Assembly (NCBI GenBank): GCA_039621445.1
Contig: CP154954.1
Location: 49,889,847-49,953,846 of the forward strand
Length of the DNA stretch: 64,000 bases
Origin: Euglena gracilis
Lineage: Eukaryota
Direction of reading: 5' to 3'
Both the position numbers and the translations under genes were made by a program. A model generated the notes under the pieces. That model did no database searches, was not told the DNA's origin, and saw nothing but the letters and a program-made list of their open reading frames with translations. Each line of letters begins with the position of its first letter. The first letter of the stretch is position 1. Positions 1 through 64,000 of this stretch are shown here, one piece after another.

Positions 1-2754
1 ACATGCTCCCTGGCTACTGCAACGGTTGACAAGGGTGTTAAAGATGACGGAATGCAACACAGGGACCCCAAGCAGGCACCCTCTCAGCAACACGAGGATT
101 GGTGTTGGCAAGAGGCCGATAGGGATAAGAGTCCGACCACTGAACCACAGTGGCACGGCTGACACGGCCAGCCCAAAGAGTTGACCGTCTCCAAAAGAGA
201 CAAACAAACATCCAGCAACAGGATGAGCAGAACATTTCGTTGTTGTGCCAAGGGATCAAGAAATGCTGGAGGCTCAACGACGTGTCCCATTCATCCCAAT
301 GCAATGATGGATTGCCTGATCTTTCATGGATAACGGCATCCACCTCCAATAACTGGAAGATTTGGGCCGGCTGGCAATTTTATTTTGAAACATTCGGACG
401 CTTTTGCTGCCTTGACTGCTTTTGGTCACAATCGTTTGACCAAGATTTCCGCCATTTCATAATTTTGGCCATGGTTAGTCATTTTCGGTCACTATTAATA
501 TCACTCCCGGCCACTCTTGCGTGCTTTATGCTGTTTTTGAGTGTTGTTGGTCTCTTCACCAACTTTTGGCCGCTTTTGCTGCTTTCGACTGCTTTTTGGC
601 CTTTTTGCTGACGGTGTGGCCACTTTTGCTGCTTCCAGCTTGTTGCACACAGGGTTGTTGCAGACGACATGGATCTGTAGCATCACAACTGCTGGCGATG
701 TTGTCAACACATGAATCTCTGGTACATAAATATTAACTCTGAGAATAGAAAAAAAAACATCTGGGAAATAATACATTGGCGTTGGAAATGGTTGAATGTC
801 ATGAAAACTGCCCACATGCACCATTCCTTTAATACAATACCATCCAGAAAATAATTTCAACGAGATGTTGCCAATGCCAAGCTTCTTTTGATCTCTAATT
901 AATTCTGCATGAAAAAAAAACAGGAAAACTTGACAACGTTTTGATTTTTTGGACTATCTCACGGTGATATTGATGGTGATCTCAATGGTGATATTACATC
1001 CTTCCATCCAGAGTGGTGGGGTATCTGGCAAGAAGATAACAACGACAAACAACAAATAAACAAATCCCAAATGCGTATAGCACATTGCCCCCCACCCAGG
1101 TTCTGAGCACTAGTATGGCTGGAATAATGCCAGCTCAATGCAGACCCTATGAAGGGGGGGGGTTGAAAAATTTGGGATACCAGCTGGCCAGGGTATTATT
1201 TAAGCCTGAAAACCCTTAAAAACCCTTAAAAACCATTGTAAAAGTTTTGGCCAAAATGCCCAAAAAACCTTTAAAAAAGTAAAGGGGGTAGGTTCAAAAA
1301 CCACTCGATGCTGCCAGCAGATGTCCCTGTCACATCCTGAACGGCAGAAGGCACCGTTGGATACTGAACACCAAGCAAATTGGACAGAGGCGCAGCGACT
1401 TGGAAAGCGAATGGGGCAGAAATGCTCGCATGGGTGCCTGTGGGCGTCACATTTTCAACACTCAGGGTCTGAGGGTGCTTGTACAGCTACCGCCAGCGGG
1501 GGTTCTTTTTATTTGATTCAAAAACAACACTTTTCCATCGCACAGGCCCGTCTAATTAATAATAATAAAAAACGAAACCAAGCCGGAAAAACCTACCCGC
1601 CCCCCCGGGCAATTGTCGTGCGACAAATCGGGCAGCACGGAGGGGGGTGACAATTTCCAGGGGGGTGACAATTGCCTGGGGGTGTCAATTATCAGGGGGG
1701 GGGGGGGCGGGTAAAAAGAAATCCGAGGAAGGATGCAGGCAGGAGCGCAATAAAAAATGCCTTGGTTGGAAATTGGTCATCCGAGACCAGCCGCAGCCGC
1801 CCCAATTGCAACCACGCAAGGCCAAACCGTGGCTGCCAGTGAGGCCGGCCACGGTCGGCTTCAGCCAGACGGGAAAGCAGGAGGGCGAGCTCACCGCTTG
1901 CAATCGATGGGAAATTGGGGAATGCAGGGTGACGGCATCGAACGCGCCTGGGGAGTTTCCAAGCCGCTGCAGTGGTTGAAGAAGAGGAAGAAGAAGAAAA
2001 AGAAAGACGAGGCACCACACCCCCCAATGGGGGGTGCGGGCAATGGGGGGGGGGGTGGAGATGGTCAAGTAAGTGCAAGGGTAAACAATTTTCGATCCGG
2101 GGGGGATATGCAGAGACATGGGTGGCCATGCCGAATAGAAATCTGCAAAAGACTGGCTCCGTTGCCATCCATTGCAGCACAGAGGCCGCTGGAAAGAAGC
2201 AGTGTGGCGTACAAACCCGACCCCATCAAGGCGAGCAGCACATGAACACCCTGAAGCAGGATGGGTATCCTGGTGGGAAAAAAATGAGTTAAAATTCACA
2301 ACAATCCAACAAACTATGCCAACTATTGCCCCAGAAATGTGCTGTTGACAAGGGGGGGGGGTGCCAACGGCACGATGGGTCTCAGACAAAAGACGTGTCT
2401 CAGACAAAATACGTTCAAAATGTGTCAAAAATGTGGCTTGTGATGAAAACACGCACAAAAAATTGAATTGAATTTTGAAAAAAGGGTAAAAATATGAGGC
2501 AGCCTCAGTCTGACCCCCCATGGGGTCCCAGTGTGTGGCGGGGTGGGTCGTCATCGGTCCCATTTGTAAACCCCCCAAATCCAAGACACCCTAAATATAC
2601 ACACACCCCTTCCAGGGAAGCGCCAACAGGCACAAAACAAAAAATGAACGTTTACATTTTTTTTTAAAAAAATAAGGCAAAACGAGGGCAAAATTGTCCC
2701 CCCCCACAAATGAAAACCCCCTAAAATTTTTAAAACTGGTCTTTGGTCTGCCCT

Positions 2755-2813
2755 CAGGGTTGACGTTTTTTTTTGTTTTTTTTTAAAAAAAAACATGTTT
2801 TTTTAAAAAAAAC

Positions 2814-2872
<59 letters not shown>

Positions 2873-3436
2873 AAAAAATAAAAAAAAAAAAAATAAAAAA
2901 AAAAAATATAAATAAAAAAAAAAAAAAAAAATAAAAAATAAGAAAAATAAAAAAAAAAATTTTTTTTGAAAAAGCAAAAATTGACCTTTTTCCTTGCGAA
3001 ATCGCCATTTTTTGAGGAAAAATTTTCTGGTGTGGTTCGGGTCACGGGGGGGGGGGTCACGGGGGGGTCACGAGGGAACACCACATTTTCGGTGGGCAAA
3101 TTAGGAATCACCGAAAACGAATTTTGGGGGGGAAATCATTTTTGGCTCCAAATTAGGAATCCCCCAACCTAAAATTAGTATTTTGCAAATTAGGCATCAC
3201 CAGTCTAAATTTTGCAAAATTTGTGCCTCAAAATTAGGATTTTACCTGAATATTTTGTCAAATTAGGCATCACCGGCAAAATATTTTTCAAAAAAACATT
3301 GCAAAAAAATTTTCCGCCAAACCCTCCATGACGTTTTTTTGTTTTTTTAAAAAAACATATTTTTTTTTAAAAAAACATATTTTTTTTAAAAAAAAACATG
3401 TTTTTTTTGTTTCAAAAAAACAAGCCGTCAACCTTG
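2755..3436. mobile_element. hAT-like MITE
   Basis: TIR CAGGGTTGACG/CGTCAACCTTG; perfect 8-bp TSD tctgccct. Confidence 0.8.
2815..2960. repeat. Poly-A tract (possibly partly sequencing noise)
   Basis: About 55 pure A, then A interrupted by T. Confidence 0.85.
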
Positions 3437-4391
3437 TCTGCCCTATCTTTAAAAATCTTGTCGAGGATACAAATTTTTGCTAGTAAAAGCCGATTTCCTA
3501 TCAGAAATCGGGAAAAACCCTGAAGAGAAATTGCCAAATTGCAAATTTTGAAAAAAAAGGCATATTGAAGTAAATTTGAAACAAAAATGCAAAAAAAGCA
3601 CCCAGGTTTCCTTGTGAAACGTTCAAAAAATGACTGGAACTCATTTCGCCTTTTATTTCAGGTTCGTGAGGGAAAATTGGAGAAAGGGAAAAAATTGTGG
3701 GAAAATTGCAATAATTACAGAAAAAATGTGGTCAAATCCCCCCTGCTTCTGTGCCTTTGTGGCATGTTGACAGGGAATGTTTACCGTTGTCAAAACCTTC
3801 ATCCCGAAATGTGATAAATATGCTGTGGCATTACGAAGTCGTGACATTCAAGGTATTGTGTGATTTGCCACCAAGTATGACATAACTCCAAAATACTCTC
3901 GCTTCGGAAAAAAAAACGCTCTTGCAATGCAGGTGTTCCTCTTTTGAACAGAAAGGCTTTACCAAGCTCGACCATTTTCTCATTCATGTTCGAAAGATTA
4001 AATGATGAAATACCCAACCAAACCATATATAGAACCCCCACAAATTTTGAACCAGGCCGCCTTCATGGACAAAACTTAGCAAAGAAATCAACTCCATTCC
4101 CTTGAGTAACTGCAGCCAAAACAAGGTGTGAAGGAGGTGAACTTCTGGTTCCGGATTTGTAATATTTAAAAAAAGGTGGCTGCATTGATATTCTTCACTC
4201 TCGCTTCGCTCCACAACAGTCAACTGCCGCGGGGGGTCGAGGGGTATACAAGTCAGGAGTAGTGCGTGCCGGGGAACGCTGCTCAGCAAGAGGAGCTCTC
4301 CCCGCTCCCTCCGACCCCCCCCCCCCCCCCCCCCACCTCCTCCAACCCCCCCTCCCCCCCCCCCCCCCCACCCCCCCCTCCCCCCCCCCTG

Positions 4392-7300
4392 TCAGATGGG
4401 GAGGTCGGGCGCGGCCAGGGATGTACAGGAAAGACTGGTGGGGGGGGGGTTGGGGTTGACTGTCAGCCACCAAAGGAAAAAGGAATCATTTTTTAAGACG
4501 CCTTAAAAAAAACCTTAAAATGCCTCAAAATTGCCTTAATCGTTGCTTTTGACCCCAAAAAACGGCGCCGCCAGAAAAACGGGAAATCGTGGTGGGATGG
4601 GGTTGGACCCCCCCCCAACCCACCACCCGTGGGGGTTCGGGGATTCCCGGACAGCCCGGACTGCGGCGGAGGGGGAGCGGCTGGTGGGGGATGGCAAGGC
4701 GCACGCCCGAAGGGTGTGGCGGGCTTGGGGGCAGCAGTGCCACCGGCGCCCCGGGAGGGGGTTCGCCCATCGTCGGGAGCCGAACGACACCCCCCGCGCC
4801 ACTGGCAGTGTGGCGGATGGGGAGGACGCGGATGCGAATTCCGGGGAAGAGTCGAAATACCGAGGGCACAACAAACCGCAGGCAGAGCACAGACAAGACC
4901 AGACTTTCATTGAGCACCGCAGCGAACTATTCCGCGATGCAAAAGATATTCTTGCCGCGGTGCACGTGGCGCACAGAAAGAAATCTTCCGCGGCGCACGC
5001 AGTCACAAAAAGTTTGGTGCCGCGGCGCAGAAAATTTTTTTCCGCGGCGCACTAAATGAAAGTCAGGATTCTGGGGGCAATGTGATGCCCCTGATTCTGA
5101 TTCTCAATGTGCTCCCTCTTCAGGGTAAAGCCAGGTGGGGGGTGCTGTGGGGGGGGGGGAGCTGGAGACACCCACCTCGAACCCTGGCCCCCTTCCAGAA
5201 TGATTTCTTCCAAGCCAGAATTGCAACTAACAACAAACAGAATTACAACAAAAGGAGCGGGGCAATGGCTGTGGGGCGTTTCACCGACACAGATTTTTGG
5301 GGGATGACAGCAGGGCTGTGCGGGAAGGCCTGATGGGGGGGGGTCGGACCCCCCTCCAACCAGGATGGGGATGGGGGGGGGGTTCGACCCCCCAACCCAC
5401 CATAAGGTTGTGGGGATTCCCATGCAGCCCTGGATGTCAGGGGGGGGGATTTGGTGCCAGAGTGAATTGGAGGCAAAAAAATGGGGAAAAAATTGGAGAC
5501 GGCAAAAATTGGCTGTCCGAGCCAAAAGAGCAAGAACATATTTGGCAGGGTTTCAGGCAAAAACAATTGGAAAAAAATAGGCAAAGCGCAAAACAATGGC
5601 TGACCTCGCCCCCGGTAGGGGTCCCAGGCTGGAGCTGGGCCCGGGGTCGAACCGGGCACCAAAAAAATTGAAATTTCAGAAAATATCAACAATTATACAA
5701 AAAATCGATTTTTTTTGACCCCAAATTTGTCCTGGCCAGCACTTTTCTGACCCATTTTCGCCCATTTTTGGCCCATTTTTGCACCCCCGAAAGCAAACAA
5801 ACAATCCGTTTCCGTCCAGCTGCCCGAAGGGCAGCTGGAAAAAGCAGAACTTGTTGATGGCTGCTGGTTGGCGTACCCCCCCCCCCCTGGGTGGTGGGGT
5901 CAAATCTTCTTTAGCAACTCCATGCCCTCTGAAGATCAGATAGCACCAGACAGGCAGAGACCCTAAGACCTGAGCTGCTGAATGGCCGGAAAACACATTT
6001 TTTGTGCACACCACCCATGGGTGCCCAACGGTGGCCCTGCTGGGCTGGAGAGGTCGGCCTCCAGCGCCTGCAGCGCGGGAGGGACCGGTTCAGCGCTCTC
6101 GGGGCGGGGCGGGGGGACGCCGGGGCCGGTGGGCCCAACCAGGGGACTCCTCCCCCTCCTGGGAAGTGGTCGCCAGCCCATTCAGTATGCACAAGTCCAC
6201 GTGACAACTTCCCAGGTGGGACAGCGTCAACCATATTGGGGCAGGGTAGGAAATGAGTGGGGAGAGGGGGGGGGGGTTGGACCAGGCCCCTGGTCGGCCC
6301 TGGTTGGCCAAACAGTCGGCCATGGGTGGGGGGGGTCAGCAAATAAAAAAGAGGCACACACCCCGACCATGCAATACATTTTCAAGCACTTTTGCCCACT
6401 GTTGGCCGTATTTTGCATACTGTTCCTCACACTTGGCCTCTTTTGGCCACTCTTATGGCGGGATCTGGCTGTTTTTGCCCATTTTTGGCTGTGTTTAGCA
6501 TTTTTCCCACTTTTGGCTGCTGTGAGCTTCTTTTGGTTGCTTTTAACCACCCTTGGTTAATTTTTTTTGCCACTTTTGGCCACTTTCGGCTTTCTCGCCC
6601 ATTTTTTTTGGCCACTTTTGCCTGCGTCCACTGCTTTTTGGCCACTTTTGGTCAATAGTGACTGCTTCTGGCCTCGTTTGGGCACTTTTGGCTGATTTGA
6701 GCCATCGGAAGCAACTTTTGGCCACTTTGGAGCATTTTTTGCCCACTTAACGCGACTTGAGGCTGCTTCTGCTGTTTTTTTTTTTTGACTTTTGGTCCTC
6801 TTGGCCTCTTCACTTGCATCTTCCTTGAGTTGGTGGGAATGGGCAAAAAAATGGGCAAAAGTGGGCCAAAAGTGGATAGAAGTGTAGGGGAGATGGGCAA
6901 CAGTGGCAAAAATGCCCAAAAAAAGACTGCAGGCCAGGAAGAACTTGTCCACCATTACCATGGAAATGATCGGCAAACAAATGGTAACATCGGCCCGAGT
7001 TGGCCCTAGTCGGCCCTCATCAGATCCCTCACATATGGGAGTCCTGAAAATCATGGTCACCCCTGGTCGAACCTGGTGGTCGGTTGGGAGGTGCTAGGTG
7101 TGCCCCCCCCCACCCCCATGAACAGGGCTGTACAAAAAAAGGCCTGGTGATGGGGGGGGGGGTCACCCCCACCCACCATCACACCCAAATAAGGAAAATT
7201 TTGACCTAAAAATCGGCGCTCCCGGAAACAGGGGAATGCCATGTTGGAGGGGGTTCGGACCCCCCCCTGCCACCAGAATGGGGGTGGGGGGGTGGGGTGG

Positions 7301-10300
7301 TCGACCCCCACACACCACCCATGAAGAGGGGGGTCGGACCCCCCCGGAAATATATATATTATATTATATATTATTATATATATATTATATATATATTATA
7401 TATTATATATATTCTATATACACATACATATATATACATATATATGTACATATATATATATATATATGTTTTGGCCCGTGTTTCTTTTAAAAATAGTACG
7501 CAAAAACGCGATTTTCGGGCCTTGTCAAAGGCCCAAAATTTTTCACCGTACACCAAAAACTTCATCTCTGTACTTGGTTTCCGGGGGGAGTCCCAGACCC
7601 CTGGTCTGAAGGGGGGACCCCCCCCGTACAAAACCAGTGCTCACTGAATACCCTGCATGGGGTGACAAGCAGGATGTTGGGGGAGGGGATTATTTGGTTG
7701 GTCCATCCGAGAGGGGGGGGGGGTGTAAACGAGGGGTTTGCTTGGCTGATTTACCACCTGAAATTGGCTGAGATTGGCTGGTTTTCCACCGGAAAACAAC
7801 CCCTCCTTGGAGCAAGGCAAAGCACAATGAAAAAAAGATGTCCTGAGTGTGCAGCACTTTAGCAAGCAAACAGTTTCCAGTCGAAAAAATGGCCTTATTT
7901 TTGCAAAAAAAAATGTGTCAACTTTTAGAGAGAAAATGATTTCTGGATCCTTGGACATTTGCCCAGCCACCCAAAAAGTGTGTTTTGCGGCCTTTTATTT
8001 CTGGGCTCCGTTTGACGCCCTTGGACAGACTAAGGCTGGCCCTTTGGCCCAAGGGTGGTTCTTACAGGGCAATACAATTTAAGAAAATCCCCGTCCCGTA
8101 CACACCGCCTGGGGGTGATCAAAGAAAGCCCAAATCCAGCGGGACTTTGAGAAAGAGTCTTCAAAAATGGTAAAAATGGTTTAAAAAATGGCGTTTCTTG
8201 TGGTTTTACCCATGTTTTAGGTTAAAGAAATCCAATGTTTGTGGGCTCAGTGAACTGTCCCATCGTTTCACCAGCGGACCCCTGGTGGGGAAGGGGGGGG
8301 GATCCGGCGTGAGAAGTCCCCTGGGCCCCACAGGGTTGGGGGCGGTGCGGGCGTACAGAGGGGTGACGTGGGCCGGGCAGGGCAAGGGGTTGACGGACGA
8401 GGAGGGGGAGGGGGGGAGGGAGCGCTAGACAGGCTCCCCAGGAAACAATGTCACATTTTGGGGGTCCCGGTGCAGGGTTGCTGTCCTGTGCGGTCAACGC
8501 CTGATTGTGGCACCGGCTCGGCCGCCCGCAGGGAGGGAGGCGGATCGGGAGCGCTCACCGCACCGTGCCCCTTCTGCGCGGCGGCGGACACGGGGATGAG
8601 GTGCGGGGCCAGTGGGGGGGCGGGGGACGGGAGCGCCCCACTGCAACGATGCATCCCTCGCATCTCCGCCATTGTTGCATGCGGTTCTCACTTTTACTCG
8701 CAGCACCCACACAAAACACGATTGAAAACTGTTGAAGATCAGCGCAAAATGACAACGATCGGGGCCGGGGATTTGCGTATCCTCCGAATAATAATAAGCA
8801 TGTCTCCGGGTCGCGATGAGGGTGGCAGGGCACCGTTTCGTAATCCGGCATCGGCTTCCTCCCGCAATCTTCCTCCCCCAGTCCAGGGCAGCGGGGCGGC
8901 CATGGAAGGGGGGATCCCCAACATTGGCAACGCTGGCTGGGCAATGACGTAGAGGGCAGGGGCCGCCACCCACTGCACGAGTTGGCCAACGGGAGAAGAC
9001 CGGTTTGCCTCGGGGGTGTTGTCCGTGGGGAGAGGCACGTTCCTCGCACGTCCCAGCCCCCAGGCTTTGGTTCAAACCACGTGGAGGAGTGTGCTCCCCA
9101 TTTGCAAGCACCTATGACAGATTCCAAATTTTAGCCCGCGGTCGGCTGCGGTCGGCCGCGGTCGGATGCGGTCGGCTGCGGTCGGCCGCGGTCGGCTGCG
9201 GTCGGCTGCGGTCGGATGCGGTCGGCAGCGGTCGGCAAAGTAGTTGGCTGTAGGTGGGGGGCAGGCCAACAAAAAATGAGCATATATCACAATCACACAA
9301 TCCACTGTTGCCAACTTTTGGCCACTTTTTGATGCTTCTGGAGTGCTTTTGGCCACTGTTGCCGACTTTTGGTCGATTTTTGCTGCCTTTGCCCATTATT
9401 TCCTGCCTTTTGCTTTGTTATGGTCACTTTTGTTGCTTTTGCCCACTTTTTTGCTGTGTTTTGGCTGCTTTTGGACAGCTTTTGCTTTACCTTGACCTCT
9501 TTTGACCACTTTTGGCCTCTTTAACCCACTTTTGACCACTTTTCTCTGCTTTTGGCCATTTTTACCTACTTCTGGCCACTTTCAGGCCACTTTAAACGTC
9601 GTTTTGTTGCCTTTGACATCAAGAGCAGTCAAACGTCACCTAAAAATGGCCTAAAAGTGGCAAAACATGGTTAAAATGGCCAAAAGTTCCAAAAGTAGGC
9701 AAAAATAACAAAAAAAATGCCCAAAAATGGCCCAAAATGACCCTGCTTTTGGCCGATTTGGGTCACTTCAGCAGCTTTTGTTCACTTTTGGCAACAAACT
9801 GGCACAAAATGCTCAAAATGGTCAAATTGGACCAAAAAGAGACAAAAAAAATGGGCAAAAATAACAAAAGAAATGGTCGAAAATGGCTTTAAATGGTTAA
9901 AAATGGCCCTAAATGGCCCAAAATGGCCCAAGAGCAGGACAAAATGGCCCAAAATTAACAGAAGTGGGCAAAAAGTGCCAAAAATGGTCAAAATAGGTCA
10001 AAATGGGTGAATTATGGTGGCAAAGGGGCCAAAGGGGGACAAAAGCGACCAAAAATGGCCAAAAGTGGCCAAAAGTAGCAACATGAGCCAGATGAGCCAG
10101 AAAAATCTCAACATCTGGGATAAAAATGAGCCCAATTCCTCATTCTCACTGAAAAATTGACATCAATTAGAAAAAAGTTGCGCGGTCGGCTGCGGTCGGC
10201 TGCGGTCGGCTGCGGTCGGCACCCCACCTATGACAGTCCTGAAACCCGCGGTCGGCCGCGGTCGGCTGCGGTCGGCTGCGGTCGGCTGCGGTCGGCTGCG

Positions 10301-13300
10301 GTCGGCATAGGTGCCTGCCCATTTGGTCAAAGATGGAATGGGGGGGGGGGGTCACTCTCCCATCCTAAAATGAGCATAATCAAAACGGTTGACAATTTGC
10401 GAAGCCGAAAAAAAACCCTCAAAATCAACAAAAATGAATTTTGGAGAACTAGTTGGGAAAAAACGTCAAACAAAAAGACCGTCACAGCGCTGGAGGAAAA
10501 CTTCAATTCTTTTTTGGAATATCTGACGCATATTCATGGGATCCCTCTCTGGCTGCTATTTATTAAGGCTGCTATCAAATATATCACTCCCCACCTAAAT
10601 AGCAAACGAGAATGAGTGGTGTTCTTTTCATTGGGAGCCTCTGGCCGGGGTGCAGCTTGCTGCACTTCTGGCCGAACTTGCACTGCCCCGTCATGGCCCA
10701 CACCTCACACACCTGCCGGCCGGCCTGGGCCTGCACCACACCATGGCTTCCTGACCTGCCAGGGGTCACTTAACTTTCAACACACGACTCAGTTAATTCG
10801 ACACTCCATCCCTCCTGGAGGGGGGGGGGTTGGTGCCACTACATAAGACCCAGAATTGATGCAGCATGACTGTTTTGTTCAGTAACTCAACGCCCTCATT
10901 GCCAGCTAAAAGCCACAATAACGCCCACTCCAGGGAGACCTAGAGGGGGCTCAGTGCAAATGTGAGAAAAACAACAAAACAAAACTAGTCAGTCAGTAAA
11001 CCCCCCCCAAAAAATAAGACCCCCCCCAAAAATAAGACCCCCCCTGGGCCGATCGAGCAAGAATCCAAAAATAAGACCCCTCCCATAAATAAGACCCCCC
11101 TTGACGGCGCGAAGCGCCGGGGACGGTGAAAATCTTCCCTGAAAAATTACCAAAAACCCCAATTTCATACACAAAAATGATGAAATTTCAGAAAATTTCA
11201 GATTCTTGAAGTGGAAAAAACATGGTAAATGTCAAATTACACCATTTTACACATGGCGCGAAGCGCCGAAGGAAAAATTTTAGCACTCTCGGGAACCTGA
11301 AAAATGGTGTTTTTTCGGGCCCGGGTCGGTCAAGAAAAAATCCAAAAATAAGACCCCCCCAAAAATAAGACCCCCCCCTGGAGGCTTCCAGCAACGGACC
11401 CAAAAATAAGACCCGGGTCTTATTTTTGGGGGGGGGGGGTTTAGGGCGGGGGTACTTCGAAATATGCGATGCAAAAACGCAAAAAATGCAAATATAAGAA
11501 GACGTAAATCTCTTAAAATTTACAGTTTCTCCAAGACCCGGGTTGTGTTTTCTGTTGGAAAAAGCTTTACTCTCACCCCCCCCCAAGCGCAATGAACACT
11601 AAAATGACAATCTGGACAGTCTTCGGAGAACACAGGGGTTGAGAGAGAGCAAAGGGGTTGGCTGACAGGCTTTCTTAAGGACCCCGGTCCACTGCTAAGC
11701 CATTTTGTTAGACACTGGAAAAAATGGACCGGGTATTCCCCCTCCCCCCCCCCCAGGGTTGTATGGGAATCTCTGGGGGGGGGGGATCCCCCCTCCTACC
11801 TCCAGTTTTCGGTCGCCGAAAATTTCGGCCGCTTTTTGGGTAAAAAGATCGATTTTTTTGAAATTTCTCAAAAAATGGTGGGGAATCAAAAGAATGGGGG
11901 GGACACTGGACTGGTAATGGCTAATTGTGAATAAAAAGCACATGGTGTGTGGTAATAATTTATTTTCCTTTGAAGGCTTGGTTAGACTGCTTCATTCACA
12001 CGTGGACATGTGGACTTTGAAGACTGACTTGCACCAAGTTGCAATTGTAGGGGCACAATGTTCAGGCAAGAGCTCTGTCTTAGAGAGCCGAGTTGGGAGA
12101 TATTTCCTGCCCTGAGTTTCGACATCCCAAAATTCCAAACGCCCCCTGTTCATTGCACAAGGGCGTTCATTGGATGTGGGGGGGGTCAGGTAACTGAGTT
12201 ATTTTAATTTCATAAAGCAAAACACTTTGAATAATCATTCGCAATCTTTTGAAGCCAAAAATGCATGATGAAAAGGGTGCCTTTCGTGTTTTTTTTATAA
12301 AAAAAACCAAAAAAATGGGGAAAAAGACAGAGAAAAGCAGTGCAAACTTATCCTCGGGGTTTGTTGCGGAGTTGCATGGAATTATACTTCATTTCAAACA
12401 GCAACTCATTCAGATCAACAAATCAACAAAAGCTTTCAAAGCATTGTTGAACCATTACAAAAACGCAGATTGCACAACTGGCATACCTCCCGCCTGCAGT
12501 CAGCCAGCCATGTGCCCCCACCGCTTTGTGGGGACCCCAAGACGTGGTGTGGTCTGCACCGCGCCGGACAGCAGCTGGTAGTCCGAGAGGTCCGGGTGGG
12601 GGAACCGGCACCGGGGGGACTGCCCCCGCCTCTGCCCAACCTCACCCCCCCCCCAGGCACTTGGCCCGGGCCATGACTGAAAAGCCAACCTTGCGGAGCC
12701 AAGTTCGCATTTTAAGATTTTTTTTGCAGGCCTGGGCATGATTGAAGGGAAGGCCAGGGGCCAACCTTTCGGCGCTAAACTTGCTGATGTTGAGAATTCT
12801 GGCGGCCATATGGGCAAAGGCCGAACAGGGGCAGGCAAATGGCACTGGCACATATACACAATTTCCCCCCCTTAATGTTCAAGGGTCAAATGTGGCATGT
12901 TTTCCTTCAACATTTGACACATTTTTTCAAGTCCCCCTGCACTTGCCCCCCCCCTGACTTTCATGCTATTTGTCCCTCTAACAGTTGGCCAGCAAGGGAG
13001 AACTCATTGGACGAATGGGTTGTTGGTAAAAGCTCTTCAAAAACGGGGGTTTTCAACGAAGATGGCAAACAACTGAAAGAACGCAAATGCACTGGGTTGC
13101 TGAGCAAAATGACCTGGGGCCAGAGAGAGAGAGAGACAGATAGACAGACAGAGAGAGAGTGAGAGAGGGAGACAACTTCCCCTCCCCCTTTAATGGACAC
13201 TGAAAGGACAACACGAGACATCATTGGGCGTGTGTTGTATGGCAGTTGTGTTGCTGAAAGGTGGCAAACTAGACGGTCCTGACACCCGGTTCTTTAGACA

Positions 13301-13508
13301 TGGGGGGGGTCTTAGGAAAGCCTGGCCAGGCGGGGGCAGGCTGGCGACGCACGCAGCGGCCCTTCAGGTAGTCGAGGCACACGCGGGGGGGGCTGGCTTC
13401 GGCCTGGGCTGGCTTGGCCCGGTTGGCCGCGCGGGGCTGGGGGCCGCTGCCCCGCAGCACGCCGTCAGCGGGGGCCATCGTGGGGGAGGAGGACGAGTCG
13501 GACTGCAT
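4392..13508 (-). CDS. Paralog 1 of tandem two-CCCH zinc-finger, Pro-rich putative RNA-binding protein (multi-exon; most divergent copy; 3' end uncertain)
   Basis: Exons read on minus strand: 13508-13343 (MQSDSS...PRVCLDYLKGRCVRR), 12612-12555 (CRFPHPDLSDYQLLSGAV), 10731-~10636 (AQAGRQVCEVWAMTGQCKFGQKCSKLHPGQ), ~8979-8880 (APALYVIAQPA), ~8642-8492, 8423-8327 (SSVNPLPCPAHV), 6134-~6035 (ALEADLSSPA), ~4860-4662 (QARHTLRACALPS). Same order as in the other three copies. Possible stop at 4394-4392, or a further exon near 4280-4195. Confidence 0.7.
5311..5432. mobile_element. hAT-like MITE, CAGGGCTGTACGGGAA family (relatives at 4416-4658, ~7123, 22219-22759)
   Basis: TIR CAGGGCTG; TSD gatgacag/gatgtcag (7/8). 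Confidence 0.72.
6135..8326 (-). mobile_element. Nonconventional intron = 8-bp-TSD TIR element (6140-8323), private to paralog 1
   Basis: TIR CAGGGGACT(C/T)CTC at both ends; TSD ggcccaac (6132-6139)/ggccccac (8324-8331). Removal of 8326-6135 gives in-frame APNPVG|PTGPG...ALEADLSS. The exon is contiguous in copies 2-4. Confidence 0.85.
7350..7468. repeat. Degenerate (TA)n microsatellite
   Basis: Direct reading. Confidence 0.92.
9105..10317. mobile_element. 1.2-kb hAT-like non-autonomous element with subterminal (GCGGTCGGCT)n arrays
   Basis: TIR CA(A/G)GCACCTATG; perfect TSD cccatttg; 10-bp tandem arrays at ~9137-9236 and ~10180-10306. Confidence 0.85.
9300..10080. repeat. Degenerate ~10-11-bp GGCCACTTTT satellite-like array (also ~400-640, 6385-6920, 51540-52080, 52720-52880)
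   Basis: Dozens of TTTTGGCCAC-like units that switch to AAAA(G/A)TGGCC at about 9620. Confidence 0.8.
10995..11444. mobile_element. MITE with AAAATAAGACCC subterminal repeats (Tc2/pogo-like ends)
   Basis: TAAACCCC..AAAAATAAGACC ... GGTCTTATTTTTGGGG..TTTA inverted ends; seven direct AATAAGACCC repeats. Confidence 0.6.
12025..12150 (+). pseudogene. Dynamin-family GTPase N-terminal (P-loop) gene fragment
   Basis: [40 protein letters not shown] matches the dynamin consensus [40 protein letters not shown]; TGA stands where Arg is expected; no other dynamin exons recognised. Confidence 0.85.
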
Positions 13509-13803
13509 TTCTGGGGAGGGGCCGGGGCAACCACCACCCTGTACAGAGGTGGTCAACTTGCCCCCCCCCCCCCGTTCAGCAGGCGGAGCCGTGTGTGCAG
13601 TGTCTGTACCCCCCCTTGTCCAAGAGGTGCCAATGCTCAGGGAATGTGTCGTTGACACAGGCGGGTGGACAACGGCATGGTGTGTCAAAAATGCCGTCAC
13701 GGAGGGCGTGTCAACAACACGGTGTGTTTGGGCAAGGGGGGGGGCATCTCGCATCACCCGATGCTGGTGGCAATGAGAACTTAGGCGGCGCATCTCGCAC
13801 TTA

Positions 13804-14017
13804 CCCCCCCCCTTGTCGTACGACCGGGTTCCTGCAACCTGTGACTGGGGGGGGGGTCATAAATGAGGGGGCGGTTGTAGGTAAGGTGGTGTTAAATTTT
13901 TCGCAACCTGCAACCTGTGACCGGGGGGGGGGGGGTCATAACACCCCCATGACCTGCAACCTGTGACCGGGGGGTGGTCGTAAATGAGGGGTGGTCGTAC
14001 GACTAGGGGGGGGGGGG
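13804..14017. mobile_element. TA-TSD MITE family A (Tc1/mariner-pogo-like); copies at ~15824-16250, 21732-22149, 29493-30178, 36968-37214, 41532-41779, 52461-52582
   Basis: TA|C(n)TTGTCGTACGACC...GGTCGTACGAC(T/A)AG(n)|TA with internal CCTGCAACCTGTGACCGGGG repeats. Confidence 0.8.
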
Positions 14018-14243
14018 TAAGCGTTTTTGGTCGATGTTCGCATTTTCGCAAACCAACCGTAAACCACTTTGAGCACCAGAGTTACAAGGTGTGTGAGAGA
14101 GAGAGGCAGCAGGATTCAACAAAATACCTCCCCCCCCCAGGCACTTGGCCCGGGCCAGGATTAAGGGAAAGGAAAGGGGGCCAACCTTAGGGGGACCAAG
14201 TTTGTATGTAAGAAGGAGGGGGCCCAAGTGCCCGGGGGGGAGT

Positions 14244-14759
14244 CAGGGTTGTATGGGAATCTCTGGGGGGGGGACCCCCTTCCAAAACTAGGGGGGGGGG
14301 GACCCCTCCTACCTCCAGTTTTCGGTCGCCGAAAAATCCGGCCATTTTTTGGGGGGGTCCAAAAAGCATTTTTTCTGAAATTTCCTGAAAATGATGGGGA
14401 ATCAGAGGAAATGTCAAAAGATCAAATTGAAGCCCTTAAAATGCCCCATCTAACAGAGTTTTGATTACCACTCAACTCCCCACCAGTCCCGAGTTACGGC
14501 CATTTTTTTTGTACATTTTGCCAAAATTTCATGTTGTGCCTCAAAAAAGTACAAAAATACACACCCGGCGCGAAGCGCCGGAATTTTTTTTTTTTTTTGC
14601 TCCCGCAGAGGAGGGGGAGGGGGGTGGGCGGGGACCCCCCCCCTTCCGAAACTAGGGGGGGGTGGGGGACCCCCCCCCCCCCTACCACCTTACCCCCCTA
14701 CGGGGGGACCCCCCCCCTACCACCTACCTCATGTCTGCGGAGCTTCCCATACAACCCTG
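14244..14759. mobile_element. hAT-like MITE, CAGGGTTGTATGGGAA family (other left ends at ~11754, ~63920)
   Basis: 16-bp TIR; perfect TSD gggggagt; inserted in the right end of a small TA-flanked element starting ~14126. Confidence 0.85.
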
Positions 14760-17700
14760 GGGGGAGTACGAGCGGTTTTTTGTTTTGGGGATCCTGGGAA
14801 TTACTTTTTTTGCTGATTGTTTGGAGTCGGAATGACACGAAAAACACCGGACCTATCCCCCCAAAATGAAAAAAAGACCGACAAAAACACCAAAACCCCG
14901 GAACCGCCACCCCCCATTCCCTGTGTGAATACTGCCACCGCCAGATGGTGCTCTGGAGGTGGGGTGGCAGGTCCAGCCCTCTTGCTTTCTGAAGTTTTGC
15001 GGCACGTTGTGGAGGTTTTTGAAGTTGGTTTCAAAAAGGAGCGGAAATGCACATGCCACATAAAGAATGGAGTGTTCGAGAATTCTGCCACTGGGGGTTG
15101 ATGAGGGGATGCAAAACACAGGAAGACTGCTACCGATTACTAGTTGAGTTCAGTGGCAAGTTGTACATCAATGCCCCACTGAGGTTTAAAGCATGCCCCA
15201 CTGATGTTTAAGGCTCCGTGGCACCCACACAAAATGACCGAAAAATCGCGAAAAGTGCTAAAATAGCACTTTTTCGGCGCCGAAAAGTATATCCCACCCC
15301 CCTCCGGGGACCCCCCCCGGGGGGGGGGGCTCGGCCGGACCCACCCACCCTACCCCCCCCCTCCCCCGGGGGTCCGCGACTAAAAAAACCCCCTGGTAAC
15401 AACACTAATATTACCTCCCTTGTACTCATGTGGTATTGGACCCCTCTGTTGAATGCTGCTGGTATGTTTGGGCGGTTGGTGTGCGCAAATGCGCACATCA
15501 ACCATTAAAATGGTTGCTTTTCACAATTGTGCCAAGCCAATCAGTCACTTTACCCCCCCCCCCGGGGGGTCGGCCACTCAGGAAAACCAGTTCCTTTTTG
15601 ACCTTTCAAGGCCATTTTTGGCCAAAATTTTCTCCAGCGCCTTCGGCGCCGGTTGGCCACTCAGCCACTTTTGGGTGATTTCGGGCCTACCCCACCCCCC
15701 CCCGGGGGGGGGGGGTCACGGCCAAAAAACCAGTCAGTCACTCCGAAAAAACCAGTCAGTCACCCCCGAGGGGGGGGGGTGGGACAGGTGTTAAGCAATG
15801 GTCTGGTTTCTAAATTAAAATTACCCTCCCCCCCCCCTTGTCGTACGACCGGGTACCTGCAACCTGCGACCGGGGGGGGGGGGGGGTCATTAGACCCGCC
15901 CTAACCTGCAACCTGCAACCGGGGGGTGGTCGTTGTTCACAGCATTGACCGATACCAAAGGGGACCCGAACTACCGTCATGGGTGCTGCGCACAGCAACA
16001 GCAAAGCAAGCAGCATGAGAATATGGGAGGGAAGTTGCCCTGACACCGGCAGCGGGGACATAGAAAATGGCTGGAAAAAGCGGCAAACATGGATGCATCT
16101 TCATGCAACCTCAAAAAAACCAGCCTCTCTTTTTGGTCCTGACCTGCAACCTGCGACCGGGGGGGGTCGTTAGACCCCCTAACCTGCAATCTGCAACCAG
16201 GGGGGGGGGGGTCGCTATAGTGGGGTGGTCGTACGACAAGGGGGGGAGGGCATGTAAAGGTATCTTCACTCCCAAATGACCCTTTTCAAATATGATGATG
16301 ATTTTTTTTACCAACAATGATGTTGCCAATGATGCCACTTTTACCAAAATTTTGAAAGAAAAAATCTAATCACGGCAACACATGCTCGAACTGGCAAAGC
16401 ACGTTGTCTGCCAGTATGCCACGCATGTTGGCACAGTCGTTTTGCCCAGTTGCATGAGCTTATGATTCATTATGCAACTGAAATGGCAGAATTCATTTGA
16501 AAAAGTGATGCAACTTCAGGATACCTGGAGATTCTGGTAAAAGGGCAATCCCCATGCGATCGCCCTGAAATAAATCCTTGCAAAGATTGGGAGGTCAAAA
16601 TACGCAAAAAAAATGCAAAAATGCACAGTTTCCCAGAAGTTTCATTCAAAAAAAGCAAATTTTCAAGATTCTGGTTCATGGATAATTGCAAATTATGTCT
16701 TGGCTCCAGCCGCAAAAAAATGCAGGGCAGGCAAAAGAAGGGCCGAGGAAAGCATGCGCTGCGGTCCCAATTGTTGTCACCATCGTGGGGTGGACGTAGC
16801 TGGCACACCCTGCTGCCAGCCGCAGACAGGCCGAATTCCATCCTTGGGGCGGGTCCATATGCCCGGTCAAAAATTGTAGCCTGGTGAAAAGTGCCTGGGC
16901 CAAATGCCAAATGGCACGGGCATTCCTTGCCATTCAGCACTTCCCCGAGCGGAATTCGGACCTTGCTGATTCTCCCGCCTGCCTGGGGGGAGGTCCGCCT
17001 TAGAATTCAGTCTGGCCGCGTAGGGGCTCACACATGCCTCTGTGCCTCTTGCAGGCCGGCGGCCAGCAAGGTCCAGCAAAGGTGGGTTGAGGGCATGAAC
17101 GGGGTCAACGCCCACAGGGCTCCAGTGGGGGGAACGAAACCGCGGCATCCCTGCCGGAGCCACAGCCGCGGCCGTAGCCCAGCAGGGATGCTCAGCGCCA
17201 CTCGGCAACGCCAAGGGTGCGGGAAAGGGAAAGGGTTGCTCAGGGCTCGGAGGGGGGGGGTAGGCAGCCACACAGCTGCGGAAGGGAAGGCGCAACCAGA
17301 GAGGGCAAACCACTCCATTGCCCACCCACCACTGGGTATGCGGCCGTGTGAATCGCGGGCTCGGTCGGATGTTTGTGCCTTGGAGTGCCTGCCCAGGCAG
17401 GCACCCCCCCCCCCGGGTGGGGTCGGCAAGCCCGACCCTAAAAAGCCCGGTGAACACTGCGTGCACTGTGTGCACGACGTGGAACATTCATTTTTGGCAG
17501 GAATGCTCTGAATCTGCCAATTGAAACGCAACAAAACAAGCATGAATCCAGCTGGGTTGCAAATATTAACCAAAAAAATTACTTTGGCTCATTTTGACCC
17601 CCATTCCAAAAATTTCGGTTCAATCCTCAGAGGGAGGCTTGGCTGGGAGCTGCTGGTTGAAGGTCAAAAAGGGGTGCTGGTTGGCAGGGCTGGCTGGAGG

Positions 17701-18425
17701 GAACCAAGATAGAAGCAGCCACCAGGAGAAAGTGGGCTATGGCACGCACAGGCACGGCAGGTTTGGCGTCAAAAGACTCGTTTGCTGGTGTGTACTGCAA
17801 GACGAACCTCCTCTCTGATGGTTGGATGAGCGGAGGGACGAGCGGCAAGAGGGGGCCGAGGCGGATTTGGCCGGCCTCGGAGGAAAGAACGGCCGAAGGC
17901 GGCCTCCGGTGCAGCGGCATTGTTCCTTCGGTAGGAATTCATGAGGACTCAGGTTGATGATTCACTGCGTTATCTGGCTACAGGCTTCTCCTCAAGGGTT
18001 CGCAGTACCCCCGGGGGTGGGGGGGCTGGACTGCATAGCATAACATGGCTTGTGGAAATCCTAGTAGACCCCCCGGGGGTCTGTTGGCAGGGCTAGCTAG
18101 TGGGGAAAAAAATTCCAGTGATTTGTAAGACCCCCCCAAAACTGGCCAAAAAAATGCCCATTTTTGGCCAGCTTTGGGATTTTTATTGGAACAAAACCAG
18201 CCAAAAATGCACTAAAAATCATTTCCACCTCGGAGCCAGCGCTGGAGGAATTCCAGTCGGGGCCCCCGGACCCCCAAAACTTTTAAGGCACTTTTTTCAA
18301 AGGTGTTTTAAGGCGCCTTAAAAAATACCCCCTGCCAGCCTGGGCTTCAATGGGGGAACTGTCAAACAGATGTATGGGGACAAATTCCGGGAACGGATTC
18401 CAATAAAACCCAATCCCCAAATGAT

Positions 18426-18597
<172 letters not shown>

Positions 18598-19644
18598 CCC
18601 ACTGAGGGTCCGACTTCGTTAATGCACCCCCCAACAACTTTTCCTTTCCACAAATATCACAGAGGCCTGTGCAGTTCTTCCACCTCCCCCGCATTGAAAT
18701 CCAAGGGACCTATTTCTTTGTTATGATTGCCAATGTCGGATTGGGACAAGATGTAAGGTGTCATTAGTAGAAAAACCATCCTGTATATGGGTAAACCCCC
18801 ACCCCCAGGGCATTGAGTGAGTGGTGGTTTTGCGGGGGGGGGGGGGGGGGGGCAGACCCCCCCTTCGGACCGTGTCCAGGGCCCAGGGGGAGGGGGGGTC
18901 CGAGAACCCCTCCTCCCCTCTCCCCTCCTCCTCTCTCATTCAATACCCTGCCCACCCAAATACCCTCAGGGTGCTAATTTTTTTGCCCGAAATCCCATCC
19001 AAAGGGGGGGGATTAACACCTGAATTTTTGAAAAACAGCAAAAAAAACTTGAGGTTGGAAAAGGTTCAAAAATAGCAATACCACAGATTTGAGATGAGGA
19101 AGAATCCTTGAACACCTCTTGTGCATTTGACCAACGTGAATATCTCAATAAAGCGTGAAGTGTCCAAAACTGATGAAGGTGATTTCCTTGTTAATACCAA
19201 CCCTGCAAAACATCATCTCCAAACCTGATGTTGCGAACGTATCTGCATGCATATGCCTGTGATGCCCATACAAATCACCAGGTCATCCCAAACGTGGTTT
19301 TAGTGGCACGCACTTGAGCATTAATGTGTAGCACTCCCCAGCTAATTTTTTTGCAGCCCTTTGATGTCAACGTTGCAGAGGAAAGCCAAAACAGATCAGT
19401 CTAAACGAATCCCCCCCCTCCTCTGTGACAACTCCGCCTCACTCTGTGTGGCGTGCAACTGCCAGCGTCCACGGAGTACCTCAGTTCTGACGCACCACTG
19501 CCCCATCCCTTTGTCCGCATCCTCGTGCCCCCTCCCCTCCCCTGCAGTCGTCAGTCATCCAGCGGAGGTCATCCCTGTTGACGGTCCAGGCAAGCCACAG
19601 TGCAATGGGGGCCGGCCGGGATGAAGGGTGCGGCGTTGGAGCCA

Positions 19645-19668
19645 CCGGCTTAGGCTACAGCGGAACCA
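19645..19668 (-). promoter_or_regulatory. Conserved non-coding block downstream of paralogs (also ~32772, ~50686, ~62438)
   Basis: CCGGCTTAGGCTACAGC is invariant in four copies; flanks are alignable but carry a 1-nt indel; lies 1-3.5 kb past the stop codons. Confidence 0.55.
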
Positions 19669-20608
19669 ACGCGCGCTGCCGGCCCAACGGACCGACAGCC
19701 TCCCCCAACCCCCAATGCACCGGCCAGCGCTGCCCTGACCCTCCACATCAAACAGGAGCACAATAGCCCAGGCCAATGAATAAAACCGATGAACTCCTGG
19801 CGGTCACAAAGCGGTCGGGGGGGGGGGTGGCTTTTGAGTAAGTTTCAGAAAAACCAATCTCAAGAACCAAAGGGATTTGACAAAAACTTTGCATTTTGAG
19901 AAGGACTTCCCCAAGACAGAAGGTTTTTGGGATTCTTTTCAAGAAAGGTCCTTTCTGAATTTTTTGGGCCAAGAAATGGGAATGACCAACTTCTCAAGTG
20001 GACTTGCCAACTTGTTACGCAGGCCAAATGGTATGAGCAACTTCCCAACAGGAACGCGCAAGCACGCAGGTGAGGAATTTTCCTTTGTCAATGGGCGTAT
20101 TTGCGCACACCGACAGAAAAAAGCTTAAATGTGGGCTACACCACCTGAAAGAAGCTCTTGTGTCTGCATTTCTGTATTAATGGGGAAATCCACCAAGGCA
20201 GCCTTGGGACAAAAAGGTGGAATGGGGAGGCAAACTGAGAAAGGAAACACCACAGGTTCGTGAGGCTTGCCTGAAGGGACCGGCACTCGAGCCATGATGC
20301 AGCTTGTTCTGGGTGGCCAAGAACCATGCACGATGCACAAAGAACGATGCACAAACACTGGTTGAAAGCAACAGGGTCGTCCCGTTCACGCTTATTTCAA
20401 ATAGGAAAAAAAATTTAAAAAAATGTTCAAATTATTACAAAAAATATTGGCCAGAATACCTTAGCATGCCTTAAAAACCAACATGCGAAAAAACCTAAAA
20501 AAAACTTTTTCCACCATGCCAGACAAATTGCTGGAAAACCCCCTTCTGCCATGTCGGTCCCTTGGACTTCTCATCTTCCTTCTGGACTTCTCATCAAACA
20601 GCGTGCAT

Positions 20609-23600
20609 TTATGGGGCGACGTTCAGGGCCCGCAGCATGTCCAGCAGGGGGTGGGGGTCCTCCAGTTCAGCGGAGAGAACAGGGTCAGTGGGAGAGGGCA
20701 GGGAACAGCCCCGGAGGGCGTGGCGGGCTTGGCGACAGCGGCCTCGGTCTCTCAGGCAGGAAAAACTTGTGGCTGAGACACATTGAGCACGTGCTGTTCC
20801 AATATCGTTGGTCTGGTTCAAGCATGGGATGTGGTGAACACCACAATACCTGCCTAAATGAAGTGTTCTCTGTTACAAAACAACTGGGGGCTTTCACAAT
20901 CCTTGACCAGCCGACAATCATATGGGACAGTGCCCGCTCAGCCATGCTGTGAAATTATCGCCACAAAACAGACACGGGGGGAGGGGGTCGGCGACCACTT
21001 GGGCTGGCTTGGCGAGGCTGAGGAGGCAACTGGGCTGGAGAGGTCCGCCTCCAGCGCCGCCCACGCTGGTTGGGCGGAAGCGTCGCTCAATGGGGGCTGC
21101 GAGGCGGTGGGCTGGTCGGCCTGTGGGGCGCCGGCAGAGCCCCGGGGGTTGAATGGGGTGGCGGTGGGGCGCAGACGGAACGGGATGACATGGGCTGGGC
21201 AGGGCCAGGGGTTGATGGACGGAGGGGTGGGGGGTGTGCTGGAAGCAGTTTGGTGGAAACAAACAAATCAGAAGCCCTCACGTTAATTGGATTACCGCTC
21301 GCCGGTGTCTAAGCACCGGAAAACGTTGGCATGAACCGGGACATGGTGTGGGCAGAAAAGGACCTTCAATGAAAAAAAAAATTGGCACGCTGAAAAAGAA
21401 AGAAATGCTCAGGAACCTCTGCTCAACTTGAGGGAATTGGGAGGCAAAAATCAACAGCATCTCACCAAAATGAGCTTCAGAAAAATTTGGAATATCAAAA
21501 CCTGACCCAGCTGACCCACCCTCGGCTGGAACTGGGCCCAACTGGGCCTCTTTCACCCCCTCACTTGTACTTGAAAAAAAAATACGGGGAAAATGCAATT
21601 GACGCAGAGTGTGTGTAAGAGGGGTTTTTTAAAGACCGGGAGGTCTCCCCCCCCCCCACCCACCCCTTGCCCCCAGGGGGGGGGGGGGCTCGGCCAGACC
21701 CACCCACCCTCCCCCCTGGGGTCCACAACTACCCCCCCCCCCCTAGTCGTATGACCGGGTTCCTGCAACCTGTGACCGGGGGGGGGGGGGGTGGTCATAA
21801 CACCCCCATAACCTGCAACCTGTGACCGGGGGGTGGTCATAGATGAGGGGGCGGTCGTAGAAGTGTGTGAAAACTGTCCCAAAATGGCAGATTTACCCCC
21901 CCCCAAAATGTCCCATTTTTCAAAAATCCGGCGCTTCGCGCCGGCAGGGGGGACCTTATTCTGGGGGGTTCAATTTCATGGATTTTTGCTCGGACCGGCC
22001 AGGGGGGGGACTTATTTTTGGGGGTTAAATTTTTCGCGACCTGCAACCTGTGACCGGGGGGGGTGGTCATAACACCCCCATGACCTGCAACCTGTGACCG
22101 GGGGGTGGTCATAAATGAGGGGTGGTCGTACGACTAGGGGGGGGGGGGGAAAAAAAAACCCCCGGTGTGTAATGAACCATGGGACATAAGGCATTGGGTA
22201 CTGGAAAAATGCGGTTGGCAGCGCTGTACGGGAAAATGTGGTGGCATGGGGTGGTCAACTCTGCACGTGGGAGGTGGGGGTCGACCATACCATTACTTAC
22301 CGACCACTTTCAACTTTCAAAAAATCAGTCAGTCACTTTTCAAAAACCAGTCACCCACTCCCTCCCAGGGGGGGTCGGTCACTTTGGCCACTCAGCCACT
22401 CAAGACCAAAGGATTTTGGCCCAAAAACCGAAAAATTTTCCGTTGCCTCCAGCGCTGGTTGGCACTTTCACCAATCCTGACCGACCTCACCCCCAGGGGG
22501 TCCTGGCGCCAGAAACCAGTCAGTCACTCAAAAAAAAAAAACAGTCAGTCACCCCCCGGGGGGCGGACACACTTTAACCCCACCCACCGTCGCACCGCCC
22601 AAAGAAAAACTCCTTCGTCGCTCAAGGCTCAAGGTGCCGAAGGAAAATCGGCGTTCCCGGAAAATACGGGAAGGGGTGGAGGGGGGGTCAGACCCCCCGC
22701 CCACCAGGATGGTTGACCCCCCGGCCCCTATTATTTGTGGGAATTCCCGTACAGCCCTGGAGTTCAACAAATTGAACCCGCTAAAATGCCCCAAAATGCC
22801 AATTATCCAGAAAAGCAACGAATTTCGACTCCACACTTGCCCCTTCCAGCCCTTTTCTGAGTCATTTCCCCCCATTTTGACCTATTTGACCCTCCCTCTT
22901 CCTCTGCGCACCTCCTTTTCCTGCCCAAAAGTGGGTCCCCCTTCCAGCTACCCTCTCCCCCCCTTGGGGAGGGAGGGACCGGCTGCATCAACACCGGCGT
23001 GGCAGGTGGGCCACCACTCGGCAGGCGCGTGGGCCACCGGAGACTGCCCCGCCGCGGTTCCCGTGCCGGTGGCGGGAACCTCCCCGGCCGGGGGGTTCGG
23101 GCACATCTCACCACCCGGGGCGACCTGCAAACCTCGTCACAGGCAACGTTGGACTCTCACCGGTGTCAGGATGACAATGCCAGGGTGATGCGAGGCCAAG
23201 CCCACTCTTTCAGCGTGACAAAGCAGCGAGTGCAGTGCCCGGATGGGAACACAAAAATTAGGGGCACGCGGATAGTCGGTGTGCCATGGCGCCCGTTAAA
23301 GTTTTTTACTTTTAGTTTTTTTTGTCGCCGCACAAACAACTTTGATTTCAGACCGCCTTGGCAGCAGCCATAACATCAAAAAAAATGTTTTATTGTCCCG
23401 TTTTCAAACCCCATTCGAGCCCCGCTCTGGCCCTCCGGCCCAGGGCCCTCTTCGGGGCGATCCATGACAGGTGGTCCTTTGCAGAAAAATGGCCATCCCT
23501 TGCGGACCGCCCTGGGAAAACCTCACAGGGTGTTACAGAATGTTCTAACTTCAAAAAATTCCATCAATTATTTTTTGACGACCAAACCGCAGATGCGCTC

Positions 23601-26600
23601 TTCCTGGCTATGCATTTCAAAGCTTTTGCAAAGCGCGCTGAAAAATCTGTGAATTTTAAAGAATGCCACAATATTTTGGACATGACTCAGTGGGGAAGCC
23701 TCAGGTGACATTTTTCACAGCATGAAAAATCAGTATGGGCCTCGCTGTTGTGGGAAAGGCGGCAACCTCACAGGGGTGACGATTCCAGGCAACAAATTTG
23801 AAAATGGGCTTTGGTGAAAATGGAAGGTGTGCAACGAAATTACAAAGGAGGTCAGGGTGGACAAAAAGATTTGCACACATCCTGGACCGCACCTGGTAAA
23901 TGTTTCAGCACAACTTCCAAAAGCTTGTCTGCTGAGGGCGGCTGAGGGCCTATGAAAGGCGGCCAGACGGCCAGGGGTCGGGGGGATGCCGGTGGGGAAG
24001 GTTGGGAGATGACGTAGGGGGCAGGGGGGGGCTTGCCATTGTTGGGGGATGGAGGAGGGCTGAGGGCTCTGACAGCCAGCTACGCGTTGTTTGTTCTTGG
24101 ACCTCCCCCTCTCTCGGCCCAGAGGGAGGGCTGAGGGGGTGGTGCAGTCCATGAGTTTTTTCTGGAGTGTTTTCTCAACAACCCGGGCGGGGGGACCCCA
24201 ACCCACCCACCAACCATTATTCAAAACCCACCCACCCACGCACCCAAAAACCCACCCAAAATCTGCCAATCATTGAAAAAGATATCGGCCCTGGCTGAGG
24301 TGCCCTGAACCATGGCACACCCCACCCCTTAGGGGGGGGGGGGTCCAGACTTAGGCGGCGCGAATTGCCCAACCGATTTTTGTGTTTTTTGGCGTTTTTT
24401 GGCTGTTTTAAAAACACCTAAAAGGGCAAAAAGATTTGAGCTGAGAGGGGTGTGTGGCGGCTTTGAGCCAAAATTTAACAGAAATGGTTTTGCGCGGTAT
24501 TCCGCTTAACCGATTTCCAATTGTGTGTGAGTTGTGTGAGTTGGGGGTGTACTAGAACTGTTTGAAATGGCTGGAAAAACACCGACTTTGAACAGGTGTG
24601 ACACGGGGCTGTGTGTCCATGGTTTATGTTAATAACAGTATTTGAGAGACGAGTGAACAATACAAGTGTGCGCGGATAACCGCGTAAAACGAAACAAGAG
24701 GTGACAGACAACGGAGTTAAACGTTTGGGTGGTAATCCGCGCACAATGCACTTGTACGCGGATAACCGCGGACAAGTGCATTGTGCGCGGATTACCGCGT
24801 ACAATGACACAAACAGTTGATGACTGGTGGGAGGGAATCCGCCTGGCATTTGTGTATACGTGTTGAGTGTAAGGTGACTGGGTGTAAGCGGGAATCCGTG
24901 TGGCCGGGTTAAGGGTGAGCAGAAAAAGCAAAGCATTTGTGGACGATGGGATGGGGGGGGGGAGATGGAAACCACCCTAAAAATGAAGTCTGCCGGTTTG
25001 TTGGCAAAGTTTTGCAACCCTACTTGTGACACCAGTCACAGGCGTGAATCTTTGCGGAGGACACGAACGACAGACTTTGTTGCCAGGTCGCCAGGCAGTT
25101 TGCAACTGAATGGCGTCTGGCGTGTTGTGGTGAGTTTGTGGGGTGAAGGTTTATGAAAACCAGGGAGAGGAGATTGCACCAGCAGGGGTTGACCAACCGA
25201 GGAGAGATGGCCAGCCCTTAAACTTGGGCACTCAGAGCAGGGGTGGTTTCCAAAAGGACCGGAGACACTTGTGTCGAGAGTGGTTACATGGATGGAAGCC
25301 AGATGCACCGGGTCAAACATCGACCCGGCGTTGGTTGAGAACGACCGCCTTCTGGTTTACCCCCCCTCCCACACGGCTTCTGACAATGGAGACCACCGTT
25401 CCCTCCTCCGGAGGCATGTTGCCGACCCCAAGGGAAGAAGAGCCAGAAAAAAAGAGGTGCTTTGGGTATTCTGTCTGAATTTCAGCAAAAACTGCAGCTT
25501 TTCAAAGGAAAAATGCTGTAACACTCTTTCAAAAAACAATTAAAAAGGCCTTGATTTTCTCAGAACCTGGAGGACTTCTTCCCAAAAGCCCCCGAAATTG
25601 TTCGATTGCTGCCACCAGCTGCTGAAACAGGCGTTTCTCCGTCCATATCTTGAATCACTTCTTCGTCGGCCTTCCCCCAAACCCTGATCTTGGGCCATCA
25701 AGACCGTTGGGTTCCAGGAGGAGGGCCCTGGGAGGTGCTTTTGTTCCTCCTGAGAAATCAACCTCAGTTTTTTGGCCGTTTTTCGGGACAGTAACAAAAC
25801 ATCTTCTCTACCGCAGCTCACCCGGCCTGGCAACTGACACGTGCGTTCCACTGCTGTCCCTGCAGCCACCCCTTCAACACTAGCCAGGGGGAACATTACT
25901 GCGTCCGAATTGCAGAGGAGGGTGTCCACCTCCTGCTCAAATGCCAGGCGGGTTTCCGCCTGCTCGGTTGCTTGCTGTCACGGCGCAGCAGCCACAGCTC
26001 CCTTTCAACCTGTCCCGACCAACGTCAAAAACGATGTCGCCACACGTCACCACCGACACCGACACTTTGGGACACCAAAACATCACAAAACACAACCCAT
26101 CAGGACAGCAACAAGCTCCACGCGGGTTTCCGCCCAAACCTCATCTGTGCGGAAACCCGCGCAAACTAAAAGCGAAGTAGGCGGATAACCGCGCACTGCC
26201 ATCGTTCAATAACGACCCAAAATCCCCTCCCTCTCCCCCAAACCTGTTCATTAACAACTTCACGTGATGACCAACTTCTGGAGGTTTCTGCGCGTTCCCA
26301 CTTCCCGCTCCCACGTGTCATCCACAAACACGAACTGTTCTCTTTCTCAAACCCTTCTGCGCGGGTTTCCGCCTGAGGAATCATCACTTCTTTACGCGGT
26401 AAACCGTGTAACCTCGTTTTTAACGTTATTCCCAGTCCAGTCCCCTCCGTTAGGCCAGCATCTCTTCATCACAAAAACTCATTTTGCGCGGTTTACCGCT
26501 TAAAACATCCCTTCCAAGAAATTGCAGCATCTGTTGGGCAGTGCTGTGTGTTCACCTCCCCCGTCACTGGACCTCGGCACTCACGAGAGGTTCAAAAGTG

Positions 26601-28503
26601 CGCGGGTTGCTTAAGCGGTTGCCTCTTCTTCACCTGCCACACTGTGTCACCCCCCCTCCAGAGGGGGGGTCCGACAGCAACACCAAACAACCGGGGCTCC
26701 GGTGGCCAGGCGTTCTCCGGCTGTTTTCTGTTTTTCAAAATTTCAGGGCGTTCCAGGGGGGTGTTTCCCAAAACCCCCCCAAAACGACCATAAATTCTCA
26801 ATATCGTCACTTTGTCAAACTGCTTAAAATGGACCCTAAACGACCCAAATTTTCGTGCTGGTGTCATCCTCTCAAAATTTCGAGCACATAACAGTGAGTT
26901 TTGTAAACGGAAACCCGCGCATCCCAAGCGTACAAAAAATCGCAAAAAAATTGGGCAATTCGCGCCGCCTAAGCCAGAGGCCGCACCCGCCTGCCCAGTC
27001 ACCCTTGAGAACCCACCAACCCCCACTCCCCACGGGTGGAACGTCACGCAGGCGTTAATGAACCTATGGTCCGGACTCCTCCCCATTGCGAACGCTCATC
27101 TGGTGCCCTGGTGTCGGCAGCCCTCATTGCTTGGGCCCCCCTGGCCGGGGTGCAGCTTGCTGCACTTCCCGCCGAACTTGCACTGCCCCGTCATGGCCCA
27201 GACCTCACGCACATAGATTCACTTAGTGACCCCCCACGGGGGGACGTTTTCCTGGGCCCAAACCACCCACCCACTTTTTTCGAAAGCCCACCCTCCCACA
27301 CCCCCCCCCTGGGTCAAACACCTGCCCAATCACCCAAAATCCAGCAAAAATCGGCCGAAAACGCTGGAAAAAAATTTCCTTCGGCCTGACAAAAACCCCT
27401 GGGGGTGGCAAACCACCCCCCCCCCCCCGGGGGGGAGGGGTCGGTAAGTGAATCTATGCTCACACACCTGCCGGCCGGCCTGGGCCTGCACCGCCCCGGA
27501 CAGCTGCCGGTAGTCCGAGAGGTCCGGGTGGGGGAACCGGCACCGGGGGGACTGCCCCCGCCTCTGCCCACCAAGAGAAAGGCAAATGCAGGCATCCCTC
27601 ACCCTGCCGGCTGTTTTTAAGCAGCTGCACAGAGGATACGGGTCAGGTGTCACTGCAAGTCTTAACATAAAATGCATTGCCTTTCGGAGTTTCGTGTCTG
27701 ACAACAGGTTCTCTTTGACATTTCTCCCTGAAAAGAAGCACAAGAACCAAAATGCAAAGTCTGCGGGTTCTTATGGATTTTCCGGCTGCTGAAGGAATGC
27801 TGGGAGACCTGGCTGCAGCGTCGACGTGGGAAGAGAATGGGTCAGAGATTTGTTTAACGACTCTCCCCCCAAAGATTTTTTAGGACCCGGGGGGGTCTTG
27901 TTGGGTGGAGTGCGTTCATCGGGGGAAAATACTGAGCAGAAAAATCCAGAAAGAGTTTCAAAACATACCCAAATATAATGATGATGCTTGAAAGCCAGGG
28001 GGTTCAGGGGGGATGGTGGCCCCTTCAGGACCTTTAACATTCATCGATGGGAGTGCAGGGAAGGGGATGCAGGGCTGCAAAAAGGCTGCTGGCCGGCTGG
28101 AACCGCAACACTTTCCCTCCAGCTTGGCGACGTTTGGGCCTTGGGCCGTAATTACGTTGCAAAGCGCCGGAAACCATGGCGACAGGAGCAGGGGGTCGGA
28201 ACAAGTACAGCGAGGCGGGGGCCGGTTGCCGCCGCACGCAGCGGCCCTTCAGGTAGTCGAGGCACACCCGCGGCTTGTCCAGCTTGTCCTCCCGGGGTTG
28301 CTGTGGCGGCTTTGCCTCGAAGTATTCACTTGGCCCGTGTGCACACCTCGGGGGGAAACAACTGGACTGGGGGTGGCCGGCACACCACCGCCAAGTGAAG
28401 CCTGGGTCGTGCCCTTCGCCCCGACCAGCTGCGTAGGAATGCCCTCAGCCCTGACGCCTTCGAGGCCGGCCACGGAGGGGAGGGAGCAGGCCGGGATGCG
28501 CAT
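20609..28503 (-). CDS. Paralog 2 of tandem two-CCCH zinc-finger protein (multi-exon)
   Basis: Exons: 28503-28408 (MRIPAC...GAKGT), 28312-28228 (KPPQQPREDKLDKPRVCLDYLKGRCVRR), 27544-27462, 27206-~27135 (EVWAMTGQCKFGGKCSKLHPGQG), ~24080-23925 (PAPYVISQP), ~23115-22960 (CPNPPAG..HAGVD), ~21225-20975 (SINPWPCPAHV..AALEADLSSP), ~20745-20609 (QARHALRGCSLPS..EDPHPLLDMLRALNVAP, TAA). Confidence 0.8.
24350..26973. mobile_element. ~2.6-kb TIR element with GCGG-N4-CCGC palindrome arrays
   Basis: Exact inverted ends CTTAGGCGGCGCGAATTGCCCAA; TSD not resolved. Confidence 0.65.
27207..27461 (-). mobile_element. Nonconventional intron = 247-bp MITE (27212-27458) inside zinc finger 2 of paralog 2
   Basis: Perfect 14-bp TIR CATAGATTCACTTA; TSD ctcacgca/ctcacaca. 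Empty site in copies 1 and 3. The unspliced frame hits TGA at ~27330. Confidence 0.9.
28313..28407 (-). other. 95-nt stem-loop nonconventional intron, private to paralog 2
   Basis: Begins acc-CAG; internal inverted repeat TTCACTTGGC/GCCAAGTGAA. Removal fixes a frameshift and aligns GT|KPPQQPREDK with GTKQPPQSREDK of copy 4. Confidence 0.65.
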
Positions 28504-29585
28504 CCTTCTGTGCCAGGCTGCAGAGTGGGGGGGGGGGCGGGGTGAGCAGCCACCACAGAGGCACAGCGCGGGATGGTCAACGCCCGGGTGAGATGCCTGA
28601 AAGAAGAAATTACTTGAACCAAGGAAGAGGAAGGGGACAGACATTCAGCTGTACCTCAGAACGAATTCAAAGATTGTTTTGGAGTAGTCTGGGATCTTCC
28701 AAAGCATCCACCTGGGATGAATTTCCTCTGTTGCCAGGAACCCCCCGAGCGCCAGGCTGGGCCAAGCTTTGGGGGCCAAATTTGCATGTTGAGAATTTTG
28801 GCGCGCCATATGCGCAAAGAAAAAAAAATCAAAAGCCTAAAAGTCAGGTGCCTAGATGCCTCCATCACGGTCCTTAAGGATTTTTTTTTAAAAAAAACAA
28901 ACTCCGCTGTCCCAGCACATTCAGAAAAATACTACACGAAAATGGACAAATTTGTCATTTTTCGGCAAGAATTGGTCGAAACCAGGAGGAAAAATTGATT
29001 ACTCGCATCCTTGGACCACCGCCCATCCACCCAAAACGTCAAAAATGTGGTTTTCACGTTTTTGATTCTTGACCCTGTTCAAACCCCAGTGAAGTCCCGT
29101 TGGCCCAAAGGGGGGGGGGCGGTCCTTAGGGAAAGGAAAAAAAACTGCCCCGTCCCTTGAGGACCGTCCTGGCATCCATCCAATGGGCTTATCCAAACAT
29201 GAAGTGGACGATGTTTGCTTAAGCCGCTGAATTTGGAAATGTGCCTCAACAGCTGGAATTAGCAAAATGCATTTTTAGTATTTCCCCCCGACCCATATGT
29301 TAAATTTAAGCAGCTTCGAAACTTGGCCCCCGAAAAATGGCTTTCGGACCATTTCTCCCCCTCATGGGTCTTATAAGAAAATCTGTAATGGTGCATTTTT
29401 TGGAAACCTCTTCTTCCGGTAAACTACCCCCATTAGAATCCCCCCAGGTTTACACATGAGGTTTACATGAGAATGAATCCAACTTACTCCAACCCGCCCC
29501 CTCCCCTTGTCGTACGACCGAGTTCCTGCAACCTGCGACCTGTAACACCCCCATGACCTGCAACCTGTGACCAGGGGGTGGTCGT

Positions 29586-30014
29586 CAGGCTTTTGCTTAA
29601 GGACCCCGGGGGGGGGGGGGTACTGGCTAGCCAATCGGCTAGACACTGGAAAAAAATGGACCAGCTAGCCCCCGGGGGGGGGGGGGGTCCGCCCCCCCCC
29701 AACTGGAAAAAAAAATCCTCCGGCAGCTGCGTGCCGAGGTGGAAATGAGGTTTTTAATAGGGTTTTGGCTGATTTTGTTCCAAAAATTCCCAAAAATGGC
29801 CAAAAATGGCATTTTTGGCCATTTTTGGGGGTCCCAAAAAAAATTCCGGCGCATCGCGCCGGTCACTAGAAAAAAATTTTCCACTAGCCAGCCCTGCTAG
29901 CAGACCCCCCCCCCCGGGGGGTGGGTCTGCTAGAAATTCCACTAGCCAAATTTGGACTAGCTGCAGTCCAGCCCCCCCCCCAGGGGGTACTGCAATCTTT
30001 AAAGCAAAAGCCTG
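29586..30014. mobile_element. hAT-like MITE, CAGGCTTTTGCTT family, nested in a TA-TSD MITE
   Basis: TIR CAGGCTTTTGCTT/AAGCAAAAGCCTG; perfect TSD gtggtcgt. Confidence 0.88.
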
Positions 30015-32195
30015 GTGGTCGTAAATGAGGGGGCGGTCGTAGGTAAGGTGGTGTTAAAATTTTCGCGACCTGCAACGTGCGACCAGGGGGAGGGGGTCAT
30101 AACACCCCCATGACCTGCAACCTGTGACCGGGGGGTGGTCATAAATGAGGGGTGGTTGTATGACAGGGAGGGGGCGGGTAATGCTATTGAATTGTGTCGA
30201 ATTAGAGGGGGGCCAATTTCGGGGAGGGGGGGGGTCAAATTAGCCCAACAGCGGGGGGTTGACACACAAACCTCGGGGCTGACTGACCCACGTTTATTCG
30301 ACCAAAATCATTCGTTCGAGCTCGTTTGAGGAGGCTCAAGAGCCTCCAGCTCATTAGAGGAGGCTCCTCAAACCAACTCGAACATACTGTCGACTTTTGA
30401 AAGAAAAAACATACTTCACCTCATTTCAAATCCCTCTTGTTGCTGATGCCGTTTGTGCGCAACTGTCTGGAGCGCCCCAAAACAACAAAATCCCTTTTGT
30501 CAATTATGCCCAGTGTGCAATTCCCCTTTGTTGTGCAAATCTCCTCGAGCTCATTCGAACTCGTTCGAGTCAATGTCGTTGGAGGTGGTTCGAGCAAGCT
30601 GTTTAAACCCCCCTGAGAGGGGGGGTGCTCAAAAAATGTTTGAGGCTCTGGATTGAACGTTCGAGCTCAAGCCTCCTCTGATGGCAACCCCCAGGGTCCG
30701 GGAAGCTAGCAAAAAAGTGTTGAGGATTGAGGATTGACAATTTGTTGGGCTTTATCAGGGAGGTGCTTTGCTTGTGTTTGACTGGAAGAACAGTTAAACA
30801 AAGGCAAATGGAGGGCAGTGGTTAAGCCAAAACAGGGATGAGTGTTGCATCTTCGGTGCGGAGTGGCGTCGACCTGTCCAGCAAACGAGGGCCATCCTCA
30901 CGTCACGTTGACAGGGGACGCCCACTGGGAGGTTGCGAGGAGGCAAGGGTTGCGGTGGAGGTGGAGGCATCGACACCGTCACTGGCACACCCCTGCCGCC
31001 GCAGCAGCGAGGGTGTGCCGTGAAGCCGGCAGCAGGGCCGGGGGGTTCCGCCGCCGCTGGAGGGCTCAGCGCCTCTCGGCAACGCCAAGGGCGTGGGAGG
31101 GGGGTTGCCCGGAAGCATGGCAGCGATGGAAGCGTGTGGGCTGGGGGGACGGGAAACAAGCAGAGAGGGCAGGGAAATGCAAATGGTTTTTCTCACACGA
31201 ATTTTCCCACCCCCCAGGGGACCCGGGTGGTGGGTCCGGCAAACGCCGTCCGCACCCCCTGGCGGGTGTAACCTTTCAACAATCCCTGTTTACGACATCA
31301 CTGGACATCATCATCATCATCATCATCATCAGACGCCTTAATAATTCTTGAAGAAAAAAAAATGCGTTAAAGAATACCAATTTTTTTTCCTTAAAGAACC
31401 TTAAAAATCCTTTAAAAAAAACCCTTCAAAAATCTCGTCCTGTAAACTATTTCGAATTTTGAGCAAAAAAAAACAAGTCGCAATAGTTGTCAGGCCCCCA
31501 GTACCGGCCGACCTGTCAGGTGACAGTTTCCCACGGGTGGGGAGAGCGAGTGACCTTTGAAAAGGTGTCCTCTGATCGGGGCGGGGGGGGGGAGGGGTTG
31601 TTTGACATAAGCGGGTCGCTGGACATGGGGGGGTACGTACGGACATAGGGGGCATATGTGGATGCATACATACATGCATACTTCCTTTTTTTGCGTCCTC
31701 CACCTTTGAGGGGAATCAAAACTTTTACAAAACGGGAAACAGGAAACACTCAACCTCAACATCCCCTCCACCCCCTGGAGGATGGTCAACAACCAGTTTC
31801 TAAGATCTCATGCTAACAGCGCATGCTGCAGCTGTTGTAGGTTGAGGGGCATTGCAACCATGAGGAAAATGGGGATTAAAGGCGAGGCAGAGGCGGATTG
31901 GACCAGCCTCCGAGACACAACCGTGGCTCTGCTGCTAACACCTTGGCAAAAGTTGAAACTTGTAAAACAGATACCAGACGGAAAATCTTGGGCAGCTTGA
32001 CTCTGGGCAACCAGGGGATCCCTTGGGGGGGGGGCATCCAGCTGGCTGGAAACACTGGTACTGCTGGCTGGATAAACGGTACCCGGTTGGGTGGACCCCC
32101 CACGGGGTAGGGTCCCCTCTGGCTTAAGAATTTCCCAAGTTTTGCCAAAACCCATGGAACTGTCATCCACTAGCCACTGCCATCAAATTTACTTA

Positions 32196-32587
32196 CCCCC
32201 CCCTATGTCCTCTGACCGGGGGGGGGGTGGTCGTTGGACATAGGGTAGTGACCAAAAAGGTGTCCTCTGACCGGGGGGGGGGGGGGTCGTTGGACATGGG
32301 GTCAAAAGAAAGTTGGTGGGTACCCGGGTCCCTACCCACCCAAAAATGTCCAAATTTTCCCTTCTGTCCCTTCGCGCCGAAAATTTTGGGCAATTCCAAA
32401 AAGTGTCAAAATTGGCATTTTGGCCAAATTTTGGCCAATTTTTGGGCAAAATTTTTCGTCCCGGCGCTTCACGCCGGGACCAAAAATTTGGTCAAACCTC
32501 CGAAAAGGTGTCCTCTGACCGCGGGGGTGGTCATTGGACAGAGGGGAGTCGTTGGACATAGGGAGGTCGTTGGACATAGGGGGGGGG
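32196..32587. mobile_element. TA-TSD MITE family C (partials at ~31560-31636, ~37690-37755)
   Basis: TA|C(n)TATGTCC...GGACATAG(n)|TA with GGTCGTTGGACA repeats. Confidence 0.72.
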
Positions 32588-33540
32588 TACCTTCACGTTT
32601 GGAAACCGTCTGGATCCCTTGACTTGCAGGTTGTGGTGCAAATGGTATTCAATTCAGAAACAAAGCCAGACAGCTTTTTTAGAGATCGACCCCAAATGCT
32701 GGAAACCGAAACCCTACTGCCCAACCGCACCAGCAGCAGCGCCGGACAGGGAAGGGGCAGCGCTGGAACCACCGGCTTAGGCTACAGCGGAACCAGCGCA
32801 GGCTGCCACCCAATGGGCACAACAGCCATATACAAATGGAATGAATTGGGGCCAGGGACGTTTGGGATAAGGGCGACCACCAGATGAGACTTAACCCCCA
32901 CCCTGCCGGCTGACTTGAAAAAATAGCTGTTCAAATAACAGGTCCCTTCCCTTCACGGAAAACAGCGGATAAGTGGTGAGCACAAAAAAAAACACTATGC
33001 ATCGGAAATGCACAGTGTTTTGTTGTCGATGAATGCGTTCTTTTTTGAGATTTTCAGCAAAAATAATAATAACAGCATTCAAAGCCAAAATTGCTTGGTA
33101 TGGTTCGGATGGCTTGGTATTAATATGGTTATTATGGTTATTATAAGAAAGGTGGGGAAAAAGGATCCACCCCACATGTTGTTCGACGACCACTAATATT
33201 CATCTCTGACTGGAGGGGTGTTGGACATGAGGGACAACAGAAAACTGGCCACTCGTGGGGATATATGACCATTTTTGCAGGGGACGATGCACAACACCCC
33301 TCAAAATATGCAGTGCAGGTTCTCGGGCATGACAGTTTCCGGGGGGGGGGGGGGGAAGGGCCCCCCGGACTGGTGCACATTTTTGCTGAAGAGGACTTTT
33401 TCACCTCCTCCTTGGAAGAAAATGTGGTGCAAACTTGAAAATGACATGGTTGGTGGCCCAGAGCATACAATTTTTTACCGACCCCGGGGGGGGGGGGGGG
33501 GGGGGTCACTCCACTCTTTGAAAAACCAGTCAGTCACTAC

Positions 33541-33972
33541 CAGGCTTTTGCTTAAGGACCCGGGGGGGGGGGGGGTACTGGCTAGCCAATTGGCTAGACA
33601 CTGGAAAAAGTGGACTAGCTAGACCCCCCTCCCCCCCCGGGGGGGGGGGGGGTCCGGGGGTCCCCCAACTGGAAAAAAAATTTCCTCCAGCGCTGCGCCG
33701 AGTTGGAAATGAGGTTTTTAATAGGTTTTTGGCTGATTTTGTTCCAAAAATTCCCAAATTGGCCAAAAACGGGCATTTTTGGCCATTTTTGGGGGGTCCC
33801 AAAATTTTTTTCTTCCGCTCACGCCGGTCACTGGAAAAAAAATTCCACCAGCTAGCCCTGCTAGCAGACCCCCCCCGGGGGGTCTGATAGAAATCCCACT
33901 AGTCAAATTGGGACTAGCTGCAGTCCAGCCCCCCCCCCCCCCGGGTACTGCAATCCCTTAAGCAAAAGCCTG
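33541..33972. mobile_element. hAT-like MITE, CAGGCTTTTGCTT family (decayed relatives at ~18000-18260, ~48790-49065, ~58760-59185)
   Basis: 17-bp TIR CAGGCTTTTGCTTAAGG; TSD gtcactac/gtcaccac; nested in an AAAAACCAGTCAGTCAC-family repeat. Confidence 0.85.
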
Positions 33973-34367
33973 GTCACCACCCCCCAGGGGGGGGGGGTCG
34001 GCCACTCTGGAATCCAAAGGAAATTTGACCAAAAAACATGCAAAAAAGGCCAAAAAAATTTTCCGGTGCCTTTGGCGCCGCGTCACTTCAGTGATTTTTT
34101 GCCGACCCCCCGGGGGGGGGGGTCCGGGCCAAAAACCAGTCAGTCACTCCAAAAAAACCAGTCACCCCGGGGGGGGGGGGGTCGGCCAGTGCTTAAAAAA
34201 TTGTCATGATTGTATGTCATGATGCAACTGCTGTCACTGTAAAATGCAATTTCCAGTTGTGTATTGTGAAGCAATCTGCCAGTGCAGTTGCCTTACAAAA
34301 GAAATACAAAAATGCAGTTTATGTTGCAAAATTTTCAGAATGCAGAACCTGCAAAAAAAGTATGCAA

Positions 34368-34561
34368 ATGATAATGATAATGATAATGATAATGATAATG
34401 ACAATGATGACAACAATGACGACGATGACGACAATAACAACAACAACAATAATATAAATAATATAATATTATTATTAATTTTGACAATAATATATAATTA
34501 ATTATAATAATAATAATAATAATATATATATAATTATAACATAATAATATTATTATTAATT
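34368..34561. repeat. Compound microsatellite (ATGATA)n/(GAC,AAC)n/(AAT)n, followed by AG(T)GGCAGA-type repeats to ~34640
   Basis: Direct reading. Confidence 0.9.
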
Positions 34562-35543
34562 AAGGAATTCAGATAGTGGCAGGTAGTGGCAGATAATGGC
34601 AGACAGTGGAAGACAGTGGCAGACAGTGGCAGATAGTGGCATATGTCCTCACCCCCCCCACTCGGGCTCCTTCAGACCCCCAATTACTCAACTGGGGGGG
34701 GGAGGACCTCATCCCTAATTTTACCTGTGCAAAATTGGTCAAATTTTTGTGCATGCTTGGATTGGGTATGACTTTTTCTTATCTGAGAAATTTTGAAAAT
34801 GTTGAAACGGACGTTTTTGGAGGATTTCTGAGCCTTCGTCTCGGTCTTGTCAAAATTGGCCGGTCTTGTCTCGGGGCCAATTAGCCAATTGGGGGGGGGG
34901 GTCAAACAGGGGGTGTGAGGGCAGTGGCGGGCTAATGATGACATTGCAAAATGTGAAAAAACTTTCTCCGTCAGAAAATCGAAAAAAAATCGACAAACCA
35001 TGCAATTTGAAGATGAAACCGCCAAGAAACACATTGGCTACCTGTCGTCTAAAAAATAACAACTGGCTGCTGTTGCTTAAAGAGATTGCTGTTCTTTCAC
35101 TCCCACCTTCCAACACTACCCTGCCTGCAACCCTGAGGTTGGCCAACTGGAGGAGACCAGAAGAGAAGGAATACCAAGCTGTGAGGCCAGTTGAAATGGA
35201 CTGACGCCAGTGGGTTCTTGTGTTGTACAAATGTGATCGCAAAATTTTGCAAACACAAGGGCGAAATTACACCAGGGCCACCCACATACAAATAAACAAA
35301 CGTATTAGGAGTGCCACATCGATTGCGTTGAGGACCAACTTCCGCACACATGAGGCGATTGACAAACTGCTTAATTTCTGAGAAGACTTATGCGGCTTTT
35401 GAGCTGTTTTCGTAGGGACGAGACGCTTCCATGCTCCATGGCATCGAAACAGTACATTGCAGACCGGCAAACAGGGGCGAATCCATCACACCGGCCCAGC
35501 CAACAATGGCGTCGGTCCCTGGGGCACGGCATTCCTCCGGTTG

Positions 35544-38500
35544 TTAGCAGGCCGCCACGTTCAGGGCCCGCAGCATGTCCAGCAGGGGGTGGGGGTCCTC
35601 CAGTTCGACGGAGGGGACGGGGTCTGCGGTGGACGGCAGGGCGCAGCCCCGGAGGGCGTGGCGGGCTTGGCGGCAGCGGCCCCGATGACCATGGGGGGAT
35701 GCACAGTGTTGTGGGGGGGGGGGTCTGGGGTACGTTGGGGACGGCTGCTTCGCGGATTTCCACGGGAACCTCGCAAGAGCATCAGGTCGAGTTAGAATTA
35801 ATAGGAATGTTTGGGTGCGCCGGGAAAATGGTTTAGCATTTGCCTTGCGCCAATCAAACCCCCCTCCCCGCCGCCAGTGCAGACCTTTGTTTCAGGCCAA
35901 AGGGGGCGGCTGGGCTGGAGAGGTCGGCTTCCAGCGCCGCCAACGCCACCGGGGTCGGAGGGTCGCTTTCCGGCTGTGGCGGGCCGGAAGGCGGGGTACC
36001 CGGGGTGTCCCGCTGGCCAGCGGGGGTGGCGCCGGGTGGTTCCCAGAGGTCCGTCACGTTGGATGTTGTCCGCCGGCTGAAAGGAAAAGTGTGGGCCGGA
36101 CGTGGCCAGGCATTGACTGACGAAATTGCAGGCCCCCGCGGATGTCGGTGGAAAGACCCTGCCTATTATCAGTAACACAAATGCTCTGATTTTATGACCA
36201 AAAATGCCTTCAAACGCCAGAAAACGCCTTGAGAGAAATCTTAAAAAGGTCATTCTGAGAGAATTTTTCAAACAAAAATGGAAAGGCATGCCCGAAAGAT
36301 CTCCCATGAAGAAGGGAGGGTGGGGAGGTCGACCCCCTCAACGTTCTTTCTATGGGCTGTGTATGGGCTTTGCAATCGCTTGAGAAATATTCTTTTCAAT
36401 GAGGACTACCTCGTTTTTTTTCTCTTTTCTGTCTCTCACACGTGGGGATTATTTTTAAGACAGGGGGAGGTGGCCCATTGCTTGGAGGTCAATTTTGGGG
36501 TCAAAAAATTTCGGGCATTGCACCGGAAAAAAGGCCAAAAAACCAAAAATGGGCAAATCCCTGCCTCCGGCTGGGGACCCACCATGCTTTCAGGGGTGCC
36601 CCTGAAAGCATGGTGGCGGACCCACCCCCTCCCTCCCTCTTAACCGGGGTCCAAATAAAATAAAAATTCCTGGTCCTGAGTCAGTCACAGGGCTGTTCGG
36701 GAAATCTGATGGTGGTGGTGGGGGGGACCACACCCGGGGTCTCCTGGGGTGGTCGGCCATTCTAAAATCCAACCCATTTCCAGCGGATAATTTTTTTCCC
36801 ATTTGGGGGGGACACTCTACCCCCCCCCCGGAAACTGTCACCTGACAGGTCAGTACCGGGGACCCTGACAGTTTCCCGGGTGGGACCCTGACAGGTTCTC
36901 GGGCATCACAATTTCCCCGGGGGGGGGGGGGGTAGGAGGTCTAGCTAATGGCATTTTTCTAGCTCCCCGCCCCCCCCCTTGTCGTACGACCGGGTTCCTG
37001 TAACCTGTGACGGGGGGGGGGGGTCGTAACACCCCCATGACCTGCAACCTGTGACCGGGGGGGGGGTCGTAAATGAGGGGGCAGTCGTAGGTAAGGTGCT
37101 GTTAAATTTTTCGCACCTGCAACCTGTGACCGGGGGGGTGGTCATAACACCCCCATAACCTGCAACCTGTGACTGGGGGGTGGTCGTAAATGAGGGGTGG
37201 TCGTACGACAAGGGGTTTCCCCCCAGGCCAGCACAACCCACAAACCCTGAATCCCCCCACTGTTTCTCATTGGCTGATGAGTTGGCTCCAGAACATACAA
37301 CTTTTTTACCGACCCGGGGGGGGGGGGTCACTCCACTTTTTAAAAACCAGTCAGTCACTCATTTTCGGAAAACCAGCCAGTCACTACCCCCCCCCCCCCC
37401 GCTGCCAGGGGCTGACTGGTTTTTGGCCCGGACCCCAATTTGGTGGGCAAAAATGGCTTGAGTGACCCTGCCGCCGAAGGCGCCAGAAAAATTTTTGGCC
37501 TAAACTGGCCTAAAGTGACTGAAAAGTGGCCACATATTATATCAGAGGTGCTTGCCCACAACGACACCTTCTGCAGAGAACACAACAACCCACTGGGTAG
37601 TGGTTCATCACAGAAGTCAGAGAAGCTGCAAAGAACAAAATCAAAAGCAAGAACATTATCAAGTCTCACTTCCCCAAGATCGTATACGAAAAGATCGTCT
37701 CTGACCGGGGGGGGTCGTTGGACAAGCCCGGTCGTTGGACAAGGGGGGGGGAGGTAAGGAAAAAAAAATACCAGTGACCCGCAAAACCTTTTTTTGGCAA
37801 TATGGGAGGGGGGCTGCAGTTTCAGAACAAATTAACACCCAAAAAACACAGGGTAAAACCCAATGAAAAAGGGAAAATAGACTAGAACCGTGAAAATGTT
37901 GCCCAAATTTTTTTCACAGCCTTCGCCATTGCCCTATTTTAGTGATTTTTTGCCAACCCCCCCCCCCCCAGGGCCAAAACCCAATCAGTATTTTTGGTCC
38001 TATTTTGGGTTTTTGGCTGGGGGTGGGGGTGGGGTAACTCACTAACCCATTGCCAAACTTCCCAAAAAAATAGCCTGGGTTGGGTTTGGATGATCCGCAG
38101 ATTCATGTTCGACACGCCACAGGCGACACATGGGACGAGAACTGTGAGGGGCTCTCGTCAATTCCTGGCTGGCGCGGCGATGAGAACGTTGCCAGGTCGG
38201 CTGGGGTGGGCCCCCACAGGGGCGTCCCGGGGGCGTCAGGGGCAGGGGCAGGGGCGGGGCAGGGTGGCCGCTCTGGAGGGGCTGCTGGGTTCGGGCACAC
38301 TCCGCTGCTGGGTGGAGGGGGGGATCCCCCCAAAAATTCGTGGTTCACTTGTGGACACCAAAAGAAAAGTTGTGGTTCATTTGTGGACACCAGATTTTTG
38401 TTTGAAGTTTTTTGCGCAATTGCGCCAATTCTGAAAATATTTTTTGCACTCCATTTTGCGCTCCTAAAAACGAAAATCACCCTTTTGGGCGCCTTCAAAA

Positions 38501-41500
38501 ACCTGGACTCCAGAGTTTTCATGGTACAAGAGAAATTTTTTGGTGTTTTCAGTGAACCGCAAAATGACAACCTTGGTGGACTACACTAAATGAATATCTG
38601 ACCTGGACTGACGTTGTCTCTGCGACCGCCAATGGAAATTGGACGCCTTAAAACTTTTTCAAAAAGCTTTAAAAAACCTTGAAAACCGGTAAAGATTTTC
38701 AGAATTTTCGCCTTAAAAAATGCCGGGCCTCCCTCCCACCCAGCCCTGGGGGGTGAGCGTTGGCATTTCCCGAAATACCTCTTCCTTGCAATCCACATTG
38801 GCCCCGGACCCACGCACCCCCCTCAGGGAGTCTTCCGAGTCAAGGAGACGCCTAATCCCCCCGTCTAAGAACCAGAAAAGACGGGTAAGAACAGGGGGTG
38901 CTTGGAAAGGGGATTGGTGAGTTCCATAGAAATGGTGCTGAGACAGGGGGTGGACTTGTCCGACGTGACCCACCCAATTGTGACCCAGGCCCCCGTTGTG
39001 ATGCTGTACCCTGCCAGAGGGAAAAAGGTTCGCGAATGCCACCCAATGGCTGGTCGATAGACGGCAGAGGAGCGGTAGGCGCTGATTGGGCCGGTTTCGT
39101 GATGATGTACCGGGCAGGGGCCCCCAAGCATGGGGGGTGGGTGGGCAGGGGGGAGGGGGCGGGAGCAATGGCAATCGCCTCCCCCACTTAGGCCGAATTC
39201 GCACTTAAGGGTTTTTCCTTTAGAATTTGCGCATTTGCGCAAATGCACAAATTTTACGAAATTCCTGGACCCTGTACCCTGCCACAGGGAGAACAGATTA
39301 TGAACTGTGACACCCCTCTATTGGAGGGGATTAACTCCCAGTAGTTTGGTGTAAATGCTGCTCACCAAGTGAAGCAAATAGGGCAGAGGGTGAAATTGGT
39401 GCTCTTGTACATCAAACAGGAGAGAGGCACACACCCTGTGTTACGACTCTTGGAAATGGTGCTGACGTGCTGGCTGAACTGACTTGGATACTGCCGCCAC
39501 CGGCAAGAACACACGGAGTCTCATTACATCACACAACACAGACTACGTCAGCCAGCCATCACGCAACTGATTTGTGTTTGCGGGCGCATTTGTGCAAATA
39601 AAAACAATTGTGTTTGTGGGCGCATTTGCGCAAATATACCGCAAAACATTGAAAATAAAATTACATGTTTATGGGCGCAAATGCGCGCACAAACAAATTT
39701 TTGGTGCGCGCATTTGCAGAAATGCGCACACCAACATGTTTATGTTTATTTGCGCAAATGTGCCCACCAACATGTATTTCTTACTTTCCATGTTAAAAGA
39801 CACCAATGACGACAGTGGCCCTACGAGGTTTTAAAAGGTGATGGGCGTGTTGGCGCGCGCATTTGCGCAAATAAACACAATTACGTTTGTGTGCGCATTT
39901 GCGCAAATGCCAAAATAAACGTTTAATAAACCGCTTCAAAATGGTGTGTTTCCGTGAGCCTTAACGCACACAAACAAAATTGTGTTTATTTGCGCAAATG
40001 CGCGCACCAACACACATCAGTTGTGCGATACGATCGCCTCCTCAGTGACAACTGGCGAACGCAAATCCTCACGCCAACCAATGATTTGCACCACAATTAT
40101 GTGGTGATGAAATTTGTGGGGAGAGGTAATGTGTAATGCTCACTGGAACACGGCATGTGACTGGCGAAAATTTGCCTCCCTTACGTGTGCGCATTTGCAC
40201 TGTTGTTACCCGGCCCACACGACCTGTTCCTTTGGCGTCATCTGTCTGGCAGTTAAACGTCATTAATTGATGACGTGCAAACGACCTGTGACTGTTTGAC
40301 ACCTGTTCTGCAACAGTACTGCGTTGCAAGAAGACAAAATTTGACACCTGAAATACCCGGGATGTGTCAGGCCGGAGTCCGTTTTGTGGTTATTCTCCAT
40401 CATTTTCCCCTTGAAAAAAACGTAAAACACACCAGTTTTTGTGCATAATTTGGGGGGTCCCACCGCTTTGATGCAGCCAATCCAGTGGTAATGGTTCACC
40501 ACTTCCTTGCATCCAAAGTAACGGGTGTTTGAGGGCCACCTTTCTTCGGCTGCTGGTTGCCATGCACTGGCACCCTGGTTGCGGGATATAACGTGGCCAC
40601 TAAAGCTGGGTGTTGTTGCACTGGGGAGGTGGATGCCGGTCTGGTGGGTGCTGAAGCATCAGCAGCTGATGTGGATGCAGCAGCGGAGCCCAGGCCGCAG
40701 GCCAGCGACAGGGCCTTTGGGACCCAAAAATTGGTGCCGGTGGGGAGGTGTGCTGTGGGAGGTTGGATCGAGTTTGGTTGGACCGCGGCCGACCGCGGCA
40801 GACAGCTGTGGTTGGGGCCACGGCCGGCCGCGGTCCAACCACGACCGAAAATTTCCATGCGTGGTTGGATAGCCATTCAGCCGCGGCCGGCCGCGGCCTA
40901 TCCGGCCGCCAACCACGGCAGGTCTGCGACGCTCTTGGTTGGAAAGGATCTGGCTGCGGCCGGCCGCGGCCACAAATTTTTCCAACCACGGGGTGGTGCG
41001 GTTGGAAATGGGCTGGCCGCGGCTGACCGCGGCCGGCCGCGGTCAACGACGGCTTTTAGCCATATCCAACCATCAGCTACCACCAGGCAATTACCCGAGT
41101 GGTTCAGGATGGGGCTATTAAAAACAGTTCAATCTGTGTGCGTTGGTTCGAAACCGACATTGCTTACTCTTGCAATTGACATAAATACCTTTTTAGATAA
41201 ATCAAAAATTGAGTGGTGTGGGATTCGAACCCACGACACCAGTTATTTCGCCTCTTGTCAACACAGGCCTGAACCATGGGGGGACGCCTCGCTCGGGTCC
41301 CCCCATGTGTATTAACCCTAGTTGGGCGGCTCTTTGGGTTCGCTGGGTACCTTGTAGAGACCAATCTAACAACGTTGAGCGGGAAATATTCTGCTGTTTG
41401 GACAAGAATTGTAACCCTAACCTTACTCCTTCAAATAACCTCATAAACTCTTTTTGGCCACAGTGCAAAAAAAAACTGCAATTTTAAAAAATTAAACCAA

Positions 41501-44500
41501 AATAATAATAATAATAATAAATAATTAATTACCCCCCCCTAATTGTATGACCGGGTTCCTGCAACCTGTGACCGGGGGGGTCATAACACCCCCATAACCT
41601 GCAACCTGTGACCGGGGGGTGGTCGTAAATGAGGTGGCGGTCATAGGTAAGGTGGTGTCAAATTTTTCGCAACCTGCAACCTGTGACCGGGGGGGGGGGG
41701 TCATAACACCCCCATGACCTGCAACCTGTGACCGGGGGGTGGTCGTAAATGAGGGGTGGTCGTACGACTAGAGGGGGGGTAATAAAGTATTCGTTTTAAA
41801 AAAACGAAATTTAAAATAAATAAATGAATAAATGAACAAAAAAAACTAAAAAAAACAGGCACGTGGAGTCACGTGAAGTGTGGGGGGGTGTGGGTTTAAA
41901 AAAATTAAACCCAAAAATAAATAATTATTTAATAAAATATTTATTTAAAAAAAACGGAATTTAAAATAAATAAATGAATAAATGAACAAAACTATAAAAC
42001 AAACGATAAAAAAACGGGCACATGGAGTCACGTGAAGTGTGGGGGGGGGTGTGGGGGGGGTGTGGGGGGTGTGGGGGGGGGGTGGAGGGGGTGAGGGGGT
42101 CTTGGGGGGGCGGTGGGGTTGGGGGGGGGGGGGCTGGAACGGAATAACAGTGGATGGTCGGTGCTGGTTGGAACCGCGGTCGGCCGCGGTCAGCCATGGC
42201 TGTTCGCGGCCAACCGCGGCTGACTGCGGTCGGCCGCGGTCAGCCGCAAGAGGCCGATGCCATTCCAACCAGGCCTTTGAAAATTTTTATTTGGTTGGAA
42301 ATGGGCCGGCCGCGGCCAGCCCACATTCCAACCAGACACTGGCTCGGTTGGAAATTTTGTTGACCGCGGCCGGCCGCCAAATAGCCGTGGTTGGGGCCGC
42401 GGCCGGCCGCGGCCGCCAACCAAACTCGATCCAACCTCCCACAGCAACCCCCCCGGTGCCGGTGGACGTGTACCGTTACCGGGTGGCTGCGCACCCACCT
42501 TCAGGGTATCCTCTGTCCCCATCTTTTGTGGGACCCGTCAATGGTCCAAAAACGGCACAATAACACCATATGCCGGAGGAGACGGTGTGTTCATTTGGGT
42601 TGAACCCATTCAGAAGCCACTAAGGGTAGCTGTAGGAGGGCCAAATAAAATCACCTTTTACTTCTCCGTTGGTTGTTTATTTGCGCATCTGTGCGCATCA
42701 CGTTGTTTTTCGGGCGCAAATGTGCAAATAAACTTAGTAAACTGTGCAGTTCCTTCATGCAGTTTATTTGCGCATTTGCGCCCACAAACAACGTGATGCC
42801 CGCAAATGCGCAAATGAACCACATCTGCTGCTGGTGTTTGACGGTTGCGTTTCCGTCACACCGTTCTTCTTTGTGTTTATTTGCGCATTTGCGCAAATAA
42901 ACAAAGAACATGATTTGTGTTTGGGCGCGCATTTGCGCCCATACCTACCCCCCCCCCCCGGGAAACTGTCACCTGACAGTTTGGCCAGGACCGGGGACCC
43001 TGACAACTTCCTATACTGACAGGTTGGCCGGTACCGGGGACCCTGACAGTTTCCCGGGTAGGGCATTTCAAGGGAAAGTCAATGAGAAATTGACCCTGAC
43101 AGGTTGGCCGGTACCGGAGACCCTGACAACTTCCTATACTGACAGGTTGGCCGGTACCGGGGACCCTGACAGTTTCCCGGGCGGGACCCTGACAGGTTCT
43201 CGGGCATGACAGTTTCCCAGGGGGGGGGGGGGATAGGTAAGCTTGCGCGTCGACAAACAGTGTGGCAAACCCACCAACTGGACGGCCCGTTGGACTGCGC
43301 ACTCACAGCTCCTTTATCAAGCCGTTTATCAACAGCGTCAGTTCATGGGTATCAAAGCCCAATCCTTGAAGGATATTTTATGTTTATTTGCGCAAATGTG
43401 CAAAAAAAACATAAACATGTTGGCGCGCGCATTTGCGCAAATAAACACAATTTCGCCCTTCCAGTGTTTGGCTTCTTCTGCTGGATTCTTTGCCACACAA
43501 CTGGTTGTGCGGATCCCGGTTATAAGCTGGGTGGGAGACGCCCGTCCCCTTCATTCCCTGCGGACCACATTTCTTCCCCCCTGCGCTTCCCTTGCCAAAC
43601 ACCCCACACTTATCCTCCTCTCCCTGCGTCCCTCCCGCCGGCTTGGTCACACCACACCCACACCCCCCGGCACTTCCTCCCCGTGCTTTAACAAACAACC
43701 CAAAAACACCACACCACACCGCCGGCAGCTCGGGCACACCCGGGGACACAGCCGAAAGAAGCAACAAGGGCAGTAAAGGTCCCGTTCCTTTGCCGCTTTT
43801 TTGCGTTTTTTTTTCAATGTAGGCCGGCAAGGTCCTGGGGGTTTCAACTTACAAAGTCCATTCTCGGACCCCCCAAAAACACCATTTTTTTGCCAAAGTC
43901 CCGGGGGTCATACAACCAAAAACAGAATTTCGCTCATTTTTTGCACTCTCTTGTTTTCAAACCCCCCTGACCTTCGCAGCCGAATCAAAGAAGAATCAAA
44001 AAAATCGAAATTTTGCGCAAGTGCGCAAATAAAAAGAAAAAAGCTTAAATGCGAATTAGGCCGCCTAAGCCCCAGCCTCCGCTTCTCCGCTTCGACACCT
44101 TAAATCCAAAACTGAGGCCTTTGTCATGAACTGCAGTGCAGATCATCTCGCTCCCCTCCCCAGACTAGTTCAGCACATACCCTCCCCCCCGGGTGCTTGG
44201 CATCAAAGGAAAGGCCAGGGGCCAAATTTGCATGTTAAGCATCTTGGCAGCTTCTTTGTGCAAAAGGTCAAAGGCCAACTTTAAGGGGGGGGCAAGTTTG
44301 CACGTAAGGAGGAGCAGGGCCAAGAGGTCTGGGGGGGGGGGGTTGGAAGATGGGGGGGGGGGGGGGAGTGGAGGATGGAAGTTTTCAGGGGTTGAGGAAA
44401 ACCGAGAGGGAATTTTTTCAGCTGTCATTTTTGGGAAAAATATGTGGGAGAAATGAACGTGGCGGTACAGCAAATGGGGGAGAAGGAAAAACAGCAGGTC

Positions 44501-45559
44501 AAATCAGCTGTTTTTCCACCCAATGAACCCAACATTGCTCTGTGTGGCAGAAAAGTAGAGGAGTCTAAACCAGGCACGCATGTACTCAGTCGTCAAAATT
44601 AACAAGTGGGGAGCCAGGCCTCTCTGCCCAGCACGCAGGGGGCCCCTGGCCGGGGTGCAGCTTGCTGCACTTCCCGCCGAACTTGCACTGCCCCGTCATG
44701 GCCCACACCTCACACACCTGCCGGCCGGCCTGGGCCTGCACCGCCCCGGACAGCTGCCGGTAGTCCGAGAGGTCTGGGTGGGCGAACCGGCACCGGGGGG
44801 ACTGCCCCCGCCTCTGTTCCACATGGTTGGGCTGGAAAGCCAAAATGCCATGCAAGCCGGCCCACCCAACTCGCCGGCCAATCCACAGGTCAGCTGGCAT
44901 GGAGACAACACAAACAGGATTGTATGGGCACACCTCACAAAAAAACGCGACGCAAATAGGCTGAATTTGACCAACCTTCTGGGGGTGTTTTCAGAGTGCC
45001 CTGGAGGGCCTCGGCAGGCAGCCCTATCCCCCCCCCCCCGGGGGTGGGGGTTGGTGCCTGACTGGTGGCGGGCCAAAAAGTGCCCAAAATGGGCTTTTCT
45101 GGGCTTCCAGTGCCTTCGGCGCTGGTTGTTCCTTGGCCGAGTGCCCAGGCACTTTTGGTCATACCCCCCCCCCCGGGGTCAGATCTGGGTGCCTTGGAGT
45201 GCCTGCCCAGACAGGCACACCCCCCGGGGGATGGGGTCGGCATTTTAAAATTCAGCCTGGACACAAAAGAACAGGAAAAAGAGCAAAAAGGAATGCTTTT
45301 GTTTGTCCCCCCCATGCAGGCTGTACAGGCAGGCCCCCAACCGGGAGGTAATTGTGGAGGTCAGTGAGGCAGGGCCAGGACGCCGCCGCACGCAGCGGCC
45401 CTTCAGGTAGTCGAGGCACACCCTGGGCTTGTCCGCCTTGTCCTCGCGGGCCGGCGGGGATGGGGGCTTCGCTGCCTTCGCCTCAGTGAACGAGCCGCCC
45501 AGCGGCCCATCGCTGGCGATGGGGCCCATGGCGGGGTTCGAGAAGGCCGGGATGCGCAT
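35544..45559 (-). CDS. Paralog 3 of tandem two-CCCH zinc-finger protein (multi-exon; zinc-finger exon uninterrupted)
   Basis: Exons: 45559-45382 (MRIPAFSNP...REDKADKPRVCLDYLKGRCVRR), 44794-~44640 (CRFAHPDLSDYRQLSGAVQAQAGRQVCEVWAMTGQCKFGGKCSKLHPGQG), ~39125-39025 (APARYIITKPA), ~38320-38150 (CPNPAAP..RQPGID), ~36125-35895 (SVNAWPRPAH..AALEADLSSPA), ~35685-35544 (QARHALRGCALPS..EDPHPLLDMLRALNVAAC, TAA). Confidence 0.82.
36820..36932. mobile_element. TA-TSD MITE family B; copies at 1596-1711, ~42948-43232, 62765-62894, partial at ~31500, ~33330, ~57450
   Basis: TA|C(n)GG(G)AAACTGTCA...TGACAGTTTCCCG(n)|TA with internal GGGACCCTGACAG repeats. Confidence 0.75.
40742..42454. mobile_element. Mutator-like (MULE/foldback) non-autonomous element
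   Basis: Perfect 9-bp TSD ggtgccggt (40733-40741, 42455-42463). Long G-starting TIRs include a 29-bp exact inverted match TGCTGTGGGAGGTTGGATCGAGTTTGGTT and ~300-bp GCGGCCGGCCGCGG arrays. Confidence 0.8.
41210..41280 (-). other. tRNA-derived fragment (T-arm/B-box), possible SINE remnant
   Basis: GTGGG-TTCGAAT-CCCAC perfect T-arm; no convincing D-arm or acceptor stem. Confidence 0.45.
44795..45381 (-). other. Ancestral intron splitting zinc finger 1 (also 13342-12613, 28227-27545, 58352-57116)
   Basis: Same position in all four copies. Termini C(T/G)G(C/G)CCC(C/T)GCCT...GAGGCGGGGGCAG are complementary and conserved while interiors are unrelated. Exact 3' border inferred. Confidence 0.7.
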
Positions 45560-47262
45560 CGCTCTGAGGCGTGGGCAGGGAGGGGGGGCGTGTGGTTCTG
45601 GAACTGGATGGGCTGGTTGGAGCCCTTTTAAGACGCACCGTGCACTTGGACGACTCGTCCACCAGGGAATGCGGGGACCGCATTCTGGGAATTCAGGGGC
45701 AAGCAGGGCAGAACGGGAAGGCCTGGTGGGGGGGGTCGACCCCCCACCCGGGAGGTGGGGGGGGGGTCGATCCCCCCCACCCACCAGAGCATTTTCACCG
45801 ATTTTGGGAAAACGGAGATTTTGGCCGGAAATTTTTTTGAATTTTTTTTTGAAAAATGAACCCAAAACACATGATTTTTTGATGGAAACGTACATTTTTC
45901 CACAAAAAAAACCTCAAAATTTCAGGGTTAAAAATTGGCAGTTTTTAGGATGGGGGTGAAAAAAACGAAGGTCAAAAACAATGGACCAAATTTTGGCAGA
46001 GTCAAATTTTACTGACATTTTTTCTCTTTGAAATTTTTTGGACTTTCAATGGCATTTTTGCTTCAAAAACCTCTCAAAATCAAAATTTTGAGAAAATGTT
46101 GAATTTTTGGAAAGTGTGAAAAAATGGGGGTTTGAGGGGTTTTTGGGGGGACCTCCCATATGGGTCCCAAAATGGGTCAAAAAACACCCGGCACCGAAGG
46201 CGCCGGAAAAAAATTTTCGGGTCCAAAAATTGGTGCTCCCGGATATACAGGAAGAGGTGGTGGGGGGGGGGGGTCGACGCCCCCCCCACCCACCATGCAT
46301 GGGGTGGGGGTGGGTCGACCCCGCCCCACCGTTTGGCCGATTCCCATTCTGCCCTGGGGACAAGTGTAAGCTTTGAGGAATTTCCAGGGAGTACCTCTCA
46401 TTCGAACATCCGACCCAGGATTTCTCCTTTTCATCTTTTTCTGGGAAGACGATACTTCACCATTATTGTCTTCCAAAAAAAAATGTAAATGGTCACCTTC
46501 CACAGTTGTAAATTGTCAAATATTTGTCCCAGGGCCATCTAGTCCAGCGTGGGTCCCAGGGTGTGTGCCAAACCATGCAGCCTACCGACGCTGTGGTCTT
46601 GGCCCAATTCCTGGCGATGCCAAGGACACAATCTTGTTCCCAGATCCGTCTTTCTTGCCACGTTGCATTGCTCAAGTTCCATCAGGGATCCTCAATTTGC
46701 CACGAAGATTCCTGAGCCAGCATGAAAATGAAGATTTCCCAAAAAACAGTGAAGAATTATCCGAAAGTTGAAATAGCAATTTTGTTCTGTTGAAGATGCA
46801 AAAAGATTGAAAAATTGAAAACCAGCAATTGTCTCAATGAGGGGTTTGCTTCAGGACCCAATCAAAGATGTATATTTCATGGGCGGGAGGCAAGGCGAGG
46901 GGACGGGGTTGGGGCGGAGGTGGGGGCATCGACACCGTCACAGGCACACCCCTGCCGCAGCAGCAGCAGCGAGGGTGTGCCGTGAAACCGGCAGCAGGGC
47001 CGAGGGGTCCCCAGCGCCTCTCGGCAACGCCAAGGGCGCGGGAGAGGGTCGACCGGAAGCAAGGCAGCGATGAAAGCGTGTGGGCTGGGGGATAAAGGGA
47101 GGAGGAGGAGCACTTGGGCAGAAAAGGGAGGGCAGTGGGAAGGAATGGAATGGAAATGGAAAAAGACCCCCTGGAGGAGGTGCCACCCGACAGGTCAGCG
47201 GGCACACAGCAGGCGGGAAAAAAAACTTCCTGCCACCAGTCTGTGCTGAGAAACACACCCAA

Positions 47263-47706
47263 CAGGGGTTTACTTCAGACACCACGGGGGGGGGGGGGTC
47301 CTGCGGGCCGGCTTGAAAAAGGTGCTGGCTAGGGGTGGGGTGTCTGGAGGGGGGGGGGGGTCCGGTCGGCCGGTTGGCTGGGAGCTGGACCCGGCGGGCA
47401 CCCCAAAAAATGCCCGAAAAAGCCCAAATCCAGCTGGGTTGGCATTTTTCAGCCAAAAAATTGGAGGCAAAAACCCAAAACCGGCCCCAAATGCCATTTT
47501 TTTTGACCATTTTTGACCCATTTCCCCAAAAATTTTGGCGCTTTGCGTCGAGAAATTTTTAGGTCCACCCGGCTGGTCCGAACTTTATTTCAGCGGACCC
47601 CGGGGGGGGGGGTCCGCAGCCCGGCTGGGAGGTGCTAGCTGGAAAAAAAGGAGCTGGCTGGCTGGATCCCCCCAGGGGCCGGGTCCCCTCTGGCTTGAAA
47701 CCCCTG
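47263..47706. mobile_element. hAT-like MITE
   Basis: TIR CAGGGGTTT; TSD acacccaa/atacccag (6/8). Confidence 0.55.
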
Positions 47707-50700
47707 ATACCCAGACAATGTTTTCATTAGAGAGGAAATAACTGGGGGGGGATCACAACAAACATTTCCCCTCTCTGGTGGATGGCCAAGGGTCAATCTG
47801 TGCAGGCTCTCAGCACAATTTGCGGCTTTAGTGCACTGATGAGTGGCGATGTGCGGGACAGAGGGTTGGAAGGGGTGGGCAGAGGCGGATGAGACCAGCC
47901 TGAGACAGTACAGCAGTGGCCTCCAGTGATAGTTCTTTGGATGGACATTTAACTCAGCAGAATATTCAACAACACAGTCTTTTGTGATGTTATCGTCATC
48001 CTGTTATACCATTATTTTCATTTGATGCTTGCGTGATCTGCAACGTTCCAAGTGCAGCAACAATCTGCCCAAAATGTCCCTCGATGTACAATGTCTGTTG
48101 GGTTTGTTCGGACTGTAAGTGGCCTTTGTGTGGTTCATTTTCCTCTCCTAAGATCGACCCCCACGGGGGGACTCTTCCCCAAACCCAAACCCACCCACCC
48201 ACGACCCCCCCCTTGGGGATCAACCACCCAACCACCAACCCAAAATCCACCCCAAATCGGCAGAAGATCTTGGGGAAAAAACTTTTCCAGCCCGGACTTC
48301 TGCGGGCAAAAAGTTGACCCATGGCGCACCCCCCCCCCCAGTTGCACTGTGGATTCTTGTCTGTTTATGACCGGCGCCAACTTCGCTTCTGGCTCAGTTT
48401 GCTGTGGGGAGTAGCCAGGGACCCCTGACACCAGTGTTGCTCTGCTGGCCGGGTGACTCTGGTGTAATGCCAGTGCTCAATGGACATACCCTCACCTTGT
48501 GTGGTTTGCACGGGAAGGCCTGCAGAGGGAGTGGTCGGACCCCCCACCCGGGAGGTGGGGGGGGGTTCGAAAAACATTGCGGTCACCAAACCGACGAGAA
48601 ACCCTGAACTGGAAGAGAAATGGACGCCTGGTGACTCCTTGTGTCGCCTCCTTGCGCACTGGAACCTGTGTGCAGGCTCAGCCACTGCCTAAAGAGCTCT
48701 CACACCGCAGTCTGTGCCTGTCAAAGTTTATTCGTCGGTGTCTGGATGAACTTCCAGCAGGGTGGGGGTCCCAGAACCCAGAGCTAACCCAGAGCCGGGG
48801 GGGTCCGGGGTCCCCCCAACTGGAAAAAAATTTTCCTCCGGCGCTGCGCGCCAAGGTGGAAATAAGGTTTTAAATGGGGTTTTGGCTGATTTTGATCCAA
48901 AAAAAATCCCAAAAATGGCCAAAAACGGGCATTTTTTTTGGCCATTTTGGGGGGTCAAAAAAAATTTCCGGCGCTTTGCGCCGGTCACTAGAAAAAAAAA
49001 ATTCCACTAGCTAGCCCTGCTCCCCCCCCCTGGTCCGGGGGGTAATCCCTTTTGCAGAAGCCTGGTTACCACTCTTCCAAAAAACCAGTCAGTCACTTTT
49101 TCTGGAATACCATTCAGTCACCCCCCCCCCCCAGATCGGGGTTGGCCACTCTGGAACCCAAGGAAATTTGACCATAAACGTGGAAAAAAAGGATTAAAAA
49201 AATACGGCGCGTTGGGGCCAAAATCACATAAGTGGATTTTTGCTGACCCCCCGCCCCAGGGGAAGGGTCCGGGCCAAAAACCAGTCAATCACCCCCCAAA
49301 AAACCAGCCACCCAACGTTGGGAGGGGGCGGTGTCAACCGCACTTTTTCCGTACTCAAATATATGTCCCATGGTGGGGTGCTTATGATATGGCGTGCAAG
49401 GTTGGGTTTTGGGTTTTGGGTACCCCCCCAAAAAATTTGTTTTTTGGGGGGGTACCCAAAAAAAGCCCAAATTTTTGGTTTTTGGGACCCCCCCCCCTTA
49501 TTTTAGTCCACTTTTGCAGACCTTTTCATCCTTCATGCAGCATTCAAGAAATTTTACAAGGCTGTGGACCGCAATTGGTTAGGAGCCAATTGTCACACCA
49601 AGCTCCTCCATTGCCGATTAACCCTAAACAGCACATACCTATGCAAATTAAATGTGTATAATGAACTCATTATAAAACCGTGACCCCCCCCCGTGACCCG
49701 AGAATCGAACCTTCAATGACCTTCATCTCTTCAACCTTTCCTTTCGGGATCATTGATGCTGCCTCCCGACTACCTCCAAATAGGATTGCTGAAGAATTGC
49801 GCGGAGAATTTTCAACAACAAAATTTGTTCTTCTGGTTGGAAAATTGTGGGAAAATATTTTCCCCATTTTCCCCAATTTCCCATTTCGTTGTGGTTTTTT
49901 TGCAGGCGTAATTTGGACCCATTTTTCACAGGACATTTTTTTGTTGAATGGAGAAATATCGAAATATTTCCAATTTTCCGCATTTGCCCTCAAAATTTTC
50001 CATTAAATAAATAAAAAATTTCCCGCAAAACGATCAACCCTACCTGCAAAGTGACATACTTCCCCCGTGACCCCCCCCCGTGACCCCCCCCCGTGACCCG
50101 CACCACCCCCAATGAAAAGTTTTGCAGAAAATTAACACACATCATTACAAAGAAATCGGCGGGGAACAGATAAGGAGGCACAACAATTCCTAGCCTTTCT
50201 GGTGTATGCTTTGGGAGTTGCAGCATTCCTGGCGTTTAAGCAAATTTACTGGGGTCCCTGCAAAAAAGTCAGAGAGAAATACAAAAATTTATGTCCTTTT
50301 TTGCATTGGTGGTGCCCACCAATGCAAACACCACAGGTGCCCACCTGTGATACCTCAAACACAAAACATTTGTCGAGGCTGGCTGCTGTTGAGAGGAGGA
50401 TTCTTCTAAGTCCGCTCAACAGCTTTTGTACAGACCCAAAAATTTGTTTTTTGGGGGGGTACCCAAAATTTTTGGGTTGTTTTTGGGACCCCCCCAAAAA
50501 TACAAAAACAAAACCCAACCTTGTGGCGTGTCCATGACGCCCCCACCCCATGCCAACCACATTTCCCCATATTTTGGTGTGTCAAAGACGGGGGGGGGGG
50601 GGGTCTGGTTCGGTCCAGTTTGCTCGTGGTGCCGAACTGAGCAGCGGAGGCCACACGAGATGTGGGATAAGGCACATTGGAACCGCCGGCTTAGGCTACA

Positions 50701-53700
50701 GCAGACCCAACGCGCGTCGCCGGTCAAACGGACCGACAACCCCCACGCCGTCGATGGGCAAGGAGCGCCTGGCGGGGAAAGAACCGGGCACGCGCACAAA
50801 AGAAATGCTAACAACAAAAACATGAATGGTGATTTGCTCCCATGTTCTCATGGAATTGAAATCCCTGCAATTGTCCCAAATGAGGGTTTCATAAAAGACC
50901 TAAAGATGGATGCCATTCAGGGAGTTGTTCATTTTTTAAGACCTGGGGGGTACACGGCCGGCTGGAAAAAGGTGCTGGCTGGACCCCCTGGGTGGGGACC
51001 ACGGACCCCTTTGCGAGAACTAAAAAGCACCCTTTTCGGTCTTTTTTGCACTTTTGCAAAAAGCTTCTTCGGTCTTTTGGCACTTTTTTCGGTTTTTTTT
51101 GCACTTTTTCGCAAAAAAAAATGGCATTTTCGGAGACCACGTGGTCCACAAAATCCATTTTTGTTCATTTATTGTCATGAATTCTGGTCTTTTAACCACA
51201 CTTTTGGGGATCGAAAACCGGGGTCGGTGGCCCAAAATTGGGTCTGTATTATTTTTTCAGTTGAAATCGGACAAAAAGGGGACAAAAAGCAAAAATATTC
51301 CAAAATCCAGCTGGACGCAATTTTGAGTCAGAAACAATTTTTGGGGGTGAACCTCCTCTAAAAACTGGCAAAAACGTCCATTTTTAACAATTTGTACCCT
51401 TTTCAAAAATTTTGATTTGGACTTTGTGCCAATTTTCTTTTCCCGGTCCAGGTGGTGGTCCCGGTGATCTGCTCATGTGGCCCCCACCTCCGGGTTCCCG
51501 GCCACATGATTGTGGAAGAATTCGGTCTGAGGCAAAACGATGACTTTGGCCACTTTTGGTGCTGCCACTTTTGGCCACGTTTGCCCACTTTTGCAACTAA
51601 ATCCAGTCTGGTCCAGCACGGTTTTCCAGCCGGCCTGCTGGACCCCCCAAGGGGTCTGAAAAGAATGCATGTTATGCAGGTCTTTGCGTTTTTTGGTGGC
51701 ATTTCTTCAAAGGCTTCACAACTGTTCCTCGTTCACGACCAAGATGAAGTGCGACCCCCCCCCGCAACCCCCCCCCCCTGCGCCCCCAACACCCCCAGAA
51801 GTGGCCAAAAGCAGTTAAAGGGAGCAAAAAGCAGCTAAAAATCAGACCAACTGACCAACCACGCTGAAATAACCCCCCAGTGTTTTTTGTGCATTGTTTT
51901 TTTACAAAATTTTCTTTCTCCAAGGCTGCGTTTTGGGGGGGGGGGAGGCATTGGGGAAAAAAATTGACAGAATTACAAAAGTGGCCAAAATGGCTTGAAA
52001 GTGGCAAAATGTGGGGGAAATTGGCCAAAAGCAGCCAAAAAAAAGGCTTAACGTGGGCAAAAGTGGGAAATTATGGACAAAGTATGGCAATGCTTCCAAC
52101 AAGTCACACATGGCTTCTGAGGTGCAGGCAAATATTTTTGGGTGGGCGCTTCCACAGCCCCGCTGGTGCAGGGAATCCTTTTTTTTATAAAAAAAAGTCG
52201 TGCCGGTGCAAGAATTAATGATTCATTGTTGCATTCCCTTCTTTCACCAATTTCCAAAAGCGGGGGGGTCGCGGGGGGGTCGCGGGGGGAAACGGGTTTT
52301 GCGGCAGGTCATGCATGACTGGTGTGACGTCATTCTTTCCTCTACTTTTAGATCCCAATTTGGAATTTGCGTGCCATTTGGGTCCAAAAGTAGGTCCAAT
52401 TAGGAATTTGGGACGAGTTTCTCGCACTTTTGATTCCTAATTGAGTGGCAGATTCCCATCCGCCCGCCCCTTGTCGTACGACCGGGTTCCTGCAACCTGT
52501 GACCGGGGGGGGGGGGGTCGTAACACCCCAATAACCTGCAACCTGTGACCGGGGGTAAATGAGGGGTGGTCGTAGGGGGCGGGCAATTAATATAAATTTT
52601 TTGTACTTTTTGGAATCTCGAATCGGTTTCAGAGGGGGGGCGCGGGGGGGGGGGGTTTGCGGAGGGGTCGCGGGGGGAACACCCCCTCTGTTGACTGTTG
52701 GTGACTTTTTGGGGGGCGAGAGTTGGCAAAACTGGCCAAAACTGGACAAATGCAGTGAAAAGTGGCCACCACTCCCCCTGAGTGTTCAGCATTGGCCTCC
52801 CAGCAAGAGTCCCAAACATGGCCAATTGTGGTTTTACATTGGGAAGTTTGCAAAAATGGCCAACTGTGGCCAAAATTTGCCGTGTTGGGGGGGGAAGCAA
52901 GGTATTGCAATGACAGATAATGAAAACAGAAAAATAACACTTCCGACACATAGCTTTTGGGGTAAAAAGCCACACCACACTTTGCTCTTTCTTCCCAAAA
53001 CTGAAACCTGTCTTCACACATCATCCCCACTGCAGACAACCATCCCATTCTGCAACATCACAACTGCCTTCTGTGGCATCAACATTGCATCTCTGATAAT
53101 GCAATTCAATCAAGATATTTATTTCAACCAGCTGCTCGTCAATGCCAAGCTTCTCTTGATCTCAAAATCAATCAAATGAATTCTCTGCGGAAAAAGCAGG
53201 AAAACTTGACAACTTTTTGGTTGTTTTTTTTTAGTGATGGCATTCCATTGCTGTACAAAAAGCACAAAAAAAAAAGCAAGGATCCAGGAAAATCATTAAT
53301 TACCAATTAATGTCCTTTTAGATTTTGTGGAACCCTCCTTTTGTCCAAATCCTTTGTCCCATCTATTCTTCCGAAGTTGTGTGGTCAGGATTGTCAGGAT
53401 CAGAGGGGAATTTGTCGGACTTTGTTGGGATTTGTTGCCGGAGGGGTTCCAAACACCTGGCAAAATTCCTGGGGTTTGTGATCGAAATACGAAAAAATAA
53501 ACTCAAAAAATGGAAGTTCGAGAAACTGTCAGAATGAAGGAAAAAACAAATCCTCCAAAAACTCCCAACTCTTCAAGGCCAATGTGTGGTGCACAGAAGG
53601 CGCCCCCCCCCCCCCTTCAGCTTTCCGAAGGATTGAGGGAGTGGAATAACTCAGAGGGGAATGTAGGTCATGGACATCAGTTTGCTGGTGGATGTTACTC

Positions 53701-54214
53701 AAAATCCCTGCCACACTTCTTTCCTTCCATTCTGCCAGACATTCCCTGGACGCATACCGATACAAGGAAGCACTGGGTATGTGAGGCCAGTGGAAAGGGA
53801 CCGACAAGACACTGATGCCCAGAAATCTGCGAACCACATGCCGATTCGTGTCACGTTCCCTCCACCCCAACACCACATCCGTGCTCTCACCCAGGTGCAT
53901 GCCACATGTGCACAAAATCCGTGCACAAATCTTGGGAGAGTCTTTTCAGAAATCAAACGGAGAAACAATCCGCCGCCATTGACCTTTTTTCAGGTGAGGT
54001 TGGCCCCCAAATTTCCTGGAGAAGAGTTGGTGGGTTTTGAGCGTTGTGTTCAGTATTGTTAGCGGCGACGATACATTTATTCTTCCTTGAGTCTACACAG
54101 GCAAGCAAATGTATTTTCAAACAAAGAGGAGGGAGGAGCGGGTTGTGTGAGCAAGCCACCACACAGACGGTCTTCAAACAACCGTCGTCATTCCCCAGGC
54201 AGAACTCTCAGGGT

Positions 54215-57200
54215 TCAGTAGCTGGGGACGTTCAGGGCCCGCAGCAGGTCCAGCAGGGGGTGCGGGTCTGCTGCAGGCTTCTTTTTACCAACCCCCACCG
54301 GGGGGGGGAGGAGGGTGCCTTGTGCCAAGGGGTTCCTGCCCACAACAGGCGGGTCGGTTTTGGAGCCCAGCAGTGCCTGTGACCAAGCAAATGTTCCCAT
54401 AAAAAAAATCCCTTAAAATTGCCATTTTCGGCCCCGACACCTGCGTCACCCGGGGGGGGGGGGGGGGGGCTTTAGCACTACCCACCCCAAAAACCCGACC
54501 CCCCAGGGCGGGTCGAAAATGCCCAACCCCCCTGCCTGCTTACAGCATCCACCTGAGGGGGGCAAAAATCCTTACCAACAAGAGGCCTGGGTCTCCGGTT
54601 CGGCGGAGGGGACGGGGTCTGCGGGGGACGGCAGGGCACAGCCCCGGAGGGCGTCGCGGGCTTGGCGGCAGCGACCCCCGTGTCCCGGGGGGGGGGGGGC
54701 ACAATGAGGTTTTGGGGCGGATTGAGTTTGACCCAGGACCACCCTTGGCTTGCCACCTGGCCCAAGGGGCGAAATCCCTCAGGGAAGAAGCCTCCCTCAA
54801 TACCCCAGGCTGGCACTGAGTTGAAAAAATGTCTGCTTCAGTTTCAAGAAATTATTCTGATGGCAATACTTTTTCTGATATGTAAAAGCAAATTTCGAGG
54901 TTTTCTGCATCGCTCACATATTACTGCTGGTACAAATCAAAATGGACGGCCCCTGAAACAAGAGTTTTTTATTTTTTGAATTCTTGACCACCTTTCTGAT
55001 TGTGAACTCCGATGGAACGGGGAGCTGCTGGGCTGGAGAGGTCCGCTTCCAGCGCAGCCAACGCCAGCTGGGCTGAAGGGTCGCCGTCCGCCTGCGGTGT
55101 GCCCGGTGTGTCGAGCTGGCCAGCGGGTGAAGCGCTGGTTAAGTCCCTGGGTTCCACCACAGTTGCTGCCTGCAGCAGGGAGAAGGGGAAGACGTGGGCC
55201 GGACGTGGCCAGGTAAAGACGGACTGGCAGGCGCAGCGGTATGGATGCATATCCATATTTGCATCCATACTTGTCCACGAAGAGGTCATGTGCAGATTGG
55301 TTTGCAAATTGAATCCTTTTTATTTGACCCTAAACTCCCCCCAAATATGACCCCCTGGTACCACCTGGGCACCCCCTGGAAACCTCCAGGGGGTTATATT
55401 TATGGGGGTCTTGTTTGTTCTGGGCAAGGTTCTTTGCACTTCAACAACACGGAAACCAGAAATCTGTGAAAATCCATCATTTTTGTGTCGAAAATTGGGT
55501 TTTCTGTAATTTTCCGTGGAATTTTTTTCACCATCCCCAGCGCTTCGTGCTGTCAGGGGGGGACGTATTTTGTTAGGCAAAAAAGTAAAAAAAATACTAA
55601 ACAGTCACAAGCCCATCAGTTTGGGCGTTCGAGCTTTACGGTAAGCAGAATTGAGGACGAGTTCTGGTTGTGGGGGGGGGGTCAACGAGGGGATGGGAAG
55701 GGCACAGCCGTCGTCAATGCCTGGGTGCCGTGCTGATGAAAACGCGGGGTCGGCCGGGGTGGCCAAGGGCGACTGCACCAACACGGGGGTGCCTGGGCCG
55801 TCGGAGGTTGGGACGGTGGCAGAGCCGCAGGGACACCACGCAACGGAAAACTTGTGCGGCGAAAAAACAACATTGGCATGATGGGGGTAGGGAGGTGCCC
55901 CTCCCCGATGACCAGGTGGGGAGGGGAGGCGGGTTGTTGCCGTCCACCCATTCGGGTTCCGCTGGCCCTGCTCAGGCAGCCGCTCCGGGGTTGCCTCTGC
56001 GGGGGCCGGGCTCGGACACGCCCCACTGCCGGCCACGGCCCCGCCCCAGCGTACCAAACGTTCCGTGGGGGGCGCTGGGCCGGAAACCTTGCGAAGACCG
56101 CCCGAAGGCCGGCCGAAAGGCGGCAGCGGAGCGCTTGGCGCGGGCTGGGCGGGTCGCGGGATGACGTACTGGGCAGGGGCCGTCCGAAGGGGGCGGTCAG
56201 CATGGGACGGGATTTCGAACGCGGGGTGAAATGCGTGGCAGTCGGGTCCGTGGAATGTGACGGGGGGAAAATAGCAATGGTTTGAGGCAATTGAAATGAA
56301 GAATTATGAGAAAAAAACGTTGGGGCAAGGAACTGCCCCAGTATGATGTCCAAGGTATCCATTGCGTTTGGGCAGGGTTTCCAGAACCTCCGGGGGAAGG
56401 TGGAACATCGACAGGAAAAGCAAAATCCAAAAACAAAAATACGGTGTTTTTGCAATACAACGATGGCCTCGTTTTCTCATTCTTCCCCAAACTTGGCCGA
56501 TTTGTGCAACAAAGCCGGGGGGAAAAAAAGAAATCCTTGATAAGAATCATCACAGCGTGGCAATTGTAAGGCCCTGTAAGCAAATATATTTGTTTATGTT
56601 TGGTGTGGAATGCAGGCCCGTGGAGGTGGGGCTATATTTTGGGGGAGTGGACTCCATAATGTGAGTCACACTTCTGACTCATATAGGGAGGCCCCTGGCC
56701 GGGGTGCAGCTTGCTGCACTTCCCGCCGAACTTGCACTGCCCCGTCATGGCCCAGACCTCACACACATAGATTCACTTAGTGACCCCCCACGGGGGACGT
56801 TTCCTGGGCCCAAACCACCCACCCACTTTTTTCGAAAGCCCACCCTCCCACACCCCCCCCCCCGGGTCAAACACCTGCCCAATCACCCAAAATCCAGCAA
56901 AAATCGGCCGAAAACGCTGGAAAAATGTTCCAGCCCAGCCTTCGGCCTGACAAAAACCCCGGGGGTGGCAGAGGCCACAACCACCCCCCCCCCCGGGGGG
57001 GGGGGGAGGGGTCGGTAAGTGAATCTATGCTCACACACCTGCCGGCCGGCCTGGGCCTGCACCGCCCCGGACAGCTGCCGGTAGTCCGAGAGGTCCGGGT
57101 GGGGGAACCGGCACCGGGGGACTGCCCCCGCCTCCCTCACAGCGAGGCCCTGTCCCAGGGTGCTCCTGCTCCGGGCAGGCATTCCACAATACAACGGTCG

Positions 57201-59762
57201 TCAAAAGAAACCTGGTGCAACGCCCTCTTGTTTGATGGTTCGTGCCAACATTGATTTGAACACTGCTGGTTTGATCCATCGGGCTGACTCAGGCAATTCT
57301 CTCATGAAAATGGTTATTTTGGGGTTCCCGGTGCTGGTGCACAACACGGAACATCGCAAAACCCAACACCCAAGAAGCGGGGTGGGGGGAATGCCTCCTC
57401 CTCCACATGGGCTATTGCTTGCCCCCCCCCCCCAGGAAAATGTCCTCCCGGGAAACTGTCATCTAAGCCCACGGTTCAAACAGGGTGGGTAGATAAGGAG
57501 CGTTGGGAGCACCATTGGAAGAGATGCCCTGGGATGGCAGGTGTTTGATGGCAACGCGGCCATCAAATAAATATGTATTCTGCTCTCAAAAAAACGTATT
57601 TTTTATGCTTTTGGATGGATCTAGTGGATATGGTCAATCCATCTCCCAGTTGGCAGTTTGGGGGACTGCCACCTGCAATATTTTTTTGGAGTTTGAGGAA
57701 CATCCTCAAAACCGACTGCCAGACCGGGGCCATGATTTGGTGGTCGAACATTAAAAGCTCCCACGGCACATTCAACCAAAGTTCACTGGGAAACGGGGCT
57801 CATTCGATATTTCTCGGTGAAAACAAATTGACAGCCGGGGGAAATTGTTCCCAGTTGCCACCAGACAGGTCAGAAAAGCCAGCAAGTACAGAGGTGAGAG
57901 ATACGCCCGCTGAGCAACTATACATGAAGGAGCAGAGAAGCATACAATTTTAACCCACCCTGGAGGGTAACTTCCGAAAAGCAGTCAGTCACTCTGAAAA
58001 AGACCCCTCCCCGGGAAGGGAAAAAAAGGGAAAGGGAAAGGGAAAGGGAAAAAAGTGTCAAGATTTTCAACACTCACCACACGCCGAAATCCGGAAAAGC
58101 AACTCGCCCTCAAACTTTTGATCAGAAACTTGAAAGTGTTGATCCAATTGGAAAATGCCCTTTTCTGAGTGAAGTGAAGGCGGAAAAAAAAGGAAAAACC
58201 CATCAGAGATCTGCTGGTAAAAGAGCAGGAGGTAGGTCCCTAATTATCGACGAGGGTAGAGGACAATTTCCAGGGCACAATAGCGAAGAATCCAAAAAAA
58301 AAGGCGACACCCATCAGCGGGGGGGGGGGGGGGCACAAGGCAGGGGCAGGCTGCCGCCGCACACAGCGGCCCATCAGGTAGTCGAGGCACACCCGTGGCT
58401 TTTCCGCCTTGTCCTCCCGGGATTGCGGAGGTTGTTTTGTACCGGTCGCCCCCAAGCACCTCCAGGACAATGAGCCTTCAATGTGATCGGGAACTGTCGG
58501 GCACTGTGGAATTTGTCGAGAATGGTGGGAATTTAAACACTTTTTGGACCAACAACACGCACACACAGAAAAACGAGGACAAAACAATGCAGGGTTTCAA
58601 ATTACCACAATTTTCACGAGTTTAACAAACAACACGCAAATTTCAAATTCAAGATTTGAAACAACCTCCTGTTGAGAAAAATAAGATGAACGTTTGCAAA
58701 GTCTCGCCAGAAATGTTCGGAAACCCCATCCGGAACCCTCCGGGAAATTGTCACCTGACCAGGCTATTGCTTGAGGACCCGGGGGGATCCACTGGCCAGC
58801 CATTTTGTGACACTGGAAAAAATGGAGTCCGTACCCCGTACGCAGTCTCCGTACCCCTGGGGGGGGGAGGGTCTGGGAATACCCCCAACTAGAAAAACCT
58901 TTCCTCTACCCTGCGCGTCGAGGTGGAAATGAGGTTTTAAATGCATTTTTTCAGCTGGTTTTGTTCAAAAAAAGAATCACAAAAAGAATCACAAAAAAAT
59001 GGCCAAAAATGGGGCATTTTTGGCCAGTTTTGGGGTCCAAAATTTTTTCGGCGCTTCGTCCCGGGCACTGGAAAAAAAAAATTCCCTTGGGGGTCCACTC
59101 GAATTTTTGCTGGCCAAATTTAGACTGGCTGCAGTCCAGCCCGCCCGCCCCCCCCGGGGGGATACTGCGAACCCTTGAGCAATAGACTGCACCTGACAGG
59201 TTGGCAGTGCAGGGACTTTGACAACTTCATATGACAGGATGACCAGTACCAAAAAGTTGCTGGCTGGCTGGCTGGACCCCCCTGGGATAGGGTCCCCTGC
59301 CTGCTTGAGGAAACCCGTGGTTATCTCCTTGTCAGGCAGCTTGGTGAACACAAGCTCAGAGGCAACCGCTCGGGAGTTGTCCAGACTCCCCTCCAAAAAA
59401 ATTGTAATTTTGCTCGTTCCCACCCCCACCAAAACACCCGTCGAAAATTCGTAAATTCCAAACAACTTTTTTTTAAAAAAAACGGGAAAAAGCTCTCCCC
59501 AATTCAATGAGCCAATTTTCGGAAAGGCCAAGGCGAGTACAGAAGGGAGGCCAACTATTGATAAGCAGCTGGGAGCTAATTTCTGGGGGGGGGGCTTATA
59601 GTTGTCGGAAGTGGCGAAACCTCCCCTGAGCAGGGCCTAAAATGTTCGCGAGAACTGTAGCCAGGCATGCTTGGTCGGCCTGGCCGGCTGGAAAGACCCG
59701 CCCCGCGGCCCGTCACTGGCCATTGGGCCCATCGAGGGGTGGGGGAAGGCCGGGATGCGCAT
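54215..59762 (-). CDS. Paralog 4 of tandem two-CCCH zinc-finger protein (multi-exon)
   Basis: Exons: 59762-59677 (MRIPAFPHP...QPAR), 58447-58353 (TGTKQPPQSREDKAEKPRVCLDYLMGRCVRR), 57115-57033, 56760-~56685, ~56195-55885 (APAQYVIPRPA), ~55850-55680 (RHPGID), ~55230-55015 (WPRPAHV..AALEADLSSPA), ~54680-54593, 54268-54215 (DPHPLLDLLRALNVPSY, TGA). Confidence 0.82.
54269..54592 (-). other. Nonconventional intron in last exon, private to paralog 4
   Basis: Sense strand acc-CAGGCCTCTT...AAGAAGCCTG-cagca. Removal gives SAEPE|DPHPLLD, matching the contiguous SAELEDPHPLLD of copy 2. TSD eroded. Confidence 0.82.
56761..57032 (-). mobile_element. Nonconventional intron = 264-bp MITE (56766-57029) inside zinc finger 2 of paralog 4
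   Basis: Same TIR, same site and near-identical interior as 27212-27458; perfect TSD ctcacaca (56758-56765, 57030-57037). Confidence 0.9.
57560..57840 (+). pseudogene. Decayed hAT transposase fragment (first and second catalytic Asp regions)
   Basis: FFMLLDGSSGYGQSISQLAVW...IFLEF...RGHDL, then frameshifted SLGNGAHSIFLGENKL; resembles hAT FSxxLDExxDxxxxxQLxV...EFL...G.DI...TDGAxxMxG. Recognised by eye only. Confidence 0.5.
58448..59676 (-). other. Nonconventional intron in first coding exon, private to paralog 4
   Basis: Sense strand gac-CAAGCA...TGCTTG-ggggc; TSD aggccgac/ggggcgac (6/8). Removal gives in-frame PARP|TGTKQPPQSREDK. Confidence 0.7.
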
Positions 59763-60596
59763 CGCTCTGCGACACAGGGCAGGGGACAAATCCCTTTTAG
59801 AACCCGTCCACCTCTTCTGGGGGAGGGAACCCTGGCAACCCGGTTGTTTGCCTGCTTTATGATTGGAAACGAATAATCCCCATCCGAGGCTATATGGGAA
59901 GACTGGGGGGGGGGGGGATTGATGCATCTCCCCGAAAAATCGTGGGAATCGCCATGCATGCGCCACATGGCACAGTGCAAAGAAGGTCTCTGACGATCTG
60001 ACGGGGGGTCCACCCAGCCAGCACCATTTTCCCAGCCAGCAGTTCCCAGCCGAATTCCAGCCCCGGTCCAGCTAACTGTTTTGCGAGATTCCTATTCTTG
60101 AAGTGAACCCCTGCACCCCCATGGGTCAATGGGCAGGTGGGTAGGTTGCCTCTGTCAAGAGTACATCGCTTTTTGCACTACCTACTCCCAAACAAGCCAG
60201 AGAAAAGACGTTCATTCCCAAGAAGGTAATGGAAAGCTGTCCGGCTGCAGTTCCAGCCAAAGGGTTCCCAATCCTTGTGGATTGCCAGCCCATTCAAAAA
60301 GATCCAGCCAACATGTGTCCAGCAAATTTTTTTGAGTTTGTGAATATTCTGCCTTTGGATTGTTAAAAAAAGAATCATGCTTTCCCAAAACTTCCCCAAA
60401 AAGAACACACAAATCACATTCAGGCTTCCAATTGAAGAAAATGACAAATAAGAAGTCAAAACCATTTCAAATCAAAAGCAAAGCAAAAGCCTGAAGGCCA
60501 AACTGCCAAAGGTTAATGTGAGTGTGTATGAGGTTGTGTGGTCTAGGACAGGTCTGTAGGGCTACCGGCATGAACACTGGACCGTGATGATGGCAC

Positions 60597-60714
60597 CACA
60601 GATTCACTTAGTGACCAGGGGGCATTTTCGCTGGGCTCAAAACCACGCACCCAAAAACACAGTTTAAAACACATCAACTCCACACCATCAGGTGAGATTT
60701 CCAGTGAATCCATG
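60597..60714. mobile_element. Short diverged member of the CATAGATTCAC MITE family
   Basis: CACAGATTCACTTAGTGACC...AGTGAATCCATG; TSD gatggcac/ggtgggac (6/8). Confidence 0.65.
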
Positions 60715-62218
60715 GGTGGGACGTGACGTGGGTCACCCACTGAGGTTGGACTCCCAGGGGGGAACGAGACCGCTACATCCCTGCCGGGACATAGAGCAGG
60801 CGGGGGCCAGGCAGAAGGGGGCCTGGACACCCCGCAAGGAGGGCTCCACGCCTCTCAGCAACGCCAAGGGCGGGGGGGGAGGGGGATTGCTCCGGGACGC
60901 CCGAGAGCAATGAGGGCGGGCAGGGCAGCAAAAGCAGGCACATGGACGCTGTGCCGGCGGGGGGGGGGGGAGATGGTCCACCACAAATAGGCAACAATTG
61001 ACTGATGATTGAATGAATGAGCAATTGACAGATTGATGATCTTTTCGAGACCCTCCTGCAGGAAAGGTATTTTTCAAAAAAATCCAAAAAAAATAAGATC
61101 CACCTTTGGGGTTTCCACCCACGGACCAAAAAAAATACACCTGGTTCCATTTGGGGGCGGGGTAGAAACACAGATTTGTACCAGTCACACACGACTGGGA
61201 TGGGTCATTGGGATATGGGTGTCAGGACCAGTGGGTAAAATGATAATGGTGGGATGACAGAGAAGGGTCCTGCCTGATGCTGTTGGATAGCCAGCGACCT
61301 ATTTCCACAAGCTAACAACGGGCCAACTTGCTGTTACGGTTTGCCGCCCTGACAAGAAGAGCGACGTTCTGACACGGAGCACCGCGGTACAGAACGGGAA
61401 AATGCTGCAACTTCTGCACCAATGTGGGGACAATCGCAGACTCCATTACCTGAGGAGTGGACGTGTATCAATGAATGGTGAAGAAACCCCAACCTGCGAC
61501 ACACCCACCTATGCACCGGGGGGGGGGGGGGGGATGCGCTGGACGGCCCTCGGAAAAAATGCGCAACAATGCGCAAAAAAATGCGCAAAAATGCGCTGAG
61601 TTTGTGACATTCCTAAGGGAAAAAGGACTTAGACAAATTTCCAACAGTAAACCCAAAATTAACCCAAAATCACCAAAAAGAGCTGAAATGAAGGCATTTT
61701 GGCCAAAAAATGCATGGCCAAAGCACTCTCCGTTCACCATAACCAACAATGTCAGCCATGGTTGCCCCTTACTTGTGACCAGGGGAGTGGGATTCCCGCC
61801 TTGGTTACGTGTCAATGTGGGGTCTCTGAAACCCCTAGTGTCCTCATCGTCATGGATGAGTACCCACACCTCATCACCCAAGGGTTTTCTCTTGAGGCGG
61901 GTCCCTTGGGTGGAAAAAAAGTGCGAAAATGGGTTCATTGGTTACAGAAATGGGTCAGTTGAACGTGGGCAAAATTCGGTGAGCATGTGATTTGGGTGGA
62001 AAATGTGCAAAAATGGAAAATGTGCAAAATTGGGCAAAAAAATGCGCAAAAAAATGCGCAAAAAAATGCGCAAAAATGTGCATTTTTGAAAAATTGACAA
62101 AATGCGCAAAAATGCGGAGAAATGCGCAACGCATTCCCCCCCCTGTATGCACCAATCTGTGCCTCACCCATATGACCACGCAAAATTGCAGCCACATCCC
62201 TTCATTCAGCCACCACAG

Positions 62219-62265
62219 ACACACACACACACACACACACACACCCACACATACATACACACACA
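62219..62265. repeat. (CA)n microsatellite
   Basis: Direct reading. Confidence 0.92.
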
Positions 62266-63329
62266 ACCATCCAGAAAACAACGTCTGATATACACTAGGT
62301 GCAAAAATGTTGCTAAATCGCGATGGTTGTCCAGCAGGCAACCCTACCCCTTCTGCCATCGAACGATACACCCCAAGCGCTGGTGACACCGACACATGCA
62401 GCGGAGCCTGCCAAGGATCGGGACAGCGATGGAAACGCCGGCTTAGGCTACAGCGGAACCAAACGCGGGCAGCCGGCCCCACAGGACGACAGGTCCCTCT
62501 CCCTCTCCCAATTGAGCAAACCAGGAGCAGGGACCTCTTTTGGCAGACCACAGAGGGGGAAGGGTTTGCCCCTCCCCCCTCCCCCCCAGCTGGCGTCAGC
62601 CACAGCTGGAAATTGTTGAAACTGAACAGAGATGGGCTCACCCCATGGTTGCTGAGAGTGGGCTGTTCATCCTCATCCCGCTGTAATGCTCCCCATAAAT
62701 AACACCCCCACCAAATATAAAGTCTCCCAGGGACATGTTTGCAGACGTTCAATGCAGTAACATACCTGCCGCTCCCCGGGAAATTGTCACCGGACTGGTT
62801 GGGACCCTGACAACTTCCTATCATGACAGGTTGGCCAGTACCAGGCCATGACAGTTTCCGGGGCGGGATCATGACAGTTTCCCGGGGGGGGGGGTATTTT
62901 ATGTATTACGGTTTTATAATTATATGTATATAATATCATGCCATTACGTTACATTATGTTGCTTTATTATTTATATTATATTATTCATTTATATTGCATT
63001 CCTTTCAATTATTTTTTCATTTTAATATTTGTTATGTTAATGTGTAATGTGTGTCATAGTCACAATCCTTCACCAGAAAGGAGCCATTTTGGGCTTCAGC
63101 ATTTCGAGGCAAAGAAATGTGGCATAAAAGTGGACATATGACAACCCCCCGCCCGTGAAGAGGTTGGCGTATCTAAGAGGCCCCAGAGTGAAAACCCTAT
63201 TTAAAAAAACCCTATTAAACCATATTAAAAAGTGAATTAAAATTTATATAATAATTCCTACTGTAAGACATTTTCAGGCAAAAGGACAAATGAACAAACA
63301 GGCAGGCAAGCAGGCAGACAGACAGCACC

Positions 63330-63460
63330 CAGGGGGTGTTTCGGCTGGGGAGGGCGGGAAAGCATGTCCAAGAGATCCCATGGGCCAGACCTGGGGTTAG
63401 GTGATGAGATGCAAGAGACAGAGAATCACCACAGCATACATGCGGGTCTCGAGCAAAAGG
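63330..63460 (-). pseudogene. Possible diverged last exon of a fifth paralog extending beyond the window
   Basis: Minus strand reads PWDLLDMLSR (cf. PHPLLDMLRA), about 0.9 kb upstream of the conserved block at 62440 that follows copies 2-4. Weak similarity only. Confidence 0.3.
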
Positions 63461-64000
63461 CCGACGATGTGGCGCTTCATGAGCACGCTTCCGCACACCC
63501 CGGTCAAAGCTCAGCCACGTCCACCCCTTTTGTCCAGAACCGGGAAAGATGGGTTAGAATGAGCAAGAACCAGGTGCTGAGATGGTGGAGGGGGATAAGG
63601 ACCAGGCTGCTTCTATGTTGCTTGTTGAGAGCCAGGTGCTCAGAGAGGGAGGGGGCAACGCGACTAAAGGAAGAATCTGGCAATTTCGTCAAAGAAAGAA
63701 AAAATCCTTCAGCGCTGTTCGACTTGAAGGCACCAAGATATTAAAAGCACCCTCCCTTGTTTGAGCACCGGAAAAGAAAGGAAAAGACAAAAGGCAGAGA
63801 TTATTTCGCCAAAATATGGGTCAGAACCAAGAAGGTGCTGCTTAGACAAGGGTGAAAAGCTGACTGCGAAAAAAATCAGGCTTTTTTGCAGTCAACGCTT
63901 TTTCGTTGGGGGGGTCCACCAAGGTTGTATGGGAACCTTGGAGGGGGGGTGGGGGGACCCCCTTCCAAAACTGGGGGGGGGGAATTCCCCTCCTACCTCC

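Follow-up and report, generated by a model that had tools for sequence, protein, structure and literature searches.

The closest described systems are the nonconventional introns of euglenids. Their code in Euglena has been experimentally defined as N3-CDG...CH'G-N5-6/R with a strict 3-nt 5' spacer, and single mutations in the end triplets abolished splicing (PMC12501133, in the part available). A newly gained intron of E. agilis gapC carries eight-nucleotide direct repeats, and double-strand-break repair was proposed for it (PMC4770533, excerpt). For E. gracilis, two Merlin families with 8-bp target site duplications (TSDs) have been reported; Merlin terminal inverted repeats (TIRs) start with GG in all families covered by the source excerpt (PMC8101967). 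Earlier publications already cover an origin from MITEs, junction repeats resembling TSDs, and a single young intron with an 8-nt repeat. In the published literature searched, we did not find the link between TSD length and the sum of the two spacers. This relation, 3 + 5 = 8, is a correct and non-trivial fit to the experimentally defined code.

We analysed a 64,000-nt window of euglenid nuclear DNA from E. gracilis, in which a CCCH zinc-finger gene is present as four tandem units (copies A to D) on the minus strand, spaced 12-17.5 kb apart (Table 1). The zinc-finger exon of copy C matches Pfam zf-CCCH (E = 3.1e-7). The copy-D gene has ten coding exon segments with its MITE (case 4) taken out, starting at an ATG at 59762 and stopping in the last exon; its ORF is unbroken only with that MITE removed, and transcriptome proteins P0001 and P0009 match the gene. 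One of its introns was deduced from loose read ends at 56701 and 44652 and from the start of the next exon at 56168, and links two apparently separate genes into one. Additional gene copies exist genome-wide, as seen from chimeric C/D joints and from loose ends matching no unit in the window, so reads are not always assignable to a single copy.

Table 1. Features of the window. TIR and TSD sequences of the exonic inserts (cases 1 to 5) are written in gene (minus-strand) orientation, left/right copy.
Feature	Coordinates	Strand	Details
Exonic insert, case 1	6135..8326	-	element 6140-8323, 2184 bp, plus 3+5 nt; TIR CAGGGGACT.., 14/20 first bases paired; TSD GTGGGGCC/GTTGGGCC, 7/8
Exonic insert, case 2	10732..12554	-	element 10737-12551; TIR CACACCA.., 14/20; TSD GTGCAGAC/GTGCAGGC, 7/8
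Exonic MITE, case 3, in second CCCH finger of copy B	27207..27461	-	element 27212-27458; TIR CATAGATTCACTTA, 18/20; TSD TGTGTGAG/TGCGTGAG, 7/8
Exonic MITE, case 4, copy D, site and element as case 3	56761..57032	-	element 56766-57029; perfect TSD TGTGTGAG, 8/8
Exonic insert, case 5	58448..59676	-	element 58453-59673; RNA-supported intron; TIR CAAGCA, only 9/20; TSD AGGCCGAC/GGGGCGAC, 6/8
Nonconventional intron, case 6, ACC-CAG...CTG-CAGCA/G	54269..54592	-	RNA joint; no TSD left (3/8)
Case 6 empty site, copy-C unit	35557..35668	-	second empty site 20615-20730
95-nt extra segment in copy B, case 7	28313..28407	-	outside the 3/5 pattern
Non-exonic MITE N1	14244..14759		TIR CAGGGTTGTATGGGAA, 19/20; TSD GGGGGAGT, 8/8
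Non-exonic MITE N2	29586..30014		TIR CAGGCTTTTGCTT; TSD GTGGTCGT, 8/8
Non-exonic MITE N3	33541..33972		TSD GTCACTAC/GTCACCAC, 7/8
Non-exonic MITE N4	45704..46356		TIR CAGGGCAGAAYGGGAA; TSD GGGGCAAG/GGGACAAG, 7/8
Copy C zinc-finger exon, uninterrupted	44652..44795	-	empty site for cases 2 and 3/4
Copy-D gene, coding part	54150..59762	-	RNA joints, deduced intron 56169-56700 and continuous ORF
Nonconventional intron GGC-CAG...CTG-CCCAG, common to copies	56169..56700	-	loose read ends and next exon

The initial annotation described inserts in conserved exons with TIRs starting CAN and 8-bp TSDs. Its junction coordinates were taken as the starting point and re-measured, and the observation was confirmed, with TSD matches of 7/8, 7/8, 7/8, 8/8 and 6/8 for cases 1 to 5. 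Cases 3 and 4 are one insertion event common to two copies, leaving four independent clean events rather than five (TSDs 7/8, 7/8, 7-8/8 and 6/8), each with its TSD directly adjoining CA..TG TIRs. Empty sites had been claimed in sister copies. They are exact for case 2 (in copies B, C and D), for cases 3 and 4 (single-copy sites in copy C and other copies) and for case 6, which is missing exactly and unambiguously from both sister sites; for cases 1 and 5 the sister copies are colinear, but divergence of the flanking exon prevents an empty site from being placed to the base. As had been stated, cutting out 3 nt, the element and 5 nt leaves the frame open, with conserved motifs to either side. 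Removal of case 1 yields a single ORF spanning conserved motifs, and the four zinc-finger exon copies align gap-free once the inserts are cut out at the annotated coordinates. Kept in the transcript, case 4 introduces a stop codon; in copy B, reading the right-hand TSD copy of case 3 as exon changes the finger's first Cys to Arg.

The inserts are class II MITEs, bounded by CA..TG ends and flanked by 8-bp TSDs, and elements of the same kind lie outside exons. Four such MITEs occur in the window, with ends reading CAGGG or CAGGC. N3 belongs to the N2 family (85% identical). The two full copies of this family sit at separate sites, each flanked by an 8-bp TSD of its own, and fragments occur elsewhere; the empty site of N2 is present twice, at 37062-37070 and 41618-41626. 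A strict scan of the window for TIRs gave 634 candidates; the flanks matched at 7/8 or better in seven of these, five of which begin with CA, compared with one in an offset control. Repair of double-strand breaks, through filler DNA captured at microhomology or staggered ends, could also leave 8-nt junction repeats without transposition. This was the proposal for E. agilis gapC (PMC4770533, excerpt), and the elements of cases 1, 2 and 5 each occur in full only once within the window. Yet break repair predicts neither a fixed repeat length nor TIRs, whereas the repeat is 8 nt long in 8/8 independent events and the inverted ends begin exactly at the repeat in every insert. Together with the separate N2/N3 insertions and the doubly present empty site, this makes break repair a very improbable source of the repeats.

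A CAG start combined with 8-bp duplications usually marks hAT elements, and the inserts had been described as hAT-like. The TSD length and the CAG(G) ends agree with a putative hAT identity; no transposase, hAT or other, was found in the window. The MITEs may become introns but have been mobilized by another superfamily with 8-bp TSDs (Merlin, P or another), a possibility we consider less likely than not but take seriously. The 3+5 match would then reflect a filter, with only 8-bp-TSD elements surviving in exons, and the machinery would not be hAT-shaped. Two Merlin families with the right TSD length have been reported from E. gracilis, and just 3/8 element types here start with CAGGG, the rest with CAGGC, CATAG, CACAC or CAAGC. 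All of them nevertheless start with CA, unlike the GG of Merlin (PMC8101967, excerpt). T at target position 2 with A at position 7, seen in 8/16 against ~3.7 expected, is only suggestive.

We propose, with a probability of about 0.7, that 8-bp-TSD MITEs in coding exons are excised by the euglenid nonconventional-intron route as the element plus 8 nt. Non-autonomous class II MITEs with a CA start (mostly CAGG), a TG end and 8-bp duplications on insertion have landed between exons and within coding exons of individual copies. The two inverted ends would pair within the pre-mRNA, which would be cut at two points, 3 nt before the CAG-type triplet at the 5' end and 5 nt after the CTG-type triplet at the 3' end; the downstream cut would fall before a purine, and the exons would then be joined. 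Since 3 + 5 = 8, the element would leave with one duplication's worth of sequence, and the pre-insertion frame would therefore be restored scar-free, in either orientation of the element. All that the target would need is that position 6 of its 8 bp be a purine. Cases 1 to 4 are accordingly predicted to be spliced, with the cuts in exonic inserts expected at these positions.

The excision geometry assumed in the initial annotation agrees with the experimentally defined code N3-CDG...CH'G-N5-6/R (PMC12501133, in the part available). No GT/GC-AG or AT-AC borders exist at any slide position in any of the seven cases, which upholds the claim that a usable GT-AG pair is absent. Terminal pairing in the 3/5 register covers at least 10/12 positions for cases 1 to 6, and in an RNA fold of case 4 the TIRs pair and leave 3 and 5 nt unpaired (z = -4.5). 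The base that opens the intron and the one that opens the downstream exon are indeed purines in 7/7 cases; with the duplication present, the two represent a single duplicated position (x6) and do not amount to two observations. Where the ancestral base is known, the TSD mutation lies in the copy predicted to be intronic in 2/2 cases, including case 2, a pattern that is weak by itself.

RNA mapping across the junctions demonstrates removal for two cases. Case 5 is removed as the element plus exactly 8 nt: the RNA joint 58443->59673 skips 1229 nt, with a 5-nt ambiguity. It is supported by 11 reads of raw RNA-seq X21 and by one contig each in X1 and X2, whose RNA nature is a guess, and the joined form has 0 contigs in DNA run X20. 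The mapping had been expected to fix the cut sites, but for case 5 the RNA bounds the 5' cut to six positions (offset 4-9), the 3/5 register among them. For case 6, the joint 54268->54593 skips 324 nt unambiguously (6 X21 reads, at least 69 nt on each side). Its joined form also appears in DNA run X20 (one contig, 41-nt side), as expected because sister copies carry the empty site. The initial annotation had counted two eroded examples. Case 6 holds up as an intron removed from RNA, but case 7, which would cause a frame shift if kept in the transcript, fails the pattern, pairing at just 6/12 positions in the 3/5 register and reading TCG, not CTG, at -8..-6; we did not count it.

The part of the window covered by read mapping, copies C and D included, holds 12 RNA-supported introns. 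All lack GT-AG borders, and most agree with the published Euglena code N3-CAG...CTG-N5/purine: N3-CNG..CNG-N5 describes seven of them, N3-CTG..CAG-N6 another one and N3-CAA..TTG-N5 case 5. Three of the 12 depart from 3/5 spacing: 60918-61354 (3/3), 47912-50657 (3/4) and 57116-58352 (3/6). A general excess of junction repeats did not emerge, since the 11 introns other than case 5 match at 27/88 pseudo-TSD positions, about the 0.25 given by chance; older introns retain no trace of a duplication. The earlier interpretation is thus partly supported, and its causal direction, in which the 3/5 offset of the machinery would be a footprint of the TSD, is one that we infer rather than observe.

Alternatively, at least copies A and B, and perhaps D at its zinc-finger MITE, could be decaying pseudogenes with unspliced inserts, leaving cases 5 and 6 as the only true introns. 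Several observations fit this account. Of 829 joints, the 15 listed include neighbours from the same gene but not the joint for case 4; the transcriptome yielded no protein that covers the insert sites and is specific to copy A, B or D; the end triplets CAT/ATG and CAC/GTG lie beyond the tested code (PMC12501133, in the part available); and copy B contains the frame-shifting, unexplained 95-nt segment. The missing joint is uninformative, however, because spliced D or B reads would match copy C, which lay in the same mapped stretch, colinearly at ~98%. Moreover, B and D show no difference in the exon sequence on either side of the MITE (0/144 substitutions) whereas the MITE itself has diverged (10/252 plus 23 gap columns; Fisher p = 0.016), frame and zinc-finger residues are intact in 4/4 exon copies after insert removal, and the MITE-bearing copy D clearly yields transcripts from which 10 other introns have been spliced. 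We therefore regard pseudogene decay as unlikely and favour excision of the inserts as nonconventional introns.

Excision of transposons from RNA has precedents. Maize Ds elements are removed through cryptic spliceosomal sites, usually imprecisely, and Giroux et al. reportedly described in 1994 how such hAT insertions are spliced out of transcripts. Like Ds, the inserts here are putative hAT-type elements in exons that would be removed from RNA, but in their case the geometry predicts an exact excision. The introners of Micromonas and Aureococcus (Huff et al. 2016, as excerpted in PMC11282704) are likewise short TIR/TSD DNA transposons born as introns, with a TSD that contributes to exact removal. 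They are, however, removed by spliceosomal GT/GC-AG splicing, for which a 3-nt TSD is co-opted as one of the splice sites, whereas here there is no GT-AG, the 8-bp TSD is split 5+3 over both junctions and the euglenid structure-based code would apply. MITE-derived introns of Fritillaria borealis and Amoebophrya also combine TIRs, TSDs and non-GT-AG borders; they were gained recently and in large numbers and have 3-5-nt TSDs, and a modified spliceosome is believed to excise them (PMC11282704, excerpt). Euglenid nonconventional introns, by contrast, are reported to leave as full-length circles and without U1 complementarity. It is these introns (Milanowski et al. 2014, 2016; Nomura et al. 2025) that the inserts resemble most closely, in lacking GT-AG, in their paired ends, in the order of 3-nt spacer, CAG-type triplet, CTG-type triplet, 5-nt spacer and exon-start purine, in removal from RNA, as observed for case 5, and in positions that vary between paralogs. 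Several inserts differ from the published introns in carrying CAT/ATG, CAC/GTG or CAA/TTG, outside the CDG/CH'G rule. At this locus, the insertion events themselves are visible in 8-bp TSDs and empty sites, elements of the same types also lie outside exons, and the TSD length equals the sum of both spacers.

Self-comparison resolves 4600-62500 on the minus strand into four tandem units (A to D) of one CCCH zinc-finger gene, spaced 12-17.5 kb apart. RNA loose ends and exon location reduce two apparent gene families to one gene per unit: the loose ends at 56701 and 44652 lead to a next exon at 56168 (unit D) and 24016 (unit B). With the RNA-supported exons of unit D joined, the ORF is unbroken from an ATG at 59762 to the stop in the last exon, and one exon encodes a Pfam zf-CCCH domain (E = 3.1e-7). 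This zinc-finger exon is 96-100% identical among units; the other exons are 68-88% identical and variable in length. The comparison suggests strong selection or gene conversion limited to the zinc-finger exon. A protein database search returned transcriptome-derived family members (P0001-P0007 and P0009) with source names indicative of Euglena gracilis transcript sets; these proteins run contiguously over the insert sites. None of the database matches could be tied to copy A, B or D in particular across those sites. The D-like P0009, contiguous over the site of the insert at 54269-54592 (case 6), starts downstream of the zinc-finger exon, within intron 56014-56136 (compared with 55973-56137); its transcript apparently kept this intron, with the downstream introns removed.

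The initial annotation had described paralog-specific exonic inserts with CA...TG ends and 8-bp target-site duplications (TSDs), and these are real. Each of the five clean inserts (cases 1 to 5) has inverted CA...TG ends and is flanked by an 8-bp direct repeat. Cases 3 and 4 are 93% identical over 447 columns and represent one element at one site in two units, leaving four independent exonic events. Deleting the inserts at the coordinates first annotated aligns the four exon copies gap-free, and recovery of the ORF and conserved motifs after exact deletion bears out the proposal that excision restores the coding frame. The proposed empty sites in sister paralogs are base-exact for cases 2-4 and, without ambiguity, for case 6, which itself lacks a duplication. 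For cases 1 and 5 the sister copies are colinear and, with a rapidly evolving, proline-rich exon around the insert, the empty site is only approximate; exact deletion still restores frame and motifs in both.

Exonic inserts (cases) and MITEs outside exons (N1-N4), with TSDs of cases 1-5 as left/right in gene orientation
Element	Position	TSD	TSD match	TIR	Empty site	Remark
Case 1	6135-8326	GTGGGGCC / GTTGGGCC	7/8		approximate	
Case 2	10732-12554	GTGCAGAC / GTGCAGGC	7/8		exact, single-copy: copy C (44652-44795) and other copies	
Case 3	27207-27461	TGTGTGAG / TGCGTGAG	7/8		as case 2	
Case 4	56761-57032	TGTGTGAG / TGTGTGAG	8/8		as case 2	
Case 5	58448-59676	AGGCCGAC / GGGGCGAC	6/8		approximate	
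Case 6	54269-54592		3/8		35557-35668, 20615-20730	
Case 7	28313-28407					
N1	14244-14759		8/8	19/20		
N2	29586-30014	GTGGTCGT	perfect	CAGGCTTTTGCTT	37062-37070, 41618-41626	
N3	33541-33972	own TSD	7/8			second copy of N2 family
N4	45704-46356		7/8			strict TIR scan

The large inserts look composite at the sequence level, with nested repeats. The 2.2-kb insert of case 1 contains a long (TA)n / (TATATG)n microsatellite (7360-7480), and 58750-58972 within case 5 resembles the N2 family. Different inserts lie no more than about 10 nt apart in the corresponding short exon region of unit D (59677) and unit B (28313-28407), which may reflect a local hot spot for insertions or what is left of an earlier event.

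MITEs also occur outside exons. N2 emerged from a between-unit search for large indels whose flanks overlap. It has inserted into a repeat family of about 115-250 bp that is dispersed and in part tandem, intergenic or intronic, and present in every unit (13831-14014, 22021-22148, 30014-30181, 36971-37215, 41532-41779 and 52460-52555). A strict inverted-end scan of the window (at least 11/12 matched ends) yielded 634 candidates, seven of them with a flanking match of at least 7/8, compared with one in an offset control. Five of these seven start with CA, N1 and N4 among them, and the remaining two appear to be low-complexity artefacts. A relaxed TIR/TSD scan (k = 8) gave 12 hits versus 8 in its control and was discarded as noise. 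Neither a second full copy of cases 1, 2 or 5 nor, inside any element, a transposase-candidate ORF of at least 170 aa was found in the window.

Eight independent insertions in 64 kb thus each carry an 8-bp duplication (6-8/8) and CA...TG ends, and across these events the direct repeat shows no symmetric extension to nine bases. Milanowski et al. 2016 (PMC4770533) describe a gapC intron that is strain-specific and bears eight-nucleotide direct repeats, and ascribe it to break repair. Here, the fixed duplication and shared ends in all eight insertions argue for a mobile class and against break-repair filler, and the TIRs together with the constant repeat length make an origin in double-strand-break repair unlikely.

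In the hAT superfamily, TIRs are short and their termini follow the consensus YARNG. The end pentamers at this locus are CAGGG (case 1, N1 and N4), CAGGC (N2/N3 and case 6) and, in the others, CATAG, CACAC and CAAGC. Based on TSD length and terminal CAG(G), hAT is the candidate assignment. A survey of Merlin elements (PMC8101967) reports two E. gracilis families with 8-bp TSDs and states that all Merlin TIRs start with GG; all elements here begin with CA, which speaks against Merlin.

RNA mapping covered 44201-64000, which takes in cases 4-6, using two contig runs guessed to be RNA (X1 and X2), a raw RNA-seq run (X21) and a DNA contig run (X20). It showed removal of cases 5 and 6. The case 5 joint, 58443 to 59673, skips 1229 nt, equal to the 1221-bp element plus 8, and is carried by 11 reads of X21, a single contig in X1 and another in X2, with none in X20. 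It has a 5-nt positional ambiguity; the six permitted positions rule out cuts before TSD position 4 and include the 3/5 register, in which the cuts fall 3 nt before the 5' triplet and 5 nt after the 3' triplet. At case 6, an unambiguous joint (54268 to 54593) skips 324 nt in six X21 reads with at least 69 nt per side. X20 also holds a joined contig there, with a 41-nt side, which is accounted for by the empty sister copies, whose 95% identity spans exactly 41 nt. The case 4 joint is absent among the 15 joints listed of 829; copy C, about 98% identical to the spliced form, shared the reference and may have captured reads spliced over this insert, and the missing joint is not read as retention.

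Depth was unusable for calling retention, given 660-nt bins and poly-G read artefacts at 54451-54470, and the high X20 coverage in the bin holding the MITE is not taken as a copy number and may stem from the element's C/G-run palindrome. Short palindromes of this type recur in many elements (for example 56984-57006, 54292-54315, 33623-33653, 15689-15717 and 45027-45055), attracting very high X20 depth and, at 54451-54470, the artefact reads of the RNA run. Chimeric C/D joints, between 57117 and 45387 and from 44795 to 58355, reflect cross-mapping among many paralogs, and 154 reads at the 44652 loose end run into exon sequence that matches none of the four units. Together, these joints and reads imply that the genome has more expressed copies of the gene than the window.

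Twelve introns in 44201-64000 have RNA support: cases 5 and 6, nine with joints seen only in RNA and one deduced from loose ends. GT-AG, GC-AG or AT-AC borders occur in 0/12. Seven fit N3-CNG...CNG-N5, intron 57116-58352 fits N3-CTG...CAG-N6 and case 5 fits N3-CAA...TTG-N5. Three introns stand apart, 60918-61354 (spacing 3/3), 47912-50657 (spacing 3/4) and 56014-56136 (triplets CGC/GCG); these three and 57116-58352 depart from the published 3/5 CAG/CTG code, and all four are strongly end-paired. The annotated absence of a usable GT-AG pair likewise stands for the inserts, since 0/7 cases have GT/GC-AG or AT-AC at any cut position that would yield the spliced product, ruling out conventional splicing.

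Evidence for splicing of the zinc-finger-exon MITE (cases 3 and 4) is indirect. Its retention in copy D would introduce a stop codon. A comparison of copies B and D shows 0/144 substitutions and no gaps in the flanking exon, and 10/252 substitutions plus 23 gap columns in the insert (exon versus insert, Fisher p = 0.016). The sole TSD difference in copy B falls in the predicted intronic TSD copy, which, if read as exon, would turn the finger's first Cys into Arg. The predicted minimum-free-energy fold of 56751-57042 pairs the TIRs and leaves 3 and 5 nt unpaired outside the stem (z = -4.5).

A splicing code for euglenid nonconventional introns, 5'-N3CDG-/-CH'GN5-6|R, was defined by knock-in in a 2025 PNAS paper that gives a strict 3-nt 5' spacer and a 5-nt 3' spacer, with 6 tolerated (PMC12501133). 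Placed in the 3/5 register, cases 1-6 match this code in spacing and in the purine exon start. Only cases 1 and 6 have CAG/CTG triplets; cases 2-5 have CAC/GTG, CAT/ATG or CAA/TTG. End pairing inside the triplets, in the 3/5 register, reaches at least 10/12 positions in cases 1-6. Case 7, initially listed as an eroded member of the pattern, drops out, with 6/12 pairing and no 3' triplet.

For one element, the step from transposon to nonconventional intron is directly shown; for a second event it is well supported. We give roughly even odds to a broader reading, in which the code's 3-nt and 5-nt spacers would each represent one half of an 8-bp TSD, and CAG...CTG-ended hAT-like MITEs would be matched to structure-guided, non-spliceosomal excision, so that any exon insertion whose target position 6 is a purine would start out as a scarless intron. 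The 3+5 = 8 interpretation agrees with published experiments and yields sharp predictions; the equality of TSD length and the sum of the two experimentally defined spacers provides one that is quantitative and falsifiable. Position 6 of the TSD, in gene orientation, is G in 4/4 exonic events and a purine in 1/4 non-exonic ones, a preference that is suggestive only. Across the 11 other RNA-supported introns, 27/88 positions match in the 5+3 register (chance expectation 0.25). The duplication signal is confined to young inserts, and a common origin of old introns is not implied.

The origin of nonconventional introns has been unsettled for some 30 years. Milanowski et al. 2014 proposed that they derive from MITEs, and PMC12501133 states that their origin 'remains unclear', cites MITE-like elements and reports junction direct repeats that make 84.4% of E. 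agilis introns 'slidable'. A 2024 review places TIRs at +4..+6 / -8..-6 beside 'TSD-like' repeats of no given length, and its account of excision has the introns released as full-length circular RNA (PMC11282704). Full-text searches of the main texts of freely accessible papers returned nothing that connects an 8-bp TSD with the 3+5 spacers or names hAT for these introns. 'Duplication' is absent from the main text of PMC12501133, and 'hAT' was not found; supplementary intron tables and sliding-distance data may already hold the distribution of repeat lengths.

Evidence so far missing from the MITE hypothesis is present at this locus, which shows intact 8-bp duplications, empty sites and the same elements outside exons, and adds RNA proof that one element is removed as element plus 8 nt. 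If true, the 3+5 = 8 reading would explain the nonconventional majority among Euglena introns, the ~84% slidable introns of E. agilis, the 8-nt repeat in the youngest known intron and, as one duplicated dinucleotide, the pyrimidine|purine consensus at both junctions. In spliceosomal introners, element and TSD supply GT/GC-AG sites, whereas the inserts here have no such sites; this would be the first introner-type system coupled to a non-GT-AG excision route.
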